Shown: in pieces, positions 1-64,000 of the stretch
How positions within the stretch are numbered: position 1 is the stretch's first letter
How the letters are laid out: each line of letters starts with the position of its first letter
Sequence record: MG655267.1
Strand: one strand, 5' to 3'
DNA: 64,000 nt
Notes under the pieces: generated by a model
What the model saw: the letters and a program-made list of their open reading frames with translations, nothing else
Database searches by the model: none
Told to the model about the DNA's origin: nothing
Translations under genes and position numbers: made by a program

Positions 1-759
1 TCAATCCACGCGCTGTTCAAGTTCGACCTTTACACCCATGTCAAAAATAAACTGGTACTCTCGGCCACCCTTGAGGCGGATGACCAGTTTATTAACGACA
101 TGTACTTTGTCATCTACCCGAATAAAATCAGGTTCCGTGGCGGCGAGTATGATAAGTACATCGAAGCGATTGCCTTGATGTATGGACTGGTGAGTAATAA
201 GAAGGTCAAGACCAAAGGCTTCGGCGGGACGTATAACCACGTCAAGTTTGAGCAAAGCATCATGAAAGACAAGCAGCTGTTGAAGACGTACCTTACGCTC
301 ATCAACAAAGTGTTCTCCTTCTTCTTTATTAAAGTGAAGGAACCCGAACAACGCTGCCTCATTTATTGTGCCACGGTCGAGATGTGTTTGTACGTGACGG
401 ATTATCTGAGCAGTATTCATGATACCCTGATCGTGCGTAAGTATACCCAGGAAGACCCGAAAGAATCGTTGTATGAATCTGACGTGAGTGTTTCGACACT
501 GAAGTCAGCCGGTACCGGTGTGGATATCCCAGGACTCCGCACTTGCATCATGACGATCGCGATTGGGTCACGGCAAGCCAGTGATCAGGCATTGGGACGA
601 CTGCGGCGGTTGAAAGACTACCCGGACACCATCCCGACGTTTGTTTACTTCGCCTGCACGGGTATCGAAGCACACATGAAATACCACAGCAAGAAACTCG
701 AACTCTTCCCAGTGAAGACGTTGAGTCTGCGTGAGGTGAACAGCGGCTTCTCGTTATAA
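1..759 (+). CDS. SF2 (UvsW-like) helicase, C-terminal part; gene starts before the window (phiKZ gp75-like position)
   Basis: Frame 1 is open from base 1. It contains LSAT (motif III), KSAGTGVDIPGL (motif V) and QALGRLRR (motif VI). Confidence 0.88.
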   Translation, partial: SIHALFKFDLYTHVKNKLVLSATLEADDQFINDMYFVIYPNKIRFRGGEYDKYIEAIALMYGLVSNKKVKTKGFGGTYNHVKFEQSIMKDKQLLKTYLTLINKVFSFFFIKVKEPEQRCLIYCATVEMCLYVTDYLSSIHDTLIVRKYTQEDPKESLYESDVSVSTLKSAGTGVDIPGLRTCIMTIAIGSRQASDQALGRLRRLKDYPDTIPTFVYFACTGIEAHMKYHSKKLELFPVKTLSLREVNSGFSL

Positions 760-765
760 ACTGAC

Positions 766-830
766 TGTGTAAAAGACCAGGGGGCTTACTCCTTGGTCTT
801 TTATGCTTTCTTTCCTTTTCTTTTTGTTAA
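766..830 (+). terminator. Intrinsic terminator after the helicase
   Basis: Stem AAAAGACCAGGGG...CCTTGGTCTTTT followed by ATGC and a long T-rich tract. Confidence 0.75.
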
Positions 831-843
831 GGATACACAGCTT

Positions 844-1170
844 ATGAATGGTAACCGGTCAGTAATGGTGATTGGCGGCATGGGGTTGAGTCCTGCATTG
901 ATTGAGCGCTTACGACAGTTAGACGACCTGGAGATCAAATTGGTGGCCGATGTGGCAATCAGCGATATCCTGGAGTTTGAACCGGGTTATGCTCGCGGAT
1001 TGGTTCAGGCGATTCAGCATCAGCAACAACGTGAGTGGAATCCCTTCCGGGAAAGCTACTGGGATAACTTCATTACCCTGCGACGTAAAGAAGTCAACGG
1101 ACATACCCGCATTCCTCCCAAGAAAGCCACCTGCAGCTCCCGTCGTAAGGGACGGAGGTTCAAGGGATGA
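844..1170 (+). CDS. Hypothetical protein with basic C-terminal tail
   Basis: AAGGA SD upstream of ATG 844; the stop overlaps the next start (ATGA). Confidence 0.7.
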   Translation: MNGNRSVMVIGGMGLSPALIERLRQLDDLEIKLVADVAISDILEFEPGYARGLVQAIQHQQQREWNPFRESYWDNFITLRRKEVNGHTRIPPKKATCSSRRKGRRFKG

Positions 1171-1490
1171 GTGAGATCGATTATCGTGCATTGAAGTATT
1201 GTGTTACCAAGGTTAGTCGGCGTATCCGCGACGGGGATTCCCGTAACGCGTCACGTTGCCTCTTCCAGTATGTTGAGACGCACGCCGCATTACAAGACAT
1301 GGCCGCCATTGATCGTCTTTTAGCACAGTGCCGAGAAAATAAGGTACCCCTAAAAGAGATCAACAAAGTCTCGTTACTGCGTGCATGCTCATGTTTACGC
1401 CCCCACCTTACAGAGTATCAGTCGTGCATGGACCTGTGGCGCCAGGACATTAAAGCGGCGGGTATGGAAAACTTATTAATAGGATTGTGA
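1167..1490 (+). CDS. Hypothetical protein
   Basis: 107 aa ORF translationally coupled to both neighbours. Confidence 0.7.
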   Translation: MSEIDYRALKYCVTKVSRRIRDGDSRNASRCLFQYVETHAALQDMAAIDRLLAQCRENKVPLKEINKVSLLRACSCLRPHLTEYQSCMDLWRQDIKAAGMENLLIGL

Positions 1491-1491
1491 T

Positions 1492-1854
1492 ATGTCTGAT
1501 TATTGTGCGGATATCTTTAAAGCGATCAGTTGCAAAACCCCCACCAAAGGCAGTGAACTCTACATCGATGATTTCGGTGATCTGTGGATGTTGATTCCCA
1601 AGCTTAACCGCTTCGGTGAGCAGTCAGTGTTTCGTCAGTATGCTGGTAACCTTGCGTTGATGGCTGACCGCGGGCAGATGTATCAGGGTCAGTTATATGT
1701 GTGTGAGTTGATCCCGGGATATCACTTGGTGTTAACCAACCAAGCCGTGATGGTCAACCAATACAGCCTGGTGCAGTATGTGAAGACCCGTGCTGCGAAA
1801 GTGGAAGCGCGCTACCGTAAGAAACCCAAGCCGATGAGCCGAGCTTACGCGTAA
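1492..1854 (+). CDS. Hypothetical protein
   Basis: AGGA SD; 120 aa; packed in operon. Confidence 0.7.
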   Translation: MSDYCADIFKAISCKTPTKGSELYIDDFGDLWMLIPKLNRFGEQSVFRQYAGNLALMADRGQMYQGQLYVCELIPGYHLVLTNQAVMVNQYSLVQYVKTRAAKVEARYRKKPKPMSRAYA

Positions 1855-1884
1855 GCAACCTGATTGACAAGAAAGGATAGACCT

Positions 1885-2394
1885 ATGTTCGAATGGTTCT
1901 CTGTGTTATTGATGAAGTGGTTGACCCGAAAGGAAAAGAAACACAACAGGACAGTGCGGGTAGAACCGGTGGTGTTTGAACCGCAACTCAAACCCACCCC
2001 GCAGCCGTTGAGCAACGCGTTAAAAGAAGAAGCGCAGCAGATTCGGGATACCCTGCTGTTTGAGTCGCCGTTGAATAAATCCCGACCGATCCCGACCAAA
2101 CCCACCTTACGGGTAGTAAGACCCAGTACAAGCTCCTCACGCCCACACGGTAAGGCGAACGATGACAGCATGCTAACACATGCCTTATTGATGCAGCAGG
2201 TGTTAGCAGACGATACAGCGCCGTCTGATCGTCATCATCGTACCCATGCCCCTCAGGATAACCACCGCCATGAAGACCGACCCTCGTACCATTCCACGCC
2301 CACTCATCATAGCAGCCCTGGTAGTAGTCGCGATGATGATAACGGGAGTAATGATTACAGTAGCGGACCTAGTGACAGCGGTTCGTCTGATTAA
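1885..2394 (+). CDS. Hypothetical protein: N-terminal amphipathic segment, disordered His/Ser/Asp-rich C-terminus
   Basis: AAGGA SD before ATG 1885; begins MFEWFSVLLMKWL and ends SSGPSDSGSSD. Confidence 0.7.
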   Translation: MFEWFSVLLMKWLTRKEKKHNRTVRVEPVVFEPQLKPTPQPLSNALKEEAQQIRDTLLFESPLNKSRPIPTKPTLRVVRPSTSSSRPHGKANDDSMLTHALLMQQVLADDTAPSDRHHRTHAPQDNHRHEDRPSYHSTPTHHSSPGSSRDDDNGSNDYSSGPSDSGSSD

Positions 2395-2433
2395 CACCTT
2401 CGATTAACCTTACGTAATAAGGAACGCCTCACC

Positions 2434-2673
2434 ATGACAGATCCCCACCCCATTCTCGCCGCAGCCATCGGAGAGCCCCAGGATGACGATTACTGGGACT
2501 TTCCGGGCGAGACTGTTGTTGGTCACGGTGATCTGATGTACACCAATATCCATAAACCCCAAGCATTATGGAACGGTGTTATTCGGTCACTGCAAAAACG
2601 TTTCCTTACCGAACCACCGAACACCCAAAAGGAACAGCATCATGTCGCACAAGAACCGCGCCCCTCAAATTAA
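2434..2673 (+). CDS. Hypothetical protein
   Basis: AAGGA SD; 79 aa; overlaps the next gene start. Confidence 0.6.
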   Translation: MTDPHPILAAAIGEPQDDDYWDFPGETVVGHGDLMYTNIHKPQALWNGVIRSLQKRFLTEPPNTQKEQHHVAQEPRPSN

Positions 2674-3436
2674 GTTAACCGGCATCAGAGATGGCGAAAA
2701 TGACGTCTATATCCCCGTGGCTGGATTAGGTATTGCTAATGCCGCTGGAATTACGTACGACCCCACCGCAATTAGTAGTGCGCTGGATAAGCTTCGAACT
2801 GACAGGCGTTATTTCGATAATTTGCAAAGCCATCCGTATTATCAGCAGAACCTGTTTACGAAATACATTGGTCTGATACCTGATGACGCTGATTATCGCG
2901 GCACACCTGTTCAACGCCATCCGTTCATGCGTGAGATGGCATTGCGGTTTGGCATCGCGCTGGAATCAGTCAGACTCAACTCCCATCGTCAGACCGGTAA
3001 ATCGAATTTCATGTACTACCGCATGGTGCAGTTCCACAACCATTATCTGCAGGAAATGACCGATATAAAGGCAAGCAAGCCGATCCCTATTGACCTTACC
3101 CGTTACCTGAAATTAATAACCGGTAAGGATTTCTGGGAGAAGCCTGGCGTGGGTGCATGGGGTAGTGAGTTTACCGAACTCTATTTTCATAGACACCAGG
3201 CAGGTAGTGGTGGTAAGTCAATGTTCTACAACATGCTGCCGAGAATCAAACTGCATCTGGCTGGTATTCACGCAACTCTCGGTGGTCGACCGTGGATCTA
3301 CCACAATGTTGTCAGTCGTGGTCCTGCAGGTTTCTGGCCAGCCACAATAGAGTACGGTATGGCAAGCAACGGCCCGGCTATGACTGCTCAGCTTAACCGT
3401 GAGCGTATGATCAGACCTAAGAAAGGGAGAGCATAA
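2642..3436 (+). CDS. Hypothetical protein with two Walker-A-like remnants
   Basis: AAGGA SD before ATG 2642; contains RQTGKS and GSGGKS. Confidence 0.7.
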   Translation: MSHKNRAPQIKLTGIRDGENDVYIPVAGLGIANAAGITYDPTAISSALDKLRTDRRYFDNLQSHPYYQQNLFTKYIGLIPDDADYRGTPVQRHPFMREMALRFGIALESVRLNSHRQTGKSNFMYYRMVQFHNHYLQEMTDIKASKPIPIDLTRYLKLITGKDFWEKPGVGAWGSEFTELYFHRHQAGSGGKSMFYNMLPRIKLHLAGIHATLGGRPWIYHNVVSRGPAGFWPATIEYGMASNGPAMTAQLNRERMIRPKKGRA

Positions 3437-4338
3437 TGGCTTTAGATCAAGAGTATTACGAAAAGGCATTAGCGGTGCTCGCTTCCAAAGGTTTCCCTGA
3501 TAAGGAAGCAGACGAAATTGCCACAACCCTTTCTGTCTATCTGCCTATGCGATTCATCAAGGCTGGTGAATGGGCGCTGTTGTCACAGGACGTGACACCC
3601 GTTAACTCGTTGGCGCTCAAGCACCTGGAGTTACTCGAAAGAATTCCTGAGTTAAAGAAGCCCATGATTCTTAAGATGCCGACCGATTTCACCTACACAA
3701 CCTACGGTCAGGAGTATTGTCCAGGTGCCGATGCACCCGTATACAAAACTGGCCCTGATGGTTACACACATCACCCGGTAGGCTGGGAAAGTGGAATTAC
3801 TGGTGTGACGGGTATTTCTGGCGAGGATGGTGTTGAAATTGGCGGTGTTAAACCTGTACGTCATGATTTCAAATACGCGTTACCACCCGAGCTCGGTTTA
3901 CCGAAGGGTGTAACACCGGAACAAGCTAATTATCTGAAGCTTCATGACCTCAGTGATATCGAGGGGATCAAGCGGGCTTATCCAGATATAGATGAAGAGA
4001 CTGCTCAAAGTCTGTCGGCTATGCAGCGTAAGATCGACCAACGTTTAGGGCGTGCACATCGTGAAACACGCAACTCTGAAATGCTTGGTCAGCGGGCTCA
4101 GCAGCAGTATCGTGGTAGCTTGTTTGAGAAGTTCTTGATTGACGAACCGATCGGTGAACCTAAAGGCATGACCGTCAAGATCATGACGCACTCCATTCGC
4201 AACTTCGGCCACGGGTTACAAATCAGCACACCGTTGTTTGGCCAGAGTCATAAATCTCCAACGGGCCCACAAACTATGCCGGGTCTTGAAAAGGGACGTA
4301 ATGGCCACGGCAAGCGTAAAAAGAAAGGTAAACGATGA
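3436..4338 (+). CDS. Hypothetical protein
   Basis: GGGAG SD; TAATG overlap with the previous gene; 300 aa ending GKRKKKGKR. Confidence 0.75.
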   Translation: MALDQEYYEKALAVLASKGFPDKEADEIATTLSVYLPMRFIKAGEWALLSQDVTPVNSLALKHLELLERIPELKKPMILKMPTDFTYTTYGQEYCPGADAPVYKTGPDGYTHHPVGWESGITGVTGISGEDGVEIGGVKPVRHDFKYALPPELGLPKGVTPEQANYLKLHDLSDIEGIKRAYPDIDEETAQSLSAMQRKIDQRLGRAHRETRNSEMLGQRAQQQYRGSLFEKFLIDEPIGEPKGMTVKIMTHSIRNFGHGLQISTPLFGQSHKSPTGPQTMPGLEKGRNGHGKRKKKGKR

Positions 4339-5117
4339 TTAACGGTAACACTGAGGGGTCATGGGAATCCCTCCTTAAATGGCATTGGTTTGAAGAGCGG
4401 TCAGCCCGACGGGAGCCAATGCATTTCGTGGTTGTCGATTACGATACGGGTAGTGAAGCCAAGGCGTTTCAGCAGCTGACTGAACTGGCAGAGAAATTGG
4501 ACTATGTCTCTGTTGAACGTATTGCGGCGGCTGACTTCACCCCTGCTCGTACCAGAGCGCTGAACGAGCGTGAAGGCGGGTGGCATTATTGTCATCTGAT
4601 GGGGGAGTGTCGGTATGGCCGAGGTGGGATCATCATTGGTGAGGGTGGTGGTTGGACAGGCGCGCACGGTGGTGCCGGTGATGTCGGGATGGCTGCAACC
4701 CCTAATGATGGATCGATACTATACCAAACCGATTGCAATGATCCTGTGGTTGGCAGGCGTAAGTTTAAGACGGTGCGGGATGTCATGGAAAAGGCCAGTC
4801 CTTACGATTGGCCGGTAGAAATCTGTGTAGTGGGTAACCGGCGTGACCCAGAAGTCGTGGCATTATCCCAAGCTGTGTTCAAATCGGTGGGTAGTCGCAA
4901 TATCAAAGTCACTGCCAAAACCCATCAGGAAATGATGTTTAACCAGCGCACACACCAGGTGGTTAATATCACGCCGGCGAAGTATCAAGCGGAGTTTGAA
5001 GCGGCTTACCAGGAAGCTTACATCAACGCTAACACGGTCTCGACCATGCCGGTACGCCTTGGCCCACGTGGACCGTTGCATTCGGTCTTGGCAACCCAAC
5101 GCAAGAAACACTTTTAA
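4335..5117 (+). CDS. Hypothetical protein with Gly-rich central segment
   Basis: ATGA overlap; 260 aa; contains GRGGIIIGEGGGWTGAHGGAG. Confidence 0.72.
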   Translation: MINGNTEGSWESLLKWHWFEERSARREPMHFVVVDYDTGSEAKAFQQLTELAEKLDYVSVERIAAADFTPARTRALNEREGGWHYCHLMGECRYGRGGIIIGEGGGWTGAHGGAGDVGMAATPNDGSILYQTDCNDPVVGRRKFKTVRDVMEKASPYDWPVEICVVGNRRDPEVVALSQAVFKSVGSRNIKVTAKTHQEMMFNQRTHQVVNITPAKYQAEFEAAYQEAYINANTVSTMPVRLGPRGPLHSVLATQRKKHF

Positions 5118-5144
5118 TCAGTTCCCCTCAACAGGAGAGTAACC

Positions 5145-5450
5145 ATGTGTAACATGCGATCGGATTGGTTTGTAGAAGACGAACCGTCCATGAAGGAAAG
5201 TGATCCGCATTTCGACAACAAAGCAATGGATGGCTTGATGGCAAAGATCCGTGACTTTGTTAAAGAGAGTGATGCGGCGACCTATGTCCCGCAAGCCCTG
5301 TTTGGCGAAGCCGGTAAAGTTAACCTGTCCAAAGTGGCAGCAGTAACCCGTCCGGTCGATCACCTCATTACCCTGAACCCAGTGGCCAATGACGGTGATG
5401 TGTACCTGGACTTCGCGCGAGGGAAGCGACGTGGATATAAACCCCACTGA
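5145..5450 (+). CDS. Hypothetical protein
   Basis: AGGAG SD; 101 aa. Confidence 0.7.
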   Translation: MCNMRSDWFVEDEPSMKESDPHFDNKAMDGLMAKIRDFVKESDAATYVPQALFGEAGKVNLSKVAAVTRPVDHLITLNPVANDGDVYLDFARGKRRGYKPH

Positions 5451-5661
5451 AGTTAACATCGAGCAGGCCAATCGTTATGAGGGGTCTACCGATGATTTGG
5501 TCCAGCAAGCTAATGATCGTGGTTTTCTCCAGGGGATTCGTATCACTTCTGGCGAGGACATCGATCCAAGCATTTGGACGCCTGAGAAGATCGAAAAGTT
5601 GAAAGCTGCACTTCGACATATTCGTGACTCAGAACAACGCATCAAAGGTAGCCAGGGGTAA
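5431..5661 (+). CDS. Hypothetical protein
   Basis: GTG 5431 preceded by GAGGG; the stop sits inside a hairpin. Confidence 0.55.
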   Translation: MDINPTEVNIEQANRYEGSTDDLVQQANDRGFLQGIRITSGEDIDPSIWTPEKIEKLKAALRHIRDSEQRIKGSQG

Positions 5662-5680
5662 CACCCTGGCTTTATGCCGG
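5651..5680 (+). terminator. Hairpin + TTATGCCG gene-end element
   Basis: GCCAGGG-GTAACA-CCCTGGC followed by TTTATGCCGG. Confidence 0.6.
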
Positions 5681-5699
5681 TTTAACGAGGACGTGTAAC

Positions 5700-6155
5700 A
5701 TGGAATCGAGCGGTTTGATTACGCTGGCAATGCTCTTTTTAACCTTCGTCATCGGGTTGTGTTGTTGGCTGACGCGTTTCATACGCTATCACACCAACCG
5801 CTACACCGTTGACACCAAGAAGGCATTAAAGCAATTTGCCTGTAAGCTTGAAAGAGTACTGGATGTCCCGCAGCCGTATTCGCTGGCACAAAGCGAAATG
5901 ACAAGGCTGGATAATGAACTGAACGCTTCTCTCTTCCTCTTTGAAGAGATCACAGGGAAGATCCACGATGAAACCAGTCGACTGTACCTGGAGTCAAGTT
6001 TCATGGTGGTGCGCGGCACTCAACACGATACCCCGATTCGTATCTGTGTGGCGAACACAATCTTCAGCCTGTCAACGACTAACCACAATCACCACAGCGT
6101 CATGAAGGTCATCAACGACTTTAATAACCGCTTGGCTAAAATTGTAGAAAGTTAA
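5700..6155 (+). CDS. Hypothetical membrane-anchored protein
   Basis: GAGGA SD; N-terminal hydrophobic helix LITLAMLFLTFVIGLCCWL. Confidence 0.72.
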   Translation: MESSGLITLAMLFLTFVIGLCCWLTRFIRYHTNRYTVDTKKALKQFACKLERVLDVPQPYSLAQSEMTRLDNELNASLFLFEEITGKIHDETSRLYLESSFMVVRGTQHDTPIRICVANTIFSLSTTNHNHHSVMKVINDFNNRLAKIVES

Positions 6156-6169
6156 GCACAGAAAAACTC

Positions 6170-6182
6170 AGACCTATATCAC
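6170..6182 (+). promoter_or_regulatory. Putative early (virion RNAP) promoter motif variant
   Basis: AGACCTATATCAC preceded by an A-tract. It matches the AGACCTACATTA motif elsewhere in the window and resembles the phiKZ early consensus TATATTAC. Confidence 0.5.
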
Positions 6183-6230
6183 GCCCGTGATAGACCCCTC
6201 AACCCCCATTAATCTTAAGTGAGTTCAATC

Positions 6231-6671
6231 ATGAAATACGTTTACACTATTATCGCTGTTCTTGGTTTCTCTTTTGTGTCTGTTGCATTTGCTGCAGATC
6301 AAACCAAAGTGGTGAAAGGCTGGTACGCCGAATACAACACGGCTTCGGTCCTGTATTCTGCTGGGCCAAAGAAAGGACAAGAATTGACCATGGAATGTGT
6401 ATTAGGTGGTTGGACGTTTGCGTATGCAGACAAGATGGGCGAGGAGATAAACTCGGTCGATGATGACATGACAATCCTGGTCGACGGTGCAGCCTTTGCT
6501 GTGCCGAAGACGCAGGGTCAACGTGAGAAGTTATACGCCGCCATTCAGCACGCTAAGAGTGGTATTCAATACAAGACCCACGCCTATGGTGCGTCGGTAG
6601 TATTCCCAGTGGATGGCTTGGCCGAGATGTTTCGTGACCTGCCGTTTGAAGTCAGCCCGTGCATGAGCTAA
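6231..6671 (+). CDS. Secreted/periplasmic protein with Sec signal peptide
   Basis: MKYVYTIIAVLGFSFVSVAFA-A fits an SPase I signal; the mature part has two Cys. Confidence 0.78.
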   Translation: MKYVYTIIAVLGFSFVSVAFAADQTKVVKGWYAEYNTASVLYSAGPKKGQELTMECVLGGWTFAYADKMGEEINSVDDDMTILVDGAAFAVPKTQGQREKLYAAIQHAKSGIQYKTHAYGASVVFPVDGLAEMFRDLPFEVSPCMS

Positions 6672-6684
6672 AAGGAAAACAATT

Positions 6685-7386
6685 GTGATGATCCCTACCA
6701 AACAAATTAAACGTAGCTACCGTCTGATCAAAGTGACTGCCGATGTAACACGGGATAACTGGATCGGGAAAGACATCGATTTCATTGTTCAGCCCAATAA
6801 AGACATGATCGACGACACCACACGTGGTGGACCTAATCGCCTGCTCGCGACATACATCGTGCTGGGTAACCGTATTCCTGTAACCGTTAACAGCCATGCG
6901 ACCATTACCCGGGAAGAAGGCTTGCAGGATCTGCAGGTCAGTATTGTCGATGGTCAGTCAAAATACATTGACATCAGTAATGTGCGTTACGTTGTGTCGT
7001 GTGAGTTAGAAGAGCACTTCACCTACACTCCACCAAAAGAACCTTCGCTACTTGATCAGCTGGTTGGCGGACCAATGGGTGACCCAGCCCATATGTTCAT
7101 TATCGATGAAAACTATAACGTCTTTGTCGGCACAGCGAACGATTCACAGGAAGATTATACCTTGGCTGGTCGTCTGATCAGTAACCTCGGTTCTCATGAT
7201 GCTGAAGCTAATGATTTGGAGATTATCGGCAGTTATCCTGATGACCAAGGTGACCACTATTACGTCTCCATTGACTGGAACAAGTCATTCATTTCCGGGA
7301 TTTCCAACAACGAGAAATGCGCATGGTTTAACCAACTCGATGCACTGGTAGCAATGTTACTGGAAAAGATTAAAGTTACAGTGTAA
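6685..7386 (+). CDS. Hypothetical protein
   Basis: AAGGA SD; 233 aa; followed by a terminator. Confidence 0.75.
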   Translation: MMIPTKQIKRSYRLIKVTADVTRDNWIGKDIDFIVQPNKDMIDDTTRGGPNRLLATYIVLGNRIPVTVNSHATITREEGLQDLQVSIVDGQSKYIDISNVRYVVSCELEEHFTYTPPKEPSLLDQLVGGPMGDPAHMFIIDENYNVFVGTANDSQEDYTLAGRLISNLGSHDAEANDLEIIGSYPDDQGDHYYVSIDWNKSFISGISNNEKCAWFNQLDALVAMLLEKIKVTV

Positions 7387-7394
7387 GTAATATC

Positions 7395-7427
7395 AGGCAG
7401 GGGGACTACTCTCTGCCTTTATTTTTT
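7395..7427 (+). terminator. Intrinsic terminator
   Basis: AGGCAGGGGG-ACTA-CTCTCTGCCT followed by TTATTTTTT. Confidence 0.8.
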
Positions 7428-7501
7428 GTGGTATTCTGCCACAGAAAACTACTGGCCATACTGCCAGTGGTATTCACTCAATAGACTGTGAGGAATAAAC
7501 G

Positions 7502-8059
7502 ATGTTTGATAAAATTGAAGGATTGGCTGATGTGATCGAGCTGAAGTACGGCTTGCTTGATATCACCTATCACCGCGATAACGACAAAGACCTCTATGTC
7601 GATGTCTTTTATAAAGACACACGCTTGTCAAGCCGGCGTGACCTGACCGATGCCCTGGACTACGCTTATATCGGTGTGCGGTTGTGTAACCCTCAGTTCG
7701 GTGCCTGGTGTTATGGTGCTGAGCGTGAGTTGGTCATGTCGCATTTAATGGACGCATTGAGAATGGTGGGTAAGCCTGCACCCAGGGCGGTTGAAGACTC
7801 ACGGTTAAAGACAGGGATTCATCGTACCATTCAGCTGCTTGCCGAGAACGGTAACCTGCATCCGAAAGAGGATGATATCCGCATCACGATCCATCGTGCA
7901 GCACGAGTGGACTACGGTTCAACAGATACCATCGAAACAACCATCAGCATGACCAACCACGATATTACTATTAGTAAGCGACGGATTGAGTGTGTCAGTG
8001 GTGAGATGCGGGATTTACAAGCATGGGCGCGTAAGTTATATGCGAGACACTTTGAATAA
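7502..8059 (+). CDS. Hypothetical protein
   Basis: GAGGA SD; 185 aa. Confidence 0.75.
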   Translation: MFDKIEGLADVIELKYGLLDITYHRDNDKDLYVDVFYKDTRLSSRRDLTDALDYAYIGVRLCNPQFGAWCYGAERELVMSHLMDALRMVGKPAPRAVEDSRLKTGIHRTIQLLAENGNLHPKEDDIRITIHRAARVDYGSTDTIETTISMTNHDITISKRRIECVSGEMRDLQAWARKLYARHFE

Positions 8060-8069
8060 CGAGGTAGCT

Positions 8070-8471
8070 ATGGGTAGTGCGTACTGTAAGGTTGTGGCAA
8101 TCCACAGCATCTATGTACACAGTGCAGCGATGGAAGCGGTATCCGCTAAATACAGGAGCTGTTTTCGTTTGGCGTATAACTTCGTGAATGCTACGCAGTT
8201 AGCCCAACAGCTACGGCTTGCCGTGAAGAACAGCGAAATCCTGATTGTCGATACCAGTGACTTTACTCGCCGGGCACTTAACAATCTTAATGAGCAGTTC
8301 TACTGCATCTATCCGGGTGAGGAACAACATTCCGATATGTCAATCAAGCATCAGCGTAACTGTCGCATGACGCCTGACTGTATTCATATCGAAATTCAAA
8401 ACCTCAGCGACTTTGAGCGCTTAAACTGGGAAGTTCGACCCGATGCAGGGTTAAGGATATCACGCCGTTAG
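8070..8471 (+). CDS. Hypothetical protein
   Basis: GAGGT SD before ATG 8070. Confidence 0.7.
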   Translation: MGSAYCKVVAIHSIYVHSAAMEAVSAKYRSCFRLAYNFVNATQLAQQLRLAVKNSEILIVDTSDFTRRALNNLNEQFYCIYPGEEQHSDMSIKHQRNCRMTPDCIHIEIQNLSDFERLNWEVRPDAGLRISRR

Positions 8472-8473
8472 AA

Positions 8474-8525
8474 CGGCATATAGGCCCTCCGTAATGGAGG
8501 GCCTTTTATGACATCTTTTTTTTTT
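8474..8525. terminator. Bidirectional terminator between convergent genes
   Basis: CGGCATA + AGGCCCTCC-GTAAT-GGAGGGCCT + TTTATG...T10. Confidence 0.8.
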
Positions 8526-8536
8526 GGTTTACAGCG

Positions 8537-8914
8537 TTATACCAGGCGCTGAGTTAACTGCGAACTATATTGAATAGCGTGATAGGTCGCAGGTTTCTCA
8601 AGCTGCTCGGTGCAGCGGTAGACTGGGGTCTTCATAAAAGGACAACCGGCATTCATTAATGCCTCACGGTTGCTGGGTGACTCATCAACGCGAATCACCA
8701 CATCCGTGGACTGGAAGCCAAAGACTTCCCGCTTCGTTGCAGTATATTCTGCATCCAGCACCACGATCTTACGGTTGATCACCAGCTTCACGGCCACCGG
8801 GTATTTGATTACCAGGTCTGACCCTAAGCCCGCCAAGACAAACTTAATGACAAACTTCTTAAGTCCATTTAGCAACTGACTCTCACTGGCCCAACTTTTA
8901 ACAATCTGCAGCAT
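8537..8914 (-). CDS. Hypothetical protein
   Basis: Start reassigned to ATG 8914 (GAGTGGA upstream); 125 aa. Confidence 0.55.
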   Translation of the reverse strand: MLQIVKSWASESQLLNGLKKFVIKFVLAGLGSDLVIKYPVAVKLVINRKIVVLDAEYTATKREVFGFQSTDVVIRVDESPSNREALMNAGCPFMKTPVYRCTEQLEKPATYHAIQYSSQLTQRLV

Positions 8915-8989
8915 GTGTGTATTTCCACTCATATAAGGGGAAGTTAAGAAAAGCAACCTGAGGGTCCGTCCGTGATCCCTCATAATGTA

Positions 8990-9544
8990 TTACTTCATAC
9001 CGTCCAACTGCTTTTGAAGTTCCTTTAACTGACGGCTTGCATCCGGCGTCTCGGCGTCATGATCTCTGATCGCTTCAATAAACGACTTCCGTTTGCAATA
9101 AGGATACTTCATCCATTTATCAAATGACAAACCAAATTTGCCCAAGATATCCGCACGCAGATATTCGAGCTCATACTTTCGATACCCAACTAACGCCAGC
9201 GAGTCTTCCTGCTCGACCTGTAAGATTAACGAGAGCGGCGAGGTTTCCACGTTATGGTCAATAATCCCAAACGTGTCATCGTAAAGCTCTGTTAATCGAA
9301 TTAGTGGATACTCCCAGTTCTCGGTAAGAAACGTGGGGTTTTCTAACGCGACATCCCAGGCATCGGACCGATCACTTTCGGACAGACCGAAATCCCAATG
9401 GATTAGATGTCGGCTTGATCGAACGTCTGATTCAGTGTATTCGTCATTAGGGTAAAAAAAACCCGTGCTACGTTCAGCGGGGTGTATGCCGGGAAGGTGT
9501 TGCTCACCAGCGGTTGACGCGCCTGGCAGTTCGGGCATTTCCAA
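8990..9544 (-). CDS. T4 gp51-like / tail-assembly-chaperone C-terminal ORF, probably entered by -1 frameshift at 9454-9461
   Basis: Overlaps the upstream ORF by 142 nt in the -1 frame and has only a weak own start. The C-terminal FGLSFDKWMKYPYCKRKSFIEAI resembles gp51/TAC-T type motifs. Confidence 0.6.
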   Translation of the reverse strand: MEMPELPGASTAGEQHLPGIHPAERSTGFFYPNDEYTESDVRSSRHLIHWDFGLSESDRSDAWDVALENPTFLTENWEYPLIRLTELYDDTFGIIDHNVETSPLSLILQVEQEDSLALVGYRKYELEYLRADILGKFGLSFDKWMKYPYCKRKSFIEAIRDHDAETPDASRQLKELQKQLDGMK

Positions 9545-11022
9545 CGCGGCACCGCAACCACACCGACCGTTACCCGGTTGATGAACTTGTTCAGCTCTTC
9601 AAAGAACGGTTTACGCATATCCGGGGTTGCACTGAATTGCTTCAGCAGTAATGCCACGTCATCGGCCGACTCAACATAGTTGCCATCGTTGAACTCGATC
9701 TTGGTCACCCAGTGGGCGTAACCGCGCATGGAGGACAGCGCTGCCTGTTTGTTGATGTGCTGCTCACGCTGCTCACGCGTCATGCTGTCGTTGAAGCTGT
9801 CGGTGATCGCTTGTTGAATACCGTTGATCCAGGCATAACCCGCTGCATTCTTATCTTCGAGTGATGGCACCCGCAGATAGAACTTCACATCTTTCACAGT
9901 GATGACATTGTCTTTCATCACTTCAAAGCCGGTCTGATAGGCAATGACCTGCTCGACGGTACGGCCGCTGAAGTGAGACATGTGCGCACGCTGGGTTGGT
10001 GACAGACGATTGTTGTCAATGATCGACAGACGAGAGACGTTAACTTTCGCTGCTTCAACATGCACACACTTCTTCGGATCGGCGGCACAGGCAGTGACCA
10101 TGTGGTAGCCAGACTTAAAGCGTGCGCCCAGGTAGGCGTTAGCGATCAGATCGAGATCCTGCTCTTTGATTAACGGCAGCAGGGTTTTCTTATCGGAGAC
10201 GCCGATGCTGCTGTCAGTGACCATACCCAGCAGGAAGTCAGTCATGTGCTTACGCACCACGACATCCAGGTTGTTAAACACCAGACCGTTGGTACGACGA
10301 CCGAGGATCGCTTTCTCAGCCATGATGGCGGTTTGCATATCCACAAACTCATCATCACCGGCAATCAGCAACGTAACCCAGATACCAGAATGTGGCAGCG
10401 GCAGATGGACATAGTCGCCCATGTTCATCACGCCACGAGCACGCATCACTGCCTGTGGACCGGTCAGCAGTTTAGTGCCTTCGGTACTGCGCTTCACTGG
10501 CGGGCGAGAAACACCCTGCACTTTGTTATTGTCGAGCAGAATACCCTGCAGCCACTGCGCACCATCTTGACGAATGGTCAGGTTCAGACCAGAACGGTAC
10601 GACAGGTTGGTGATGGCGTTACTGGCCAGGGATAGCCAGATCATCGCTTTATCAGCACCGTACAGACTGACGATCTCTTTTAAGATCTTCTTGTCTTCGG
10701 TGTTGGTGTCGATCTCATTGATCAGCGCCGTCGCTGCATCGTAATCCTGATGCATAATAGACAGCACACCTTCCGTGCCGACATCCTCCATGGAATTCAG
10801 CTTTTCAATGATCGGGTTCTGATAGAGCGGATCGAACGCCTGCTCAACGGCTTCAGCTTCAGGTGCTTCAGCTTCGCCCTGTTGGCCGGTTTCTGCTGGC
10901 TCGGGATCGGTGCCAATAGTACCAGTAGTCGCCGGACGGCCTGGATCAACTTCAGGAATACCAGAGTGGTTTTCTTCAACAGGCTCTTGCTGTGACAGAA
11001 TGGATGGGTTATCACCGGACAT
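9403..11022 (-). CDS. T4 gp26-like baseplate-hub/tail-assembly chaperone (phiKZ gp77-like position)
   Basis: 539 aa with an acidic N-terminal extension, CAADPKKC and C-terminal CPNC motifs, ending RVFFTL...; architecture resembles gp26-type chaperones. Confidence 0.6.
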   Translation of the reverse strand: MSGDNPSILSQQEPVEENHSGIPEVDPGRPATTGTIGTDPEPAETGQQGEAEAPEAEAVEQAFDPLYQNPIIEKLNSMEDVGTEGVLSIMHQDYDAATALINEIDTNTEDKKILKEIVSLYGADKAMIWLSLASNAITNLSYRSGLNLTIRQDGAQWLQGILLDNNKVQGVSRPPVKRSTEGTKLLTGPQAVMRARGVMNMGDYVHLPLPHSGIWVTLLIAGDDEFVDMQTAIMAEKAILGRRTNGLVFNNLDVVVRKHMTDFLLGMVTDSSIGVSDKKTLLPLIKEQDLDLIANAYLGARFKSGYHMVTACAADPKKCVHVEAAKVNVSRLSIIDNNRLSPTQRAHMSHFSGRTVEQVIAYQTGFEVMKDNVITVKDVKFYLRVPSLEDKNAAGYAWINGIQQAITDSFNDSMTREQREQHINKQAALSSMRGYAHWVTKIEFNDGNYVESADDVALLLKQFSATPDMRKPFFEELNKFINRVTVGVVAVPRWKCPNCQARQPLVSNTFPAYTPLNVARVFFTLMTNTLNQTFDQADI

Positions 11023-11039
11023 TATGCTTATCCTTACCT

Positions 11040-11507
11040 TTACTTTTTAGTGGGGTCGACCTGAACCGGGTCATTGAGTTTGCTTGCTGCGCCAGCGGCA
11101 ACCGCGTTAGCATGGGCGCTGTCTGACATGGTCAGAATGGCAGCACCGTGACGTTGCATCGCATCCAGCAATTTACTCTGCAGGACGATGTATTGTTCGT
11201 GCACACTGAGGAAGTCAGCGATGGTGCTGTCATGCAAGGCATAACCGGTTTTGCCTTGATGCTGCTGCTTGATCATCGGCAGTGTTTCATCGATCTCTTT
11301 GACTACAGCCAGCGCCGCTTCGATGTGCGAGCTTAACGCAGAGGGGTTTGGCTGAAAGCGAATGATGTTGGTGTTGACGGCCATGAGGCAAGTGTTGCTC
11401 AGCTCATTGCGCAAATTAATCGTATAAGTTGCCGCAGAATCCAGGTACTCCCAGAACTGATCGGGCTGATGGACCTCTGGTGCGAGAGGCGGTTCATTGG
11501 TTGACAT
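11040..11507 (-). CDS. Hypothetical protein (core-block position)
   Basis: 155 aa helical ORF upstream of, and co-oriented with, the chaperone gene. Confidence 0.7.
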   Translation of the reverse strand: MSTNEPPLAPEVHQPDQFWEYLDSAATYTINLRNELSNTCLMAVNTNIIRFQPNPSALSSHIEAALAVVKEIDETLPMIKQQHQGKTGYALHDSTIADFLSVHEQYIVLQSKLLDAMQRHGAAILTMSDSAHANAVAAGAASKLNDPVQVDPTKK

Positions 11508-11599
11508 AACGGGTCCTTGAGGTGATTTATCTTGTGGCTTACATATATTGACACTACTAATGTCAACAATTACAACGTTTATACGGAAAAGGCACGGTC

Positions 11600-12511
11600 A
11601 TGAGTGATTTTACTGACTTAACGAAATTGAAGACCGAATTACCACAAAACATCCAAAAGATTGATGAGCAGGATGATGTGGGTGACTTCAGCGATCTTAA
11701 CGACTACCTCATGACCATCATTCCGGATGAACGGCGTGAGCGCTTGATCGCGATCTGTCAAAACCTGAGCACCCTGCAATATCATCAAGTCCAGCCCGAT
11801 GTGGATCGGTTACTGATGATGGCCAACGACGGTGAAGCGCCGTCGGTACTCGATGACTTGACCCGGTTGTTATTTGAACACGCTTATGACTTAACGAAAA
11901 ACATGGGCTTTAACTGGGCTGATGAGATTGAGTTTGATCAGCTGTTCCTGCTCGGTGATGTAATCGAAGGTGCCATGTTGATTGATGGCATGGAAGACTA
12001 CGGCGACCTCTCAGCGATCCTGGATGGGGATGACTCAGTTGAAGAGAAGGTGGTGGATATCTGGGGCCTGGTGCTCGACAAAGACATGCACCATCTCTTT
12101 GAACAGATCCAGTCCATCGAACCGGCGGTGATCAGCGGGATCAAGCAAGTCACGACCCGACCGTATGCCGAAGACGATTATGCAGATGTGCAGCGCCCAC
12201 TTGAGTTCGTGGTTGAGCGGTTGGTGAAAGTCCGTGAAATGATGAAGACCGATGGCATTGCTTACCAGCATGTGGCCAAGGGCGGGGCATTAGGCGTTGA
12301 GCTCGATTCACTGATCACGCTCTACACCCCTGAGTTGAATGCCGTGACCGATCCGATCGAACTGACCGACCTGCTGGTTGCCTTTACCCTGATCAGCAAC
12401 ACCCCGGATGGGTTGGTGAAATCCACCGCATCCCGGTTGGCAGAAAAATGGATTGATGATATCGAAGTCATCAATGTGGTAGGTAAACATATCGACAGGT
12501 ATCCCGTGTGA
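11600..12511 (+). CDS. Acidic protein, probable virion component (phiKZ gp79-like position)
   Basis: AAGG SD; 303 aa; Asp/Glu-rich; GTGA overlap with the RNAP subunit gene. Confidence 0.7.
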   Translation: MSDFTDLTKLKTELPQNIQKIDEQDDVGDFSDLNDYLMTIIPDERRERLIAICQNLSTLQYHQVQPDVDRLLMMANDGEAPSVLDDLTRLLFEHAYDLTKNMGFNWADEIEFDQLFLLGDVIEGAMLIDGMEDYGDLSAILDGDDSVEEKVVDIWGLVLDKDMHHLFEQIQSIEPAVISGIKQVTTRPYAEDDYADVQRPLEFVVERLVKVREMMKTDGIAYQHVAKGGALGVELDSLITLYTPELNAVTDPIELTDLLVAFTLISNTPDGLVKSTASRLAEKWIDDIEVINVVGKHIDRYPV

Positions 12512-13818
12512 ATATTCGCGACTATTTAATCATGGCCTTTCGGGCAGGGGCTTACAAGCAACGCCAGTGGGTGTTGAGTGTCATGAGTATCACCCAGACC
12601 CCGGATGGTAAATCCGTAGCAGACAGTATGATCCCGTATCAGGCACACCGCATCAACATCGGTGCGACACTCGATTGGGCTTACTGGGACGACTTCAACA
12701 AAACCTTTGTGCCGATCGAGGGAGTGGATGTTAACTTCCCGTTGTTTCGACCCGAGGATCAATACACACTACAACCTGGGGATTTCGCCAATGTCACTGA
12801 AGAAGTTACTACTACTTTCGGCCGTATTCTGGCTAACCATTATTATTTTATCGATGTGGTCGGTGAACGTGTCCCCTTTCAGAACGTAGAATTCAACCGC
12901 GGGATGCTGGAGAAGATCTACAAGGCCCGGGTATTAGAAGACGCCCAGGACTTGCGGCGTTCTGATCCGTTCTACCTGACCGTCGATGAATTCAAACGCT
13001 CCGTGGATAATGGCTTTGCCTTGGGTGGGTTGTCAAAACTCTGTGTGCCGACTGCTTGTCCGGAAACCATGTACCCGCCGAAGTTCATCATCGAAATGCG
13101 TGACCGTCTGTTTGAAGAGCACAAGGATGAGCTCAACAACCCGGTGGTCATGGGGCGTATTCAGGATGAGCTGTTAAAGCACTATCGTGAGTTCCTGATG
13201 TCCACCCCGTCAGCCAAGTTCTTTGTGATCAAGAAGACCATCGACCAGGCCTTCAACAACATGTTCCTGACCGGTGGTATTGCGGGGGCTTTTGGTGGTA
13301 ACACTGTTATTACCAACTCGCTGTACGAAGGCTGGAACCTGAAGAACTTCCCGGCGTTAGTGAACGGCTCTATCGAAGCTTCCTTTGACCGTGGTGCAGC
13401 TACAGCTGATGGCGGCGAGAAAGTGAAGATGTTGATCCGTGCCACGCAGAACATCCGTATCACCGATGATGATTGTGGAACTCAGCTTGGGGTGCCGTGG
13501 GTGATTGAAGATGCCGGCAAGGCACGCTTCATTAACTCTTACATACTGGATAAGGGTGTGACGATTCTGTTAACTCCGGAGAACATTGATAAGTTCGTCG
13601 GTAAACCAGTCATGACCCGTTCACCCAGCTTCTGTAAGAAATCCCATGGCGACTCCTGTAAGTTCTGCGTCGGTGCGCATAACGCCACCAACCCACGCGG
13701 GATGTCTTCTGGTACCTCGAAGATCGGTTCTACCCTGATGTTGTTATCGATGAAAGCGATGCATAAAGGCAGTAAGATCGATCTGATCGAGTATAACCTT
13801 GATGAGGTCTTTAACTGA
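12508..13818 (+). CDS. rpoC: Virion RNA polymerase beta-prime subunit, C-terminal part (phiKZ gp80-like)
   Basis: Bridge-helix-like DRGAATADGGEKVKML, ITDDDCGT, Zn site RSPSFC...CKFCVG and trigger-loop-like IGSTLMLLSMKAMH. Confidence 0.88.
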   Translation: MNIRDYLIMAFRAGAYKQRQWVLSVMSITQTPDGKSVADSMIPYQAHRINIGATLDWAYWDDFNKTFVPIEGVDVNFPLFRPEDQYTLQPGDFANVTEEVTTTFGRILANHYYFIDVVGERVPFQNVEFNRGMLEKIYKARVLEDAQDLRRSDPFYLTVDEFKRSVDNGFALGGLSKLCVPTACPETMYPPKFIIEMRDRLFEEHKDELNNPVVMGRIQDELLKHYREFLMSTPSAKFFVIKKTIDQAFNNMFLTGGIAGAFGGNTVITNSLYEGWNLKNFPALVNGSIEASFDRGAATADGGEKVKMLIRATQNIRITDDDCGTQLGVPWVIEDAGKARFINSYILDKGVTILLTPENIDKFVGKPVMTRSPSFCKKSHGDSCKFCVGAHNATNPRGMSSGTSKIGSTLMLLSMKAMHKGSKIDLIEYNLDEVFN

Positions 13819-13827
13819 GGATATCTG

Positions 13828-13840
13828 AAACCTACATTAT
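13828..13840 (+). promoter_or_regulatory. Putative early promoter motif
   Basis: AAACCTACATTAT at the start of an accessory island. Confidence 0.55.
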
Positions 13841-13873
13841 AAAAAGGATATGATTTAATAAAAGGAGTTCCCG

Positions 13874-14590
13874 ATGTATGGTCTATTGATCTTAGCACTA
13901 CCCCGGTCACCGTACGTCCACATGAGTGCGATGACTGCGGACAGGTTTACTGAACTGCTCCCACAACTCCAGAAAGAGCTCGATGCAGATATCTTTCCTA
14001 ATGTGTGTTTCCAGGGTGCATTCAATGTCAGTAATACCCGTACGGTCACTCAGCTGTTTATTCCGTGTAGCGGATTGGTGGCGGCACGGGAGTTGGGGTA
14101 TGAACAGATCCGCAATATTCTCGCCAACCCAGAGAAGGAAGTCCAGCATGTCACCAACATCGGTGATTGGCTGGGTATTCCTGGTAAGGTGATGTTTGAT
14201 AATGCGGATGGATCTGTGGATGAGGTCGTTGTGACTGACATGTACAAATATCTGGTACATGAAAGAAGAGAGCGCTCTGTCTTTCGGTTCAGTCCTATTG
14301 ATCTTAGTATAACCGATACCGAACCATTACCAACTCACCTCTACCCACGTGATCATTTCTACGACCAGGTCTACCTCGACAAAGACGGCGAGCGTGCTTT
14401 CCTGTCTTACGGGTCGTGCGGTGAGGAAGGCTGTGTCATAGAACCCAGAGAAGAGAAACCCGTGCAAGTGTACGGCGTTACCTACTCGTCACTGGATGAA
14501 GTGGCCCGATGCTATAACCTGCCTGAGCAGTACGTGAAAGAACGCGTTGAGTCTGACAGCCTTGAATGGCTGGAGTGGTCATATTTGTAA
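13874..14590 (+). CDS. Hypothetical protein with C-terminal NUMOD1/IENR1-like HTH; paralogue of 18136..18918
   Basis: AAGGAG SD; VTNIGDWL and VTDMYKYL motifs shared with 18136..18918; C-terminal GVTYSSLDEVARCY. Confidence 0.75.
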   Translation: MYGLLILALPRSPYVHMSAMTADRFTELLPQLQKELDADIFPNVCFQGAFNVSNTRTVTQLFIPCSGLVAARELGYEQIRNILANPEKEVQHVTNIGDWLGIPGKVMFDNADGSVDEVVVTDMYKYLVHERRERSVFRFSPIDLSITDTEPLPTHLYPRDHFYDQVYLDKDGERAFLSYGSCGEEGCVIEPREEKPVQVYGVTYSSLDEVARCYNLPEQYVKERVESDSLEWLEWSYL

Positions 14591-14718
14591 AAGTATTTGG
14601 GGATGAGACGCAGAGCTGATTCCCATCTACGGTAAGTTGTTCAAGGAAGCAGCAAACCGGTTATAAAAAATGAAAGGGTTTTCGTAAGATAGTCAGTGCT
14701 CCGCACCCGAGACAATAC

Positions 14719-14916
14719 ATGACCACAAACCCGCAGTTTATTTTCGTGGCTCAGAATTCTGATGCTACACACAGCGTAGAGAAACTGGAAGTAGGACGCG
14801 ATACCGATACCCAGAAGAACCTCACGGAACTTCGTAAAGGTTTGCCGTTCGACTTCTCGTTTATCATGTCTGAAGAGGCGATCTATCAACTTCGACAGGC
14901 AGGGCACATCAACTAA
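14719..14916 (+). CDS. Small hypothetical protein
   Basis: 65 aa immediately upstream of the Tad2-like gene; weak SD. Confidence 0.55.
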   Translation: MTTNPQFIFVAQNSDATHSVEKLEVGRDTDTQKNLTELRKGLPFDFSFIMSEEAIYQLRQAGHIN

Positions 14917-14931
14917 ACTGCTGAGGTAGTC

Positions 14932-15384
14932 ATGACGAACAAATCGGAGATCTCACACGGTGGTGGTGATCAGCCTATGGAAAAAGAGCAAAGCAACTTA
15001 TCCGTACTGGTGAACTACTCCACAGGTGTGATGGAAGGTGACCGTTTTAATTACTCGGTTGCATTGGCGCTGTTGAAAGACGGCATCAAAGTGAAACGCG
15101 AAGACTGGAAGAACGCTTTCCTGGTGTTCGTCCCGGGTAGTCAGAATGTTGAACTGCCAAAAGGGTCGCCGTATGAAGTCGCACTCCACGGTAAGAAGTC
15201 CGTTGCCAATATTCGTCCGCACATCGATCTGTACACGGAGTACGGTGAATTCGAAGTCGGTTGGACCGCCAACCAGGAAGACACCAACGCCGATGACTGG
15301 ATGATTGTCTTAGACAAGAACACCAATCAAGACGACAGTGCCGACGAAGAGAAAGAGTCCTCAAACGACGACTCGAAGTCATAA
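14932..15384 (+). CDS. tad2: DUF2829 / Tad2-like anti-defence nucleotide-sponge protein
   Basis: FNYSVALALLKDGIKVKREDW...HIDLYTEYG...WTANQEDTNADDWMIV matches the Tad2/DUF2829 pattern F..AL..LK.G..V.R..W ... W...Q.D..A.DW.IV; GAGGT SD. Confidence 0.8.
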   Translation: MTNKSEISHGGGDQPMEKEQSNLSVLVNYSTGVMEGDRFNYSVALALLKDGIKVKREDWKNAFLVFVPGSQNVELPKGSPYEVALHGKKSVANIRPHIDLYTEYGEFEVGWTANQEDTNADDWMIVLDKNTNQDDSADEEKESSNDDSKS

Positions 15385-15418
15385 ACCCCAGGAGAGCTTC
15401 GGCTCTCCTTTTATGCCC
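15379..15418 (+). terminator. Hairpin (UUCG loop) + TTATGCC element
   Basis: AGGAGAGC-TTCG-GCTCTCCT followed by TTTATGCCC. Confidence 0.7.
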
Positions 15419-15433
15419 ATTAAGGAACATGTC

Positions 15434-15793
15434 ATGAGTGAAAAGAAAGCGTTTGAAGTGGTATTGGATAGCCGTCATGAACCGTACGAGGCTTACCAGT
15501 TATTAGTGGCTCGCATCAATACCTTATTGCGCACCGGTCAAGGCTACCATGAAGTGAAACTCACGAAGTGGCAGCTTTACGATAACGGTCTTCTTATCAA
15601 AGGAGATGATGATGTGCATATCTCCTTGTTGCGTCATTTCTATTACGACGAACAACGCAATACGTTTGGTGGTGGCTTCATGGCCTTTGAGATCCTGGAA
15701 GATTTGGGTCGGTACTACAAAGTGCCCGATATCACAGAAGGGATGGGCGAGAACGTTGGCCTCGTCTTCACGGTCACGGTAACCACACCATAA
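15434..15793 (+). CDS. Hypothetical protein, tandem family member 1
   Basis: AAGGA SD before ATG 15434; KGDDDVHISLLRHFYYD aligns with member 2. Confidence 0.75.
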   Translation: MSEKKAFEVVLDSRHEPYEAYQLLVARINTLLRTGQGYHEVKLTKWQLYDNGLLIKGDDDVHISLLRHFYYDEQRNTFGGGFMAFEILEDLGRYYKVPDITEGMGENVGLVFTVTVTTP

Positions 15794-15799
15794 GAGGTT

Positions 15800-16168
15800 G
15801 TGATGAAACCACTCTTCGCCATGAAGTTTGATACCCGGGATGCGGGATTAGGGGATCAACTCGATCTCTTGCAATCACGGGTGAAGGCTTACTCTAAACA
15901 CGGCACCATGATCAAAGATGTGGCGGTGACTGCCTGGGTGGTCTGTTCGGATAACATGCCAGTTGCCGGTGATGACCCTGCTCATGTCAGTATTATCCAC
16001 CGTTACCGTTACGACATCGAACAGCAGTGTGTGGTCGGTGGGGTCAGTGCCATGGATGCTCTGCGTGAGATCTGGTCGGCGTATGGTCCTGACTCTACCC
16101 TCCCACCGTTCAGCCGGATACCCGGTGCTGTCGATATGCAATTTACCTTAACTGTGTTCACTATTTAA
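15800..16168 (+). CDS. Hypothetical protein, tandem family member 2
   Basis: GAGGT SD; contains AGDDPAHVSIIHRYRYD and VAVTAW. Confidence 0.75.
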   Translation: MMKPLFAMKFDTRDAGLGDQLDLLQSRVKAYSKHGTMIKDVAVTAWVVCSDNMPVAGDDPAHVSIIHRYRYDIEQQCVVGGVSAMDALREIWSAYGPDSTLPPFSRIPGAVDMQFTLTVFTI

Positions 16169-16181
16169 AGGAGATACCCTC

Positions 16182-16571
16182 ATGGGAGTTTCTGCTGCTG
16201 CTCGTCGTTCTAAAGAAGGGGTGTTTACCCGTAGCATTGAAGTGCGTCCAGACCACTGGAAACGGGATATCACTGATTTAGGACTGGATGTCCATAACCT
16301 GGTGTTGTGTAAACAGGAGATCGTGTCAGTGACCGTCACGGCTTGGCGGGCGTATGACGAGTGCGGTGTACTGCGTGGTAGTGCCAAAGAGTTGAAGTTA
16401 GACATTACGGAATGGTTCCTCGGTGACAAAGGCCCGGTCATTAATGATGCGATCAAACCTCTCACGTTTGCCTTCATCATTAATCAACAACGCAGCCAAC
16501 GCACGCCCTGGGTAAAAGATGTCCGCTTAGGGCTTAACCTGTCCATTGTCTACAAGAGGATTCAGCAATAA
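16182..16571 (+). CDS. Hypothetical protein, tandem family member 3
   Basis: AAGGAG SD; VTVTAW motif; C-terminal strand LGLNLSIVY. Confidence 0.72.
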   Translation: MGVSAAARRSKEGVFTRSIEVRPDHWKRDITDLGLDVHNLVLCKQEIVSVTVTAWRAYDECGVLRGSAKELKLDITEWFLGDKGPVINDAIKPLTFAFIINQQRSQRTPWVKDVRLGLNLSIVYKRIQQ

Positions 16572-16915
16572 TGGAAATTGTCCACCAACTCGATCTTAGC
16601 CACGGCTGGGAACCCTTCAACCGCCTGAAAGCCGCCTTTGCCAAGAAACCCCCGGAGGCGATCCACATCACTGCCTGGGTTGCTCATGGTTATAAAGGAA
16701 ACCTCATCGGTGATGAGCAAGTGGTGAAAGGGTCGTGCCAGGAGTGTCGGATTGATGTGACCCACATCTTCTTCCCCAGTCGGCCTGAGATCTTGATTGG
16801 TTTGTCGAGCTTCATTAACACCATTAATCGTGACGGGCCGGTGAAGATCCCGGCCTGGACCGGATCGATTACTCTTTGTCTTGAATTAGCGATAAGTTAT
16901 ACGGATAGAATTTAA
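16571..16915 (+). CDS. Hypothetical protein, tandem family member 4
   Basis: GAGGA SD; TAATG coupling; IHITAW motif; C-terminal LCLELAISY. Confidence 0.72.
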   Translation: MEIVHQLDLSHGWEPFNRLKAAFAKKPPEAIHITAWVAHGYKGNLIGDEQVVKGSCQECRIDVTHIFFPSRPEILIGLSSFINTINRDGPVKIPAWTGSITLCLELAISYTDRI

Positions 16916-17022
16916 TCGGCATATATTCTGTCTCGTTAGCGTAAGCTCGCTAAAAACCCTTTTAAAGTTTTGTATAACAAACTATCAACTTTGTAGAAAG
17001 AAACAAATAGGAAATTAATCTC

Positions 17023-17733
17023 ATGTTGCATGAAAACTTTGAAGCCTTAGTGGCGAACATCGCCAACCAAATCAATCAGCTGGAACCCGAGGATCTGCCG
17101 TCACTGATCCTGACCAAGAGCGGGGTCTACATCAACGACAAGCGCCACGATCGCACTCGTCTACTGCTGAACCTGTTTACCCCCCAGCCCGGGCACACGC
17201 ACGACGTGACCTTCGATCAAGAGCTGCAGGATGCCTTCGCTCACAACAACCTGGAGTTTATCAAAGTCGGTGAAGGGATCGCCTACGGACTACTGCGTAC
17301 CAGTATCGTTAACAACGAACCCGCGGTGTTCTGGATTCACGCCGATGTCTCCGATGATGCATCATTACTGAAGCAAGCCTGGGATATCATCACCGACCTG
17401 AAGAAGAATGCGGGTTACCCCCAGGCGTTTAACATTGACGTGCTCGACGTAAGCTGGCATGCGTTAAGCTGGGCACAACTGCTGGGGACTTTGCTTGACC
17501 GCACTGACCCGACACGCCGGTTTCGTTTGGCAACTAACGCTGACTACGATTTTGTGTTATCCCAGAAAGCCATCACGTACTACCAGGAGACGTTGAGTAA
17601 ACGTCCGATGGCACCGGTTGCTTACCTCGATGACACTAACTTGTTTAACGGTGGCGACTTTAACGACAGTGATCGCAACTGGGCAATCGCCCCGAACGAC
17701 AGCACCCGCCCTATCGTGAAGGTGTATGTTTAA
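17023..17733 (+). CDS. Hypothetical protein
   Basis: AGGA SD after an AT-rich intergenic region; 236 aa. Confidence 0.75.
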   Translation: MLHENFEALVANIANQINQLEPEDLPSLILTKSGVYINDKRHDRTRLLLNLFTPQPGHTHDVTFDQELQDAFAHNNLEFIKVGEGIAYGLLRTSIVNNEPAVFWIHADVSDDASLLKQAWDIITDLKKNAGYPQAFNIDVLDVSWHALSWAQLLGTLLDRTDPTRRFRLATNADYDFVLSQKAITYYQETLSKRPMAPVAYLDDTNLFNGGDFNDSDRNWAIAPNDSTRPIVKVYV

Positions 17734-17743
17734 ATAAACACAA

Positions 17744-17784
17744 GCTCCAGATGGTATACTTGGAAACATTTATTGATCTGGAGC
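17744..17784 (+). promoter_or_regulatory. Inverted repeat sequestering the RBS of the 17792 gene
   Basis: Perfect 9-bp arms GCTCCAGAT (17744-17752) and ATCTGGAGC (17776-17784); SD GGAG at 17780-17783 lies in the 3' arm. Confidence 0.55.
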
Positions 17785-17791
17785 CCCAGCC

Positions 17792-18091
17792 ATGCAAAAC
17801 AATGACGATGTGGTGCCGATGCACTATAACCACAACGTGGACATGAATAACCCGCTCGACGTGGATGAAGAGGCGTTAAAGGTTCGCTTCGCCGCGCGCC
17901 TGTGCAGCTTCCTTGATCTTGCCGAGCAACTGAATAAGGATGACTTAACCCAAAACGATATCAGTCAGTTCACCGTCGGTATCGTAAACTTAGTGTGTGA
18001 CTCAATGGGCAGTAGTCCCAAACGAGACCTTTACAGGAGACAGATGGTTGACAAACTTGAACCTGTTCTGTCGAGGCATCTGATTAAATAG
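17792..18091 (+). CDS. Hypothetical protein
   Basis: GGAG SD 8 nt before ATG; 99 aa. Confidence 0.7.
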   Translation: MQNNDDVVPMHYNHNVDMNNPLDVDEEALKVRFAARLCSFLDLAEQLNKDDLTQNDISQFTVGIVNLVCDSMGSSPKRDLYRRQMVDKLEPVLSRHLIK

Positions 18092-18135
18092 TCGGAGGCG
18101 TGACGGAACGCGACTACATTGCAGTATAAAAGGAT

Positions 18136-18918
18136 ATGGCTATGACGTTCGAAAAAGAAGGGGACACGTTGCACATTGTGCGACTGAGAACCAAAGGCTG
18201 GTACCACATGACGGTAACCAGCGATCCTGATGCGAGTATGGATATCGTTAACACGAACTTACGTCAGGGCACTTTTACTGATCCACTTTTACAACACCAG
18301 TACGACATCTGTAAAAAAGAGATGGGGCAAGATCCCAATCCAAATGACATCGTTTTCCACCAGTTCGTGACCACGCCAGACCAGACCGGATATCAGTCTG
18401 GCCACTGGATGATTCGTGATCACATTCGCCACGGCTATTCACTGAAGTGCCTGACTAACATCGGTGACTGGCTTTCGACCGCAGCCTATCTTTATATCCC
18501 AGACCCTGATGATAAAGAGAGTGGTGAGAGAAAATACAAAGTAACTGACTTAGGCAAGTATCTCGACAAGGAAGAGTTGTTGGGTCACTCCGACCACCTG
18601 CCGATGTATTTCTTGCCTGATGAGGAACCGGGTGACAGCTATGATGAGTTGATTGAAACCCATCGTCTTCCGCAACCTGACAAAGGTTACTCTTGTGTGG
18701 CCATCAAGAACGGTATGTCGTTTAGTTTGCTGACGTACAACAACTCCAAGCGGGTGCTTTCAGAAGAGGAAGAACTGCAAACCACAACCGTCCCAGTCAG
18801 GGCAGATGGTTTGCTGTACAGCTCCGTCTTAGAGTTGGCTATGGCTAAGAACGCCCCAGTCTGGTTTGTCTTGGAGATGTTAACTTCCGAAACCGACCCG
18901 AACTGGCATTTCGTCTAA
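18136..18918 (+). CDS. Hypothetical protein with C-terminal NUMOD1-like HTH; paralogue of 13874..14590
   Basis: AAGGA SD; LTNIGDWL, KVTDLGKYL and GLLYSSVLELAMA. Confidence 0.75.
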   Translation: MAMTFEKEGDTLHIVRLRTKGWYHMTVTSDPDASMDIVNTNLRQGTFTDPLLQHQYDICKKEMGQDPNPNDIVFHQFVTTPDQTGYQSGHWMIRDHIRHGYSLKCLTNIGDWLSTAAYLYIPDPDDKESGERKYKVTDLGKYLDKEELLGHSDHLPMYFLPDEEPGDSYDELIETHRLPQPDKGYSCVAIKNGMSFSLLTYNNSKRVLSEEEELQTTTVPVRADGLLYSSVLELAMAKNAPVWFVLEMLTSETDPNWHFV

Positions 18919-19006
18919 CCGAGATTGGCTGTGGGGAATCCTATGCAATTGCAAAGTGTAGAGAGAACCACGGCCAATCGTAAGCTGTATCATAAGGAGA
19001 GAGATT

Positions 19007-20587
19007 GTGAGTGAAGCTAACCAGAACATCGTAGAAAGCTACGACGACCTGCCGAAGAACGCGCAGAAAGGTGATCGCTATACCGTGCGTGAAGACGCGA
19101 TCGTTTACGAACTCCAGGAAGATGGTTCTTGGAAAGACGTAGACATCAACGAACAGGTTGATCAGGAAAACGAAGAGCAGGCGCAGACCGAAGATGGTCA
19201 GCAGTCTGACACCGGCGCAACTGATCAACCTGCCTCTGATGAAGAGGGCGATGCCGATTCGTCTAAAACTGCAGCTACCGATGAAGAAGACCAGGTAGAT
19301 GACAACGGCGATGACAAGCAGACTCCGGCTGAAGAGAAGCAGGAAGAAGCAGCGCAGGCGGTTGATGAAACCCAACCACGTGATGACCCTTACGTACGAG
19401 GAGCGAACAGCGATGCCAATCCGGCACAACCTGAAGATGCGAATCAAACGCAAGATCAGACTGACGAAGCAGGACAAACTCCTGATTCTTCTGACGATAC
19501 CAACGCGCAGCAGGAAAGCACTGATGGCGTTGCGACGCAGGATGCGAAAGAGCAGGCTAACATCCCGGAAGGGGTAGATCCTGAAGAAGCGCAACCTGAC
19601 AACCAACCGCTGGCAGTAGCGCCAGTTGAGCAACCCCCTGTCCAGCACGAAGCGGTCGCGGTTGATCCTAACGCTGACCAGCCATCACCTGAAGCGCGTC
19701 CAGACAGCAAGATCGAAGAAGCAGCTGAACTGAACGCACAGAAAGAAGATGCGGCTCGTGATGAGATCGCTGAAGCCGGTGCCGATGCGCAAGCTGCGAC
19801 CTCTGCTGAGCAGACTGACGCTGGCAAAGCCAAAGAAGACGCACAGGCTGAAGGCCAGTTGCCGAACGATGGTGCTGCTGATGATGTCGCCGCTGGTAAA
19901 CCACGTAATGACCAGACCTACACCGAAGATCAGAAAGCAGCGAACACGCCAGCTCCTGAAATCGTGCAGGCTCAGGAAAACCATACGTCAGAGCCTGATC
20001 CGGTAGTTAGCCAGGAAGAGACCCATGTGCAGAACGCCACGGACCCTGACCAGCCGACTATCATCCCGCAGGAAGCGAAGTCTGAATCACTGGCGCATCA
20101 AGCTGCCGATCCAACGCAGGAAACTGTGTTTGTTAAGCAGGATGAAAACCTGGACCCGGAAGTGCGTGTGCTGCAACAGCGCATCGAAGAGTACATCAGC
20201 AACATGGGTGTGAACGGTAAGCACGATCGCCGTGACGGTCCGAAGTATCAGGCTCGCCTGTACAAAGACCTGCACTCCATCATGGCGCTGGAGCCAGTGA
20301 AGTTCAAGCAAGTGATGGACTACCTGCTGAACCGTGTGTATGAAGAACGTGCCGGTGCTTTCTCTGACACCTATACGCGCCGTTACTTCGATCAGCTGTC
20401 ACCGATGCACATGCAGACCGATCGCGTGCGTGAGTTTGACAACATCCTGTCGCTGGTAACCACTGTGGGTCATTCCAAAAACCGCAGTCGTGCCCTGCAG
20501 CAGGTTGATCTGCAGCGCGCCCTGAAGAACATTCAGGATGCCGGGAAGCAGCAGCGTATGGCAGCGTACTTTGATGCTCTGCGTTAA
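19007..20587 (+). CDS. Large acidic protein: N-terminal beta-knob, long D/E/Q/A/P-rich disordered region, helical C-terminal domain
   Basis: AAGGAG SD + GTG; composition seen directly; about 130 aa C-terminal globular domain. Confidence 0.82.
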   Translation: MSEANQNIVESYDDLPKNAQKGDRYTVREDAIVYELQEDGSWKDVDINEQVDQENEEQAQTEDGQQSDTGATDQPASDEEGDADSSKTAATDEEDQVDDNGDDKQTPAEEKQEEAAQAVDETQPRDDPYVRGANSDANPAQPEDANQTQDQTDEAGQTPDSSDDTNAQQESTDGVATQDAKEQANIPEGVDPEEAQPDNQPLAVAPVEQPPVQHEAVAVDPNADQPSPEARPDSKIEEAAELNAQKEDAARDEIAEAGADAQAATSAEQTDAGKAKEDAQAEGQLPNDGAADDVAAGKPRNDQTYTEDQKAANTPAPEIVQAQENHTSEPDPVVSQEETHVQNATDPDQPTIIPQEAKSESLAHQAADPTQETVFVKQDENLDPEVRVLQQRIEEYISNMGVNGKHDRRDGPKYQARLYKDLHSIMALEPVKFKQVMDYLLNRVYEERAGAFSDTYTRRYFDQLSPMHMQTDRVREFDNILSLVTTVGHSKNRSRALQQVDLQRALKNIQDAGKQQRMAAYFDALR

Positions 20588-20600
20588 TTGATCATTTGAT

Positions 20601-20652
20601 CAGCATAAGGAGAGGCCTCGCGCCTCTCCTGTTTATGCCGTCTTTTTTTTTT
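20601..20652. terminator. Bidirectional terminator
   Basis: CAGCATAA + AGGAGAGGC-CTCGC-GCCTCTCCT + GTTTATGCCG + T10, between convergent genes. Confidence 0.82.
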
Positions 20653-21154
20653 ACACTAAAATGCCGTTAAAGGCCACCGGGTCATTAGCCAGGAATGGAT
20701 TGTACCGAACCACGGACCCTAATGTGTAATCGTAATAGATGAAATCCAAGCATTGCGCACCCTGGTAGGTAGTCCATGACTTTGATAGATAACCATTGCG
20801 ATCTAACGCAACGTAAGCTGGGCGGCTTGACAACGGAGTAAACTTCATCAACACTTGTGGCTGGTTGTTGAGGTTGTTTGTAAATACAGGCAGGGAAGGA
20901 TGCGCATGCCTTGCAATGGAGCACAACCAAGAGTCGTAGGTAAACCACTCTTTATACGGCGTGCCGTACATGTTGTTGGATGTGTTCAATGTAGTATTAA
21001 CATATTTACCGGCATTGGCGGACATGCTGGTAGTCGCGTTCGCTACCTTCGTATATTTGGCGGCATTGGCCGCAAGCCACGCCTCGAATTGCGCATAGGT
21101 CATCTTAGTACCTATCTGTGGCTGTGACTTACTGCCCATTAACATCTCTAACAT
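20651..21154 (-). CDS. Putative virion/tail-associated protein, MLE(L/M)LM family
   Basis: CAGGAG SD; clear paralogue of 21167..21676 (GTPY, IARHA, RNGY, DFIYYD shared). Confidence 0.72.
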   Translation of the reverse strand: MLEMLMGSKSQPQIGTKMTYAQFEAWLAANAAKYTKVANATTSMSANAGKYVNTTLNTSNNMYGTPYKEWFTYDSWLCSIARHAHPSLPVFTNNLNNQPQVLMKFTPLSSRPAYVALDRNGYLSKSWTTYQGAQCLDFIYYDYTLGSVVRYNPFLANDPVAFNGILV

Positions 21155-21166
21155 GGTAACTCCTGA

Positions 21167-21676
21167 TTAGATCAACACCCCGTTAAACGGTACCGGTGTG
21201 CCGCCATTTAACGGAGTCCACCGCATCACAACACCCTGGGTATTGTCGTAGTAAATAAAGTCAAGCACAGTACGACCGTTAAATGATCCGTAAGACAAGC
21301 TGGTGTAACCGTTACGATTGAGGCCTGAATAGGCACTTTTGGTAACATAAGGTCCAAGCTTCATTAAACAAAACTGTTTATTCGCCAACATGTAATCAAA
21401 CATCGTTTGTGCCGGACACGCATGTCGTGCGATCCTTGCCCAAGTTGAATCGTGAGTACAGGAGTTTAAATAGGGAGTACCCCACATGTTACCGCCATCA
21501 GCCGTCATGGAGATCCTGGCATAGCCGTTCGTAAACGTGGTGGACGAAGGGGTGCCTGTATTCGACGCTGCACTGACCGCACTGTACTTAGTGGTATTGG
21601 TATTTAACCAAGTAACAAAATCCGCATAGCTCATCTTTACAGTTTTCTTGCCAGCGTACATTAATAACTCGAGCAT
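21167..21676 (-). CDS. Putative virion/tail-associated protein, MLE(L/M)LM family
   Basis: GAGGTGGAG SD; tandem paralogue of 20651..21154. Confidence 0.72.
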   Translation of the reverse strand: MLELLMYAGKKTVKMSYADFVTWLNTNTTKYSAVSAASNTGTPSSTTFTNGYARISMTADGGNMWGTPYLNSCTHDSTWARIARHACPAQTMFDYMLANKQFCLMKLGPYVTKSAYSGLNRNGYTSLSYGSFNGRTVLDFIYYDNTQGVVMRWTPLNGGTPVPFNGVLI

Positions 21677-21746
21677 AACTCCACCTCAAAATAAAATCCC
21701 GTTAGCAAGGGTTCTGGTTCTCTAATACATGACTTATAGGATTTAG

Positions 21747-21777
21747 CCGGCATAACGGAGCAGGCAACGCCTACTCC
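21747..21777 (-). terminator. Hairpin + TTATGCCG element on minus strand
   Basis: Minus strand reads GGAGTAGGC-GTT-GCCTGCTCC-GTTATGCCGG. Confidence 0.65.
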
Positions 21778-21817
21778 TGAATCCTGGTGTGAATAACGGT
21801 TGGTCGATTGGGGTATT

Positions 21818-22795
21818 TTAACCCGCTGTAGTTTGATCTGGGTAACCTCGACCTGTCCCCCAGACAATACGAACAATACCATCAGCACCACTACCTAACA
21901 AACTGGTGCCGTCACTCTTGTACTGACTTGCCCCGCCGCCTCCTGCACCCCCGCCTGGAATCGCGGTAGGTATCCCCGCCCCTGATCCTGGCATATCCTT
22001 GATACGTCCTGTCGATTTAATTCCCCCACCACCTCGACCAGTATAGATCTTGGTAGTGCCTTGGGTCGTCAGGGTAACATTCCCACCATAACCCGCTCCC
22101 GTATCCGCAGGGTTAGTGGGGGTTGCGCCATAAGCACATCCTGCGCCGCCATCGCCCATGTAACCGCCTGCACCGCCACCGCCGACCGCACGTGTCGTTA
22201 ATGACCCGGTGCCACCCTTTCCACCTGTACCACCCCCAACAATAGGTTTGGTAGCAGGGTTCTGGATAGGGTTGTTCGCGATCCCGGCTAACACACCGCC
22301 GACGACATTTAACAGCCCGCCGACCAAACCGCCTACTAATCCCCCTACTATATCCACCAATACCAGATCCAGGAGATTACCGGAAAGTCCATTCGACTGC
22401 GGCATGACGGTAACTGCCGTGTTACCGGATGCGTCCTCCCCGCCACCCACTGCTTTTAACAGATAGGTGCCATTACGCGCTATCCCGGAGAAAGACCCTT
22501 TATTCGCCGTGAAGGCGGTTTTAACGGGTGTTGGTGTACCAATCCCACCTTGCCCTACCACAACCGTCATCTTCTCACCAGGAGTCACAGGGATCGCATT
22601 ACGATAACGTAACGTCCCGCCATTCCCGCCGGTGTGTACAAGGGTAGTGCTACTGGCTGATTGCCCACCCCCTACTGCGACGGCACTCATGCTCGTTGCC
22701 CCTTCTGGCACAATCAGTTCGTACACCCCCGCCTTTGTGAAGAGCGTCTCTAGGGGTAACTTAATGTGTGTCTTGTTTAACAATAACCCAATCAT
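21818..22795 (-). CDS. Glycine-rich tail-fibre/adhesin-like protein
   Basis: YELIVPEGATSMSAVAVGGG and GGGGAGGY...GADGIVRIVWG are typical Gly-rich phage fibre motifs. Confidence 0.75.
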   Translation of the reverse strand: MIGLLLNKTHIKLPLETLFTKAGVYELIVPEGATSMSAVAVGGGQSASSTTLVHTGGNGGTLRYRNAIPVTPGEKMTVVVGQGGIGTPTPVKTAFTANKGSFSGIARNGTYLLKAVGGGEDASGNTAVTVMPQSNGLSGNLLDLVLVDIVGGLVGGLVGGLLNVVGGVLAGIANNPIQNPATKPIVGGGTGGKGGTGSLTTRAVGGGGAGGYMGDGGAGCAYGATPTNPADTGAGYGGNVTLTTQGTTKIYTGRGGGGIKSTGRIKDMPGSGAGIPTAIPGGGAGGGGASQYKSDGTSLLGSGADGIVRIVWGTGRGYPDQTTAG

Positions 22796-22851
22796 GCATC
22801 ATCCTTCTAGAATGAGTACCTTGACGACCTACTCGCGTCATAGCATTCCAG

Positions 22852-22875
22852 CCGGCATAAGGGAGTGGATACCCT
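22852..22875 (-). terminator. Hairpin + TTATGCCG element after the DNA polymerase subunit
   Basis: Minus strand reads AGGG-TATCCACT-CCCT-TATGCCGG. Confidence 0.5.
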
Positions 22876-22904
22876 GACCGTAGCCAAGGTGTCCACGTGG
22901 TGCG

Positions 22905-24626
22905 TCAAGCCGCAGCCATGAAATCGATCTCGATGTGTTTTTCTACCATAAAGTCTTTCAGTAACGTAATGGTCTCAGGTGCTTTGTACAACTTACGTGC
23001 AAGTTCACCGGCATTGTTCATACCACCGGCTGCCAGGTTTACTGCTACCTGACGATACTCCGTATCATCCAATCCTTCGATCTGGGTCATCTCAATCCAG
23101 GTGGTTTGTTTCCCCACATTCATGATGACCGTACCGGTCGGGTATGCTCCTTCTACGTCGATGTCGTTCGTACCTGTTCGCACATAGGACTTGACATTCG
23201 GCAGTTCTTTAAACATCGCTTTGCCGTTTAAAGCAACCAGCTCTGTTGGCAGCATGACGATCCAGCCACCCAGCCCCTGAATGTGATCATCCAGTTCGGT
23301 ACGCATCTGATCTGATGTAGTACCCCAGATATACCCTTCTTTCATTACATCGTAATGCATCGCCTCAGCGATACGTGTCGGCTGCGATATAAAGTTACGG
23401 TAGTCTGACACCCCGCAGAACGTTGGAACCGCTACAGAGAGATCTGAGGTCTTCTCGTCCATCATTTCAACCACGATGCAGTCGAAGATGTTATACATCA
23501 CATATTCGTACTTGTAGTTGCTCTGCATGAACTCATGCCAGTCTGCCCCGTGGTACCCTTCAGCTTCACTGAACTTCATCTTGGTCACACCGAGTACTTT
23601 CTCAGCGATGTTATCCAGTTTGTAGTTCAGCTCTTTACCGTTCATGGTACGCAGGTAGTAATAGGCTGACATCGATTCAGCCCAACGGAACGACGCAGGG
23701 GCATTGACGTAAGGCCACTTCTCATAGTTAGCTAATGATGTCTTGGTGACTTCTTTGCCATCATTTTTTACTTTGTGGGTTTTGCCCTCGTAGTAATAAA
23801 CGTTACGGTACTCTTGGGGTACCGAGGGATCGCAAATAACGTCAGCAGGGTTGATGCCGGCATTAGTTAATGTTTGGGTGAGAACCTTGTAGTCGAACTC
23901 GAGCACGTTCCAGCCAGTGATGAAATCGGGCATCCACTCATGGGCGCGTTCAAACAGTTTGACAAAGCCATCTGCAGCACTGTCAACCAACACGAACTCT
24001 GGGTTGGTGATGCTGCGTTTGGTTGCCCACTCGCCCAGGTATTTATCCCAGGCCAGTTTCAGCTTCTGATGAATACGTTCATCCGCTTCCCCGCCAAAGT
24101 AGCGACGGATCACAAAGGTAAAGGTGCGTTCTTTAAAGGTTAAGGATGCCATGATCGGCTCACCCTTATACCGCTCGTCTACCATTTCGGTTTCGATATC
24201 GAACACACTGATTTTGTACGGAGTAAAGGTATCAGGAAACTTCGCTTCGTACATCGCTTTGACAATCGAGGAGGGTTCGATGTCAGCGCCATACACGTAC
24301 GGACTGCGACATACCCGACGCAGTTGCTGATCGGTGGCACCTTTTCCCAACATCTTTGAGATGTGGTTAGGAAGATCCCACTGCGGGCAACTGAACTTCT
24401 GCAGCTTGGACAGCTCTTCGTAATCTTTCTTATCCTGGTGATTGCGGTACGCCGGTTTGGTGAGGTAGTAATCACGCTTCATGTCTTTGATGATGCGGGT
24501 GTGGGGTTTGCTGTTCCCGTTCTCGTCAATCACATTCTCTTTCACGAAGATGATGTCTGATTTGCCGCGCAGAGAAAGGGTATAGATCGCGTGCTTGCAT
24601 TCGAAACGAAGGTTATTGCTGCTCAT
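22905..24626 (-). CDS. Split family-B DNA polymerase: exonuclease-containing subunit (phiKZ gp82-like)
   Basis: ExoI VFDIETE, ExoII GWNVLEFDY, ExoIII YNIFDC, and polymerase motif A-like DIDVEGAYPT near the C-terminus. Confidence 0.85.
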   Translation of the reverse strand: MSSNNLRFECKHAIYTLSLRGKSDIIFVKENVIDENGNSKPHTRIIKDMKRDYYLTKPAYRNHQDKKDYEELSKLQKFSCPQWDLPNHISKMLGKGATDQQLRRVCRSPYVYGADIEPSSIVKAMYEAKFPDTFTPYKISVFDIETEMVDERYKGEPIMASLTFKERTFTFVIRRYFGGEADERIHQKLKLAWDKYLGEWATKRSITNPEFVLVDSAADGFVKLFERAHEWMPDFITGWNVLEFDYKVLTQTLTNAGINPADVICDPSVPQEYRNVYYYEGKTHKVKNDGKEVTKTSLANYEKWPYVNAPASFRWAESMSAYYYLRTMNGKELNYKLDNIAEKVLGVTKMKFSEAEGYHGADWHEFMQSNYKYEYVMYNIFDCIVVEMMDEKTSDLSVAVPTFCGVSDYRNFISQPTRIAEAMHYDVMKEGYIWGTTSDQMRTELDDHIQGLGGWIVMLPTELVALNGKAMFKELPNVKSYVRTGTNDIDVEGAYPTGTVIMNVGKQTTWIEMTQIEGLDDTEYRQVAVNLAAGGMNNAGELARKLYKAPETITLLKDFMVEKHIEIDFMAAA

Positions 24627-24726
24627 GATGAATGATAATCCTATGTCAAAACACTACAAAGTGCACCAGTGTTTAATACGCGTTATAACATCAGGCGTGC
24701 AACTACATTTATACAAAGGAGATCAC

Positions 24727-25989
24727 ATGATCCTATCTAGCGGTCTGGAAGCGATTAGCTTTCAAAAGAATCCGCTCTTTTACAAACAGCTGGTTGTCGA
24801 ATTCGGCCGTCTGATGGAACTTGCTAAAGCCAATGGTAAGAAGCGCTTGACCGAAGAGATGATGGCGCAGTCTAACCTGGCAAAAATCACCATGGCGAAC
24901 ACCGGCATCAAAGTCTCGCCTGGGGTGGATACCCGCATGCAGTGTAATGCGTACGTTATGATTCCGAGCATCAACTCCTATCACGTCTTCAATGACCGCA
25001 TGCGTCAGATCTTCTCAGGGTATGCCGAATCGTTTGAGCAGTTTCGTAAAGCCAACGATGTGTTGATTGGGTTGGTTGATCTGCAGAACTCCAAAGTGGG
25101 CGGGGTCTTCTCGACTATTGATCACCGCATCTGTCTGTCGTACGATATGATGACCGACTATGACATGACCCCGGGTGAAGTCGCAGCCATTTACATGCAT
25201 GAAGTCGGCCATGCCTTTACCTTCCTGGAGATGCTGCATTATACCGCTACCACCAACCTGGTGCTGACCGCTGGCATTGAAGCGATCATCAAATCAGAAA
25301 CTTCTCGTAAGCATGTCATCTTAAGTGATATCGAAAACTCCTTAGGGATTAAGATTGATAATAAAGATGAACTGGTCGCTTACGACAAGTATGAAGATTA
25401 TGCTGTCACGATCCTGTCGAAGTACAATCGCACCTTAGCTGCGGCCCTGGGTTCACCGGCACACGATGAATCGATGTCTGAGCAGATGGCAGATATGTTT
25501 GCCACCCGACATGGCGCGGGATTGGATCTGGCGCGGGGATTGTCCCGTATTCACAAATATTACAATTCACCGAAGTTTAAGTTTGCCCGCTATCTGGAGA
25601 TCTTTGTCGGCATCCTGCAGACCATGGGCTTGTCCCTGGTGTTCGATGTGTTGGGAGTAATCGTTGTCCTGACTGTCGGTAACTTCTTTGGTGGGACGTA
25701 TGACCGGGCGAAAGACCGTTTCATCCGCATGCGTAACGAAATCGTGGTCGGCCTGAAAGATGAAGAGATCAGTGCAGCTGACCGCAAACTCTTGATCAGT
25801 CATATCGCCGAGCTGGACAAGATCATTGCCCAGGCCAAAAACGAAAGCTCCTTTGTCGAGCAGTTGTCTCTGGTGGTGCGCGCCAGCCAGCGTGAGCGTT
25901 ATGCCAGCAAGTACCTGCAAAAGGATCTTGAAGCCCTTCTTAATAATCCGCTCTATGTCAGTGCGGCCAAACTGAAAACATTGCAATAA
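24727..25989 (+). CDS. Virion head protein with zincin HEXXH motif and hydrophobic helices
   Basis: AAGGAG SD before ATG 24727; SGLEA cleavage-type site; IYMHEVGHAF; EQMADMFA; hydrophobic stretch in the C-terminal third. Confidence 0.75.
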   Translation: MILSSGLEAISFQKNPLFYKQLVVEFGRLMELAKANGKKRLTEEMMAQSNLAKITMANTGIKVSPGVDTRMQCNAYVMIPSINSYHVFNDRMRQIFSGYAESFEQFRKANDVLIGLVDLQNSKVGGVFSTIDHRICLSYDMMTDYDMTPGEVAAIYMHEVGHAFTFLEMLHYTATTNLVLTAGIEAIIKSETSRKHVILSDIENSLGIKIDNKDELVAYDKYEDYAVTILSKYNRTLAAALGSPAHDESMSEQMADMFATRHGAGLDLARGLSRIHKYYNSPKFKFARYLEIFVGILQTMGLSLVFDVLGVIVVLTVGNFFGGTYDRAKDRFIRMRNEIVVGLKDEEISAADRKLLISHIAELDKIIAQAKNESSFVEQLSLVVRASQRERYASKYLQKDLEALLNNPLYVSAAKLKTLQ

Positions 25990-26002
25990 GGATTCATCAG
26001 AA

Positions 26003-26509
26003 ATGATTATTGACGTAGCAGAATTAAAGAAACAGATCGTGTCGGTGCGTTCTATTGCAGAGATCCCAACTACCCTGCGTACTAAACTGATTGAAACCGG
26101 TCTGGCCCGTGCGGTAGCTTATGGTGTTGATCTGCCAAAAGAGCTGGTCGGCAACCCGGTCTCCTATTTCGCCAGCAACGCCACTGATGCTAAGCAGGCA
26201 CTGGCGGTGATCAACGAAACCAACGTGATCAACATCTCCCGTATCCTGTCACTCGCCACCATCATCTGGCAGGCACGCTACAACATGGTTTATCTGCCAG
26301 CCACTCGCGAGTCCATGGAGTTGACTCATCAGGTGTTGTCCGATCAACGCGAATGGTTGTTCGATGCAGAGCAGCAGGATTTCCTGTCAGCGACCATTGG
26401 CGACGGTACTGTGCAAGACAGCCTGAAGCTGGCCCTGTTAAACTTCACCTGCCCGGCTGTGATCAACCCTAACCAGGTAGCACCAGTCACCACCGCTGAC
26501 GAGGAGTAA
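26003..26509 (+). CDS. Probable virion protein
   Basis: AAGGA SD; 168 aa within the structural operon. Confidence 0.72.
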   Translation: MIIDVAELKKQIVSVRSIAEIPTTLRTKLIETGLARAVAYGVDLPKELVGNPVSYFASNATDAKQALAVINETNVINISRILSLATIIWQARYNMVYLPATRESMELTHQVLSDQREWLFDAEQQDFLSATIGDGTVQDSLKLALLNFTCPAVINPNQVAPVTTADEE

Positions 26510-26511
26510 TC

Positions 26512-27978
26512 ATGTCTATTGATCTGATCGCTTCCTTTATCGACGATTCGGGCAATGTCCCGATGACGGCGCTGACCGTGGTAAAGAAAGAGAACGACGA
26601 AGCCAACGCACAACTGCCGAAACAGGTAGCGATGCTGAAAGCCTCTAACGAACGTATCGTTGAACTTCAGTCTGTGATTGAACGTGTGCGCCGTGAAGGC
26701 ATGAGCCGTGAAGTCGCCGCGATCGTTGCCTCGATTGCACCCGAAGCGTTGCCGGTTGGCTACGGTGCTGAAGGTTTCACTGAGCAACCCTCAAAGCTTG
26801 GGATGGCTGCTGGTCTGGAATCGATCACCGCCTACGTGATTGATGGTATCAAACGTCTGATTGCGTTCCTGATCGATAAGGCCAAGAAAGCCGCTGCCTT
26901 TATTGTGGATCAGTATCGTCGTCTGACGGGCATTGCTCCCACTGCGTACAAGATCGATCGTCGTGCTGCGTACCTTACGGCGATGTCTGCCCGGTTTGCT
27001 CAGCACTTCGGTACGGATCTGGCGACCCTGTTAGAGCAGGATATCAATGCCGGCTTTACCAGTATCGAAAGCACCCGCATGGTATTGAGCGGTATGTTTG
27101 CTGATGCGGAAGTGCTGCAGGCGGATCTGTCTAAATATGGCAAGCACATCAATGTCATGTCCAAACAGATCGAAGCGTTACTGGCAGATGCGCCAGCACG
27201 TGTGGTGCGGGTCAATGCGATTGTTAATGATGTCACGGTATCGCGCAATGGCAGCAACGATCGCAGTGCAGAGATCCTGCGTCTGATCGACACCCGTAAC
27301 CTCGATGCCCTGGTCAGTACGTTGCGCAGCGTCAGTAAGTTACTGGTCAGCAGCCCGATGTACAAATCCACTGGCACCGGTAAAGACGGCAAAATCAAAC
27401 AGACTATCCTTGAGCAGTTAAACAGCGATGGTTTCCGTGAGATGATGTCCGGCCTTTCCATGGCTGCTAATGCTGGCATGACCCACACCATGGACATGAC
27501 CGATGCCTCGGCGATCATTCGTTCACGTAATCTGGCTGAGGCTGTTAAAGAGCTCACCAATTACGAAGAAGTGAAGAAGCGTTCATTGGATGACCTCAAG
27601 TCTGCTACTGGTTCGATCAACAGCAACAAATATGTGCAGGCCGCTGAACAGTCACCGGGTGATGACCCGACCATGGCAGCTGTGGTGCAGTTTAACCAAT
27701 ACTGGGATGATGTCACGACCGCCGTAAAAGTGGCACAGGACATCACCACCGCCTACGCGGAGACGGTATTCAAACTGCAGCTGTTCTCGGTGCGTTGTCA
27801 AGACCTGGCGCTGGTACAGTGGTCCGCTAACCCAGCCAATGCCGGTCTGGCAGAAGCCAATGCGGCGACTGAACGTCTGCAGGCGGTGGTCAAGCAGTAT
27901 CTGGATAAGGTCGTGAAGAACACCACGGGCTTGAAAGGTGCGCTGGATGACCTCGGCAAACTGGTCAATCAACTGTAA
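26512..27978 (+). CDS. Inner-head protein (processed precursor)
   Basis: GAGGAG SD; GYGAEGF and AGLESI maturation-type sites followed by an amphipathic helix. Confidence 0.72.
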   Translation: MSIDLIASFIDDSGNVPMTALTVVKKENDEANAQLPKQVAMLKASNERIVELQSVIERVRREGMSREVAAIVASIAPEALPVGYGAEGFTEQPSKLGMAAGLESITAYVIDGIKRLIAFLIDKAKKAAAFIVDQYRRLTGIAPTAYKIDRRAAYLTAMSARFAQHFGTDLATLLEQDINAGFTSIESTRMVLSGMFADAEVLQADLSKYGKHINVMSKQIEALLADAPARVVRVNAIVNDVTVSRNGSNDRSAEILRLIDTRNLDALVSTLRSVSKLLVSSPMYKSTGTGKDGKIKQTILEQLNSDGFREMMSGLSMAANAGMTHTMDMTDASAIIRSRNLAEAVKELTNYEEVKKRSLDDLKSATGSINSNKYVQAAEQSPGDDPTMAAVVQFNQYWDDVTTAVKVAQDITTAYAETVFKLQLFSVRCQDLALVQWSANPANAGLAEANAATERLQAVVKQYLDKVVKNTTGLKGALDDLGKLVNQL

Positions 27979-27987
27979 GGAAATCGC

Positions 27988-29244
27988 ATGGAATCCACAT
28001 TACTTCAAACGATCAATGAAACCACGGAGTTGTGTGACTCTTTGATTTCGTTGTCACAACGTCTTGAGATGTTGGGTCCCATTGCTGCTGAGTCTGTTAA
28101 CTTCGCAAAGATCCATGAATCGATTAACCTGAAGGTGGCGAAGATTGCTGCTTCGATGGAGTCGATTGAAGCTAACGGCATCAACCAGGAGGCAGTGTTA
28201 GAAATCAATACTGCCATGCCTGGTATCATTCCCAACACCATCCCTCTTAATGGATACACCAAAGCCCGCAGTCAGATGAATGTGGGGTTTGCCTTAGAGT
28301 CGTTGGAGTCAGGTAAAGCAGCAATGATCTCCGGTTCAGTAACAGGGATCGTGGCCGTGATCGTCAAACTGTTTCGTTGGGTGGTCATGACCATCAAGCA
28401 GTATGTCAAATCACGCCGTGATGCGAACCGTCTCGGTGTCTCTGTGACACAAGCGCTGCAACGTGCGGGAACGATCAACGAATACCTGTTAGAGCAGTTG
28501 GCGAAAACCCCTGAAGCCAAAGCCGCCCGTCCGGGCTTTGAATGGTTGGTATCGATCTGGCGTCCGCAGGCTGGGATCTTTAAGTTCAATGAAGATGCAC
28601 TGGTGCAGTGGTGGCCAGAACTCGTCAATGAACTGGAGTACGAATACAACCAGATCAGCAAGGCGTTTGAAACACTGCGTAGCGGTGGGTCGTTTGTCCC
28701 GAACATTGCGAAAGCACATCAGTCGCCCTCCATGAAGCGTTTCTTTGAAGCCTTACCGCAAGGGACGGATCGTCAAGGGAACATCGTTGAGGTAGAGCTG
28801 GCTAAGAAGCAGTTCCAGGAGAACCCACAGCGTGCGTTGTTCCAACTGGCTGAGCGTCTGCGCTACATGATCATGCGCGAGCCTAAATCAAAAGGTACTG
28901 ACTTTGGGCAAGAGCTGATTTCAGTAGGTCGCAGTATTGAAGCCTACACCAATGTGGATCGTCTGGTGTTTGATCAGCTGAATACCTACGATACCAACAA
29001 TCGATTAGGGAAACTGGAAGAGGCGTTTGGTGCGTTGTATAAGCAAGTACAAGCCACACGCTACACTGCAGACAAAGCCCTGGTTGATGAGTTCGTGGGT
29101 TACCTGAACCGTTATTCAGAAAAGCTTAACTGTTTCGTGCAACTGATCACCATTGTGAGTTACCTGGATAGCTGTAGTTTCCAGATCCTTGACAATGTCT
29201 CCAAAGCCACCATGAAGTACGTTGATATTGCTGCCAGTAATTAA
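27988..29244 (+). CDS. Inner-head protein, distant paralogue of 26512..27978
   Basis: AAGGA SD; EINTAMPGIIP...GYT...FALES aligns with IVASIAPEALP...GFT...AGLES. Confidence 0.7.
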   Translation: MESTLLQTINETTELCDSLISLSQRLEMLGPIAAESVNFAKIHESINLKVAKIAASMESIEANGINQEAVLEINTAMPGIIPNTIPLNGYTKARSQMNVGFALESLESGKAAMISGSVTGIVAVIVKLFRWVVMTIKQYVKSRRDANRLGVSVTQALQRAGTINEYLLEQLAKTPEAKAARPGFEWLVSIWRPQAGIFKFNEDALVQWWPELVNELEYEYNQISKAFETLRSGGSFVPNIAKAHQSPSMKRFFEALPQGTDRQGNIVEVELAKKQFQENPQRALFQLAERLRYMIMREPKSKGTDFGQELISVGRSIEAYTNVDRLVFDQLNTYDTNNRLGKLEEAFGALYKQVQATRYTADKALVDEFVGYLNRYSEKLNCFVQLITIVSYLDSCSFQILDNVSKATMKYVDIAASN

Positions 29245-29246
29245 AT

Positions 29247-29298
29247 CGGCATAAAGGCCTGGCCTTCCTTGCGGAGGGCCAGAGCCTTGCTTATGCCG
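29247..29298. terminator. Bidirectional terminator with perfect CGGCATAA/TTATGCCG flanks
   Basis: CGGCATAA-AGGC-CTGGCCTTCC-TTGC-GGAGGGCCAG-AGCCTT-GC-TTATGCCG between convergent genes. Confidence 0.82.
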
Positions 29299-32248
29299 TT
29301 AAGCTTGACTTCGCTGAGGTATGTTTCAGGAAGGTAATGGAGATGTCTTCTTTCACCGTTAAGGTTTCATCCGACGCCACATCTACCCGTTTCTTGATGG
29401 CACACCGCATGGTGTCATCTAATGCGGTCATGACTTTGATGTCACCGTTCACCCCGAGTGCTTTAAACTCGATGTCAACCACATCAGACGTTCGATACGG
29501 TTTCAGCGCATCAACCAGATCTGTTAGACCAAAGGTCGCCCGGGCAATCACTGCAGCAATCGCTGGACTCACTTTCGCTGACAGGTTGTCACGCAACGAG
29601 GTGTTCTTGTAACCGTTGTCGGTCATGTAGAAGGTTACGTCAAAACCAATCGCGGCGGAGATCTGACGAGACTCTCGTGCATTGGCAATCACATCGATCA
29701 AGCCCAGGGTTTGTTTCGGTCGTAACGACACCGTGGTCTTCTCAAGCAACTGCCGCTTCACCGTGACCATGTCTTCTGTCACCCAGTCAACCAGATCAGA
29801 GATCACATCAGTGATGTATGTCTTATCCAGCGGGTTACCGGTAAAGTAGTAGACACCATCCAGACCCACCACATCGATCTCACGCACCACCACACGTTCA
29901 TTAAGCGGGATAGGGTTACCTTGCTCATCCGACTTAATGTCACCCACCCGATAACGATAGATGATGTTGTTATCAGCGTCATACATGATGTCGCCTTTGG
30001 CATGCAGGATGATCGGTTGGTTGTTGCTGTCAAACACCAATTGGTTAGTGACCGCATCACGCTGATACACCGTCTCTGCATAGCGCCATGGCACATCGAC
30101 ATCGTACTTCTGATACTCGATGTCAGACACCACTGAACGCGAACGCTGATACAGATAGGTCAGGGCTTTGCCCATCACCACATCGTAGGACTGCTCCGTC
30201 ACCACCACGAACTGCTGATCCAGGTAGAAACTCCCCAGCTTCTTATCACTGTCGCTGTACACCACGTCGTTCGGTGATTTGGCCACAGCAATACAGTTTA
30301 GCAGGATGAAGTTCTTTTCCAGTACCGAGCGCAACTTAGACGGCGCATTACCAAACTGACCAAAGGAGGTCAGGATGATCTCGTCCTCATTGGTGATGTC
30401 GAGATTACTGTCAATATCAAACTGCCAGACACGTTCGCGGGTTGCTGTCCGACCGATCATCAAGCCATTGAGGTAGCCGTAGTTGCTTTCCCCTTCCGGC
30501 ATGAACAGTAACTGACACGCCACATCGCTGTCTGCCAGGTCTTTGTAGTAATCACCTGAACTCGTCACCACGGTTGCTCTAAAGCCATTGGTGGTTTTGG
30601 TAAAGGTAAAACTGTCCGCCACAAGTTCAACACCGATGGAGTTGTTCTCATAGCTGAATACCCGACCTGCTACAGAAGGACGATCCAGATCATAGACCCG
30701 AGTGGTAAACGCATCGTTATTCGCATCCAACACCATGTAGAAAGGTGAGAACATGAACACGTTGTTGTTGACCGTCAAGGCACGACTGTCTAATCCCGCG
30801 CCGTTGATCGTAGCCAGCTCCGCATCGGATACCATGTTGTAGATACCGTTGACCAAGCGGTATAAGGCTGTCGGAGTGATGGTGATGCGATTGCCGTTAT
30901 CACGCACTGCGGTATTACTGACTAACTGCAACATCGATGACTGCAGGGTAATAATCCCGGTACCGGCCGGTGTATTGATGCCAGACTTGTTGGTCTGCGG
31001 ATTCAGTGACCGGGTCGCATGGTAAATACGTTGCGTCACTGTGTCTTCTGATTTCAATGCCCCGTAGCCTAAATCGACCAGGGTTTGTGAGACCTGCGCT
31101 TCAGTAATCGGTAAGACCGTTTTGTTGGCCGAATAGATCACCGCTTCACGCAACGCTTCAACACTGAGGCCGTTCACCCCACCGCTGACACCGCTGCTGA
31201 TCGACATGGTCTTTTCATTAAAGACGGTCAATGGGGTAGAGTACTTATCCAACACCCGATCTTCGTAATTGAAGTCACGGTAGACCGCACTGATCGAAGA
31301 AGACTGCAGCGCCAGCGTTTCGATAACCAGGTTACCTTTACTGGTGTAGACATCTGCCCGCACCTGACGACCCACTGCCAGATTGTTGGAGATGTAGATT
31401 TCCGGTAGCACAACCTTCACTGAGTCTTCTAACACCTGGGCGACGAAGGTCAGCTTGGTGTTGTCATAGACCAGGTCATCATGGGTGACGTACGCCTCTT
31501 CCCACTCATCAGTCACATTCGCCCGTGTAAAGACACGCAGGTAATAGAACTGGTCACCTTTTAATGGATAGGTATTGCGATACCCACTCATGCTGGTAAT
31601 CTGACCGTAATAAGGCTGGGCTTTGAACTGACGTAAAGGTACCGTGATGTAGAGCAGTTCAACCCCGTTGAAGATCGCAGTCCGCCAGGTTAACTGGTTG
31701 GTCTCAACCGTCAGGAGTGGGCTGGGTTGCGACACATCGTACACCACCACAAAGCCGCCATGTTTCATCACCCGGATTTCAATCGGATACTCCAGACTGA
31801 AGGTGACGTCCATCACCGTGATTTCCGTGTTGCGTGGAATCACCATCTTCGAGTAGATGCTGTCGATGTCATCGTTGCCACTGCTGTCGAGCTGTACCGC
31901 ACGCGCCCGAATCTCATCGGCATTGAAAATAAAGTTGGTGGTGATACGTGACGGGGTACAGAAACGGTTCTTGTAATCCTCATCACTCATGTTGCGATAC
32001 AGATCTTCATACGTCCGCGCCATCTTCGGGTAGTACGCCGTATAAAGGTCTTCATGGTTTTGCATCACAGCTGAACCGGTCAGGGCAACCAGCTCAAAAG
32101 CAAACATCGCAGGGTTGGTGGCGTTCATGATATCAATCGTGCCATCCATGTTTTGGTCTAACAGATCGAGTGTGTAGTCCATCATCAAAGATGGATCATT
32201 ACGCAGGTCGATCATTTTCTGTTTACGTACGTCGATGCTGTCGCTCAT
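29291..32248 (-). CDS. Large virion structural protein, baseplate-wedge-like (phiKZ gp87-like position)
   Basis: 985 aa beta-rich protein; SGGVNGLSVEALRE resembles the GG.D.ES.E.LR motif of gp6/baseplate-J proteins. Confidence 0.62.
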   Translation of the reverse strand: MSDSIDVRKQKMIDLRNDPSLMMDYTLDLLDQNMDGTIDIMNATNPAMFAFELVALTGSAVMQNHEDLYTAYYPKMARTYEDLYRNMSDEDYKNRFCTPSRITTNFIFNADEIRARAVQLDSSGNDDIDSIYSKMVIPRNTEITVMDVTFSLEYPIEIRVMKHGGFVVVYDVSQPSPLLTVETNQLTWRTAIFNGVELLYITVPLRQFKAQPYYGQITSMSGYRNTYPLKGDQFYYLRVFTRANVTDEWEEAYVTHDDLVYDNTKLTFVAQVLEDSVKVVLPEIYISNNLAVGRQVRADVYTSKGNLVIETLALQSSSISAVYRDFNYEDRVLDKYSTPLTVFNEKTMSISSGVSGGVNGLSVEALREAVIYSANKTVLPITEAQVSQTLVDLGYGALKSEDTVTQRIYHATRSLNPQTNKSGINTPAGTGIITLQSSMLQLVSNTAVRDNGNRITITPTALYRLVNGIYNMVSDAELATINGAGLDSRALTVNNNVFMFSPFYMVLDANNDAFTTRVYDLDRPSVAGRVFSYENNSIGVELVADSFTFTKTTNGFRATVVTSSGDYYKDLADSDVACQLLFMPEGESNYGYLNGLMIGRTATRERVWQFDIDSNLDITNEDEIILTSFGQFGNAPSKLRSVLEKNFILLNCIAVAKSPNDVVYSDSDKKLGSFYLDQQFVVVTEQSYDVVMGKALTYLYQRSRSVVSDIEYQKYDVDVPWRYAETVYQRDAVTNQLVFDSNNQPIILHAKGDIMYDADNNIIYRYRVGDIKSDEQGNPIPLNERVVVREIDVVGLDGVYYFTGNPLDKTYITDVISDLVDWVTEDMVTVKRQLLEKTTVSLRPKQTLGLIDVIANARESRQISAAIGFDVTFYMTDNGYKNTSLRDNLSAKVSPAIAAVIARATFGLTDLVDALKPYRTSDVVDIEFKALGVNGDIKVMTALDDTMRCAIKKRVDVASDETLTVKEDISITFLKHTSAKSSLTA

Positions 32249-32257
32249 CGTAGCCTC

Positions 32258-33283
32258 TTATTTTTGATCCTTCGGAACCCACCACTGGAATTCGTTCGTC
32301 ATCACGTCGATATAAGGATAACCAATAAAGTTGTAGCGCTGCATTTCACCCGGGGAGATTTTGCGGAAGAACGTGTTACGGTTCGCGGCTTTCATCTGCG
32401 GGTTAAATAACTCGACACAACTGTTGAAATCCAGGATCAGGGATTGCGTGTTATAGCGCCAGCCCACACACTGCCAGTTACAACTGATTTGGTTATTGTT
32501 CTTGATCAGTGGGGTGTCTTTGGTGGTGCCAAAGTCAAACGCATTACCAATCGGGTTGGTGGTACAGATTGCTGCGTAGGGTGCACCGATCTTTGTCACA
32601 TAGCGTGAAGTCTGATCCAGGATGATGCGATAGAAGCGCATGGTGTAATCAATATAGTTGTTAACAATGGCGTCCCAATAGGGAACCATGTCGCCAAGGT
32701 ATACCGATGAGCTGTACGTTTGCAGCAGATCCAGAATCATGGTGATCGGGTCACCTGAGATGTTGGTGTGCGTTGATGTCACCTGATAGGCTTCATTAAA
32801 CTCCGACTGACCATCAACCATCGACCAGGTTTCTTTACGTGAGCCTGGTGGTGCAGTAAAGGTATCAATCACGATATCGGGAAAACCGGTCATCGATTCC
32901 AGGGTGTTTGATAAAATGGACACGAAGGCCTGTTGGTTATCAAACAGTCTGGAGTAGCTTTTTCGATCAATTGTGCCGGTCGCATCAAACATCGAACGGA
33001 TCGCACCTGGGATCGTATCGGCGTTGTTTGAAGCAAGCGAAAGCAGCTTTTCTTGTCGATTCAGATTATCGTATGACAGGTTAAGGATTGGGCGTGTGAA
33101 AAAGGTATACCCCATGACGTCTTTGTTGATGGGTAGAAAGGCGCTACGGTTACTGAATTTGTTCAAACCCCAATAGTTATGCGCAAGCGATGAGGTTACA
33201 CTACCATACCCGGACTCCCTTGCAGCCGAGTCAATACTCTCGGTCCACAACCCAGGATTGTAGTCGTCATTGTCATTGGCCAT
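32258..33283 (-). CDS. Virion structural protein, tail-tube/tube-initiator-like (phiKZ gp88-like position)
   Basis: GAGG SD; 341 aa; GYTFFTRP.LNLS and GFPDIVIDTFT motifs; adjacent to the wedge-like gene. Confidence 0.58.
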   Translation of the reverse strand: MANDNDDYNPGLWTESIDSAARESGYGSVTSSLAHNYWGLNKFSNRSAFLPINKDVMGYTFFTRPILNLSYDNLNRQEKLLSLASNNADTIPGAIRSMFDATGTIDRKSYSRLFDNQQAFVSILSNTLESMTGFPDIVIDTFTAPPGSRKETWSMVDGQSEFNEAYQVTSTHTNISGDPITMILDLLQTYSSSVYLGDMVPYWDAIVNNYIDYTMRFYRIILDQTSRYVTKIGAPYAAICTTNPIGNAFDFGTTKDTPLIKNNNQISCNWQCVGWRYNTQSLILDFNSCVELFNPQMKAANRNTFFRKISPGEMQRYNFIGYPYIDVMTNEFQWWVPKDQK

Positions 33284-33336
33284 TACTCATCACCTCTTTG
33301 AAATAGAATATCCGTTGAATCCATAGGAGTACTTTT

Positions 33337-34503
33337 ATGTTACCATTAGTTACGGGGGCGATTACACTGGCCAGTTCGCTTGCGCTTGTCGCCGAACGTA
33401 TTCTGGCAGCCAAGAAAGCTGCTGGTGAAGTCGCTGGTACTGTTGACAATACGTTGGCCACGTTAGGCCAGATGGGCACACGTGATTTGGTAACCTTTAC
33501 CAAGGTGACCCGCATGGAACCTCTGGTGTTGTTAGATGATCGTTTGAAGTTTGATCCTTCGACCCCGGAGATCCTGCAAGTACTGACCAGTTTGATTGCC
33601 GGCTACTATACCCAGGCGTTTGCCCTGCTGGGCCAGGTCGACGGTATTGACGTCATCGGCACCCTGGATAAGCTGAACCCGTCACGTACTGGTATTGGCC
33701 TGAACAACTTTGAAGGTGATCTTGAGAAAGACGGCCTCCATAAATTTAGTAACCAGTCAAATACCCCTCTCTATAGTATCGGGCTGGAAGCACTGACTGA
33801 AGTGCAGAGCGCCGAGAACAAGCCGGTTAAAATCCAGACCGATAAAAATGTCGTGGCTGATATTTCGGCACCGACTAACCTGGCGCTGGGTAAGATGATC
33901 AAGGTGACCTTGTCAGCTAATGGCAACACCATTGAGATCCCAATCACCATCCGTGTGAAACCTGTCACTACCGGTAGCGATGCCGTTACGGCGATTCTGG
34001 CCATCGGTACCACGAAGAACACCGTGGCTGAGCGCTGGAACCGTTTCAAAGCTGGCGAGCTGACCTTCACTAACCTGGCCACTGGTGATGACGTGATTCG
34101 TCAACACAAGAAGATCCTGGTGCAGGATACCTCGGGCTTCTATGCCGAGATCACCCGTCGTGCCCGTGGTAATGCGAAGAAAGGTGCCCTGTCCGGTAAC
34201 CTGTCGCTGGCTACGGATTCTAACGTGGTAATGATCTCTTCAGCCACGGCGCTGGATGTGGGTCGCGAGCTCGGTGGTGAACTGTCCAACTTCCGTATCC
34301 GTGAAGCGATGTTCGCCAAGGTGTACTCTAACATGCTGATCATCGTGGATGACCTGCGTGGCATGGTCTCCTTCTACTACCGCGGTGAGTCATTACCAAA
34401 CGTGCTGTCGCTGCAGGATATCAAACTGTATAACAAAGGCAGCGGTCCAGACATCATGTCGATCTTCAGTGCGTTTGCTGAAAACAAAATCCCTTCCCTT
34501 TAA
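33337..34503 (+). CDS. Inner-body/head protein (phiKZ gp89-like position)
   Basis: AGGAG SD; hydrophobic N-terminus; SIGLEA site. Confidence 0.65.
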   Translation: MLPLVTGAITLASSLALVAERILAAKKAAGEVAGTVDNTLATLGQMGTRDLVTFTKVTRMEPLVLLDDRLKFDPSTPEILQVLTSLIAGYYTQAFALLGQVDGIDVIGTLDKLNPSRTGIGLNNFEGDLEKDGLHKFSNQSNTPLYSIGLEALTEVQSAENKPVKIQTDKNVVADISAPTNLALGKMIKVTLSANGNTIEIPITIRVKPVTTGSDAVTAILAIGTTKNTVAERWNRFKAGELTFTNLATGDDVIRQHKKILVQDTSGFYAEITRRARGNAKKGALSGNLSLATDSNVVMISSATALDVGRELGGELSNFRIREAMFAKVYSNMLIIVDDLRGMVSFYYRGESLPNVLSLQDIKLYNKGSGPDIMSIFSAFAENKIPSL

Positions 34504-34515
34504 GGATCTCGTTCG

Positions 34516-35409
34516 ATGAACATTTTTAACTACGTCAAAGGCCTGATTGGTACGGTTGACAAACGCGATGTCCTAAGCGAGATCGATGCCCTGCGTGATG
34601 AGCTCACCCGGTTCACCATTAACAACTATGCGAAAGCCATGGATGTTAATGTCAACACCGACGGCAGTAATTACTACGTAAAACAGATCAGCCGTGAATT
34701 CGCGAAAGTGAAACAGGTTGAAGGTTTACGTGGTCAGAACCTGATCGCTCAAACGTACATCTCCTTAAAGCAGCTGACCCTGACCCTGGAGTGGATGCGC
34801 AAACAGGTTGAGCGTGAGTACGGTGGTCGTATTGCCCGCGAAGCCGTTGACTTTAAACAAGCCAACTTCCTGCGCTATATCGACTCGATCGACTTCTACC
34901 TGCGTTACGCTCGCTCCATGCTGCTCGTGGTGACGTCCCTGAATGCTAACCCATCAGCGGATATCACCAAAGGCTTCACGGTGCATGAGATCCGTTTCCT
35001 GACCGATACTGCTGTGCACTTCATCTACCTGACCTCGCTGTTCTCACAGCCGGTGAGCGTGACTGAGAAAGTGTTCGATGCGGTACCGTCGGTTGTGGTC
35101 TCCGATGCGGATCAGCAAGCGATCGAAGCAGTACTGGGTAACAAGACCGATGTGGCGAGGTCTAACTTCATCCCACTGGGTTACAACCCGTTCTTCCTGA
35201 TTGGTCGTCTGCGTGCTGAACGTCGTGTGAAACGCCTGCGGGCAGCTGAAGCGGCAGCCATTGCCACTGAGCTGACCTTGAGCAAGCTCATGGACAAACA
35301 AGCAGGCGGGTCAGAAGACCCCACCATTCAGAAACAAATTGATCATTATCAGAATCAGTTGAACCGACTGAACTTTGAGATCGATCAGATCAAATCCGAA
35401 GTCGAGTAA
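34516..35409 (+). CDS. Inner-body/head protein (phiKZ gp90-like position)
   Basis: AAGGA SD; helical 297 aa protein with C-terminal coiled coil. Confidence 0.65.
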   Translation: MNIFNYVKGLIGTVDKRDVLSEIDALRDELTRFTINNYAKAMDVNVNTDGSNYYVKQISREFAKVKQVEGLRGQNLIAQTYISLKQLTLTLEWMRKQVEREYGGRIAREAVDFKQANFLRYIDSIDFYLRYARSMLLVVTSLNANPSADITKGFTVHEIRFLTDTAVHFIYLTSLFSQPVSVTEKVFDAVPSVVVSDADQQAIEAVLGNKTDVARSNFIPLGYNPFFLIGRLRAERRVKRLRAAEAAAIATELTLSKLMDKQAGGSEDPTIQKQIDHYQNQLNRLNFEIDQIKSEVE

Positions 35410-35419
35410 GGAGTCCGTC

Positions 35420-35959
35420 ATGGCAGATCGTGTTAGTACTGGTGCAGAGATTATCTACGGCACCGGCTTTACCTCCCATGGCGGTCCAGGACAGCAAGGT
35501 GTAAAGATCAACGTCGACAACAACGTCATTGATCTTTACCAGCGTTTGGCAGGCAACATCACGCTCGCCGGTAACTTTAACTTCCGAAAAGAAGTGTGTG
35601 TTACTGCTGCACGACTGTTACTGCCATTGCCAAACTGGCTCCTGGCCACCCGTAGCAATTACCTGCACTCCAAACACGCGCTGTTGTTCGCCCGTGACCT
35701 GGGGTTGATTGCAATGGGTAAGAGTCCGGACATGAGTGTGATGACGCGCATGCGTCTGTTTTCACCCAGTTCTGTGAAGTCCAACCCGGGTGAGCTGAAT
35801 GCGTCGAATTACGATGCACTCTCGTTGATCCCTAATAAGTTCATTGATGAGCTGCGTACCTATTCCAATGGTGCACAGCTGGCTAACCTGACCCGCGACG
35901 CACAGCATGTGAAAGACCTGGTCACGTCATTATATGTCATGTTTGGTTCTGTTGAATAA
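35420..35959 (+). CDS. Probable virion protein
   Basis: AAGGAG SD before ATG 35420. Confidence 0.7.
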   Translation: MADRVSTGAEIIYGTGFTSHGGPGQQGVKINVDNNVIDLYQRLAGNITLAGNFNFRKEVCVTAARLLLPLPNWLLATRSNYLHSKHALLFARDLGLIAMGKSPDMSVMTRMRLFSPSSVKSNPGELNASNYDALSLIPNKFIDELRTYSNGAQLANLTRDAQHVKDLVTSLYVMFGSVE

Positions 35960-35996
35960 CAGGCCTCAAAATCGGAATGTAGAGGATACGTAAAAA

Positions 35997-37586
35997 ATGA
36001 GTAAAGCATACCTCCATACCCTGCTGACTGCAGGTAATGAAGCGTTTGATGCAGCCGGCGAACCAGTGGGTGTGACTGTGGTTGATGCCCCGATCGAAGT
36101 GCCTGTTGTTGCAGACCCAGCAGTTGAGCCAGAAGCCCCAGCGGTAACTGATGCGCCAGTGGTTACGCAGGACCCGGTTGAGCCTGATCCAGAACCAGCA
36201 GCGGTCGTCGTTGCCATCAACGAAGATGAGAAAGAGCTGGTCATTGCGTCTACTGAAGCGGCTGCGGCCGAAGTGGTTGTGATCGAATCTGATTGCGCGC
36301 TGGAAGAAGTCGAAGACCTGCTGGACGACCAGATCCAGGTTGTGGCGGAAACTGAAAACATCGTCGCCTCTATGGAATCGTTCGTCGGTTCTGCGATGAC
36401 CATGCAGGATGCGCAAGCCCTGCAGCAGTGGGTGCATAACGCCACCCGTGGTCAGTATGACCAAGCTAAAGTTGTCGGCTCTCTGGAAGCGTTCGGTAAC
36501 GACGTCTCTACCGATGATGCGCTGAACGCTGGCCTGGAAGGGATCGGTGAGTTCCTGAAAGCTGCCCGTAACAAAGCAGCTGATCTGCGTAAAGTCATGG
36601 TTGCGCGCTGGAACGCTTTCTTCAAAGATGTGTTCGTGGGCTTTGATAAAGTCGCACGTCGTGCTGATGCACTGGGTAAACTGGCGAAAGGTACTTCAGG
36701 CGAATCCAACTCCTCTACTATTCAGCTGCCGCTGGATACTGCCTGGCGTCTGGTGAAAGATGGTAAGGTTTCTCAGAACCTGCCGAAAGATCTGGGTGAC
36801 CTGGGTAAATTTGCCAAGGCCGTCTTTAAAGACAACCCGGAAGCGCTGCTGGTTCATCGTAAGAAACTGGTTGACATCGCTGTTCGTCTGTCTACTGCTG
36901 ACTATGACGACGCGCTGAAGATCGGCAAAGAGCTGGTGAACTTCGAACTGCCAAGCGTTGGCGTGTGCAAAACCAAAGTGGTCAACAACTCCAACACGGT
37001 TGATGTGTATCGCTCTGATGAGTTCCTGGGTGCGCTGTCTATTTTCTATTGCAAACCTGTTGACAAAATCAATGCGCAGTTACCACTGCCGCGTCAGCTG
37101 TCGGACAAGTTCAACTCCATCATTGCGATCGATGTGAGCGTGTCTGAAACCGGTAAGAAAACACCGAAGCTGGATGTCTCTATTGATACCCTGCAGCCGG
37201 CTGAAATCGCCAAAGTGGCTGATGATGTTAACGCTATCCTGGGTGACATCCGTCAGTACCGCACCAACTACGGCGAGTGGTATGCGGCCAACAGCGATCT
37301 GGATCGTGTGATCGGTATCCTGGCGAACGTACCATGGTCTGGCGATGCTGGCACCACTACTGTCGACAGCACCACTGATGCCGAGGGTAATACCTCAACC
37401 ACCGTAAACATCATCGGTCTGAACCGCGACCTGGCGGATGTGATTGAAGGCATGCATGACATGTATAGCTACCTGTCTGTAAGCCCGATCCGTGTCCTGT
37501 CTGCTGAACTGCTGCCAATCCTGAACCGTGCACTGGAAGTGGGTGAACGTTCTCTGGCAACCTACAGCGACAACAACCTGGCGTAA
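35997..37586 (+). CDS. Inner-head paralogue family protein (phiKZ gp93-like family)
   Basis: Acidic Pro-rich propeptide; AGNEAF, ASMESF, GSLEAF and AGLEGI sites; strongly biased codon usage. Confidence 0.75.
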   Translation: MSKAYLHTLLTAGNEAFDAAGEPVGVTVVDAPIEVPVVADPAVEPEAPAVTDAPVVTQDPVEPDPEPAAVVVAINEDEKELVIASTEAAAAEVVVIESDCALEEVEDLLDDQIQVVAETENIVASMESFVGSAMTMQDAQALQQWVHNATRGQYDQAKVVGSLEAFGNDVSTDDALNAGLEGIGEFLKAARNKAADLRKVMVARWNAFFKDVFVGFDKVARRADALGKLAKGTSGESNSSTIQLPLDTAWRLVKDGKVSQNLPKDLGDLGKFAKAVFKDNPEALLVHRKKLVDIAVRLSTADYDDALKIGKELVNFELPSVGVCKTKVVNNSNTVDVYRSDEFLGALSIFYCKPVDKINAQLPLPRQLSDKFNSIIAIDVSVSETGKKTPKLDVSIDTLQPAEIAKVADDVNAILGDIRQYRTNYGEWYAANSDLDRVIGILANVPWSGDAGTTTVDSTTDAEGNTSTTVNIIGLNRDLADVIEGMHDMYSYLSVSPIRVLSAELLPILNRALEVGERSLATYSDNNLA

Positions 37587-37604
37587 CCGTCATAAGGCAA
37601 AGAG

Positions 37605-38990
37605 ATGTCTTTACATCAAAAGCTCCTCTCTGCCGGGCTGGAGGCGTTTGACGCGCCTCCGGCTGCTCCGGTAGTAGCGGCAGTAGTACCTGCTCCATTT
37701 GATAACAACGCCCCGGTTAGCGAAGACCCGGAACTGCTTCGTGAAGAGACCGCTGCCCGTTTAGCGCTCGTGTCGATCATCGAAGCGGAGCGTGACGAAG
37801 AAGACTCGCGGTCTGCGGTTTATGAACTGCGTCGTCTGTCTGATGGTTTGGAAGGGTTGATGGTTGAGATTCAAAACGTCAACAACCCAGAAGAACCGAC
37901 TGAAGACGAAATGGCGATGTTGAAAGCCACCGCCCAGCAAGTACGTAAAGAGCTGCTGGAAGATGGTGAGCAAGAACTCGTCATCAATGTCGAAAACGGC
38001 ATTCTGGTTGGTTCACAGGAAGGTCTGGCTGATGCCCTCAGTAATGTGGCGAAGAAGATCGGTTTTGCATTAGGTAATGCAGCGAAAGGTTTACTGAGCA
38101 AAGGCGAGCAGGCGAAAGCGCCGTTGTCTTATAACCGTAAACTGGCAGCTGAACTGAAAGCGAAAATCGATAAGCTCGGCACGACTGAATTTGACTTTAC
38201 CATGCCAGCTGATCTGGTCCGTCAGATTCGTGTGAGCGATACCGGTCCGGTTGATGCACTCAAAGCAGTAGCAGACTTCCCGGCAGCACTTGATGCCTGG
38301 TATCTGACCCCTGCTGATGCAGCAATGAACCTGTTTGAAAAACACGCCAACATCGTGCAGGCGATTGCCGGTAGCAAGACTCTCGAAGAGTTCAATACGA
38401 ATTATGCGAAACTGAGCTCACTGGCGCCACCGCTGCCTGCAGGCGCTAAACGCCTTGATCCGATTAACACGCGGGATTATATCTTCGACGTTAATGAACA
38501 TCACCCAAGTATGGGTCGTGTGGCTCGCTACTATTATGTTGCGCGTCCGGATGTGGGTAAAACGCCTGAAGATAAAGCGCTGGATAATGTCATTGCTTTG
38601 GCGCAGTATTCGACCGGGATCTATCCGTTCGATAAGATCTCTAAACGTAAAGCAACTGATGAGCAGGTGAAGTTCAGTGCGGCTGAAGTCAAAGGCTTGC
38701 TGGATGACATGCTGAAAGCGTGTGACGTGGTTGATAAGTACCTTTCACGTCTTGCAGTCGCCAGCACAATGGATAAGCGCTACAACGCTCTGGTTGATTT
38801 ACTCAATAGCGACTTGCGTAAACAAGAGTGGTGTTCCACAGAAGTCAACCGCATGGCACGCGTTGCGTTGATCTCAATGGATGCGTATTATTCATACGGG
38901 TTTGCTTATACCAGTCGTGCTTACGAACTGATGGACGTGATCGTCAAGTTGGTGAAGAAAGCCGTGTATAAATCTGACCTCAGTAAGTAA
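37605..38990 (+). CDS. Inner-head paralogue family protein
   Basis: AGLEAF, DGLEG and GSQEG sites; same architecture as its neighbours. Confidence 0.72.
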   Translation: MSLHQKLLSAGLEAFDAPPAAPVVAAVVPAPFDNNAPVSEDPELLREETAARLALVSIIEAERDEEDSRSAVYELRRLSDGLEGLMVEIQNVNNPEEPTEDEMAMLKATAQQVRKELLEDGEQELVINVENGILVGSQEGLADALSNVAKKIGFALGNAAKGLLSKGEQAKAPLSYNRKLAAELKAKIDKLGTTEFDFTMPADLVRQIRVSDTGPVDALKAVADFPAALDAWYLTPADAAMNLFEKHANIVQAIAGSKTLEEFNTNYAKLSSLAPPLPAGAKRLDPINTRDYIFDVNEHHPSMGRVARYYYVARPDVGKTPEDKALDNVIALAQYSTGIYPFDKISKRKATDEQVKFSAAEVKGLLDDMLKACDVVDKYLSRLAVASTMDKRYNALVDLLNSDLRKQEWCSTEVNRMARVALISMDAYYSYGFAYTSRAYELMDVIVKLVKKAVYKSDLSK

Positions 38991-39001
38991 ACGGAGAAAA
39001 C

Positions 39002-40372
39002 ATGTCCGCGATTAATGACTTTCTATTTACTGCGGGCATGGAGGGGTTTAACGACCCCTCCTCTATACCGCCCGTTGGTATAGTTGTGCCCTTTTTTGGT
39101 GTTGAAGAGTTCGCTGAAGCGGATGCTGAACAATCTGTACGTATGACAGAGATGAACCAGCAAGCTGAAGCAATTCAACGTCTGCAACAAACGCTGGTCT
39201 ACATCAACGCTCACCGCCCAACCTTTGACCGTGAGAACGCCGCTGTCGTGCAGCAAGCGCTGGGTGAAGTACAGGTACTGATGCCTGACATGGAAGACCC
39301 GGTCACCATCATGGGGTCGCTGGAGCATTATACCCCGGCTTACACCAACCACTTGCTTGCGCACGGTATTGAAGGCATTGGTGATAAGATCCTGAGCGTG
39401 GTCAAGAAGATCATCGAACTCTTGAAGAAAGGTTATGCCTTCTTGAGTAAAGCCATCCAGGCAAAGGGTGTGGTCTTCGGTAAACAGAAGCGCGAACTCG
39501 ATGAGCTCAATGCATGGTTTAAAGATCAACGCAAAAGCAACGATAAACCCGCTACCACCACCGGTAATGAACCTAAGGTTGTTACGGTCACTGCCCCGAC
39601 CTATCTGTACACCGTCGACAGTAACAAACCGTTAGCGGCGGATCGCTTAGCAAGCGAAGTGGCGAAGTACAACAAATTCCTGCAGGCCTTCTCGGTTGAT
39701 TTCATCCGGGCGCATATTACCCTGGGTGATCTCTATATTCGCGCGCTGGGCACGCTGGATATTGCCAGTACCAGTAACGAAGAGTTGTTCACCAAGATGT
39801 TTAAGGGTCAGTTTAAATACCAGGCCTCGGGTGCAACGCTGTACACCAAACGCAATGGCGAAATGTGCGATATCGAAACAGTCGGGTTGATTGGTGGGAT
39901 TGGCTTTAAAGCCTCCATCGCGAATATCCTGGTCGCACCGCTTGAGATGACCGCAGACGGCTCTAACCAGCGTAAGTTCTTTAAGCAGATGAACGGGCTG
40001 TATAACTACAGTTTTGTCTCCAAAATAAAAATGGATGGCAGTACGGTGGGTAATACCCCAATCTATGCTTGCAGTCTCGCTGACGCTGAGCGGTTGGTGA
40101 ATCAACTTGATATGCTGACCAACTGGATGATTAACAGTCAGCACGACGAAGAGATCCGTGACTTTAATAAACGGGTGACTGAGTGTGTGGATAAGCTGGC
40201 TGATCGTGCTGGTCGTCTGGGTAATGACCGCAGTGATTTTATCACTACTGTGATCAATGCCTTGTCTGGTATCTCCAGTGGTCTGGAAAATGTGTCTCGT
40301 GGCATGAATCAGCAAACGAACACATTGATCAACAACTTGCGTGAGTACGTTACCAAATCCACGAAAGCGTAA
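39002..40372 (+). CDS. Inner-head paralogue family protein
   Basis: GGAG SD; AGMEGF, GSLEHY and HGIEGI sites. Confidence 0.72.
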   Translation: MSAINDFLFTAGMEGFNDPSSIPPVGIVVPFFGVEEFAEADAEQSVRMTEMNQQAEAIQRLQQTLVYINAHRPTFDRENAAVVQQALGEVQVLMPDMEDPVTIMGSLEHYTPAYTNHLLAHGIEGIGDKILSVVKKIIELLKKGYAFLSKAIQAKGVVFGKQKRELDELNAWFKDQRKSNDKPATTTGNEPKVVTVTAPTYLYTVDSNKPLAADRLASEVAKYNKFLQAFSVDFIRAHITLGDLYIRALGTLDIASTSNEELFTKMFKGQFKYQASGATLYTKRNGEMCDIETVGLIGGIGFKASIANILVAPLEMTADGSNQRKFFKQMNGLYNYSFVSKIKMDGSTVGNTPIYACSLADAERLVNQLDMLTNWMINSQHDEEIRDFNKRVTECVDKLADRAGRLGNDRSDFITTVINALSGISSGLENVSRGMNQQTNTLINNLREYVTKSTKA

Positions 40373-40390
40373 ATTATTATATGTGTTAAT

Positions 40391-40420
40391 GGCCCTGCAG
40401 GAAACGCGGGGCCTTATCAC
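40391..40420 (+). terminator. Hairpin element
   Basis: GGCCCTGC-AGGAAAC-GCGGGGCC followed by TTATCAC. Confidence 0.45.
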
Positions 40421-40465
40421 AATACGATCGTATTTAATTTCATGAAATTAAGGTAGAGACTCACT

Positions 40466-41821
40466 ATGTCTATTCAAGCATTTTTAAACCTCGGCGCCGA
40501 GGCTTTCGAAGACGCACCGGTAGTTGAAGAAGCACCGGTTGTGGTTGTTGCACCAGTGCCAGAAGAAGTGATCGAGCTGATTGCCGAGCGTGATGATTCG
40601 AACATCGCCCTGGCCATTGCTCAGGATGCGGCGGCAATGTCTGCTGCCGAGCGTCAGGTGGAAGAGTTTGCTTCCGCAATCGAGCGCGTTGAAAATGTCC
40701 AGGCATCAATGGAACACTTTATCGAAGCGGGCCTGTCACAGAAATCAGCAATGATGCTGCATCGCCAGATCACAACTGTCATGGCATCTGTCGGCAAGGA
40801 TGGCGCTGCCATCGGTGGCGGTCTGGAAAACTTCGACAACGAAGAAGCCAGCATTGCACTGCTGACCGCTGGTCTGGAAGCACTGGATGCCGAGAAAGCC
40901 GATCTGTCCTCCCGTGCCGGTGCATCCATTGCCGGTATCGCTGGTAACATTAAAAGCTTTCTGGGCAACATCAGTACTCAGGCCGGTCGTTATAAACTGC
41001 GTGCTGAAGCGATCGTTAAATCTGCTGACGGCGCTGAAGCCAAGTCCGGTACTGTTGAAGTAAAAGATAAACACCTGGTTGTAAAAGGTGGCAATCCATC
41101 AACTAACCTGAAAGGCGATCTGGGTAACTTCAGCAAGCTGGTTGGTGCGGCAATCGCTACCTTCATCGAAGGCGATATCGTTAAAGAAGGCAGCGCTCTG
41201 GCAAAAGCTGGCGAGACCATCATTAAAGCGACTACCGCTGATGTGGCAGTGAAAGCTGCAATGGGTGTGAAACACAATCCATTCCCGGGCGCAACCATCG
41301 CAGTGCAGGACAAAGACACCTTCAGTATCAAACGTACTGAAGTGGTTCTCGGCGGCTATGCGGTATTCGATCTGCAATATAAAGCCACCGGCGGCGAAGG
41401 TGCTGAAGCAGCTGTTGCGCATCTGAATGCACTGAGCAAAAACCGCGTTACTCTTCGTCAGGCTCCAGTTGAAGCTGGTAGCGAGAAAGTATTCTCTGCC
41501 ACTATGTCTCCGGCCGATGGCGCAGCACTGGCGAAAGATGTTATCGCAATGCTGGACAACATCACAGCGGTCAATAACCGTAGCCTGGGTGCGGTAAGTG
41601 GCGCACTGGCCCGTCTGGGTACCAGCGCTGTGTTGAAAGGCGCTGTGGCGAAAGACGCAGACAAAGACGTGAAGAAAATTGCTGGCGCCATGGGTAAAAC
41701 CCTGGTTGGTTCTATCCAGGCTGTTAACAGTCTGCCACGCGATGCCCTGAGCGCTGCGCTGAAAGTGTCTGATGCTGTACTGAAAGTTGCTAAGAAAGCT
41801 GCTGCAGGTCAAGTAGACTAA
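40466..41821 (+). CDS. Inner-head paralogue family protein (probably high copy)
   Basis: AAGGT SD; LGAEAF, ASMEHF, GGLENF and AGLEAL sites; Ala/Lys-rich mature part. Confidence 0.75.
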   Translation: MSIQAFLNLGAEAFEDAPVVEEAPVVVVAPVPEEVIELIAERDDSNIALAIAQDAAAMSAAERQVEEFASAIERVENVQASMEHFIEAGLSQKSAMMLHRQITTVMASVGKDGAAIGGGLENFDNEEASIALLTAGLEALDAEKADLSSRAGASIAGIAGNIKSFLGNISTQAGRYKLRAEAIVKSADGAEAKSGTVEVKDKHLVVKGGNPSTNLKGDLGNFSKLVGAAIATFIEGDIVKEGSALAKAGETIIKATTADVAVKAAMGVKHNPFPGATIAVQDKDTFSIKRTEVVLGGYAVFDLQYKATGGEGAEAAVAHLNALSKNRVTLRQAPVEAGSEKVFSATMSPADGAALAKDVIAMLDNITAVNNRSLGAVSGALARLGTSAVLKGAVAKDADKDVKKIAGAMGKTLVGSIQAVNSLPRDALSAALKVSDAVLKVAKKAAAGQVD

Positions 41822-41841
41822 TCGAGTAACTTGATAACCTT

Positions 41842-41875
41842 AGGGGGAGAGGGGTTTCCCTCTCCTCTTATACCG
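41842..41875 (+). terminator. Hairpin + TTATACCG variant
   Basis: AGGGGGAGAGGG-GTTT-CCCTCTCCTCT followed by TATACCG. Confidence 0.65.
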
Positions 41876-41892
41876 ACCAAGAAGGTGAATGC

Positions 41893-44235
41893 ATGTCAAC
41901 CATGACAGAACTGGGTCCGTCACAAGGTACACTCCTTGCGGATGAGAAAGCAGTACACGATGACGCGGCCACCGAAGCCACCGAAGTTGCACTCCACGTA
42001 TTAAAGAAGATTGGTAAGAAGAAAGAGAAAGATGACGAGGATGAAGAGGTCGTGCTCTCATTTGGTAGCGAAGGCTATGCCATGCTCACCAGTATGTCAT
42101 TTGATCTGACTGAGAACTCCGATCTGGCCGTACAGGAACTCCTGGATAAGATCACCACCATCGTCATTGAAGCAAATGGCAATCTCACGCAGACCGATCT
42201 GGAGAAGATCAAGAGTGTGGGGAATGAGTCGTTGTTAGGCGATGGGAATGAAGACTATAAAGAAGTCGTCACCATGGTCATGAAACGGATCATGCAATTC
42301 ATTCGCTGGGCGATCAACCAGGGTAAGGAAGGGATCAAACGGGTTGCTGACCGCTTGAGTCGTCTGAGCGTGAAGACGATGTATGTTGAGCGTAAGATCG
42401 ATATCTCCACTGACAACTCATTACCGACTGACAAGTTTGTGTTACCGCGCAGCTACCCGATGCTGATGATGGTGAACAAACCACCGGCCAATGCCATGGA
42501 AGTGATCAATGCCGTCAACCGCACCAAGTATCTCTTCACCACGCTACATAACGACTACCAAGGCTTCCAGGCGTTGTTTAAGGCAGCGGTAGCCACTGGC
42601 TCTCGGGCTGACACCTTAGAGATGATCAACAACTATCTCAACGGGTTGATCAGTAAGCTCTCAGCGCGCCCTAACCCACTGTTCGATAACCGCAATACCT
42701 TTAACCAGTTACCGGGTGGGTATCGTCTGGTGTTCTCAGAAGGTCAGTCGTTTGCGGATTGTGGGGCAACGATCCTGCGTACGCCGGAGAAATACGAAGC
42801 CGCACCGGCGGTTCAGCGTCCAGATAAAGCGAGTCTGGTACGGTTGGTCAGTGAGATCAAAACCTACCTGCGGGTGATTAACGAAGTCTACGGTAAAGTC
42901 TCCAGTCGGTTGGAGGTTGATTTCCGTAACATCGTGAAAGCCGCTGAGAAAGAAGTGAAGGGGTTTGATTCAACAGCAGATATCCGCACTGCCTCGACCA
43001 CCATCGAATGGTTCACCGAACAGCAGTCACGCCTGTATACCCGCTCAATGATGCTCTCTTGTACGGTATTGAATGCCGCGCTTGATTACTGTCTGGGTGC
43101 CATTGGGGCGAAACCGGCTGTCGGGACCGAAAGCTTTGATATCCTTGATACCTCATCAATGGGTTATGCGATCGAGTCGCTGGGCGAGCAAATGGAACGG
43201 CTTGACGCTGGCTTGTGTGAACTGGAGATCGATGCCCGTACTATGCAGTCGATTACCGATGTCAAAGAGATGGTAGATGTCGATAACGATCACGTCATCC
43301 AGCTTCTGATGCAACAGCGCCCAAGCAGCTATTTCAATCCACCGGATGGACTGTCAGAGTACTCGCTGGGTGATGCCTTTAACGGCAGTGCTACGGCACG
43401 TTATATTGGCAGGCGTTTAACCAGTATCGTTAACCTCACGAATCAGCTCTCAGGCACCACGGATTTGATGAAAGGGTTATTGGCTGAAATGCCAACGGGT
43501 GAGATCAAGCCAGGCAGTGATGCGGATGTAATCGAGCGTAACTCGTTGCTTGACCGGGAGATGTTTGAAGGTCATCCCCTGTGTGCGTTCCTGCATCGGG
43601 TAGACCGGGAAGGTATCTACGCCACCGATGTGATTCGCTATGTTACTGACACCTATGAGAAACTGCGTCAAGTGCGCACGACTCTGGCGGTTCAGGCTGA
43701 GCAGATGACACTAACAGTGGCTGATGGTGAGATGAACGTGAGCTTGTTGAAAGAGTTCCTGTTTAACGCCCCTCAGGAGCCCTTCACGGACAGCGTACTC
43801 TGTGGTGGATTCAGACTACAACCTGTAGCAGAAAAGCTCGGAGAACTCGTTATACACGGTGCTGTGATGGATTCCCCTCCACCACTGAAACCGATGACGA
43901 CTATCCATCGCCCAAGCTACGACGAGTATAATGGTGTCAACCAGCTGGCAAGCCTGTTCGGTAATGAACTGCGGGAACTGGCTAAGATCGCAGAGCGGCT
44001 ACAAATCGGCACAGGGTATCTGCGCTACATCACAACCTCAGTAGCGGACAACCTCAATGAGGATGGCTTGAAAGGGGGCGGTGATGGCTGGTTCAATACT
44101 GCACTCGAGTACTTGGCGGTGTCGGCACGCCAGTATCGCTGGATGTATCGCCTAACCGTTCAGGTGGCAGTGTATGAACACACCATGATCAATGCCCTGC
44201 GTCACTACAACAACTCAGGAGGCTGGCATGACTGA
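41893..44235 (+). CDS. Large inner-head protein with two paralogous-type halves
   Basis: AAGGTG SD; FGSEG and GNES near the N-terminus, GTES and AIES mid-protein; LPGGYRL and LCGGFRL in the two halves. Confidence 0.7.
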   Translation: MSTMTELGPSQGTLLADEKAVHDDAATEATEVALHVLKKIGKKKEKDDEDEEVVLSFGSEGYAMLTSMSFDLTENSDLAVQELLDKITTIVIEANGNLTQTDLEKIKSVGNESLLGDGNEDYKEVVTMVMKRIMQFIRWAINQGKEGIKRVADRLSRLSVKTMYVERKIDISTDNSLPTDKFVLPRSYPMLMMVNKPPANAMEVINAVNRTKYLFTTLHNDYQGFQALFKAAVATGSRADTLEMINNYLNGLISKLSARPNPLFDNRNTFNQLPGGYRLVFSEGQSFADCGATILRTPEKYEAAPAVQRPDKASLVRLVSEIKTYLRVINEVYGKVSSRLEVDFRNIVKAAEKEVKGFDSTADIRTASTTIEWFTEQQSRLYTRSMMLSCTVLNAALDYCLGAIGAKPAVGTESFDILDTSSMGYAIESLGEQMERLDAGLCELEIDARTMQSITDVKEMVDVDNDHVIQLLMQQRPSSYFNPPDGLSEYSLGDAFNGSATARYIGRRLTSIVNLTNQLSGTTDLMKGLLAEMPTGEIKPGSDADVIERNSLLDREMFEGHPLCAFLHRVDREGIYATDVIRYVTDTYEKLRQVRTTLAVQAEQMTLTVADGEMNVSLLKEFLFNAPQEPFTDSVLCGGFRLQPVAEKLGELVIHGAVMDSPPPLKPMTTIHRPSYDEYNGVNQLASLFGNELRELAKIAERLQIGTGYLRYITTSVADNLNEDGLKGGGDGWFNTALEYLAVSARQYRWMYRLTVQVAVYEHTMINALRHYNNSGGWHD

Positions 44236-44575
44236 TAACAGTAACAAGGCGTTGTACAATGCAGCGCGCTTGCCTGTTCTTTACGAGTACCCGCATGACT
44301 TCACACCGCATGCCCGTTTACTGGCTAACGAGAAGCAAGGCGCACAACCTTCGCAGGCGTTTGCTGAGATGCTGGCTAAGGTAACAGGTGATCCCTGGAC
44401 ACTGACCCCTAAGCAGCCGTATACCCTGTACGGTGCCAAGGTGACGTTGATTGGTGAGAACCAGCCCAACTTCCCAACCAGTAAACGGTTTCCTTACGTC
44501 CTGGTGTTGCAGTTGAGTACCCGGTATCAAGAACGCAAGTTATACCTGAGTTTTAAGATCTTGAAATCGAGCTGA
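44228..44575 (+). CDS. Small virion structural protein (head-decoration-like)
   Basis: GGAGG SD before ATG 44228; YEYPHDF...ANE...LYGAKVTLIG pattern. Confidence 0.6.
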   Translation: MTDNSNKALYNAARLPVLYEYPHDFTPHARLLANEKQGAQPSQAFAEMLAKVTGDPWTLTPKQPYTLYGAKVTLIGENQPNFPTSKRFPYVLVLQLSTRYQERKLYLSFKILKSS

Positions 44576-44612
44576 GCATAAGGAGAGGGCGTTTGCCCTC
44601 TCCTCTATGCCG
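44574..44612. terminator. Bidirectional terminator
   Basis: GAGCATAA-GGAGAGGGC-GTTT-GCCCTCTCCT-CTATGCCG between convergent genes. Confidence 0.8.
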
Positions 44613-45314
44613 TTATGCTTGTGGTGTTTCGCCACTGCCATCAGCTGGCGTGGTATCATCTTCACTGAACGTGTTGGGAATACGAGGCAGATCACCAATC
44701 ACGGTTGCAGAGGTTACCGCGTTCTTGAAAGTCCAATAACGCTCAAGGTACGCATTATAAGACTCCAGCAGACGCTCAACCACGTCGATCACTTCAACCG
44801 GTAGGAGTTCAACCATTTGCCCGTCAACAGTACGCAGACGGAATTTGGTTTCATCGGACGCACCGACACGTTTCTCACCGACCACACGCATACCCATCAG
44901 GTTAGCGCGTTCTTCAGCGGTCATCACCACTTTGTAGTCTGTGTTGTCATGGGTAAATGCAATACCGGTGTTAAGATCATTACTGATGATCTCTTTGGCA
45001 CTTTGCAACGACATGTCTTTACCCATTGCCAGGTTAGCTGCGAGCTCTTCTTCATTATAAGCGCGCACATCCCAGAACTGGTAATAAAGACCGTCATCAC
45101 CTTTAACCGGTGTGCCTTCGGTTACCACATCACCATCCGGCCGATCAACCATGTTGACCATGGCGTAAGGACGAGGAAGGTTTAGCAGCTTCTCAGACTC
45201 GATGGTGCTACCCCAGCTGGTCTGCATGTTGTCCTGGCGGGCATCATACATGTACTTCGGGTAAGCCATATCCTCGATACGGACGAGGGGTGTAGAATTC
45301 GTTACTGTAGTCAT
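44613..45314 (-). CDS. Tail-fibre assembly/accessory protein (DUF4376-like C-terminal part)
   Basis: AAGGAG SD; VTEGTPVKGDDGLYYQFWDV followed by a helical domain; directly downstream of the fibre gene. Confidence 0.68.
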   Translation of the reverse strand: MTTVTNSTPLVRIEDMAYPKYMYDARQDNMQTSWGSTIESEKLLNLPRPYAMVNMVDRPDGDVVTEGTPVKGDDGLYYQFWDVRAYNEEELAANLAMGKDMSLQSAKEIISNDLNTGIAFTHDNTDYKVVMTAEERANLMGMRVVGEKRVGASDETKFRLRTVDGQMVELLPVEVIDVVERLLESYNAYLERYWTFKNAVTSATVIGDLPRIPNTFSEDDTTPADGSGETPQA

Positions 45315-45331
45315 TACGACTCCTTGAAGAA

Positions 45332-45353
45332 TGCTGGGGCTTTCACCCCAGCA
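45332..45353 (-). terminator. Hairpin after the fibre gene
   Basis: TGCTGGGG-CTTTCA-CCCCAGCA. Confidence 0.45.
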
Positions 45354-45362
45354 CAGACGCCG

Positions 45363-48461
<3,099 letters not shown>

Positions 48462-48520
48462 TACAAACCTCTTTTAGTAACTATATTGCTGTTTAGTGTA
48501 AACGGGTTCACACTCGTGTG

Positions 48521-49054
48521 TTATGCCACGCTTTCAAGCTTCAGTGGCTGGCCGTCTTCAGTTGTGAGCCATTGACCACTTTCAGTCAGCAGGACAGGCT
48601 GCTGCGTCGCACCGGTGTTAATCAGCACCGCAAGGGTACCTTCATAGACGAGGCTACCTTGGAAGACGATGTCGTGCATGATACGACCTTCGCTGTCCGT
48701 GTTGTTCGCGTCAATGGTGCGATCTGAAATGTCATTGGCTGTGACCTGCAAGCCGTAACGACCGTTTAACGTCGCCAGCAGATCTTTAGTTGTGGATGGA
48801 GTACTAACAGTGAGTTCTGGAACAATGCCAAAAAACAACGTCGATACCTTGAGTCGGTCGAGGTTGACGATATTGCTCCCAACGTACCCTTTGTCAGCTA
48901 CAGCAATAACAGGGATGTCGGTATCGCGTTTACCCGCTCCTGTCACTGGCGTAGGGACACCAAAGTTAATTTGATCAGCCTGGATAGTAAGATTATTATC
49001 CTGGTTAATTTGATCAACGATGATTTGGGCCGATGGCTGATTCAGGATGGTCAT
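48521..49054 (-). CDS. Virion structural protein of the fibre operon
   Basis: GGGAG SD; Ig-like beta protein; C-terminal LLTESGQWLTTEDGQPLKLE. Confidence 0.68.
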   Translation of the reverse strand: MTILNQPSAQIIVDQINQDNNLTIQADQINFGVPTPVTGAGKRDTDIPVIAVADKGYVGSNIVNLDRLKVSTLFFGIVPELTVSTPSTTKDLLATLNGRYGLQVTANDISDRTIDANNTDSEGRIMHDIVFQGSLVYEGTLAVLINTGATQQPVLLTESGQWLTTEDGQPLKLESVA

Positions 49055-49185
49055 ACTTTTCTCCCGTAAGCGCCGTTTCTGATGATCATATAATAATTTC
49101 TTTTCTACAAAACTAACCTAATCAAATAGGTATTCTGTGGTGAAATCGTATAGACATTAAAAGAAAGGGGATTGAGGATTACATC

Positions 49186-50742
49186 ATGCCCATTGTGACT
49201 GAAGCTACACCTGAGCAACACAAGTCGATTATTCGCCCGGTGGTCATTGAAGTCGTCAACCAGATTCTGCCTGTCATGCGCTTAAGTAATGACGACGAAT
49301 TGATCTTCAATGGTTTTGCGGATATTGCCATGTTGTCAAATTCCATGATCGGTGTGAACCGTAACCCTGACTCACCCATTCGACCACCGGGTCCAAGTCA
49401 GATCATGGTTAATATCGAGGAGAGTGCAACCAGCACCACCTCGCCTGAGATGGCAGTGCTTTATCCCGAGAACCGGTTTATCATGCGTGATGCTCGCCTG
49501 GGGATTGGTATCCGTCCGGTTCGTAAACGCACCTTACTCAACATCACCTTTAATAAACGCTTTCGCTCCAAAGCCGCCGCTGACCGCTGGCATGCCAACA
49601 TGGAACAGTTGATGGCCCGTTATGTGCAGGATTATATCCACACCCTGGATTATCACTACAACATCCCCGACGGCATGCTGGTGATGCTCAGTGAGTTCTG
49701 GAAGCTGCGTGAAGCACAAGCGCCGTATAACCAGAACTTCGGTGAATGGCTCTCCTCGTGCATGGCACCGTACCAGACGGTCACCACTAACCAGGCAGGT
49801 AAACAAGCACAGTTGTCATTTGCTGAATCGTTAGATAACGTGCAGGGGTGGTGGGATTTCGATGTGGTACCCTACCCGGTCCGTGAGAACACCCGTGGGA
49901 ACTGGCAAGTCACCTTCGATTACAAAGTCGAATTTGATAAGGTGATTGAGTTGGTGATGAACTACCCGATCATCATTCATAACCAGATGCTTCCCCCGGA
50001 GATGATCCCTCAGCCACGCTTACCGAGCTATCGCAACAAGGTATATCAGAAGAACGCGATGATGTATCGGGCCGAAGCCGTACAGCAGGAAGTAGAGCCA
50101 GCAAACTACAGCTTGCGTGATTACCTGTGCTACCCGGTGTACGACGACTGGATACCGGAATACATCCCGCCGTATCAGATCGTGCAATACACTGCCCAGC
50201 TTGCTGTTGATCCGGCTGACCTGCGGTTGGTGGTTAACTTAAAAGAGTTGGGGGATTATGAGTTCACAGGAGCGGCGTTGGAGTACTTGCGCTATGTGAA
50301 GAACCGGGCTTTCGTCAATACCCGTTCGGTGATTCAGCTGAAGGTGTATGAAGAGGATGTGCTGATCGATTCGGAGAAGCTCACCCTGGACAGTAACCTG
50401 GATGTGCACTGCGCCTTTGATCTGAACCTGCGTAAATCTTACCACATCATGGTCACCATCGACTCCGACCTGGCAAAACTGTCTGAACAGACCGTCAGTG
50501 AGTTAAAAGAAGATGGCTGGTTTACTGAGAATGTCTTGCAGGTGATCTACCCGCAGTATCTCAATACGCCGGTTTGGCCAAAACCCAATGACCGGGGGAC
50601 GATCTCTGATCTTGCCTGGGATCGGTTTGTGGCGGCACTCTACCCGACCAACCAGTGGTACCGCAAGCCGGACATCGCCCAGCTAACGATTGGACAGTTT
50701 ACCATTCTTGCTAAGAAGAGAAACGATCATGGCTATCGCTAA
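49186..50742 (+). CDS. Virion structural protein (neck/tail-terminator or baseplate candidate)
   Basis: GAGGA SD; 518 aa; first gene of a four-gene core structural operon. Confidence 0.62.
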   Translation: MPIVTEATPEQHKSIIRPVVIEVVNQILPVMRLSNDDELIFNGFADIAMLSNSMIGVNRNPDSPIRPPGPSQIMVNIEESATSTTSPEMAVLYPENRFIMRDARLGIGIRPVRKRTLLNITFNKRFRSKAAADRWHANMEQLMARYVQDYIHTLDYHYNIPDGMLVMLSEFWKLREAQAPYNQNFGEWLSSCMAPYQTVTTNQAGKQAQLSFAESLDNVQGWWDFDVVPYPVRENTRGNWQVTFDYKVEFDKVIELVMNYPIIIHNQMLPPEMIPQPRLPSYRNKVYQKNAMMYRAEAVQQEVEPANYSLRDYLCYPVYDDWIPEYIPPYQIVQYTAQLAVDPADLRLVVNLKELGDYEFTGAALEYLRYVKNRAFVNTRSVIQLKVYEEDVLIDSEKLTLDSNLDVHCAFDLNLRKSYHIMVTIDSDLAKLSEQTVSELKEDGWFTENVLQVIYPQYLNTPVWPKPNDRGTISDLAWDRFVAALYPTNQWYRKPDIAQLTIGQFTILAKKRNDHGYR

Positions 50743-52000
50743 GACACCCGCATCGAAGGTTCCAAACCCGGTGCAGAACCCGGTGATCAAATCACCGGAG
50801 GTTAGAAACGAAGTGGTCGATTCCACTTATAACCCCCGTAAGTCGTTAATGACCTTTGTCGGGGGTTCGTCTTGGGTCATCACCTATTACAGTCAGGTCT
50901 TGGGTGAGGGCAGTGAACCCATGGCCTTGCAGCATGACGAGCAAGGGACCACACAGCAGTACCTGCGTATTCGTCGCAATGTCATGAAAGTCTCCACACC
51001 ACTGAACCATAACCCCGAGAAAGACCAGGGGCAAATGGAAATCACCGGGGCCGGCTATCTGATGCCAGGGATTGTACCGAACCAAGGTGACATGTTTGTC
51101 GCCGATGTGGGTGATGGTCGTGCTGGACTCTTTACCATCAACGATATCGAGATCATGTCCATCTACAACGACACTGCGTATCAGGTGACGTATGAGATGA
51201 CGGACTTCTGGGATGCTGCTATCCAGAAGCTGCTCGATGACAAGACGGTGCAAGACACGGTCTATGACATGGACTTTGCCCGTACGGGTAAGAACCCGAT
51301 CATCGCCTCGGAAGACTTCTTTAACCGTGAGCGCATGATGGGACTGGAGGCCTCGTTAATCCATCACTTCTTCATGACGTTTTATGATAACGAGTTCAAC
51401 ACCTTCTTACTCCCGGGGCAGTTGCGCACTACTTACGACCCGTACCATGCCCGGTTTGTGGATAAGTTGATTGACTACGATTCACGCCCAGGTCATGCCC
51501 GGGTTAACATCTACGACGAGTCACTCAAGGGTAATGCAAAACCCACCACGATCTGGGACCTGTTAGTTGCACAAGACCCACTGATGTTTAAGTACATCAC
51601 CAAACAGATGCAAGTCTTACCCGCGACATACTTTCGCAGTGCCACCGCGCTGTACGGGGCAATTGCGTATGCAGGTATCTACGGGGTGGTTTATCCGGTC
51701 AGTACCGATATCTTCATTAATACCGATATCGCCATTCCAGTGACACCCATCAACCCCTTGCTGTTCAGTGGGATTGGGATCAACAAGACCTACGTGTTAA
51801 GTGAGGCCTTCTATCTGCAGCAACCGCATCTGATGAGCGAACTGGAGCGGCAGGTGTATAACCTTATTACCGGCTTACCCATCAACGTGGAAAAGCTGAT
51901 CGATTTGGTGGATGCCTACTTCGAGGCAGCTCCATTGGTACAATACTACGCATTTCCTCTATTAGTGTGTTTGTGCCGAACCGCACGTTATCGTTTATAG
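50729..52000 (+). CDS. Virion structural protein (head-tail joining candidate)
   Basis: ATG 50729; MPGIVPNQGDMF resembles the P..GD motif of neck/head-closure proteins. Confidence 0.6.
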   Translation: MAIAKTPASKVPNPVQNPVIKSPEVRNEVVDSTYNPRKSLMTFVGGSSWVITYYSQVLGEGSEPMALQHDEQGTTQQYLRIRRNVMKVSTPLNHNPEKDQGQMEITGAGYLMPGIVPNQGDMFVADVGDGRAGLFTINDIEIMSIYNDTAYQVTYEMTDFWDAAIQKLLDDKTVQDTVYDMDFARTGKNPIIASEDFFNRERMMGLEASLIHHFFMTFYDNEFNTFLLPGQLRTTYDPYHARFVDKLIDYDSRPGHARVNIYDESLKGNAKPTTIWDLLVAQDPLMFKYITKQMQVLPATYFRSATALYGAIAYAGIYGVVYPVSTDIFINTDIAIPVTPINPLLFSGIGINKTYVLSEAFYLQQPHLMSELERQVYNLITGLPINVEKLIDLVDAYFEAAPLVQYYAFPLLVCLCRTARYRL

Positions 52001-52007
52001 GTGTTCT

Positions 52008-52637
52008 ATGACCCAGGTGATACATAGCACGGAATTTCTAAAGAGTGAACTGGAGCGTTTACAAGTGGTGCTGTTCGAGTGCCGCTATGAATGCCGTATC
52101 CGCCAACGCGATCTCTACGATGTTGACTATCTGCAAAACGTGGGACTGCCATCATCTGGGATAGCTTGGCTCGATCAGGAGATGGACAACCAGTTAGTGG
52201 ATATGTTCCTTACCATTAACAAGATGACCGAGTGTGTGAAGAACGGGTATAACTTCTACATCAACTACCCGGAGACCTACGCAGGGATCATCTACAAAGC
52301 GATCACCGACTACATCCGCTATTACGGCGAGCTCTCGGACCGTTTCCCGAACTTACCGTTACCGGATCAGGACGACTTTGAGATCCTGGACCAGACCGCG
52401 AGTAAGATCTATACAGTCTATCGCTGCTATGAGAAACCGGAAGAACTCTCGGGGATTGTCGGTCGTCTGCGCCGACGTCGTCGCTCCTTCGATCTGCAGA
52501 ACCCGGTGGCCGAAGTTGAGCTGCAGCGTGATGAAGACGGTAACGTGATTGCGAAGGAACATAACTCGATGCTGGATATGTTTGCTGATCGCATGACCGT
52601 GAAGAGGATTCCAAAGCATGAATTTGGAGAAGAGTAG
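52008..52637 (+). CDS. Hypothetical core protein
   Basis: AGGTG SD; 209 aa; overlaps the next gene. Confidence 0.7.
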   Translation: MTQVIHSTEFLKSELERLQVVLFECRYECRIRQRDLYDVDYLQNVGLPSSGIAWLDQEMDNQLVDMFLTINKMTECVKNGYNFYINYPETYAGIIYKAITDYIRYYGELSDRFPNLPLPDQDDFEILDQTASKIYTVYRCYEKPEELSGIVGRLRRRRRSFDLQNPVAEVELQRDEDGNVIAKEHNSMLDMFADRMTVKRIPKHEFGEE

Positions 52638-53979
52638 TCTTTATAATGAAATCATCGCGATCGGGACCAAAGGCGGGCGCAGTGTCTACCGAATAAAGGC
52701 GGAGATCTTTTTTGATACCACCGTCTGTTCGGTATTCCGGGTACGCAGCCTCAATCGCTTTGATGACTTCATGAATCGCTACAGTGAAGAGCTGAACATT
52801 GAAGTGGCAATGTCGGAGGGGGTGTACAACCAACAGATCATCCCCAATGCCACGCGGCTTAAGATGCACCTGGTGATTAACAAGTACGAACCGGGACAAG
52901 AACCCGTCAGTACGCGCTACACACTTCGGGTGTTTCCTAAAACGGGATATGACCCGCAGCTGACACAACAACGGGCCGCGGATATCAACCAGGCTGCGAT
53001 TGCTGCAACCTCCTTGCAGTTCTATCAGTTCCAGTTGTTTACCTCTGCGATTGAACAACTCAGTGCAACGCCGTGTGCCGGGATCTTTCCTACTACCTCA
53101 CCGGCGGCGTTAATTCGGGTGTTACTAGGCGGGGTGTCGGAAGGGCTGGAGTTACCGTTAGAGGAAAAGCCGCTGGGGATGGAGATGTACCCGGTGGATG
53201 CGGTGACGCCAGATGGCAAAGAGATCATCAAGAACCATGTGGTGGTCAAGCCGATTCAGTTGTGTGACTTGCCGGGCTTTCTGCAGCATGAGTACGGGTT
53301 GTACAAGACAGCGATTGGGTCGTATTACCATAAGCAGTATTGGCACATCTGGCCGCTCTATAACACCAAACGGTTTGAACTGGTGCGCAAGAACCTGATT
53401 GTAGTCAACGTTCCTAAGGATAAGTTCCCCAACATGGAACACACCTACGAGATGCGTGGCTCGAGTCTGTGTGTCTTGGCGACCGGTGATACTGCAGTGC
53501 ACGACACGTCGAACCTGGCGCAATACCAGGAAGGCAATGGCGTCAGAGCAACCCGGTCCTCTGCGATGAGTGGTGATGAGGGGATGGAGGTGAAGCAGGG
53601 GCAAGTGGTGCTGCAGCGTGGTGCGACTAACTCTGAGTTCATTACCAATACCCGTCAAGGTGCAGTTAACTTTGCCCCCATGGCCGGTGAGATCACGGAC
53701 AACAGTTATCGCATTGTGTCAAAGACCGCAGTTAATAATGGATCTACCATTCAGGTGACCTGGCAGAACGCCGACCCTGAGCTGATCTTCCCTGGCATGC
53801 CGGTGAAGTACCTCTACATGAAGTCGACGGGTGTTGAACAACGCTACGGGACGCTGGTGATGGCAGAGGCGCATTATCGACTGGCACAGGACGGGTTAGC
53901 TGATGAGGTGATGTTGTGTGATATGGCCTTAACCTTGTTCATTGATACCGCCGACGAAACCGCCAACAGTTCATTGTAA
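52618..53979 (+). CDS. Virion structural protein, baseplate-hub-like
   Basis: AAGGA SD; beta-rich 453 aa; ELIFPGMPV motif typical of gp27/hub-type proteins. Confidence 0.55.
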   Translation: MNLEKSSLYNEIIAIGTKGGRSVYRIKAEIFFDTTVCSVFRVRSLNRFDDFMNRYSEELNIEVAMSEGVYNQQIIPNATRLKMHLVINKYEPGQEPVSTRYTLRVFPKTGYDPQLTQQRAADINQAAIAATSLQFYQFQLFTSAIEQLSATPCAGIFPTTSPAALIRVLLGGVSEGLELPLEEKPLGMEMYPVDAVTPDGKEIIKNHVVVKPIQLCDLPGFLQHEYGLYKTAIGSYYHKQYWHIWPLYNTKRFELVRKNLIVVNVPKDKFPNMEHTYEMRGSSLCVLATGDTAVHDTSNLAQYQEGNGVRATRSSAMSGDEGMEVKQGQVVLQRGATNSEFITNTRQGAVNFAPMAGEITDNSYRIVSKTAVNNGSTIQVTWQNADPELIFPGMPVKYLYMKSTGVEQRYGTLVMAEAHYRLAQDGLADEVMLCDMALTLFIDTADETANSSL

Positions 53980-53994
53980 TTAGTGACATTCATC

Positions 53995-54028
53995 CCTAGT
54001 CTTATGAGCTCCTGGCTCATAGGCTAGG
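53995..54028 (+). terminator. Hairpin at the end of the structural operon
   Basis: CCTAGTCTTATGAGC-TCCTG-GCTCATAGGCTAGG (one bulge). Confidence 0.5.
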
Positions 54029-54042
54029 ATGGATTTATTCTT

Positions 54043-54055
54043 AGACCTACATTAT
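54043..54055 (+). promoter_or_regulatory. Putative early promoter motif
   Basis: AGACCTACATTAT, about 35 nt upstream of ATG 54089. Confidence 0.6.
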
Positions 54056-54088
54056 CGAGATGATCCAATAAAATATAAGGACTTCACC

Positions 54089-55567
54089 ATGAGTCGCAAT
54101 TTCTCGTTGACCACCCTCATCAATCTCCTTCAAGCTGAGCTCGATTGGTACTCTACCCAGTTTCCTGAGTTTGAAGCCGATGTGCTGGACATTGTTAATA
54201 ACACCATCAGCGGTAAGTTAACCGCCAGTGACTTTGGCTGGACTTATAATCGCCTGATCTCTAAGTTCGGTCTGGTGATGCAGGATACCGGTAACCCGCG
54301 GGCAAGGTTCTTGCGTTGCATCGTACCGAACTGCACCCATGGTATTATCCCACAGCTGCAGAGCATTCGTAATTACGGCGATCAACACATCGATCGTGAT
54401 CACATCATGGCCAGCGCTGTAGAGATCTTGTTGGGAAATTCCGTCGCCCCGATTATCAGCAGTTTTTATAAAAGCATCAAGCAGGGTGGCGATACTGCAC
54501 CGTGGGAGCGTGAGGGCTATTATGAATTGTTGTATATGCGCTTGCGCAACAACCGCCATCAATTCCCTTCAGGCTTTCAGGTGCTGCAACCCCAACCGCG
54601 CTTGACGGATGAACTCTCCACTGAGATCTATCGTCGCTTTGATGAGATTGTCGGTACCCTGGAGAAGTTTAACAGCGACCCACAATACGCGTCAGAGAAC
54701 TACACCCTGCACGGCCTGCAAGATCCGTGGACTCATGCCGGGACTCGGGGCGATACCATGGCAGCGAAGTTGTGCCGTGCAATTGATGGTGAACACCCCC
54801 ACCACTATGACGAAGATGAAGACGAGGAGCTTTCGTTTAACCTCACGCCCTATAACCCGGAAGCGGATTTAGTGAGCACGCTGAATAACGTGCATCATCT
54901 TCAGCCGATTGTGAAAGCCATCGTCAGTGCGGCAGCCACCAAAGAGTCTATTGATGAACGTTACCCGTTTCGTCAACCTCACGGTGTGCTTCAGTTGGTG
55001 CAGAAAGGTTACTTCGATGGCCTGACCCCAAAACACCTCAATGAGATCTACAGCACCGATCTCACGATCCCTGCGATCCACAACGTGTTAAGTAAGGTAA
55101 CTTACTATAGTCGCGATGACCGTGCGCAGCTTGAACTCGACCAGAACGGCAACATTCCTGATCGTCAGATCAACCCGGTAGTCACTAACTTTAACCAAGC
55201 TTTAAATCGCGCATACCCAACCAATATCCCGTTACTGACCATTCCGATGCCGGTGGCCATGAACGAAGAGCTCGACTTTGCAGTCCTCGCGAAAACCGAG
55301 ATCAGAAACTATAACCGGGATGGGTATCTGTGGTTGTTGCTCGGTATCGTCTTTGACATCAGTAAAATGACCGTGACGTATCGCCGTCAGCTGAACCGCA
55401 TCAAAGGCGTGCCGTTACGTAAGGTGTGGGAATTGCCTCTGATCGTCACACCACATCGCACCATCGAAGAGATCTTTGCTGATCTTGGTTATGAAATCTT
55501 AGAGGTAACTGATCCAAATGCCAAAACAGAAGCTCCAGTTCGAAAACCTGGTGGCAAGCGTAAATGA
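54089..55567 (+). CDS. Hypothetical protein
   Basis: AAGGA SD before ATG 54089; about 490 aa with an internal acidic patch DEDEDEE. Confidence 0.78.
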   Translation: MSRNFSLTTLINLLQAELDWYSTQFPEFEADVLDIVNNTISGKLTASDFGWTYNRLISKFGLVMQDTGNPRARFLRCIVPNCTHGIIPQLQSIRNYGDQHIDRDHIMASAVEILLGNSVAPIISSFYKSIKQGGDTAPWEREGYYELLYMRLRNNRHQFPSGFQVLQPQPRLTDELSTEIYRRFDEIVGTLEKFNSDPQYASENYTLHGLQDPWTHAGTRGDTMAAKLCRAIDGEHPHHYDEDEDEELSFNLTPYNPEADLVSTLNNVHHLQPIVKAIVSAAATKESIDERYPFRQPHGVLQLVQKGYFDGLTPKHLNEIYSTDLTIPAIHNVLSKVTYYSRDDRAQLELDQNGNIPDRQINPVVTNFNQALNRAYPTNIPLLTIPMPVAMNEELDFAVLAKTEIRNYNRDGYLWLLLGIVFDISKMTVTYRRQLNRIKGVPLRKVWELPLIVTPHRTIEEIFADLGYEILEVTDPNAKTEAPVRKPGGKRK

Positions 55568-55913
55568 TTTCGCTGGTCAACTGGGTCAGGTAGCTGTGCT
55601 GATCGAAGGCTTTGATGGGGGCGCTAAGCGCCCCTACTTAGCGTTTGCTCTCCATATGCTCCTTTCATCAGACGCGTCCGAGCGACTGGGTGCCGGTTGG
55701 TACCTGCTGCTCATTCGGGCTATGTACAACGAACTCGGCCATGAGTTCACTACCGTCGATGAGTTAGATGACTTCATCGATACCTTTTATGACTTGTTTG
55801 ATGCGCACAACATCGAACTGAACGACGCCGTCGTGAACGAATTGAATATCGCTTTCGACATGTTTGAAGAGTCACTCGACCTGGGTGATGCCACCGACGA
55901 GTATGACGACTAA
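55518..55913 (+). CDS. Small, highly acidic hypothetical protein
   Basis: GAGGT SD; 21 D/E and no K/R in the last 60 residues. Confidence 0.72.
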   Translation: MPKQKLQFENLVASVNDFAGQLGQVAVLIEGFDGGAKRPYLAFALHMLLSSDASERLGAGWYLLLIRAMYNELGHEFTTVDELDDFIDTFYDLFDAHNIELNDAVVNELNIAFDMFEESLDLGDATDEYDD

Positions 55914-55942
55914 TTCCTATCCTTAATTAACCGAGACGTAAA

Positions 55943-56164
55943 ATGAAAAAGAACATCCTACTGGCTGTGGTCCTGTTGTCCGCACTTCCTTCTGTAAAGG
56001 CATCCATGGATGTCCCGCCAGATCCGTACACCATTCAGTGTTTATCGGAGACTGAATGCTTTTATGCTAATGGACGTAAAGTGACTGAGCAGGAACTTCA
56101 GAAACTGGCGCTCCTGATTCAACAAGAGGAACAAAATGAGTCAAGTCAAAACAATGACGGCTGA
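55943..56164 (+). CDS. Small secreted protein
   Basis: MKKNILLAVVLLSALPSVKA signal peptide; C-x5-C pair. Confidence 0.65.
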   Translation: MKKNILLAVVLLSALPSVKASMDVPPDPYTIQCLSETECFYANGRKVTEQELQKLALLIQQEEQNESSQNNDG

Positions 56165-56918
56165 AGAGATCAGAAAGGCGATGTGGGTCTATGATGCATT
56201 GTCTAACAGCCACCGTGGTCTGTATGTCAAAGCAGAAGGTCCGGATGGTTCGGGTAAGTCAACCTTTGTGAAACTGCTAACGGAATGGTTGCAGACACAG
56301 TTAGGTAACAGCCGGGCGATTATGACCCGTGAAATGGGCGGCACTGCACAAGGTCGTGTCTTTCGTGAAATGGTGCTCTTCCCTAAAGAGACCCAAGAGC
56401 TGGATCTGCAAACTGAAACGCTGCTGTGTTGGGCTGATCGGGTTGAAGGTCAGAAGCAAGTTAAAGCCTGGTTAAACGCCGGGATCGCTGTGGTTCAGGA
56501 TCGCACCTACTTCTCCACCTACGCTTATCAAGGCATGCTGTACGGACAGTCACCGTTGGTAAGCAAGATTCATTCCGGCCTGGACATCATGAACGCGGAT
56601 ATCGTGTTTGTGTTGGACGTTGACCCAGAAGACATTCTGGCACGCGTAGGTCGTCGTGAAGCAAAGGGTAATGAAGATCCAACGGGTAATGACCGGATGG
56701 ATGTGATGACCGATCGGCAGCTAAAAGACCTCTGCTACTTTTACCGGGGTATTGAGCACCAGATGCCCGCCTGTGCCAATATCAAACAATCTAAAGTCAT
56801 CCACCTGGATGGCCGGCAAACGCAGGAGCAACTGCTGCAGGATGCCATTGTTCACTTAACCCGTTTTCTGGATGAGAAGGAACGCGAAGCAAATGACCTC
56901 TGCCGTGCTATTTGCTAA
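56136..56918 (+). CDS. tmk: Thymidylate (dTMP) kinase
   Basis: P-loop EGPDGSGKST, TREMGG and QDRTYFSTYAYQG. Confidence 0.9.
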   Translation: MSQVKTMTAEEIRKAMWVYDALSNSHRGLYVKAEGPDGSGKSTFVKLLTEWLQTQLGNSRAIMTREMGGTAQGRVFREMVLFPKETQELDLQTETLLCWADRVEGQKQVKAWLNAGIAVVQDRTYFSTYAYQGMLYGQSPLVSKIHSGLDIMNADIVFVLDVDPEDILARVGRREAKGNEDPTGNDRMDVMTDRQLKDLCYFYRGIEHQMPACANIKQSKVIHLDGRQTQEQLLQDAIVHLTRFLDEKEREANDLCRAIC

Positions 56919-57204
56919 TGTGACCGAACCCCTGTTACTGAAACTCAAAGAGGTGAATGAAGCGGTTGACCTCGAGTGGTTGATTGAACAGGGTAAGATG
57001 GTCAGTCTTATTCGTAAGAACGTCGTGCGTGCTGAACGTGACGACGGTGCGTCTGTGCATGTGATGGTGTTTCCCCGCGAGTATCTTCTGAACCTCGCTG
57101 AACGCCATGACGATGCGCAATATCAGGCCTGGTTAATCGAAAGCAAGATCAAGCCCTTTAAAGAGCATTACGCTCACGGCAGTCTCAGTATGTACGTGTA
57201 CTAA
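56893..57204 (+). CDS. Hypothetical protein
   Basis: ATG 56893 with upstream AAGGA; followed by a terminator. Confidence 0.62.
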   Translation: MTSAVLFANVTEPLLLKLKEVNEAVDLEWLIEQGKMVSLIRKNVVRAERDDGASVHVMVFPREYLLNLAERHDDAQYQAWLIESKIKPFKEHYAHGSLSMYVY

Positions 57205-57208
57205 CTTT

Positions 57209-57242
57209 AAGCAGGAGTAAGGAAACTTACTCCGCTTATGCC
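57209..57242 (+). terminator. Hairpin (GAAA loop) + TTATGCC element
   Basis: AAGC-A-GGAGTAAG-GAAA-CTTACTCC-GCTT-ATGCC. Confidence 0.7.
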
Positions 57243-57267
57243 AATTTAATTTAACCGGACGTGTATC

Positions 57268-57678
57268 ATGAAATTAGGCTTTTATTACGCATTAGTAAAG
57301 AACCATGTGTCAGGTAAACGTGAGATCTTATCCATCCAACGTGAGAGTGTCGCAGAACTCTTCCCAGTGTGTTATACGCGACTCTGTAAAGAGATTGAGG
57401 AAAACCACAGTGGTAAGTACGAAACCTCAGCATTGGCCTTTGGTGCGCTTAAAATCGAGTATCATGCAGCCAGTCAGTTGGGAACGGTATGGATTGGACA
57501 TACCAAGGTCGGAATCATTACCCCGAAAGCCACGTTGATCTCGGTAGGCGTGGAATATCCGATTGGGACTTTCTACTTATCCCCTCCGCCAAGTCTGCAG
57601 ATTGGTGACCCAGAACTGATTCAGTTACGGGATGTGGTGGCCAGTGTCATTGGTGACGCAACATGGGTGATGAACTAA
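57268..57678 (+). CDS. Hypothetical protein
   Basis: 136 aa; TAATG coupling with the next gene. Confidence 0.7.
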   Translation: MKLGFYYALVKNHVSGKREILSIQRESVAELFPVCYTRLCKEIEENHSGKYETSALAFGALKIEYHAASQLGTVWIGHTKVGIITPKATLISVGVEYPIGTFYLSPPPSLQIGDPELIQLRDVVASVIGDATWVMN

Positions 57679-58175
57679 TGGCGAAGATCAATGTCTCGAA
57701 TGCCACGACCTATAAGTTCTTTAAAGAACGTGCAAACCACACACTGCGTCATTTTGCCCAAGATCTTGATCCGGGTATTCTGCCGGTCGTAAGGGAGCTT
57801 AACGCAATAGAAGGCATCGCCCCTGTCTGGAGTTGTGAGTCACACCCTAAAGGTAATGCACATCTTCTTCGCGAGGCATACGTTATCTGTGTGGTCACTG
57901 GGCGGGGGATGGATAAGTTAGAAGAGATCTATAAAGAATGGATGCGGTTGCTAGACCAAGATCGATCATCCTGGCGTAAAGATGATACCGCCCATTCTCG
58001 TAGAAAACGAGTATTTGCTCATCATGTGGTAATCACAACACGTCGCTTGACTTGGCCTAATGACTTCAGTCGCCACTATACCTCTGTCTGTTTAGGGTAT
58101 GAGCGCCTTAATGCCGTCAACAAGCGCTTGGTGCTTCTGTCGTTTGAACAAGCTATCCGTAACGTAACCTTTTAA
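57678..58175 (+). CDS. TYW3-like (Taw3 fold) protein of unknown function
   Basis: DLDPGILPVVRELNAIEGIAPVWSCESHP resembles the TYW3 N-terminal D..I..L...IN......T.SSCSGR motif. Confidence 0.6.
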   Translation: MAKINVSNATTYKFFKERANHTLRHFAQDLDPGILPVVRELNAIEGIAPVWSCESHPKGNAHLLREAYVICVVTGRGMDKLEEIYKEWMRLLDQDRSSWRKDDTAHSRRKRVFAHHVVITTRRLTWPNDFSRHYTSVCLGYERLNAVNKRLVLLSFEQAIRNVTF

Positions 58176-58182
58176 ACTTAAT

Positions 58183-58251
58183 CGGCATAACCCCCTGAGA
58201 GAGAAGCATTGCGCTTCTCTCTCAGGGATGCCTGAATCTCTTTTTTTTTTT
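58183..58251 (+). terminator. Strong intrinsic terminator
   Basis: CGGCATAA + 15-bp stem CCCTGAGAGAGAAGC/GCTTCTCTCTCAGGG + ATGCC + T11. Confidence 0.85.
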
Positions 58252-58371
58252 AGTCTGGTTAAATATAGTGGATAGAGAATTAACTTGAATAACAAAAAAT
58301 AAAGCAAAGTAATATCAACGCCGGTAAGGGCTACAACAGTTGTTCTAATTTTCAGGCACGTAGCCTAGGAG

Positions 58372-58409
58372 AAAAAAAAGGAGGAAGCAGCTTATCCAGT
58401 TACTTCCTC
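58372..58409 (-). terminator. Intrinsic terminator after the DnaB-like helicase
   Basis: Minus strand reads GAGGAAG...CTTCCTC-C-T8. Confidence 0.65.
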
Positions 58410-58450
58410 AAAAACGTTATTTCTCGTCGTCCCCATTCTGGGACATAGTA

Positions 58451-59983
58451 TTACCCAAACCACGGAGCTCCACCGCCATCAGAGTTTGTCTCTCCGGCAA
58501 CGTGCTTACGGGATTTGTCCTTTCCATTCACATCATCAAGAATACCGACTCCAGGTTCGAACTTGTAAACGCAATATTTATCACGCTCAGGTGTAATCGA
58601 AATGGTGCGATGCTTACCGCGCTGAATGCACAGATAAGACTCTTCACCAACACGGACAATATGGATAATCATTTCCACATCGACTTCTTGGTCGATCTTG
58701 GTACAGTTATCCCAATAACCTTTATTCGCTGTTTCACGTGGAAGGTCTTCTTCGAGACCGTTACGGACCAGCATCTTCGCAGCAGGACTCAACTGATGCG
58801 GAGTAATGACACAGATACCACGAGCTGAAGTAAAGTTACGGACACGACGGAAAAGATCACGGTACTCTTGTCCCGCAACACCTTTCTCGCAACCTTCTTT
58901 ACTGAACATCCCCAGGTAGTCGATGGTTAATAGATGAATCTCATAGCCCATGTTCTCAAAGTGCTTGATACGCTCAAAGAGATTACGGTAACCAAACTGC
59001 GATGGGTTAACACGACAGAAGTTGACTTCATAACCGTTAATAGACAAGGCGGCTAAGACTTCACGGGCTGCTTCCGCTTCGTCTACTGTCTGATGGTTAT
59101 GATCCAGTCCATCGATGTTTGCTTTGATCTTCTTCCACCACAGAACCATGTTGTCGGTCATGTTGTTTTCAGAAGAGATGTGCATGATCATCGGTTTCTT
59201 CTTCGGATCACGCATGTACGGTTTGTTAAAGGTGGCGATCTGCCGTGTCAGGTCCATGGTGAAGCCGGTCTTGTTGTTGTGCTGCAATGCGCCAATCAAG
59301 ACGAACTCACTGCGACGGAACCCGCCCACTTCACCCAGCATGCGGTTGATACCGGTGTAACCTGTCTTTAATACCCCAAGCGTAGAAGACTCTTCTTTCG
59401 CCTGCTTAAAGATCTTACCCACTTCTTCCAGGTTACTGACCGTGATGTCAGAGATCACCGCTGGGTCAAACTGCTCAGAGACACCGATGTTAACCGTTTC
59501 AATCTCTTCTAACAGCTTGACCACCGCAGAATCCATGTCGATGTCTTCACCGCCAAAGATGATAGGTGCTGCAAACCGCTTGATGATGGCCTTCGCCCGA
59601 CGGTGCTGATCCCACTTACGCAACTCACGTCCAATGGCAACCACAGACTGTTTGGCTTTGTAAGGATCATCCTCGGTGCTGCTGACACCCATTTCTAAGG
59701 CTTGGTAAGTTGCCGCGTCATGGCCGCAGTCAGTTAACAAGCGTTGAAGCAGATCAGTTTTATCCAGTGGTTGATTCTTAGGACGACTAATCATCCAGCG
59801 AATAGTACGGCGTAAAGCCAGCTGTACATTGCGGGATTCGTCATCACCTGTACCTTCAACAGGGGTCGGAATGTTATCCAGGAGCTCATCAACGAACTCA
59901 CTGCTGTCATCGCTGTCAGTGCCAACAATGGACTCTTGATAAAATAACGTAATAATCTTTATGAGTAATAGAACGGTTTCCAT
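58451..59983 (-). CDS. dnaB: DnaB-like replicative helicase (phiKZ gp118-like)
   Basis: GAGG SD before ATG 59983; INRMLG..GG, Walker A variant GALQHNNKT, ISSEN, Walker B TIDYL, TPHQLS and QRGKHR. Confidence 0.87.
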   Translation of the reverse strand: METVLLLIKIITLFYQESIVGTDSDDSSEFVDELLDNIPTPVEGTGDDESRNVQLALRRTIRWMISRPKNQPLDKTDLLQRLLTDCGHDAATYQALEMGVSSTEDDPYKAKQSVVAIGRELRKWDQHRRAKAIIKRFAAPIIFGGEDIDMDSAVVKLLEEIETVNIGVSEQFDPAVISDITVSNLEEVGKIFKQAKEESSTLGVLKTGYTGINRMLGEVGGFRRSEFVLIGALQHNNKTGFTMDLTRQIATFNKPYMRDPKKKPMIMHISSENNMTDNMVLWWKKIKANIDGLDHNHQTVDEAEAAREVLAALSINGYEVNFCRVNPSQFGYRNLFERIKHFENMGYEIHLLTIDYLGMFSKEGCEKGVAGQEYRDLFRRVRNFTSARGICVITPHQLSPAAKMLVRNGLEEDLPRETANKGYWDNCTKIDQEVDVEMIIHIVRVGEESYLCIQRGKHRTISITPERDKYCVYKFEPGVGILDDVNGKDKSRKHVAGETNSDGGGAPWFG

Positions 59984-60011
59984 TATGCCCCTCGTTATAA
60001 GGTAATTAACC

Positions 60012-60641
60012 ATGTACAATGAAAAGTTGGTAATTGTGCCAGCGCCAATCCTTCGGGCTATTCACAATGCAAAAGAAAGTGAAGCAATTTTAACGTGTCC
60101 GAAAAGAATGCTTTCCATATTATCCAGACGTGATGTCATTTTCTACTACGTGGTGAATACTCTTCTTTGTGACTATTCCTATAAAGCAGACCCAGCCAAC
60201 CCAGAACCACCATTGGTGTCGGCGCTGCGGGATCTGTTGTCACACACTAACGGCGTAATGAATGCCTTTACCTCGCCGGCGTGGGTTGCGTTTGTTGATG
60301 AGAACGACGCTGATATCCAAAGCGAGCGTCGACTGAAAGCGCGTAGTATCTATGAGTACCTGACTGGTGAACCGTATGCATGGAATTCAACAGAAGGTGA
60401 CGATTCTTTAAGCTATATCTATGACACCCAGGCGAAAGTCGTGGGAGGTGAAGCCGTTGCAGTGTTGATTAATGCTGTGAAGGAGAACGATAGTTACAAT
60501 ATCATCAGTCATCAACGTTTATTCGAACAAACCATTCTGGCGTTCACTACACTGACAGCAGACACCAAAAGCTTTGCTTCCCTTTATAAAGGCTTTTGTG
60601 AACTGGTTTACCAAGACTCGCTAATCCGACGTTTTGTGTAA
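60012..60641 (+). CDS. Hypothetical core protein upstream of the capsid gene (phiKZ gp119-like position)
   Basis: AAGGT SD; 209 aa; divergent from the helicase. Confidence 0.72.
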   Translation: MYNEKLVIVPAPILRAIHNAKESEAILTCPKRMLSILSRRDVIFYYVVNTLLCDYSYKADPANPEPPLVSALRDLLSHTNGVMNAFTSPAWVAFVDENDADIQSERRLKARSIYEYLTGEPYAWNSTEGDDSLSYIYDTQAKVVGGEAVAVLINAVKENDSYNIISHQRLFEQTILAFTTLTADTKSFASLYKGFCELVYQDSLIRRFV

Positions 60642-60646
60642 GAATC

Positions 60647-60663
60647 TATGTAATAGTATGTAA
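60647..60663 (+). promoter_or_regulatory. Putative late (non-virion RNAP) promoter(s) for the capsid gene
   Basis: Two TATGTAA copies 10 bp apart; TATG is the phiKZ late-promoter consensus. Confidence 0.55.
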
Positions 60664-60783
60664 ATTGCCATTTCGATGGCGGCGTACTGTTATGACCGTG
60701 TGTTAGCGCGACACAACCCCCTGTTTATGTACATAGACAGGTAATATCGAAAACTTATATAAGTTATTGAAGGAAACAACGAA

Positions 60784-63051
60784 ATGGCATTGAAACTTCT
60801 GCATGTAGCTAAAACCGCCGACATGCTGTCACGCATCCAATCTCAGATCAATGGCGGCCATGCATCAGGCGACGCTACCGCGGTTAAAAGCTACGGTATG
60901 GAGTCGCTTGACGGCAACACTCTGGGCGCGCAGGAAACCGCCATCAAAAATGGTATCTCTGTCATTACCGACGTGATCGCTCAGGGCACTGCATCTCAGG
61001 GCCAGAGCTACGCCGGTAACGGTCTGGAAGGTTTCTCTGATGCACAGATCCAAGCGGCATCAATCGCACTGACTATCGGTGGTGACTTCCAGGGTTACAT
61101 CGGTGCACTGAAAAACAACTCTAACCGTGCCATGTCTGCATCTGACCTGAGCCTGGTTTCCGGTAGCCGTTACGGCTCTGCTAACATGAAGCAGGGTTAC
61201 GGTACCGAAGCTTTCGAACAGGCGCAGAGCTTTGTTCCTCAGCAGAACGCAACGGTTGAATACAACCTGAAAGCGGCTAAGCAGGATGCCGTTGGTGAAG
61301 CCTTCTTCCCAACTACTACCCTGACGCCAAACGACATCGGCCTGAGCGTAACTGTGCCGGTTGACATCGTTGAACCTTTCATCAAGCACAAAGCAAATGG
61401 CGAAGTGACGGATTGGCAGCGTAAGAAGCTCATCAACGCAATGCGTGACCCGACCATTCTGCGTAACGACGCGATCAAGCTGATTCCTTATCGTCCACTG
61501 GACGGCAGCAACGACGCACAGTTCGCAGTAGGCGTGCCGAAGTTCAACGAAATTCAGGGCGGCGAAGAAGTACCAACTGGTGCACTGAAGCCTGGTATCA
61601 AAATCGGTTTCATGGGTCTGTGCTCTACTCCGTCTCTGGTTCAGGCCGGCGCGCTGGAAGCATCTGATCAGATCGACACCGGTGCTCGTCTGCAGTACAT
61701 CTGGATCGAAGTAGCTAACGCCTCTGGCACCAAAGAGCTGTTCAAGCTGCGTACTGATCACCTGGATCGTTCTACCTTCCAGAAATCTCAGGAAGGCGAT
61801 AAGTTCGAGACGTCTCTGGACTTCTCTAACATCACCATCGCGCTGAACGACCTGAACAAAACCACCGACAACACCGATTCAGCTCTGCTGGCTCCGTTGG
61901 TGACTTCTGGTCAGCAAGCGATCCTGGCGCTGGATATCAAAGGCACCATGAACCACGAGAAAGGCAGCCTGGTAGTTAACTCGCTGACTAACCCGTCTAT
62001 CATCCGTGTTTACGATACCGTGGCTAAAGAAGATGCGAACACCAAGTCTGGTGCTCTGCGTGACGCAATCGACGCTCTGACGATCACCTTCAAAGGTTAC
62101 TTCGTCCGCGCTAACCTGCGTAACAGCAACTTCCGTACCCGCGAGCAGCGTGTTGACCGCCAGACTTCCATGTACAAGTACATGGTACAGCTGGGCGCAC
62201 CAATCACTGCTATCGCTCCAGTAACTGACGCATGGGGCCCGAAAGAGTCTATCGCAGTTGAAACCCTGAGCAACGCAACGTATGCACGTAACTCCGCAAT
62301 GGCTATCAGCCGTCTGCTGGACTACGTTGAAACCATCCGTGATGCAGGCGTGACCAACAACGGTCTGTGGCAGCGTTACGATGAGAACAGCATCGAAGGC
62401 GTTGGTAAAGCTGTAGTTGATCCATGGTACGGCGAAGGTAGCTTTGACATCTCTAAAGTTGTCAACGGTGTTAAATCTTCTCAGACCCGCGACGACGTTT
62501 CTGAAAAGATCCTGAACATCCTGCGTACCTACGCATACCGCATGAACGCCGAGTCTGGCTACAACGTTGCACTGCAGATGCTGTACAACGAAGTTCAGCC
62601 AACGCTGGTTATCGCAACCGACAACATCATCGCGCAGTACCTGATGGAAGTTGGTGACCTCCGCACAGCTGGTATCAGCTTCAAAGTGCACGTGGCCACC
62701 ACCAACAACATCGAGATGCGCGGCAAGATCATCATGACCCTGTCTCGTATGAAGTCAGGCGGTCTGGATCTGCTGACGTTCGGTATGCACCTGTGGGTGC
62801 CTGAGATCGTAGCAACTGTTAACGTAATGCGTAACGGTACCTACATCGAAGAAACCATGGTGCAGCCGCGTAACCTGCACGTAGTGGTTTGCCCAATCGT
62901 GGCGAACATCACCATCACCGGTCTGGAAGAAGCGTACACCGGCAAGATCACTGTCCCTGTTGACATCGTGAGCGAGCCTGAGTCTGCTGGTACCCAGGAC
63001 CTGGGTGGTCTGAACACTACTCCGGCAACTACTACCAACCCTGCTGCGTAA
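60784..63051 (+). CDS. Major capsid protein precursor (phiKZ gp120-like)
   Basis: 755 aa; GAAGGA SD; extreme codon bias; GMES, GLEG and GTEAF maturation sites; C-terminal capsid motifs such as VQPRNLHVVVCPI; position after the DnaB/gp119 pair. Confidence 0.9.
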   Translation: MALKLLHVAKTADMLSRIQSQINGGHASGDATAVKSYGMESLDGNTLGAQETAIKNGISVITDVIAQGTASQGQSYAGNGLEGFSDAQIQAASIALTIGGDFQGYIGALKNNSNRAMSASDLSLVSGSRYGSANMKQGYGTEAFEQAQSFVPQQNATVEYNLKAAKQDAVGEAFFPTTTLTPNDIGLSVTVPVDIVEPFIKHKANGEVTDWQRKKLINAMRDPTILRNDAIKLIPYRPLDGSNDAQFAVGVPKFNEIQGGEEVPTGALKPGIKIGFMGLCSTPSLVQAGALEASDQIDTGARLQYIWIEVANASGTKELFKLRTDHLDRSTFQKSQEGDKFETSLDFSNITIALNDLNKTTDNTDSALLAPLVTSGQQAILALDIKGTMNHEKGSLVVNSLTNPSIIRVYDTVAKEDANTKSGALRDAIDALTITFKGYFVRANLRNSNFRTREQRVDRQTSMYKYMVQLGAPITAIAPVTDAWGPKESIAVETLSNATYARNSAMAISRLLDYVETIRDAGVTNNGLWQRYDENSIEGVGKAVVDPWYGEGSFDISKVVNGVKSSQTRDDVSEKILNILRTYAYRMNAESGYNVALQMLYNEVQPTLVIATDNIIAQYLMEVGDLRTAGISFKVHVATTNNIEMRGKIIMTLSRMKSGGLDLLTFGMHLWVPEIVATVNVMRNGTYIEETMVQPRNLHVVVCPIVANITITGLEEAYTGKITVPVDIVSEPESAGTQDLGGLNTTPATTTNPAA

Positions 63052-63076
63052 GCACCAGGCGCGAGAGTAATCCGTA

Positions 63077-63118
63077 GCGCATAAACAGAGGAGGAGCATT
63101 GCTCCTCCTCTTATGCCG
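63077..63118 (+). terminator. Hairpin + TTATGCCG element after the capsid gene
   Basis: GCGCATAA-AC-AGAGGAGGAGC-ATT-GCTCCTCCTCT-TATGCCG with no following U-tract. Confidence 0.75.
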
Positions 63119-63156
63119 TGTGATTTTATAGAGGCACACACCAGGGGCGGATAGTA

Positions 63157-63870
63157 ATGCTTGAATTACTAATGATAGGAAGGAAGAAAGCAACAGGGGG
63201 CGGGGTACCTGCGGATCTTGGACCAGGACCTGCCTCCATGCTTGGGTATTACGAGCGACCGGATGGTGGTAACTCAGGGTACTTCGGTACCTTTACTAAT
63301 TTTGTTTCAACAGCTGGGTTATGTCAATCTATCGGGTTAACTGCAGGTTACCAACAAATTGAGAATGCCACTTGGCATAAGTTTCTGTTAGATGGTAAGA
63401 TCCTCTTTATACCAACCAACTATATTGTGCGTAACCTCCATTGGAACTACATTTATAATGCCGGTGCGGTGTATGGCGATGACAGTTTTGGTGTTTATCA
63501 AAGCCCAACGCCAACAGCACAGAGTGCCAAGCATGTTACCGTGGATGGTCGGGTTTATCGCGTGCGGTTAGTATCTATCTCAAATGGTGATCCGGCTTTG
63601 ACAGGCCAAATCGATAAAACCACCGAATGGGGTCGGTTGATGTATCCGATTGATCCAACAGTCGATGCTAGTAATACTGAAGCGGGTAAGAAATGGGGTA
63701 ACGTGGGACTGCTTTTGAGTTCAACGCAGATTCTGGCAAAGGAGACCTACGCCAGCACACCTGCTAGTAGCCTGGTTGTGGTTACGAATTCTACGACACG
63801 CTCCGCTCAATCTAAATCATCCGCACCCAGTAACTGCACCTGGCGTCCGATTCTTGAACTTGTGCAGTAA
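63157..63870 (+). CDS. Putative virion structural protein, MLELLM family
   Basis: N-terminus MLELLMIGRKK; contains GPGP...GYFG, WHKFLLDGKIL, LIYNAGAVYG-like and WRPILEL motifs. Confidence 0.75.
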   Translation: MLELLMIGRKKATGGGVPADLGPGPASMLGYYERPDGGNSGYFGTFTNFVSTAGLCQSIGLTAGYQQIENATWHKFLLDGKILFIPTNYIVRNLHWNYIYNAGAVYGDDSFGVYQSPTPTAQSAKHVTVDGRVYRVRLVSISNGDPALTGQIDKTTEWGRLMYPIDPTVDASNTEAGKKWGNVGLLLSSTQILAKETYASTPASSLVVVTNSTTRSAQSKSSAPSNCTWRPILELVQ

Positions 63871-63874
63871 GCTC

Positions 63875-63906
63875 TAAGAGGAAGGCTCCGGCCTCCTCTT
63901 ATGCCG
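63875..63906 (+). terminator. Hairpin + TTATGCCG element
   Basis: TAAGAGGAAGGC-TCCG-GCCTCCTC-TTATGCCG. Confidence 0.7.
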
Positions 63907-63921
63907 ATCTGAAAGAATTAC

Positions 63922-63934
63922 AGACCTACATTAC
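63922..63934 (+). promoter_or_regulatory. Putative early promoter motif for a gene beyond the window
   Basis: AGACCTACATTAC directly after a terminator. Confidence 0.6.
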
Positions 63935-64000
63935 TAACTAGATGTAACAGCGACGCTAGTGTTTAGTTGAAGCCTTACATCTATGTGGAGTTAGGCGCGT

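Follow-up and report, generated by a model that had tools for sequence, protein, structure and literature searches.

The window analyzed here, a stretch of 64,000 nucleotides, covers the final 64 kb of the genome of Erwinia phage vB_EamM_Bosolaphorus (Agricanvirus, phiKZ-like; sequence identity 100%). Bosolaphorus, a phiKZ-like jumbo phage, encodes multisubunit RNA polymerases (RNAPs) of its own: β/β′ fragments are annotated at gp2, gp165, gp166, gp225, gp250, gp251 and gp273, and its capsid protein is related to those of phiKZ, 201phi2-1 and Goslar. Gene ends throughout the window carry a hairpin followed by the octamer TTATGCCG or a one-base variant of it. On the plus strand, the hairpin at 5650-5671 precedes TTATGCCG at 5672-5679 after gp262, at a co-directional junction (site 5650..5679; MFE -19.3, z -3.3), without a 5′ complement and without a T-run. 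After gp276, a hairpin with a UUCG loop (15390-15409) is followed by the variant TTATGCCC (15411-15418), and this site is conserved in AH06. The variant TTATACCG (41868-41875) follows the hairpin at 41842-41869 after gp301, which codes for an internal head protein homologue, and the variant TTATGCCA (57236-57243) follows the hairpin at 57214-57233 after gp315, where AH06 shows compensating stem changes. The major capsid gene, gp320, ends in a hairpin at 63087-63111 with TTATGCCG at 63111-63118 (site 63087..63118; MFE -25, z -6.5), a partial 5′ complement, GCGCATAA, and no T-run. After gp321, the hairpin at 63880-63897 precedes TTATGCCG at 63899-63906, and a CCTACATTAC box lies 19 nt further on. 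On the minus strand, gp287 is followed by a hairpin (21757-21777) and a 3′ copy only of TTATGCCG (21748-21755); in AH06 the motif of this site (21748..21777) is kept and the stem is rewritten. A longer irregular hairpin (22865-22896) with TTATGCCG at 22853-22860 follows gp288, the DNA polymerase gene.

All five convergent gene pairs in the window (8471/8537, 20587/20651, 29244/29291, 44575/44613 and 58175/58451) have, as the first-pass annotation had claimed, a hairpin flanked on both sides by the motif or a variant. Between gp267 and gp268 (unit 8474..8525), the hairpin at 8482-8504 is followed on the minus strand by ATATGCCG (8474-8481, as CGGCATAT), and on the plus strand by TTATGACA and then T10 (8516-8525). 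The gp284/gp285 unit (20601..20652; fold z -4.9) consists of CAGCATAA at 20601-20608 (TTATGCTG on the minus strand), a hairpin at 20608-20630, TTATGCCG at 20633-20640 and, on the plus strand, T10 at 20643-20652. Between gp292 and gp293, CGGCATAA (29247-29254), a long hairpin and TTATGCCG (29291-29298) place the exact motif on both strands, and the whole unit (29247..29298) folds as a single extended stem (MFE -37.7, z -6.7). The gp303/gp304 unit (44574..44612), whose loop is inverted in AH06, comprises GAGCATAA (44574-44581), a hairpin (44581-44604) and the variant CTATGCCG (44605-44612). Finally, at gp317/gp318 (DnaB) a 17-bp hairpin (58192-58228) is followed on the minus strand by TTATGCCG (58183-58190) and on the plus strand by T11 (58241-58251).

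Coupling of the octamer to hairpins

The window contains 9 exact copies of the TTATGCCG octamer, where 1.56 are expected, and none of 100 shuffles reached 9. All nine copies are intergenic and lie 0-4 nt 3′ of a hairpin. In the whole Bosolaphorus genome, for which counts were made on a rebuilt sequence of 272,228 bp, 34 of the 42 exact copies lie directly 3′ of a GC-rich hairpin (background 5.3%), and with one-base variants included 66 copies are found 0-4 nt past a GC hairpin. The first-pass reading of a GC hairpin followed by TTATGCCG at gene ends genome-wide is therefore borne out, and all copies that it listed exist, with some starts shifted by 1 nt (5672, 15411, 21748 and 22853, not 5671, 15410, 21747 and 22852). 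Other TTATGCC matches in the window (25899, 39433 and 48521, and 9832, 11238 and 63374 on the minus strand) have no hairpin, and look like chance occurrences. In a paper on Klebsiella phage Miami, the occurrence of TTATGCCG is just a PCR primer.

The converse analysis started from the hairpins. The 3′-flank motif was sought as k-mer enrichment within a flanking interval, because computed stem ends over- or under-extend by 1-3 nt. The top words of the unbiased 6-mer test were TTATGC, TATGCC and ATGCCG. For intergenic hairpins, TTATGC was present in 46/117 sense 3′ flanks, against 0.44 expected, and in only 4/85 antisense flanks. TTATGC was absent from the enriched 6-mers among 692 flanks of within-gene hairpins; a looser TTATGC-like pattern was found in 9 of these 692, against 55 of the 117 intergenic sense flanks.

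The stem-loops are stable (mean MFE of -23.0 kcal/mol at the sites vs -9.8 for random 53-mers) and begin 4-35 nt past stop codons, so that a GC-rich hairpin stands right after the gene, as in a canonical intrinsic terminator. TTAT follows the GC-rich stem-loop immediately, as in the phiKZ-type terminator. Over 59 curated sites, chosen at ≤1 mismatch to the octamer, so that base counts are partly by construction, positions 5-8 were G (57), C (59), C (51) or T (7), and G (51). K-Y-Y-G after TTAT, also a feature of the phiKZ-type terminator, is thus present, although the choice of sites partly builds this in. Stem and loop sequences vary widely between copies, and the octamer is constant.

Strand, junction type and conservation

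The site shares the strand of the upstream gene in 56 of the 59 intergenic cases. An oriented 8-mer enriched across a genome might also be a DNA-level signal unrelated to transcription, acting in replication, nicking, packaging or recombination. We regard this as the least credible explanation, since the octamer is fixed 3′ of hairpins just past stop codons, switches strand with the genes, and coincides with RNA ends in relatives.

When junctions were classified by the gene positions of the GenBank annotation, hairpin and motif were found at 17 of the 18 convergent junctions of the genome and at none of the 18 divergent junctions examined; the latter hold TATGT-type boxes and CCTAYATTAY boxes instead. 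This distribution bears on the proposal that the motif is a promoter, or couples termination to re-initiation, which was prompted by TATG, the core that the non-virion RNAP uses in its late promoters. The phiKZ late promoters do need TATG, with the G as start site (+1); TATG forms positions 2-5 of the motif, and is read on the non-template strand in promoter and terminator alike. Furthermore, the next start codon follows many co-directional copies at a distance of 12-130 nt, and a hairpin-less TTATGCCC 21 nt upstream of gp319 is syntenic with the phiKZ promoter P119L. However, at convergent junctions the motif is directed at the end of the gene that runs the other way, and it is missing from the divergent junctions, where promoters must lie, so that its location is at gene ends, not at gene starts. 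Candidate late promoters of Bosolaphorus, phiKZ and 201phi2-1 read TATGTA rather than TATGCC, i.e., TA in place of the downstream CCG of the terminator, the register to the active site differs by ∼4 nt, and the sites of phiKZ and 201phi2-1 were called as 3′ ends, not as start sites (PMC10914365, PMC11512511). A promoter is thus very unlikely, and the coupled termination and re-initiation suggested in the first-pass annotation are not supported.

The upstream complement of the octamer depends on junction type. Co-directional junctions have the 3′ copy alone (36 sites have the 3′ half only), and the mean upstream match to the complement is 4.2/8 there, against 6.05 at convergent junctions. The complement CGGCATAA 5′ of the hairpin at convergent pairs means that one palindromic unit serves both strands. 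These double-flanked units, which fold into one long stem, and a few near-identical copies (AGAGGAGGAGC...GCTCCTCCTCT at genome position 96282 and at window position 63087) raise the question of whether TTATGCCG merely forms one outer arm of a longer palindrome (CGGCATAA...TTATGCCG) or belongs to a REP/MITE-like element that has dispersed among the intergenic regions. The 36 half-sites argue against such a structural by-product or mobile repeat, as do the differing stems and loops, in which the octamer alone, and not the whole sequence as in REP/MITE elements, is constant, and the orientation, which tracks gene strand. The sites are also orthologous and conserved in AH06. We consider this origin highly improbable. 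In 10 orthologous sites of AH06 the octamer is unchanged, loops differ and stems change in a compensating fashion, and from these alignments we conclude that the octamer is under purifying selection. The position of the octamer, its strand and junction rules and its conservation are direct observations on Bosolaphorus.

A terminator without a U-tract

No T-run of ≥6 within 22 nt is present at 48 of the 59 curated sites, the capsid-gene site (63111) among them, which agrees with the first-pass remark that several copies lack poly-T. The tail of the sites is UUAUGCCG, and a U-tract of ∼7-9 nt directly 3′ of the stem is not found. A standard hairpin-plus-T-tract scan over 40 kb of the window did not bring out sites above the level of shuffles; standard terminator finders fail on phiKZ-like gene ends because the U-tract is missing. 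The sites share with canonical intrinsic (Rho-independent) terminators the GC-rich hairpin and the bidirectional palindromic forms and, in the phage relatives, a 3′ end lying 6-8 nt beyond the stem and function with host RNAP in reporters (201phi2-1 copies). They differ from them in that the U/A-rich part is UUAU only, followed by a conserved GCCG.

The same arrangement is known from mapped RNA ends in two relatives. ONT-cappable-seq of phiKZ revealed a stem-loop with TTATKYYGT at 61 mapped terminators, the full motif being BCCYCCCCHWWDGGGRRGGBYTTATKYYGT (Putzeys et al. 2024, microLife, PMC10914365). In 201phi2-1, motif A (n=59) is the same as the phiKZ motif, and the addition of motif B lengthens the hairpin (PMC11512511); motif B is probably the upstream complement, the counterpart of CGGCATAA in Bosolaphorus. 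That paper reads long stems as antitermination-related, and does not say where in the octamer the 3′ ends lie or whether the motif is found outside phiKZ and 201phi2-1 (PMC11512511). We placed published 3′ ends (↓) on the genomes. For 201phi2-1 they read TTATGAC↓G, TTATGCC↓G, TTATACC↓G, TTATGTT↓G and TTATATGC↓CG, with ends at position 7 of the octamer. For phiKZ (Table S4 of the bioRxiv version; only termination sites within two genome segments) they fell at motif positions 6, 7, 7, 4, 7 and 6, plus TTATATT↓C. In the relatives the RNA thus ends mostly at position 6-7, just before the conserved G, within the resolution of ONT 3′ ends, which is a few nt with a poly(A)-tailing bias (two phiKZ ends are at position 4). 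Five motif-bearing 201phi2-1 terminators were assayed in reporter constructs in P. chlororaphis without infection, with host RNAP as the sole polymerase: three were stronger than lambda T0 and one was equal, and the fifth (189,851) is not listed among those matching or beating it (PMC11512511).

Bosolaphorus resembles phiKZ in the GC-rich stem-loop followed at once by TTAT and then K-Y-Y-G, in the placement at gene ends, including that of the major capsid gene, in the bidirectional form at convergent pairs, and in the possession of virion and non-virion multisubunit RNAPs. The octamer is nearly fixed as TTATGCCG in Bosolaphorus, whereas phiKZ has TTATGTTG, TTATGTCG, TTATGCTG and the U-rich TTATTTTC. 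The polarity of the stem is reversed: the 5′ arm is purine-rich in Bosolaphorus (GGAGAGG...CCTCTCC) and pyrimidine-rich in phiKZ (GCCCTCCC...GGGAGGGC). The terminators of phiKZ and 201phi2-1 are known from mapped RNA ends, those of Bosolaphorus are predicted from sequence, and we infer that the same termination takes place in Bosolaphorus. The strand rule and the mapped 3′ ends of the two relatives uphold the first-pass view of a directional gene-end signal in place of a U-tract. Its further claim, that the signal is read by phage RNAPs rather than being a host-type intrinsic terminator, is not established, because the 201phi2-1 copies terminate in uninfected Pseudomonas.

The mapped ends could also arise if transcription ended downstream and exonucleases trimmed the RNA back to the hairpin, with a phage or host factor binding the 7-nt UUAUGCC tail to protect or mark the mRNA, e.g., for transport out of the phage nucleus. 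RNA ends at 6-8 nt from a stable stem are also expected from 3′ exonuclease stalling or trimming, G5 and C6 are almost invariant beyond the needs of a weak hybrid, and the sequence is kept in phages that infect Pseudomonas, Erwinia, Escherichia, Serratia, Ralstonia and Vibrio. Nevertheless, the best conserved last base, G8, is absent from the mapped RNA, which points to the level of the DNA or the incoming nucleotide, and in uninfected cells, where phage factors are lacking, the 201phi2-1 copies blocked expression of a reporter placed downstream. It is therefore improbable that the retained tail acts in processing or stability.

It is likely that the hairpin and TTATGCCG constitute the standard transcription terminator of Bosolaphorus, of the intrinsic type, with UUAUGYY↓G replacing the U-tract. 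In such a mechanism the GC-rich hairpin would form in the nascent RNA and the polymerase would halt 6-8 nt later, within the octamer; with a stop at this point, the octamer would stand where an ordinary intrinsic terminator has its U-tract. The released RNA would end in hairpin-UUAUGCC, the conserved last G being the next, unincorporated nucleotide. UUAU may represent the weak upstream end of the RNA:DNA hybrid, to be melted by the hairpin, and the pyrimidine-then-G step (positions 7/8) resembles the Y-1 G+1 of a pause signal, which would hold the polymerase at a suitable spacing from the stem. At convergent pairs, CAUAA/UUAUG pairing could carry the stem on into the hybrid, and the T10 run that follows on the plus strand would make a canonical terminator. 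The elemental pause consensus of multisubunit RNAPs is G-10, Y-1 G+1 (PMC12288461, PMC6336406). It is matched in relatives by an RNA 3′ end on a pyrimidine (position 7) with G next (position 8), but G-10 is missing in Bosolaphorus because the 3′ arm is pyrimidine-rich, and that jumbo-phage RNAPs obey the consensus is an assumption. The conserved G5 and C6 are not explained by a model of weak hybrid plus Y/G pause. The octamer might be more than a poor U-tract, namely one recognition site of a sigma-less polymerase for both start and stop, and the UUAUGCC tail could also mark phage-nucleus mRNAs; we hold this to be unlikely. If it were true, the conservation of TTATG..G would reflect co-evolution with the polymerase.

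Distribution among phiKZ-like phages

The basic observation has already been published for phiKZ and 201phi2-1, and the gain is its extension, not its discovery. In the genomes compared, the motif extends to Agricanvirus and about nine further phiKZ-like lineages, which is new here. TTATG..G is conserved in at least 10 phiKZ-like lineages of 36-53% GC, with six host genera. The motif was not evident in the sampled sequence of four other phiKZ-like lineages (SPFM2, CR5, FBKp24 and 2050HW), and therefore this polymerase family does not need it for termination. Hairpin and octamer together give a usable rule to mark the ends of transcription units in Agricanvirus and many other phiKZ-like genomes. 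They also sharpen the question of how a hairpin and a conserved non-U octamer stop the non-canonical phage RNAPs and, apparently, host RNAP; since the RNA end can be placed just ahead of the conserved G and the motif is so widely conserved, this question becomes directly testable with the existing in vitro system of the phiKZ non-virion RNAP.

The octamer at gene ends and its coupling to hairpins

The window is 100% identical to genome positions 208,229-272,228 of Erwinia phage vB_EamM_Bosolaphorus (MG655267.1), the right end of the record. Bosolaphorus is a 272-kb phiKZ-like jumbo phage of the genus Agricanvirus (Ea35-70/RAY group), with several split RNA polymerase β/β′ genes in its annotation; its capsid protein has relatives in phiKZ, 201phi2-1, Goslar, PCH45 and others. 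For genome-wide tests, the window and the remainder were reassembled into the full genome; coordinates refer to the window unless stated otherwise. The first-pass annotation had proposed that genes end in a GC hairpin followed by TTATGCC(G). The sequence TTATGCCG (TTATGCC plus G; hereafter the 8-mer) was found 9 times in the window (1.56 expected), and TTATGCC 18 times (6.1 expected). Each of the nine exact copies is intergenic and follows a GC-rich hairpin, 0-4 nt past its 3′ arm, as do the variants listed in that annotation; the proposed sites exist, but some had been placed 1 nt too low. Representative units (the hairpin with the 8-mer 3′ of its stem) folded with z values of -2.9 to -6.7 relative to shuffled sequences. 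Genome-wide, a hairpin is directly 5′ of 34 of the 42 exact 8-mers, compared with 5.3% of random positions, and hairpin-preceded sites number 66 when one-base variants are counted in. Because this test starts from the motif, the analysis was also run starting from hairpins. TTATGC was the top 6-mer in the sense flanks of strong intergenic hairpins, i.e., the 3′ flanks read along the direction of the upstream gene (46/117 versus 0.44 expected). Of 85 antisense flanks no more than 4 contained it, and it was not among the 6-mers enriched in 692 flanks of intragenic hairpins; a looser TTATGC-like pattern occurred in 9 of those 692 flanks versus 55 of the 117 sense flanks. The association of hairpin and motif is thus confirmed, both in the window and by genome-wide enrichment conditioned on hairpin and strand, and we take the feature to be genuine and far from random.

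In a curated set of 59 sites from the whole genome, the hairpin starts 4-35 nt past the stop codon, and the strand of the site is that of the upstream gene in 56 of 59 intergenic sites. According to the GenBank annotation, the unit is present at 17 of 18 convergent gene junctions, the sole exception having no intergenic space, and at none of the 18 divergent junctions of the whole genome. This distribution contradicts a promoter role, and with it the coupled termination and re-initiation considered in the first-pass annotation. The candidate late promoters also argue against it, since they lie in another context and carry TATGTA rather than the motif. One of them, TTTATGTACATAGAC (60724-60738), is upstream of the capsid gene and resembles phiKZ P119L (GCTATGTAGAC; GCTATGTAGACAG). 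A hairpin-less CCATTATGCCCC (59980-59991) is likewise a candidate late promoter; it is 21 nt upstream of gp319, in a position syntenic with phiKZ P119L, and is conserved in the phiKZ-like phage AH06.

At co-directional sites (n = 36) there is a 3′ copy only, and the best upstream match to CGGCATAA, the reverse complement of the 8-mer, averages 4.2/8. At convergent sites (n = 21) CGGCATAA is usually present upstream (mean best match 6.05/8), so that one palindrome serves both strands. A repeat element or a pure extension of the stem fails as an explanation, since the 5′ half is lacking at co-directional sites and stems are not alike from copy to copy. At the co-directional gp7/gp8 junction an exact 8-mer is found in antisense (genome 11329-11336), with CGGCATAA 5′ of the hairpin and no sense-strand motif; this copy could be a terminator of antisense transcripts or of an unannotated minus-strand gene.

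Conservation in AH06 and the place of T-runs

Selection was tested at ten orthologous junctions of Bosolaphorus and AH06, whose DNA is ~83% identical. The 8-mer was identical at all ten, while loops vary, flanks diverge and stems carry compensating changes (e.g., GGAGTAAGG/CTTACTCC to GGGGTAAGG/CTTACCCC). A fixed 8-mer together with stem compensation indicates that the sequence of the tail and the structure are both under constraint. At two bidirectional hairpins (29244-29291 and 44575-44613; 15215-15262 and 30645-30690 in the AH06 segment) the stems are the same and the AH06 loops are exact reverse complements (TTGC/GCAA and GTTT/AAAC); the palindrome has flipped between the two phages.

No T-run was found within 22 nt at 48 of the 59 curated sites, and a standard hairpin-plus-T-tract scan of 40 kb of the window detected no more sites than in shuffled sequences. 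Matches to σ70-type promoters were about half of those in shuffles (9 versus 22.0 at 14000-33999, and 11 versus 19.3 at 44001-64000), which is consistent with host-RNAP-independent transcription. In the window, T-runs of 10-11 are confined to convergent junctions, where they follow the extended stem on the plus-strand side (8516-8525, 20643-20652 and 58241-58251); minus-strand genes end in the motif by itself. The four T-run sites checked genome-wide were all on the plus strand. Several convergent junctions read CGGCATAA-hairpin-TTATGCTG-C-T10 on this side, where the 8-mer is able to pair with its upstream complement via a G-U pair; an extended stem followed by a T-run is the layout of a canonical terminator. 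The minus-strand side of the T10-bearing junctions has the motif only.

Transcript ends in related phages and the reading of the motif

In phiKZ, 133 termination sites have been mapped by ONT-cappable-seq, and 61 predicted intrinsic terminators of this Pseudomonas jumbo phage have a stem-loop and then a TTAT region (BCCYCCCCHWWDGGGRRGGBYTTATKYYGT; PMC10914365). For 201phi2-1, with 132 TTS, the same group recovered this motif again (motif A, n = 59) together with a hairpin-lengthening motif B, and eight terminators were active when assayed with two reporters in P. chlororaphis cells free of phage (PMC11512511). We found the terminator motif directly in both genome sequences, and the Bosolaphorus unit is its Agricanvirus version. 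RNA ends were located by placing published 3′-end coordinates on the genome sequences. At the five reachable sites of 201phi2-1 the ends (arrows) are at TTATGAC↓G, TTATGCC↓G, TTATACC↓G, TTATGTT↓G, which is past the capsid gene, and TTATATGC↓CG. In the reporter assay three of the five placed sites beat lambda T0 and one equals it, and site 189,851 is absent from the list of sites matching or beating lambda T0 (PMC11512511). In phiKZ, the ends at TTATG-type sites fall on motif positions 6, 7, 7, 4, 7 and 6 (coordinates from Table S4 of the preprint), and the re-annotated ncRNA ends at TTATATT↓C. The placed ends indicate that the transcript stops 6-8 nt past the stem, mostly on pyrimidine 7 with the conserved G next, ONT 3′ ends being precise to a few nt and ends before a genomic A being masked by poly(A) tailing. 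Judging from these relatives, the hairpin plus 8-mer marks transcript ends. The interpretation in the first-pass annotation is partly supported: the gene-end signal stands, but that it is read by phage RNAPs rather than being a host-type terminator is not established, because its 201phi2-1 copies are active without infection.

The evidence best supports an intrinsic-type terminator with UUAUGYY↓G in place of the U-tract. UUAU would provide weak pairs at the point where the hairpin invades the hybrid, and the Y/G step would correspond to the downstream part of the pause signal common to multisubunit RNAPs (G-10, Y-1 G+1; PMC12288461), which is said to work from bacteria to mammals (PMC6336406). 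Bosolaphorus stems have a purine-rich 5′ arm (GGAGAGG...CCTCTCC) and a 3′ arm that is 83% pyrimidine, and hence depart from the pause consensus at G-10; the polarity is opposite in phiKZ and 201phi2-1, whose stems have the pyrimidines mainly in the 5′ arm (GCCCTCCC...GGGAGGGC). Nor does the intrinsic-type model account for the conserved G5 and C6 of the 8-mer. A processing or stability tag at the RNA 3′ end is also conceivable, and would leave unexplained the conserved G, which lies outside the RNA. At promoters, TATG of the non-template strand is bound by GP123, the β-like subunit of phiKZ (PMC12809450). The same pocket might capture TATG in the terminator and so stall RNAP during elongation, an idea that we regard as rather unlikely.

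A further box, CCTAYATTAY, has 16 intergenic copies genome-wide, all on the plus strand (13831-13839 and 63925-63933; genome, e.g., 32730, 40030, 65522, 86280, 170036 and 174383), many of them 15-30 nt past a terminator unit and some past a T-run. Given its likeness to the TATATTAC boxes downstream of phiKZ and 201phi2-1 terminators, this box probably serves Bosolaphorus as the early promoter, used by the virion RNAP.

Spread of the motif among phiKZ-like phages

For each phiKZ-like phage surveyed, 16-50 kb around the capsid gene were searched; in samples of this size absences are provisional. Within them SPFM2 (Seoulvirus), CR5, FBKp24 and 2050HW showed no TTATGYYG, and their hairpins are followed by TTAT and then T-rich tails. 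TTATGYYG was enriched directly past hairpins in the sampled regions of AH06, pEa_SNUABM_48, Goslar, phiKZ, 201phi2-1, PA1C, PCH45 and PhiEaH1, and was found at single sites in those of Vibrio phage pVp-JHP1101 and Ralstonia phage RSL2, in the latter also past the capsid gene. From these sequences, the GYYG part of the motif seems to be lineage-specific. The basic motif was already published for phiKZ and 201phi2-1; what is new is its spread across the sampled phiKZ-like phages.

Follow-up and report, generated by a model that had tools for sequence, protein, structure and literature searches.

Do two overlapping reading frames on the minus strand of a jumbo phage genome specify two independent proteins, or a single protein with two alternative ends? 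This question is raised by a locus in the window, i.e. the whole 64,000-nucleotide stretch of sequence record MG655267.1 analysed here, in which ORF1 (9403..11022, minus strand; 539 aa plus stop codon in both the ORF list and GenBank) is followed by ORF2 (8990..9544, minus strand), an open frame of the phrog_13274/phrog_12109 family. The two frames share an overlap zone (9403..9544, minus strand) containing the T run at which a shift would take place, and both are conserved in this zone among relatives. An earlier reading of the letters alone (hereafter the sequence-only reading) had proposed that a programmed −1 frameshift joins the two ORFs. Its account of the site agrees with our own read-out of the sequence: the minus-strand ORF of 539 aa contains a T8 run that forms a T_TTT_TTT heptamer in register, the zero-frame tail behind the run has the short length given there (16 codons), and ORF2 lies in the −1 frame relative to ORF1, as verified from the ORF list and the sequence. 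Likewise, its arithmetic for the shifted product (523 + 154 = 677 aa) is consistent with the run encoding the Phe pair F522/F523 of ORF1. From the evidence presented below, we conclude that ORF1 and ORF2 very probably constitute one recoded gene, expressed through a ribosomal −1 slip on the U run.

Over the region 8500–11600, the sequence matches Erwinia phage vB_EamM_Bosolaphorus (MG655267, genus Agricanvirus) at 100% identity, and RAY (99%), Ea35-70, Deimos-Minion and eleven further records at 98–99%; the identity falls to 80% in Erwinia billingiae phage AH06, which belongs to the same genus. In GenBank record MG655267, ORF1 is gp270 (539 aa), i.e. the zero-frame or short product, and ORF2 is gp269, each being labelled 'hypothetical protein'. 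Genes for a virion RNA polymerase (vRNAP) beta subunit, part of a helicase, a DNA polymerase and unknown proteins surround them. The same synteny is found in phiKZ, PhiPA3 and Goslar, and ORF1 adjoins the core genes cg19 and cg20. Orthology and synteny identify ORF1 as the Chimalliviridae core gene cg18 (phiKZ gp077, Goslar gp081, RAY gp267, PhiPA3 gp074), and the notes of the PhiPA3 record equate the ORF1 homologue with phiKZ gp077, 201phi2-1 gp136 and EL gp47. In the supplement of Prichard et al. 2023 (PMC10299810), cg18 is a 'hypothetical protein', the downstream ORF (RAY gp266, Goslar gp082) is not in the core list and no frameshift is given. 'Baseplate' names have been given by the annotators of AH06 and AgentSmith.

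The locus was compared with relatives comprising 80 loci from IMG/VR with an ORF1 alignment together with annotated phages, the end of ORF1 being present on the contig in 87 loci; phiKZ (NC_004629), Goslar (NC_048170) and Halocynthia phage JM-2012 were inspected additionally, and protein identity extended down to 22–25%. In each of the 87 loci, the −1 frame passes the ORF1 stop codon without interruption and continues for 123–170 codons (median 148), as against a median of 6 codons for the +1 frame, and a T run of 5–9 nucleotides lies within the overlap in every one of them. The arrangement is the same in phiKZ, Goslar and JM-2012, the last being the most distant match, and is also present in PhiPA3, 201phi2-1 and a Bacillus phage. 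At closer range, the tblastn matches of ORF1 and ORF2 overlap by an identical 54 nt in 16 of 16 Agricanvirus records, which come from different sequencing groups; when each frame is searched separately by tblastn, the 54-nt overlap is found again in AH06, Salmonella phage SA002, Erwinia phages pEa_SNUABM_37 and pEa_SNUABM_48 and Proteus phage 10 (40–80% protein identity for AH06, SA002, pEa_SNUABM_37 and Proteus phage 10). Thus, the sequence-only reading, which had suggested aligning the gene pairs across the Chimalliviridae, is borne out with respect to both the T run and the frame relation, and its surmise that phiKZ-like phages share the recoding is strongly supported by comparative evidence that extends well beyond what it had guessed.

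ORF1 homologues are present in 221 phage records, and a narrower homologue search returned close relatives only (13 for ORF1; 3, then 13, for ORF2). An exhaustive HMMER search yielded 1317 representative ORF1 clusters; because the best 150 of them all stop at, or only a few residues from, the C-terminus of ORF1, no fusion of ORF1 and ORF2 into a single ORF occurs among the best 150 of these 1317 clusters. Note that the extra length of phrog_8054 and of the BFVD members of approximately 686 aa is N-terminal, not C-terminal. Judging from the sequences, the ORF1 family would need both products or their ratio, since in the loci surveyed the frames are never fused and the −1 ORF is never lost.

The T run itself was analysed in 75 non-redundant loci (less than 85% mutually identical in ORF2). 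An in-register T_TTT_TTN heptamer is present in 63 of them (T_TTT_TTT in 40, T_TTT_TTC in 21, T_TTT_TTA and T_TTT_TTG in one each), the other 12, including PhiPA3, having a reduced T5 or T6 only, without a canonical X_XXY_YYZ motif in register. At such reduced sites the P-site tRNA would re-pair imperfectly, which counts against the shift model. Overall, the run measures T7–T9 in 55 of the 75 loci and T5 or T6 in 20. A run of at least six T occurs at the site in 70 of the 75 relatives, versus two instances in 112 kb of remaining ORF1 sequence, and TTT accounts for 37% of the Phe codons of ORF1 away from the site, where TTC is preferred and where T makes up 28% of third bases. The run is nonetheless found in genomes ranging from 26% to 59% G+C. 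Since T runs of this length are nearly absent and TTT is the minority Phe codon elsewhere in ORF1, the run must be held by selection at synonymous sites; in other words, the heptamer is conserved beyond the demand of the encoded amino acids and far above chance. A DNA alignment of five lineages (Bosolaphorus, AH06, SA002, pEa_SNUABM_37 and Proteus phage 10) illustrates this point: the string made of T7 and ACC is invariant, whereas its flanks diverge. Finally, the −1 frame opens exactly at the run in one locus and within 15 nt of it in 21 of the 75, so that the frame change must occur at the run.

The part of ORF2 that lies behind the run (156 codons in the window) is conserved in all relatives, in contrast to the segment ahead of the run, which includes the annotated start. 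When translated in the −1 frame alone, from the run to the stop codon, the sequences match each other by BLASTP and align over their entire length, and 72 of 75 match phrog_12109. Column conservation is even from residue 1, the first 20 residues being as conserved as the later ones. Annotators of other phages have picked downstream ORF2 starts, thereby removing conserved sequence, and ORF2 appears in the records as seemingly unrelated small fragments (PHIKZ076.4, Goslar gp082, PhiPA3 gp073, AH06 gp283). PHIKZ076.4, for instance, corresponds to the last 80 of 167 −1-frame codons in phiKZ, and Goslar gp082 to the last 109 codons.

If ORF2 were an independent gene (gp269), it would have to be translated from its own start, i.e. 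from the ATG or the TTG internal to ORF1 in Bosolaphorus and from other internal starts elsewhere. The sequence-only reading correctly noted that, behind the run, the −1 frame has no ATG before its last 40 codons or so, and that ahead of the run a start is offered only by a TTG and an ATG within ORF1; one GTG and two TTG do occur in the ATG-free stretch, and what it regarded as a weak start includes the ATG that GenBank uses for gp269. An independent gene would be in keeping with these upstream starts, with the fact that PHROGs keeps the ORF2 pieces as separate families and with the identification of Goslar gp082 as a database entry of its own. However, the Bosolaphorus start is missing in AH06, in spite of AH06 belonging to the same genus, and any −1-frame start ahead of the run is found in only about 9 of the 87 loci. 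In AH06, SA002, pEa_SNUABM_37 and Proteus phage 10, the −1 frame is blocked by a stop codon 4–14 codons before the run, the intervening stretch contains neither ATG nor GTG nor TTG, and the first possible start is 38–87 codons behind the run. The −1 frame being closed and devoid of starts ahead of the run in four of these five lineages, the upstream start of Bosolaphorus must be lineage-specific. Across the relatives, the first usable start is scattered over aligned residues 5 to 151 and mostly removes conserved columns; in 47 of 74 relatives it lies beyond a Phe column conserved at 96%. There is no SD enrichment, and the run and the −1 relation are universal. On these sequence comparisons, ORF2 is an overlapping −1 frame that is conserved as a protein and, in most relatives, lacks an initiation site of its own, the ATG and TTG of the window being lineage-specific, and we consider its expression as a separate gene highly improbable. 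Even less probable is the possibility that a single gene has been split, either by a miscounted homopolymer or by a genuine frameshift mutation. Homopolymers are classic sites of indel errors and the original finding came from one genome, but the same −1 relation recurs in over 100 genomes and metagenome contigs that were sequenced independently, no in-frame fused homologue turns up among the best 150 of the 1317 clusters, and the zero-frame tail is conserved as well as the −1 frame. Taken together, the universal −1 frame, the lack of a start in most relatives and the absence of a fused homologue among those 150 clusters make both sequencing error and independent initiation very unlikely.

A less easily dismissed alternative places the slip in transcription: RNA polymerase, whether of the phage or of the host, would stutter at the T run, so that some transcripts gain one extra U and encode the same protein. 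The two kinds of slippage cannot be told apart from the register of the run by itself, because the conserved Phe–Phe pair of the zero frame also fixes it. Transcriptional slippage would fit a signal that is a pure homopolymer, T7–T9 long in 55 of 75 loci, and a codon before the Phe pair that ends in T far above background, which lengthens the run. A further point in its favor is that these phages encode an unusual multisubunit RNA polymerase of their own for late transcription. Another is the failure to find a ribosomal stimulator: no pseudoknot, hairpin stimulator or internal SD was detected in the window or across the 75 relatives. Thus, the 122 nt of the window from the run onward fold with a z-score of −1.0, which is not significant, the 60 nt downstream of the run in the 75 relatives fold no better than control windows (Mann–Whitney p = 0.83), and SD-like tetramers upstream of the run are at background in these relatives (0.08 versus 0.08). 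These results agree with the sequence-only reading, which had seen no obvious stimulatory hairpin or upstream SD. An alignment fold of five related phages does contain a small hairpin across the ORF1 stop codon (9383..9416, minus strand; 10 pairs, two of them changed on both sides), but it is too distant from the T run for a classical stimulator. Against a stuttering polymerase, the run is only T5 or T6 in 20 of the 75 loci, which is short for efficient stuttering, and the 21 sites of the T_TTT_TTC type have a shortened run on which two Phe-tRNAs could still slip perfectly in tandem. As sequence evidence, these numerous T5/T6 and T_TTT_TTC sites argue for the ribosome rather than the polymerase. 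Altogether, transcriptional slippage is an unlikely, though serious, contender, and ribosomal slippage is the probable mechanism of the shift.

The ribosomal slip that we favor would operate as follows. Most ribosomes would read ORF1 to its stop codon and produce the 539-aa protein, and a minority, with two Phe-tRNAs on the U run near the 3′ end of ORF1, would slip back by one base and continue in the −1 frame through ORF2, so that both isoforms would be made from one mRNA in a fixed ratio. The long product would comprise nearly all of ORF1, the end of its C-terminal helix being swapped for a conserved, mostly helical domain of approximately 150 residues. Indirect evidence bearing on the two isoforms comes from CsCl-purified Goslar virions: LC-MS/MS data identify gp081 with 24 peptides (49% coverage, approximately 22 copies) and gp082 with a single peptide at approximately 3 copies, i.e. 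about 1/7 of gp081 (Table S4, bioRxiv 10.64898/2026.04.21.720040). If this single-peptide estimate is taken at face value, the ratio of long to short product would be roughly 1 in 7. In the same data set, the neighboring vRNAP subunit gp078 and gp079 are present at approximately 21 and 15 copies, respectively, similar to gp081 (bioRxiv 10.64898/2026.04.21.720040). Goslar gp081 is outside the 28 modelled structural proteins of that phage, phiKZ gp077 is annotated without a 'structural' note, and the homologues of ORF1 and ORF2 are not listed in the lysate mass spectrometry of RAY and Deimos-Minion (PMC6690015).

Sequence searches of Pfam, NCBIfam and the PDB with ORF1, ORF2 and their profiles gave no usable match. 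Matches of ORF1 to Tako8 were dropped, Tako8 being a designed repeat protein and no matched stretch passing alone. The ORF1 family ranges from approximately 400 to 650 aa. An AlphaFold2 model of ORF1 built from an alignment of 118 sequences is confident (pLDDT 87.6, pTM 0.87) and consists of a disordered segment of approximately 51 residues, followed by an alpha/beta body and a C-terminal helix (residues 518–537). The residues encoded by the run, F522 and F523, sit inside this helix, so that in the long isoform ORF2 would take the place of the helix end. Four cysteines (C312, C319, C496 and C499) are invariant in the family alignment, which suggests a candidate metal site. For ORF2, the predicted structure is helical but of poor confidence (pLDDT 44.5). 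Comparison of the ORF1 model with PDB structures gave only noise (proteasome subunits at a TM-score of about 0.08), whereas a Foldseek search of BFVD retrieved the family of ORF1 itself and at least eight proteins of approximately 250 aa named 'baseplate hub assembly protein, T4-like' or 'baseplate hub subunit' (probability 1.0, E-values of 8e-6 to 8e-4, target-normalised TM-scores of 0.5–0.6), which cover about half of ORF1. At the sequence level there are two weak signals, both below the family threshold: one of 73 relatives matches PF12322 (T4_baseplate) with an E-value of 0.0027, and one of 73 matches phrog_150 ('baseplate hub') with an E-value of 2e-4, the Bosolaphorus ORF1 itself matching neither. 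The remark in the sequence-only reading that T4 gp26/gp51 are a related pair finds some echo in the fold match of ORF1, although the sequence matches remain sub-threshold. Its model thus suggests that ORF1 has a new fold, predicted with confidence, that remotely resembles T4-like baseplate-hub proteins.

Because of this fold-level resemblance to T4-like hub assembly proteins, ORF1 may take part in assembling the tail or baseplate. Packaging of the protein is suggested just as much by the synteny and copy number that it shares with virion RNA polymerase subunits, and we infer a virion-associated function, possibly related to baseplate-hub assembly. Is it then a true tail assembly chaperone of the lambda G/GT type, as the sequence-only reading had it? 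A conserved −1 frameshift is a property of the tail assembly chaperones of long-tailed phages (lambda G/GT, P2 E/E+E′), whose genes lie between those of the tail tube and the tape measure, whose short product has about 100–150 aa and which are absent from virions. The locus follows the same logic, in that a −1 shift near the 3′ end of ORF1 would, from the sequence alone, give a minor C-terminally extended product, and the likeness of ORF1 to T4-like hub assembly proteins, together with the faint PF12322 and phrog_150 signals, would be in line with such a role. But neither ORF nor any of the relatives searched matches a chaperone family in Pfam, NCBIfam, PHROGs or the PDB, the short product has 539 aa instead of about 100–150, the locus lies next to the gene of a virion RNA polymerase subunit and has neither a tail tube nor a tape measure gene within 10 kb, and the Goslar homologue gp081, the one relative with such data, is found in purified virions at approximately 22 copies. 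We therefore regard membership of the G/GT family as very improbable: the comparative evidence upholds the programmed −1 shift between the two ORFs that the sequence-only reading had put forward, whereas family, size, neighborhood and virion presence speak against the chaperone label that it had attached to them.

A full-text search of the literature retrieved no description of a frameshift in a cg18-family gene; the matches to 'gp77' concern other proteins, namely the Goslar capsid decorator, the PCH45 terminase and a PhiPA3 vRNAP subunit. Nor is a joined ORF1–ORF2 CDS annotated in any of the GenBank records examined. The mechanism is thus of a known kind, and what appear new are the gene family and the depth of its conservation. 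It is conceivable, although we would put the chances of the whole picture at clearly below even, that this is an ancient, family-wide frameshift of a hub-assembly-like protein in all nucleus-forming jumbo phages and their kin, a counterpart of the G/GT logic implemented by an unrelated, much larger protein, and that the long isoform with its phrog_12109 domain is an unrecognised core component, packaged at a fixed low ratio and missed or truncated in all current annotations, including that of phiKZ. The Chimalliviridae, i.e. the nucleus-forming jumbo phages, are intensively studied, yet the function of cg18 is unassigned. Were the proposal true, a universal second isoform with a conserved extra domain would be added to their core proteome, hundreds of annotations would have to be corrected, and the long form would belong in proteomic and cryo-EM searches of unassigned virion density. 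It would also provide a natural case in which −1 slippage on a plain U run, with no stimulator to be recognised, is very deeply conserved in phages whose hosts range from Pseudomonas to Bacillus, and would thereby inform what sets frameshift efficiency.

How does this locus compare with known systems? T4-like hub proteins (PF12322, phrog_150) resemble ORF1 at the level of the fold only: ORF1 is twice as long, has an extra N-terminal domain and the four-cysteine site, and lies outside any baseplate gene cluster. To our knowledge, no frameshift has been described in hub genes of the T4 gp26/gp51 type. As in E. coli dnaX (tau/gamma), two identical tRNAs would slip in tandem on a heptamer of the homopolymer type in the arrangement proposed here, one mRNA giving two isoforms in a set ratio. 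In dnaX, however, the shifted product is the shorter one and the shift needs an upstream SD and a downstream hairpin, whereas here the shifted product would be the longer one and neither stimulator was detected. Note that in some bacteria dnaX reaches the same outcome through transcriptional slippage. The locus differs from lambda G/GT in that the proteins are unrelated by sequence or profile, the short product has about four times the size, the genes belong to a vRNAP/replication block, the Goslar homologue is present in virions and the heptamer is all U and read by Phe-tRNA. What the two have in common is a slippery heptamer for a −1 shift close to where the upstream ORF ends, a downstream ORF without a start of its own, an overlap in which both frames are conserved, often no strong RNA stimulator and, as proposed here, a major short and a minor extended isoform. 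If the proposal is true, the 'short plus extended isoform' solution of the tail chaperones would have arisen in a different gene family.

The small genes annotated 3′ of the ORF1 homologue in five relatives, whose loci carry that homologue together with a −1-frame ORF (the counterpart of ORF2, open across the ORF1 stop), are all pieces of one and the same −1-frame ORF. These truncated pieces are PHIKZ076.4 (11443–11685 in the phiKZ locus L090, NC_004629), Goslar gp082 (32589–32918 in the Goslar locus L089), PhiPA3 gp073 (3946–4350 in the PhiPA3 locus L006), AH06 gp283 (4527–4733 in the AH06 locus L002) and TSMG0035 (2862–3209 in the JM-2012 locus L091); the annotated beginning of each fragment is whichever internal start codon its −1-frame ORF offered.

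At the ORF1 stop, a small hairpin (9383–9416, minus strand) is predicted from five related phages, with the stop codon lying between its arms. Two of its 10 pairs display changes on both sides among these phages; the pairing may nevertheless be incidental, because both arms also code for conserved residues.

Elsewhere in the window, the PHROG match of gp268 (8537–8983, minus strand) begins at residue 24 of the 148-aa open frame, consistent with the shorter start used in GenBank (125 aa). The 219-aa ORF at 100–759 (plus strand) matches the DNA helicase family phrog_16, the match being confined to positions 448–609 of 986, and may be a partial or split helicase gene. The window also carries two paralogous gene pairs, one matching phrog_6749 (13874–14590 and 18136–18918, both plus strand) and one in tandem matching phrog_6409 (20651–21154 and 21167–21676, both minus strand).

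In ORF1 itself (9406–11022, minus strand), the cysteines at residues 312, 319, 496 and 499 are invariant among 73 diverse homologues, as are H211, W215, D289 and W398, a conservation pattern that suggests a putative structural metal site. Residues 1–51 (10870–11022, minus strand), which are rich in Pro, Glu and Ala, are disordered in the predicted model, and this N-terminal stretch differs in both sequence and length between relatives. As the Goslar homologue is associated with virions, this stretch might serve as a linker, or might be a propeptide that undergoes processing.

Follow-up and report, generated by a model that had tools for sequence, protein, structure and literature searches.

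The window analysed here is a 64,000-nucleotide stretch of the genome of Erwinia phage vB_EamM_Bosolaphorus (MG655267), a member of the species Agricanvirus ray with a 272 kb genome and E. amylovora as its host. Over the 2.4 kb compared, window and phage record are 100% identical. Gene gp276 (annotated coding sequence BOSOLAPHORUS_276; 14932..15384, + strand) encodes a protein of 150 amino acids plus stop codon (AUG86062.1), which was deposited as 'hypothetical protein' and is matched by the Pfam model for Tad2-like proteins, PF11195. A Shine-Dalgarno sequence, GAGG, can be read 5 nt 5' of the ATG (14923..14926, +). Starting 6 nt past the stop codon, a terminator-like hairpin (AGGAGAGC-UUCG-GCUCUCCU, followed by a U-run; 15390..15414, +) has a computed RNA fold of -16.3 kcal/mol with a z-score of -3.6 against shuffled sequences; a simple consensus terminator scan did not call it.

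gp276 lies within a run of small plus-strand genes without assigned function, downstream of the gene for the beta' subunit of the virion RNA polymerase, and a Pfam search of its neighbours gp274, gp275 and gp277 to gp284 returned no domain. The closest of these on the 5' side is gp275 (14719..14916, +; 65 aa), a possible partner or co-transcribed gene that ends 15 nt upstream of gp276. This 15-nt spacing recurs in Bosolaphorus, AH06 and the two metagenomic loci L135 and L136, even where gp274 is missing (L136). Across the same four genomes the last 24 residues of gp275 (PFDFSFIMSEEAIYQLRQAGHIN) are invariant and its first half varies. gp275 may be a partner or regulator of gp276. It matches phrog_11788, a PHROG without assigned function; the idea that it represents the missing N-terminal part of the longer members of phrog_1048 was discarded, as it belongs to this family of its own.

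Among five E. amylovora agricanviruses, an island of low diversity of ~1.2 kb (14450-15700) spans the end of gp274, gp275, gp276 and the start of gp277, with 0-5 variable columns per 100 nt as opposed to 23-51 on both sides. Synonymous sites are invariant in this island, suggestive of a recent recombinational sweep or a constraint at the nucleic-acid level rather than protein-level selection alone. Directly 3' of gp276 follow four small genes, gp277 to gp280 (15434-16915), of which gp277 and gp278 both belong to phrog_6658, with gp279 and gp280 being of similar size. The array is mosaic: MadMel gp277 equals that of Deimos-Minion, and the gp278 of MadMel is separated from every other one by ~35 synonymous and 31 nonsynonymous codon differences. 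The number of genes in the gp277-type array differs in L135 and L136.

RAY, a phage of the same species, encodes an identical protein, gp273, which was detected by LC-MS/MS in a crude lysate with 18.7% coverage (PMC6690015 Table 3). It also builds a chimallin nucleus, as seen by microscopy and cryo-tomography (PMC10299810), giving experimental footing at the species level to the initial annotation's description of the source as a nucleus-type jumbo phage. Each genome carries one Tad2 domain. None was found in the five nucleus-forming phages checked (phiKZ, 201phi2-1, SPN3US, Asesino and PCH45), suggesting that, within this sample of nucleus-forming phages, Tad2 is accessory and belongs to the Agricanvirus lineage. 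Searching RAY with PF13876, the Acb2 family, revealed no Acb2-type sponge. PADLOC gave no match, as expected of an anti-defence gene.

Positions 14600-15500 were also used to search sequencing runs, and 20 runs from 12 studies were retrieved, mostly recorded as DNA, many of them metagenomes of plants, soil or the phyllosphere, and with no RNA run among them. Near-identical DNA of this segment occurs in metagenome runs from plant, phyllosphere, soil, rhizosphere, food and dairy sources. Given these hits, Agricanvirus-like phages with a gp276-type gene are environmentally widespread.

Family membership and fold of gp276

PF11195 matches residues 40-126 of gp276 over nearly the whole profile (positions 2-73 of 73; E 4.6e-14), with 53.2 bits against a curated gathering score of 25 bits, in agreement with the Tad2 pattern that the initial annotation had placed at residues ~38-125. 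A public, precomputed Pfam annotation already tags the protein cluster of gp276 as Tad2-like, and phrog_1048 matches the protein with an E value of 2e-47. A word-based protein search returned four close relatives. Searched against the PDB as a single sequence, gp276 found SptTad2, ModTad2 and Tad2 at ~1e-5, with SptTad2 as the best match; a profile of gp276 and nine relatives retrieved Tad2/AcrIIA7 chains only (E 6e-27 to 8e-17), again headed by SptTad2 (E 6e-27). By these sequence comparisons, the Tad2 match greatly exceeds what chance would yield.

An AlphaFold2 model, built on 54 aligned sequences (49 from outside the Agricanvirus clade and five from within it), is confident in its core (about residues 36-128; pLDDT 91-97). 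Its elements (H41-49, E54-56, E63-67, E70-74, H80-84, E91-94, E97-101, H115-119 and E123-125) reproduce the Tad2 pattern of an N-terminal helix, an antiparallel five-stranded sheet and a short helix before the last strand. Foldseek returned 24 PDB matches to the model at E<1e-3, all of them Tad2 with TM scores of up to 0.88 and an rmsd of 1.3-1.4 A to ModTad2, followed by the next match at E 0.46. VIA-align gave Z scores of 10.4-12.2 to SptTad2, HgmTad2, ModTad2 and SPO1 Tad2, and of 5.6 to the next fold. Profiles and model together indicate that gp276 encodes a Tad2-type fold, with a core at residues 38-128 (15043..15315, +) as delimited from AlphaFold2, Foldseek and VIA-align. The HMM and structure comparisons that had been proposed as a check (PF11195 at 53.2 bits; fold Z 10.4-11.1 to SPO1 Tad2) came out on the side of the family assignment.

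Outside Agricanvirus, the nearest relative is that of Pectobacterium phage Momine (L006, 31823-32098), with 42% identity over the domain. It is a bare Tad2 of 91 aa, encoded by a 43-kb podovirus between two very large genes, one of which is annotated as 'diguanylate cyclase/phosphodiesterase'. Many Tad2-like proteins from IMG/VR (L018, L030, L042, L049, L089 and others) are 165-175 aa long and share a conserved N-terminal module of ~70 residues (IGTK...PM.R..YN..RGW.LP.DE.G.DEGYLVEY.DGG...GY.SWSP..F..AYR) covered by no Pfam model; another IMG/VR group (L022-L029) has a C-terminal extension of ~55 residues. By eye, 'VLVNYSTG' in the N-terminal extension of gp276 faintly resembles 'YLVEY.DGG' of this module.

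As initially annotated, the gp276 core is flanked by an N-terminal extension (residues 1-37; 14932..15042, +; pLDDT 43-48) and an acidic, low-complexity C-terminal tail (residues 129-150; 15316..15381, +; pLDDT 52-64), both of which are predicted to be disordered. Net charge is negative in all three parts (N-extension -4, core -4, tail -5), adding up to -13 for the whole protein. Among relatives, the tail varies in length and sequence and is acidic in all, and we read it as constrained in composition only. The head proteases of phiKZ-type phages cleave at the consensus S/A/G-x-E; gp276 has a single such motif, A137-D-E139, which lies in the tail and not in the N-extension, and processing as in phiKZ Tad1 was dismissed as unsupported.

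With Bosolaphorus as the reference, codon-by-codon comparison with AH06, L013, L135 and L136 revealed purifying selection on both the N-extension and the core. Synonymous to nonsynonymous differences in residues 1-37 amount to 3:1 (AH06), 15:3 (L013), 12:2 (L135) and 15:2 (L136), and those in residues 38-110 to 19:6, 24:5, 29:4 and 25:5, respectively. From these codon patterns, we read the N-extension as a genuine, constrained part of gp276 despite its predicted disorder.

The ligand pocket and its variation

In HgmTad2, gcADPR is bound by a W21-N22-G23 loop and a helix comprising W87, S90, T92 and D93, mutation of which abolishes binding; N22 and G23 contact the diphosphate, and a W21A/N22A mutant loses gcADPR binding (Li et al.). 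HgmTad2 was numbered here from the printed PDB alignment, and this numbering agrees with that of Li et al. at every residue they name. Aligned in this way, gp276 keeps three of these positions (W59, W111 and D117 for W21, W87 and D93) and shows replacements at others (S90 to N114, T92 to E116, V84 to E108 and M76 to L100). Its pocket loop, W59-K-N-A-F63 (15106..15120, +), has been shortened by a two-residue deletion that removes N-G.

This loop separates the clade from its relatives. All 49 sequences from outside the clade read W-N-G-[KR]-G-M-[WF], with N and G invariant, as against W-[KNS]-N-A-F, two residues shorter and devoid of N-G, in the five distinct Agricanvirus-clade sequences. The pocket helix (residues 111-121, W-T-A-N-Q-E-D-T-N-A-D; 15262..15294, +), which corresponds to W87-N97 of HgmTad2, is a hot spot of replacement: relatives read W-L-A-S-Q-[TS]-D-M-L, Bosolaphorus W-T-A-N-Q-E-D-T-N and AH06 W-T-P-T-Q-P-D-L-H, and the three metagenomic jumbo-phage alleles of the clade differ again. 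The 49 relatives were retrieved from IMG/VR by peptide patterns that included the pocket-helix motif, which biases helix conservation upward; the WNG loop lies outside these patterns.

The balance of codon changes is inverted in this helix, with synonymous to nonsynonymous differences of 2:6 (AH06), 1:7 (L013), 1:5 (L135) and 1:7 (L136), as compared to about 6-9 nonsynonymous and 22-44 synonymous differences in the rest of residues 1-128. Fisher tests of helix versus rest gave p = 0.013 (AH06), 2.6e-4 (L013), 6.5e-4 (L135) and 1.5e-4 (L136), values that come from few lineages, from pairs that are not independent of each other and from a region chosen after viewing the alignment. Of the 21 positions in residues 1-128 that vary among the five clade sequences, eight lie within the 15 pocket-motif positions (p 4e-4). 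It is in the helix that lineages diverge, a pattern to be expected if selection acted on ligand specificity or on escape from recognition of the pocket.

The gcADPR site is regarded as conserved in ~99% of Tad2 proteins (Li et al.). With its N-G deleted and the counterparts of S90 and T92 replaced, gp276 may be among the exceptions. A short loop by itself does not exclude sponge activity, as Tad2_79, whose loop W-S-K-D-V has the same short length and likewise lacks N-G (Hadary et al., bioRxiv 10.1101/2025.08.24.671296, Table S2), counteracted Thoeris of types I and IV, in liquid as well as in plaque assays (bioRxiv 10.1101/2025.08.24.671296). Several other homologues with divergent loops, such as Tad2_69 and Tad2_80, inhibited nothing in the same screen, and the tested homologues listed in its supplement include neither gp276 nor its loop variants (bioRxiv 10.1101/2025.08.24.671296). 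Other members of the family have proven versatile: MoTad2 binds His-ADPR as well as cUMP and cCMP, the latter at its A-C interface, and Tad2_71 binds N7-cADPR. Since the canonical pocket is remodelled and varies between lineages, and since Tad2_79 works with a short loop, other divergent loops fail and the family is versatile, the ligand of gp276 cannot be named from its sequence alone.

The initial annotation had located the peculiarity of gp276 elsewhere, namely in a central insertion that, together with the extensions, might alter its ligand range. The beta2-beta5 connector (residues 68-96) is of ordinary length, though: 29 residues, with 26-29 found in 52 of the 54 aligned sequences. It measures 24 residues in SPO1 Tad2 and 41 in the cyclic-dinucleotide-binding HgmTad2 (Li et al.). 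The second pocket of HgmTad2 and SptTad2 depends on an insertion of 35-41 residues together with R31, S47, F70 and N85, and mutations there abolish binding (Li et al.). gp276 lacks this cavity-forming insertion and, in the alignment, has V67, I94 and V109 in place of R31, F70 and N85 and no equivalent of S47. With its connector short and its contacts replaced, a second pocket of the HgmTad2 type, and CBASS inhibition by way of it, is unlikely in gp276.

By these alignments, the real deviation of gp276 lies in the canonical gcADPR pocket, with its shortened WNG loop and diversifying helix. The initial annotation is in this sense partly supported, being right about the family, plausible about the role and wrong about where the protein is peculiar.

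Candidate signals and host defences

As the initial annotation had argued, a phage nucleus does not stop defences that act through signalling; this logic is accepted for phiKZ, which carries and injects the Tad1 sponge (PMC13282480). In a survey of host defences across 50 species representatives of the genus Erwinia, and thus at the level of the genus rather than of E. amylovora specifically, ThsB_TIR was present in 8, TIR_2 in 14 and SMODS (CD-NTase) in 5 of the 50 genomes. At one locus (genome G009, L129; C1:1087875-1091156), a full-length Macro-type ThsA adjoins ThsB, constituting a type II Thoeris system (PADLOC scores of 4e-121 for ThsA1 and 4e-75 for ThsB). At another (genome G017, L131; C22:315382-318678), ThsB stands beside a patatin-like phospholipase effector. 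Either locus may be a natural target of the Tad2-type sponges that Erwinia phages carry.

With a probability of roughly 0.55, and largely by analogy with characterised homologues, we favour gp276 as a cytoplasmic sponge of the Tad2 family whose candidate ligand class is a TIR-derived ADP-ribose signal. The protein, which is made during infection, would assemble in the host cytoplasm into a homotetramer, a dimer of interlocked dimers, like every solved Tad2. The tetramer would then sequester a small immune signal derived from a nucleotide, the most plausible being a TIR-made derivative of ADP-ribose from a Thoeris-type system in an Erwinia or Pantoea host, such that the abortive-infection effector would never be triggered. 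In doing so, it would complement the phage nucleus, which shields DNA only.

A faint hint in the sequence points to type II Thoeris in particular. Those type II Thoeris inhibitors whose sequences are readable (ModTad2, Tad2_68 and Tad2_76) share W-x-P-S as the opening of the pocket helix (bioRxiv 10.1101/2025.08.24.671296). Three of the four other clade sequences start this helix with W-[TV]-P-[STN], the Bosolaphorus allele with W-T-A-N, and such an inhibitor-like helix start in the clade may be taken as a weak lead. Type II Thoeris is also inhibited by a Tad2 from a prophage of Tatumella, a genus that shares its family with Erwinia (bioRxiv 10.1101/2025.08.24.671296).

The alternative that fares best is that gp276 sponges another signal, be it a Pycsar cyclic mononucleotide, a CBASS nucleotide bound in a mode other than that of HgmTad2 or a signal not yet described, using a remodelled canonical pocket or a pocket at the dimer interface. 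Such a shift would be in keeping with the functional plasticity of the family (cUMP/cCMP and His-ADPR in MoTad2, N7-cADPR in Tad2_71), with a pocket loop and helix that are clade-specific, lineage-variable and rich in nonsynonymous changes, and with the CD-NTase genes in 5 of the 50 Erwinia genomes. We nonetheless judge it unlikely: the cyclic-dinucleotide contacts of HgmTad2 are all replaced, the connector is short, and Thoeris is the target of most Tad2 homologues tested.

A bolder and quite doubtful proposal is that the pocket has been rebuilt and is diversifying between phages of different Erwinia hosts, either to bind a signal not yet known to be sponged or to escape detection of the sponge itself, akin to Panoptes-like decoy sensing. 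The N-extension and gp275 would act as partners, and the whole ~1.2-kb module would have been swept recently by recombination through the E. amylovora agricanviruses.

It is improbable that gp276 retains the Tad2 fold in the absence of sponge function, serving instead as a protein or RNA binder or in some other infection role that involves its N-extension and perhaps gp275 as well. Both of the ligand motifs that the family conserves best are changed in gp276, the N-extension is constrained though predicted to be disordered, and the pairing with gp275 is invariant. Homologues of the AcrIIA7 type bind RNA in a basic groove, an activity modulated by an N-terminal head domain; headless AcrIIA7 is reported to bind tracrRNA, and the groove of pdAcrIIA7, on the core of the tetramer, is formed by K58, K66, K71, K93 and R101 (PMC13133391). 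gp276, in contrast, is acidic throughout by computed net charge, which argues against such a groove. It also keeps the W...W...D core of the pocket and shows an excess of replacements in the pocket helix only, suggesting that selection acts on the pocket.

Highly improbable, finally, is a virion-delivered sponge that acts before phage gene expression like phiKZ gp184/Tad1, with the N-extension or acidic tail as a packaging or processing signal: phiKZ does inject Tad1 (PMC13282480), the gp276 gene follows that of a virion RNA polymerase subunit and RAY gp273 turned up in a lysate proteome in which structural proteins predominate, but the sample was a crude lysate as opposed to purified virions (PMC6690015).

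Should gp276 indeed act as a sponge, RAY-like phages would provide a second and independent example of a nucleus-forming phage adding a cytoplasmic signal sponge to its DNA shield. A 2026 review names phiKZ Tad1 as the sole anti-defence protein described from jumbo phages (PMC13282480). RAY and E. amylovora form an existing experimental model, and the alleles of Bosolaphorus and AH06 along with the three metagenomic ones provide a natural series for studying how Tad2 specificity is set. RAY-like phages are, moreover, candidates for the biocontrol of fire blight, and the defences they neutralise bear on their host range.

Comparison with characterised sponges

No concept is changed by these findings, as the Tad2 family, its mechanism and the logic of 'nucleus plus sponge' have all been published. 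Rather, gp276 is a new and somewhat aberrant Tad2 member from a group of phages for which Tad1 was the only sponge previously described. phiKZ gp184/Tad1 is likewise proposed to remove immune signals from the cytoplasm, against which the nucleus offers no protection; it differs in belonging to an unrelated fold and family and in being packaged into the virion and injected.

Within the family, the founding anti-Thoeris type I sponge, SPO1 Tad2 (gp34.65; PDB 8SME-8SMG, 8WJE), shares with gp276 the fold (Z 10.4-11.1) and a short connector. Sequence similarity between the two is weak, with a single-sequence E value of 0.35, and the SPO1 protein consists of 90 aa without extensions. HgmTad2 and SptTad2 (PDB 8KBI-8KBM, 8WJD), which have one pocket for gcADPR and another for cyclic dinucleotides, are alike in fold (Z 11.0-12.2), yet they have a cyclic-dinucleotide insertion of 35-41 residues where gp276 has 29, and their N22-G23 is deleted in gp276. 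Tad2_79 (IMG/VR 3300001865_000012) resembles gp276 in the loop, with W-S-K-D-V facing W-K-N-A-F at equal length and without N-G; it differs in having only 80 aa and a very different pocket helix, W-K-E-T-M-I-E.

The best superposition on the gp276 model is given by ModTad2/MoTad2 from a Myroides odoratus prophage (PDB 9EIB, 8V3E; TM 0.88, rmsd 1.2-1.4 A, 30-38% identity, Z 10.8-11.4), which sequesters the His-ADPR of type II Thoeris and also cUMP/cCMP. Unlike gp276, it keeps the canonical WNGKGM loop and has neither an N-extension nor an acidic tail. Both proteins have a short connector and open the pocket helix with W-T-x, gp276 continuing as W-T-A-N-Q-E-D and ModTad2 as W-T-P-S-V-S-D; the W-T-P-S of ModTad2 is resembled by the W-[TV]-P-[STN] of three of the four other clade sequences. 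Type II Thoeris, the system countered by ModTad2, is present in the host genus of the gp276 phage.

Follow-up and report, generated by a model that had tools for sequence, protein, structure and literature searches.

Four small open reading frames (ORFs) lie directly 3' of a Tad2-like gene in the last 64 kb of the genome of Erwinia phage vB_EamM_Bosolaphorus, a nucleus-forming jumbo phage of the genus Agricanvirus; these 64,000 nucleotides form the window analysed here. Are the four genes copies of one another, and what might such a set do for the phage? In nucleus-forming jumbo phages, hundreds of genes have no known function, and variable islands of this kind tend to house genes for host interaction or counter-defence. 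As the sequence-only reading had proposed, the ORFs form a tandem array on one strand, in agreement with the GenBank CDS (BOSOLAPHORUS_277-280, i.e. gp277-280; orthologues gp274-277 in phage RAY), and the ORF that precedes them matches the Tad2 profile. We call them M1 to M4:

14932..15384, + strand: Tad2-like (DUF2829) gene, Bosolaphorus gp276 / RAY gp273; PF11195 at E 4.6e-14, 53 bits (cut-off 25); context, outside the family
15434..15793, + strand: M1, 119 aa; gp277 / RAY gp274; family A; phrog_6658 at E 2e-59
15803..16168, + strand: M2, 121 aa; gp278 / RAY gp275; family A; phrog_6658 at E 6e-66
16182..16571, + strand: M3, 129 aa; gp279 / RAY gp276; family B; phrog_11644 at E 1e-88
16571..16915, + strand: M4, 114 aa; gp280 / RAY gp277; family B; phrog_11536 at E 3e-80

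A Shine-Dalgarno sequence of the AAGGA/AAGAGG/AAGGAG type stands 6-9 nt upstream of each of the four genes, as had been noted from the letters, and M2 has an alternative start, GTG at 15800. The M3 stop and the M4 start overlap by 1 nt, and they do so in AH06 as well. M3 is basic (pI 9.5), and M1 and M2 are acidic.

The sequences themselves define two pairs. M1 and M2 align over their full length (BLASTP E 1e-13, 27% identity), and the motifs on which their relationship was originally proposed fall inside this alignment; M3 and M4 are related at E 5e-8 with 26% identity. Between the pairs, the similarity of M2 to M3 is below significance in BLASTP, and a family A profile run against the RAY genome does not match M3 or M4 at E<=1. 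Profile-profile comparison of families A and B (hhalign) gave probabilities of 49%, 29% and 36%, the M2/M3 alignment being centred on the V-x-V-T-A-W strand. A W-x10-G spacing and a terminal beta strand are common to the array members, and the PHROG HMM matches of M1 to M4 each span the whole profile.

Homology between M1/M2 and M3/M4 thus rests on predicted structures. The AlphaFold2 models of M2 (pLDDT 90.5, pTM 0.83) and M3 (pLDDT 77.9) are confident despite tiny alignments, and DSSP assigns them secondary-structure elements in the same order. Both are predicted as a beta-alpha-beta-beta-(short insert)-alpha-beta two-layer sandwich, in which the insert between beta3 and alpha2 is a hairpin or a short helix and the terminal strand first seen in the sequences is real. 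When the M2 model was compared with BFVD using Foldseek, it matched M1 orthologues at TM 0.85-0.88, M3 at 0.66 and M4 at 0.55; the M3 model matched M4 at TM 0.61/0.68, M1 at 0.65-0.71 and M2 at 0.57/0.60. The BFVD model of the Simmy50 M4 orthologue has TM 0.61/0.68 to the M3 model and 0.55/0.58 to the M2 model. These matches are reciprocal for all four orthologue sets (probability 1.0, TM 0.55-0.88), and unrelated viral proteins rank below them with TM <0.4. The models therefore place M1 to M4 in one structural superfamily with a single predicted fold, so that the proposal of four diverged paralogues is borne out by sequence inside the pairs and by predicted structure across them.

No known family could be recognised in the initial reading, and our searches agree. 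Pfam has no family for M1 to M4 at E<=1, including the Tad2 domain PF11195, which only the upstream gene matches; NCBIfam returned no match, PDB sequence and profile searches were empty, and the ESM Atlas gave no usable match. The Foldseek search of the PDB yielded zero matches at E<=0.001. The best PDB matches are weak and common to both models, namely an acetone/acetophenone carboxylase domain with VIA Z of 5.8 and 5.2, below the stated noise level of Z ~7-8. As modelled, the order of elements fits, with an insert, the common ferredoxin-like arrangement, which is uninformative on function.

Members of the family occur only in Agricanvirus and in a small number of related jumbo phages of Erwinia and Salmonella. 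An exhaustive HMMER profile search of 1.84 billion representatives yielded no more than 3 clusters; the family is seen in 17-19 phage records, and family B comprises 8 proteins found. A pattern scan of IMG/VR with family B returned RAY only, and no additional family copies were found in the RAY genome. A possible second array of tandem small genes at 844-2394 was rejected, as its genes show no resemblance to the family. Phage pEa_SNUABM_37 has one clear family A member, 45% identical to M1; its small ORFs compared with the family profiles by local hhalign are co-linear, at non-significant probabilities of <=12%. In pEa_SNUABM_37 and, putatively, in Salmonella phage SA002, family members are found at the syntenic locus with no adjoining Tad2 gene.

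That locus is a variable accessory island 3' of the gene for the virion RNA polymerase beta' subunit (vRNAP beta'), flanked by two paralogues that are 25-29% identical to each other:

13874..14590, + strand: left flanking paralogue, phrog_6749 at E 1e-136; weak match to the I-TevI DNA-binding domain at E 0.059
18136..18918, + strand: right flanking paralogue, phrog_6749 at E 5e-121

The island gains, loses and swaps copies, all of which are held by purifying selection. Copy number varies across related phages: M4 is missing from L005, L009 and L010, where an unrelated Cys-rich gene takes its place, and L009 also lacks M1. An HD_4 alarmone-hydrolase-like gene is inserted in the same island of relatives. 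M2 is dimorphic within the genus, its two alleles having 74% amino-acid identity (dS 1.26, dN/dS 0.15). The exchange is bounded exactly by the ORF, the rest of the genomes being 90-100% identical, and M1, M3 and M4 remain 96-100% identical across it. Host ranges tabulated in PMC6690015 do not set the two M2 allele groups apart. Identity to AH06 is 58% for M1, 68% for M2 and 39% for M3, versus 87% for Tad2 and 91% for vRNAP beta'; in L010, M1 is 87% identical to that of the window and vRNAP beta' just 76%. Nevertheless, dN/dS is 0-0.21 for all four genes (0.06-0.21 for M1), with dS up to 1.26, which together with a Shine-Dalgarno sequence per gene indicates that they are functional. The description of the family as rapidly diversifying hence holds in part: the array has diverged more quickly than its flanks, its copy number varies and M2 has been swapped, but selection is purifying and the duplications are older than the genus. 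The array arose long ago through repeated tandem duplication of a single small gene (~115-130 aa).

Two terminator-like elements lie around the array, one between Tad2 and M1 and one further 3':

15390..15417, + strand: predicted phiKZ-type terminator, a GC-rich stem-loop (8 bp, loop TTCG) followed by TTTTATGCC; contains the TATG late-promoter core
20607..20641, both strands: predicted bidirectional hairpin terminator, with TTATGC after it on both strands; the + strand continues GTTTATGCCGT

The phiKZ terminator motif consists of a hairpin and TTATKYYGT (PMC10914365), and the hairpin at 15390-15417 has the corresponding GC-rich stem followed by TTATKYY. Its stem is kept via compensatory changes in AH06, L005, L009, L010 and pEa_SNUABM_37. 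A terminator scan overlooked this phage-type element; in our scans, the next one on the + strand 3' of the array is that at 20607..20641. The window has 18 copies of TTATGCC, for 6.1 expected. A conserved terminator-type hairpin stands between Tad2 and M1; the two are neighbours but probably do not form a single operon. Sigma-70 promoter matches were fewer than in shuffled sequence, which is no surprise in a phage with polymerases of its own. TATG is a late promoter (PMC4666361), and we infer that the TATG in 15390-15417 might double as one. None of the runs on record as RNA had the locus. The Tad2 gene itself is 100% identical throughout the genus, and its RAY product, gp273, was found in the lysate by mass spectrometry (PMC6690015).

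Taken jointly, we favour the view, at about even odds (roughly 0.5), that the array comprises old tandem paralogues of one fold that bind host targets independently of one another and form their own transcription unit. Our best guess is that they are non-enzymatic, independent binding proteins for host interaction. M1 to M4 would be soluble, and they carry no known enzyme signature, so that binding is their probable mode of action. Each of them probably acts on its own target, with no need for an obligate four-part complex, and the targets would most likely be host components met in infection, in counter-defence or in host takeover. The probable start of transcription is an nvRNAP-type TATG within the element at 15390-15417, apart from Tad2. 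Against this view, M1 to M4 are not among the ~45 proteins of the RAY and Deimos-Minion lysates identified by mass spectrometry (PMC6690015).

Counter-defence is one form that such binding might take. It is conceivable, though in our view doubtful, that the array represents a new counter-defence family with a small alpha/beta fold that has no solved relative, each paralogue being directed against a different host immune component and the M2 alleles having alternative specificities selected by the defence repertoires of Erwinia. We consider it similarly unlikely that the four proteins act with Tad2 as anti-defence sponges or inhibitors, each on a different immune signal or effector. A bona fide Tad2-like gene does adjoin the array in all Agricanvirus-like relatives, the proteins are small and non-enzymatic, and the mosaic accessory evolution of the island, including the allele swap and the HD_4 gene added in relatives, would suit such a role. 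However, they resemble no solved sponge or anti-CRISPR-like protein in PDB sequence, Foldseek or VIA comparisons, selection on them is strongly purifying rather than positive, and the start signal is of late type. Counter-defence genes are generally early, and control by a late-type promoter would be out of the ordinary. The sequence-only reading had proposed immune inhibitors or sponges on the basis of Tad2 adjacency; given the conserved terminator in between and the relatives whose copies adjoin no Tad2 gene, an anti-defence role may exist but lacks support.

The other proposal made from the sequence was a hetero-oligomer. A single complex of all four proteins that serves a structural or regulatory purpose, such as one associated with the phage nucleus or with transcription, would be in line with the tight gene packing, the 1-nt M3/M4 overlap kept in AH06 and the opposite charges of basic M3 and acidic M1 and M2; paralogues of homo-oligomers often form heteromers. 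Yet L005, L009 and L010 do without M4 and L009 without M1, and an allele with 74% identity took the place of M2 with the neighbouring genes unchanged. As members can thus be missing or swapped, an obligate complex is unlikely, and we see a four-part assembly of this kind as quite improbable.

The TATG late-promoter core directly 5' of the array, the virion RNAP subunit gene in the neighbourhood and the paralogous nature of the set would also be compatible with late particle-associated or assembly proteins, packaged and ejected with the DNA like other paralogous phiKZ-like head-protein families. This we find very unlikely: varying copy number and allele swaps are atypical for structural parts, known inner-body proteins are much larger than M1 to M4, and TTATGCC may belong solely to the terminator. 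Absence from the lysate proteins (PMC6690015) is weak evidence against it, as just ~45 proteins were detected. Finally, neither a function nor outside homologues are known, but decaying, functionless duplicates are ruled out by dN/dS values of 0-0.21 (dS up to 1.26) and by conservation, with ORFs intact in all 17+ genomes and in metagenomic relatives, and in view of the confident folds predicted from tiny alignments, mis-called ORFs would be extremely improbable as well.

The four genes are thus real, ancient copies of one family confined to this phage group, and the independent host-binding role that we favour for them can be addressed with a compact, testable set of ~120-aa proteins. Three PHROG families regarded as unrelated are unified, the duplications are dated, and the copies behave as independent, exchangeable modules. 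The M2 cassette is a natural experiment, in which one gene alone distinguishes near-isogenic phages. Should the proteins turn out to inhibit immunity, the anti-defence repertoire would gain a new fold; otherwise they are one more lineage-specific accessory family, the more ordinary outcome and currently the more likely one.

How does the array compare with known systems? Like the sponges Tad1, Tad2 and Acb2, M1 to M4 are small and devoid of enzyme motifs, and they adjoin a Tad2-like gene, but they share neither sequence nor fold with them (Pfam, PDB, Foldseek at E<=0.001, wide VIA lists). With the ferredoxin-like domains of ribosomal protein S6, the Y-family polymerase little finger, ACT and the acetone/acetophenone carboxylase beta-subunit, the models share the order of elements. 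Identities are 4-9%, S6 and the little finger reach VIA Z ~4 against the M2 and M3 models, with all Z below the noise of ~7-8, and between beta3 and alpha2 the models have an additional hairpin or short helix. The likeness is one of architecture only. Closer counterparts are the tandem genes of vB_SalM_SA002 (103, 115 and 108 aa) and pEa_SNUABM_37 (103, 124, 118 and 108 aa), which occupy the same locus 3' of vRNAP beta' and have the same size, although the sequence-profile link is non-significant and Tad2 is not a neighbour. BFVD entries of 103, 115 and 108 aa match both the M2 and the M3 model (probability 1.0, TM 0.54-0.69), and from the agreement in lengths and gene order we infer that they are the SA002 genes. 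The families phrog_6658, phrog_11644 and phrog_11536 are the Agricanvirus orthologue sets of M1 to M4, matched end to end; PHROGs keeps them as three separate, unrelated families with a function-less label, whereas the models join them in one structural superfamily. As for the transcription signals, those predicted from the sequence resemble the phiKZ terminator, with a hairpin followed by TTATGCC at 15390-15417 and by TTATGCCGT at 20607-20641 (PMC10914365, PMC4666361).

Genes M1 to M4 carry the annotation 'hypothetical protein' (they are gp277-280 of Bosolaphorus and gp274-277 of phage RAY), and we found no mention of them in the literature searched. Across positions 14900-17000, the sequence is the same as in Erwinia phage vB_EamM_Bosolaphorus (MG655267.1; 100% identity), of whose record the window forms the final 64 kb. 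Over this segment, identity to other Agricanvirus genomes (RAY, Simmy50, Deimos-Minion, Special G, Ea35-70 and others) is 93-99%; the genus comprises nucleus-forming jumbo phages in the family Chimalliviridae (PMC10299810). The four open reading frames proposed from the sequence alone are present, each with its own Shine-Dalgarno sequence, in the following setting.

12508-13818, virion RNA polymerase (vRNAP) beta' subunit 2 gene, upstream of the array
Between this gene and the next, a 238-aa gene, then a 65-aa gene
14932-15384, Tad2-like gene (PF11195, E 4.6e-14), hereafter Tad2
15390-15417, 8-bp GC-rich hairpin, then TTTTATGCC, between Tad2 and M1
15434-15793, + strand, M1 (119 aa)
15803-16168, + strand, M2 (121 aa)
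16182-16571, + strand, M3 (129 aa)
16571-16915, + strand, M4 (114 aa)
13874-14590 (left) and 18136-18918 (right), phrog_6749 paralogues flanking the variable island, 25-29% identical to each other

M2 most likely starts at ATG 15803, which is annotated and used by all orthologues, rather than at GTG 15800, and M1 most likely at 15434. The M1 frame is open upstream as far as GTG 15338 (15338-15433), and the record of phage Rebecca annotates a 151-aa version; this is probably an over-call, because the extension overlaps Tad2 and the conserved hairpin. Further downstream, the N-terminal ~380 residues of gp284 (19007-20587, 526 aa) are acidic, of low complexity and rich in D/E/Q/A, which accounts for a strong AT skew (0.22) at this gene; its C-terminal part is compositionally more ordinary.

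The sequence-only reading described four diverged paralogues. Within pairs, this holds at the sequence level. M1 and M2 (family A) align over their full length (BLASTP, 27% identity, E 1e-13), and each gives a full-length match to phrog_6658. M3 and M4 (family B) are 26% identical (E 5e-8) and correspond to phrog_11644 and phrog_11536, whose mutual cross-matches are weak (E about 0.05). Between the pairs, BLASTP found no similarity, and in the RAY genome profile A at E<=1 did not find M3 or M4, nor profile B M1 or M2. Comparisons of the two families with hhalign gave probabilities of 49%, 29% and 36%, varying with the alignments used, and always paired the helix and the V-x-V-T-A-W strand. By itself, sequence comparison does not establish homology between the pairs.

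Across the pairs, the relationship is supported by reciprocal matches of predicted folds. Structure prediction and fold search, which had been proposed along with the paralogue reading, gave M2 and M3 models that share their order of elements and match all four proteins. The AlphaFold2 model of M2 (11-sequence alignment) is confident (pLDDT 90.5, pTM 0.83), with strands at 3-11, 38-50, 53-58, 69-72, 77-80 and 111-121 and helices at 17-33 and 84-98; that of M3 (8-sequence alignment) has pLDDT 77.9 and pTM 0.70. Among BFVD viral models, the M2 model matched M1 orthologues (TM 0.85-0.88), the RAY M3 orthologue (TM 0.66/0.62, E 3.7e-3) and the Simmy50 M4 orthologue (TM 0.55/0.58), all with probability 1.0. 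The M3 model matched M4 (TM 0.61/0.68), M1 (0.65-0.71) and M2 (0.57/0.60). Unrelated viral proteins come next, with TM <0.4, so that in BFVD the nearest predicted structural neighbours of the four proteins are one another. Together with the shared T-x-W and W-x10-G features, these modelled matches are good evidence for common descent. Three further BFVD entries matched the two models more weakly (probability 0.38-0.96, TM 0.33-0.54), namely A0A173GDU1 (Simmy50, 181 aa), A0A173GFH3 (Deimos-Minion, 121 aa) and A0A7R8MJQ2 (Klebsiella phage Eowyn, 119 aa); they may be more distant members encoded elsewhere in their genomes.

As for known families, the earlier statement that none is recognisable stands: family libraries find no known domain or enzyme signature in M1-M4. 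Against solved structures, Foldseek gave no match to the models at E<=0.001. In a VIA wide search, the best Z scores were 5.8 (M2) and 5.2 (M3), in both cases for one domain found in the beta subunits of acetone and acetophenone carboxylases, followed at Z about 4 by ribosomal protein S6, the Y-family polymerase little finger and ACT-like domains; these likenesses are weak, as Z below about 8 may reflect merely a common arrangement. Because no solved structure matches convincingly, we describe the prediction as a beta-alpha-beta-beta-alpha-beta sandwich of generic ferredoxin-like type that contains an insert and has no known relative, and make no claim of a novel fold.

The family is narrowly distributed. 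An exhaustive HMMER profile search of 1.84 billion representatives returned three clusters for family A, and a word-indexed profile search eight proteins for family B. With tblastn against 50,697 phage records, matches were limited to Agricanvirus genomes and AH06 and, for M1, also pEa_SNUABM_37 and pEa_SNUABM_48. The content of the locus differs among related jumbo-phage metagenomic contigs (L numbers).

Agricanvirus, AH06, L006: downstream of Tad2, M1, M2, M3, M4
L005: downstream of Tad2, M1, M2, M3, then an unrelated Cys-rich 143-aa gene (6805-7236)
L010: downstream of Tad2, M1, M2-like, M3, an unrelated 162-aa gene, the Cys-rich gene (6884-7315); upstream of Tad2, an HD_4 gene (PF13328, RelA/SpoT-type hydrolase-like; 3922-4542)
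L009: downstream of Tad2, a single M2-like gene, M3, then the Cys-rich gene (6432-6863)
L011 (3428-4048) and L002 (5270-5902): HD_4 gene in the same island

The conserved Cys-rich protein, which has an acidic tail, looks like a zinc-binding protein; it sits in the M4 position of relatives without M4. The HD_4 genes hint that alarmone hydrolysis is within the island's repertoire. The left phrog_6749 copy, which weakly matches the I-TevI DNA-binding domain (E 0.059), is replaced by the HD_4 gene in L010 and by a 216-aa gene in L009. At the syntenic site, phage pEa_SNUABM_37 carries a single family A member and no Tad2; further downstream lie four tandem small ORFs similar in size to M1-M4. In Salmonella phage SA002, three ORFs in tandem encode proteins of 103, 115 and 108 aa; three unnamed BFVD entries matching the M2 and M3 models have these same lengths and are probably the products of the SA002 ORFs. 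Both phages likely carry related arrays.

Within the genus, dN/dS of M1-M4 is 0-0.21, comparable to neighbour genes; they are functional genes rather than decaying copies. Between species, they diverge faster than their flanks: identity to AH06 is 58% (M1), 68% (M2), 39% (M3) and 72% (M4), versus 87% for Tad2 and 91% for vRNAP beta'. The pattern is mosaic, L010 M1 being 87% identical to M1 of the window and its vRNAP beta' 76%. M2 is dimorphic, with alleles 74% identical at the protein level (dS 1.26, dN/dS 0.15): one in Bosolaphorus, RAY, Deimos-Minion and Special G, the other, resembling the AH06 version, in MadMel, Ea35-70 and L006. Flanks are 90-100% identical (flanking genes 96-100%), and in a sliding-window comparison DNA identity drops to 65-80% in a block matching the M2 ORF (about 15800-16170), the exchange falling exactly at the ORF borders. 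The dimorphism is a cassette-like replacement via recombination. The label 'rapidly diversifying' was thus partly right: copy-number differences and the M2 swap reveal turnover and exchange, without positive selection.

The four proteins are soluble, and no signal-peptide-like or membrane-spanning stretch was seen in their sequences; M1 and M2 are mildly acidic, M4 near-neutral and M3 basic. Their genes show conservation, but some lineages do without them, and the genes are exchangeable singly; the island around them also contains Tad2 and, among relatives, an alarmone-hydrolase-like HD_4 gene. The simplest reading, to which we give a probability of about 50%, is that they are independent binding proteins acting on host components. 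A specifically anti-defence role, as the immune inhibitors or sponges suggested earlier, draws on the vicinity of Tad2; it is unlikely, given the putative terminator separating M1 from Tad2, the late-type character of the proposed start signal and family members without a Tad2 neighbour. An obligate form of the hetero-oligomeric complex suggested earlier is more doubtful still in view of the presence/absence pattern among relatives and the M2 allele swap, although the 1-nt M3/M4 overlap, conserved in AH06, leaves room for pairwise interaction. A particle-associated role is slightly less probable again. Mass spectrometry of RAY and Deimos-Minion lysates detected the Tad2-like gp273, with gp274-277 unlisted among the only about 45 proteins seen. 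M1-M4 make up a real, fairly ordinary lineage-specific accessory family. This work contributes the reciprocal fold matches linking all four members, the exchange of M2 as an allele cassette, the series of copy numbers across metagenomic relatives, the probable arrays of SA002 and pEa_SNUABM_37, and the putative terminator that separates M1 from Tad2.

The 15390-15417 hairpin is kept in AH06, L005, L009, L010 and pEa_SNUABM_37 with TTATGCC invariant; stem sequences vary and pairing is retained (for example, L005 versus L009: C-G to T-A, A-T to G-C). The window contains 18 occurrences of TTATGCC versus 6.1 expected, mostly intergenic and after hairpins, some of them at convergent gene ends with no following gene. 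Examples of the intergenic hairpin and TTATGC(C) elements are:

772-805
5650-5676
8482-8510
15390-15417
20604-20641
44577-44605
63087-63115

Two such elements, at convergent gene ends, have the motif in both orientations or in minus-strand orientation. Motif and hairpin scans place the next such + strand terminator downstream of the array at 20607-20641, and the transcription unit may therefore span M1 to gp284. These elements could serve to map Agricanvirus transcription units. They match the conserved intrinsic terminator motif of phiKZ, a hairpin followed by TTATKYYGT (PMC10914365), from which we infer that transcription from Tad2 largely stops at 15390-15417. This element also contains TATG, the core of phiKZ late promoters, in which transcription begins at the G (PMC4666361); transcription of the array would be re-started there, at about 15415, 19 nt 5' of the M1 start codon.
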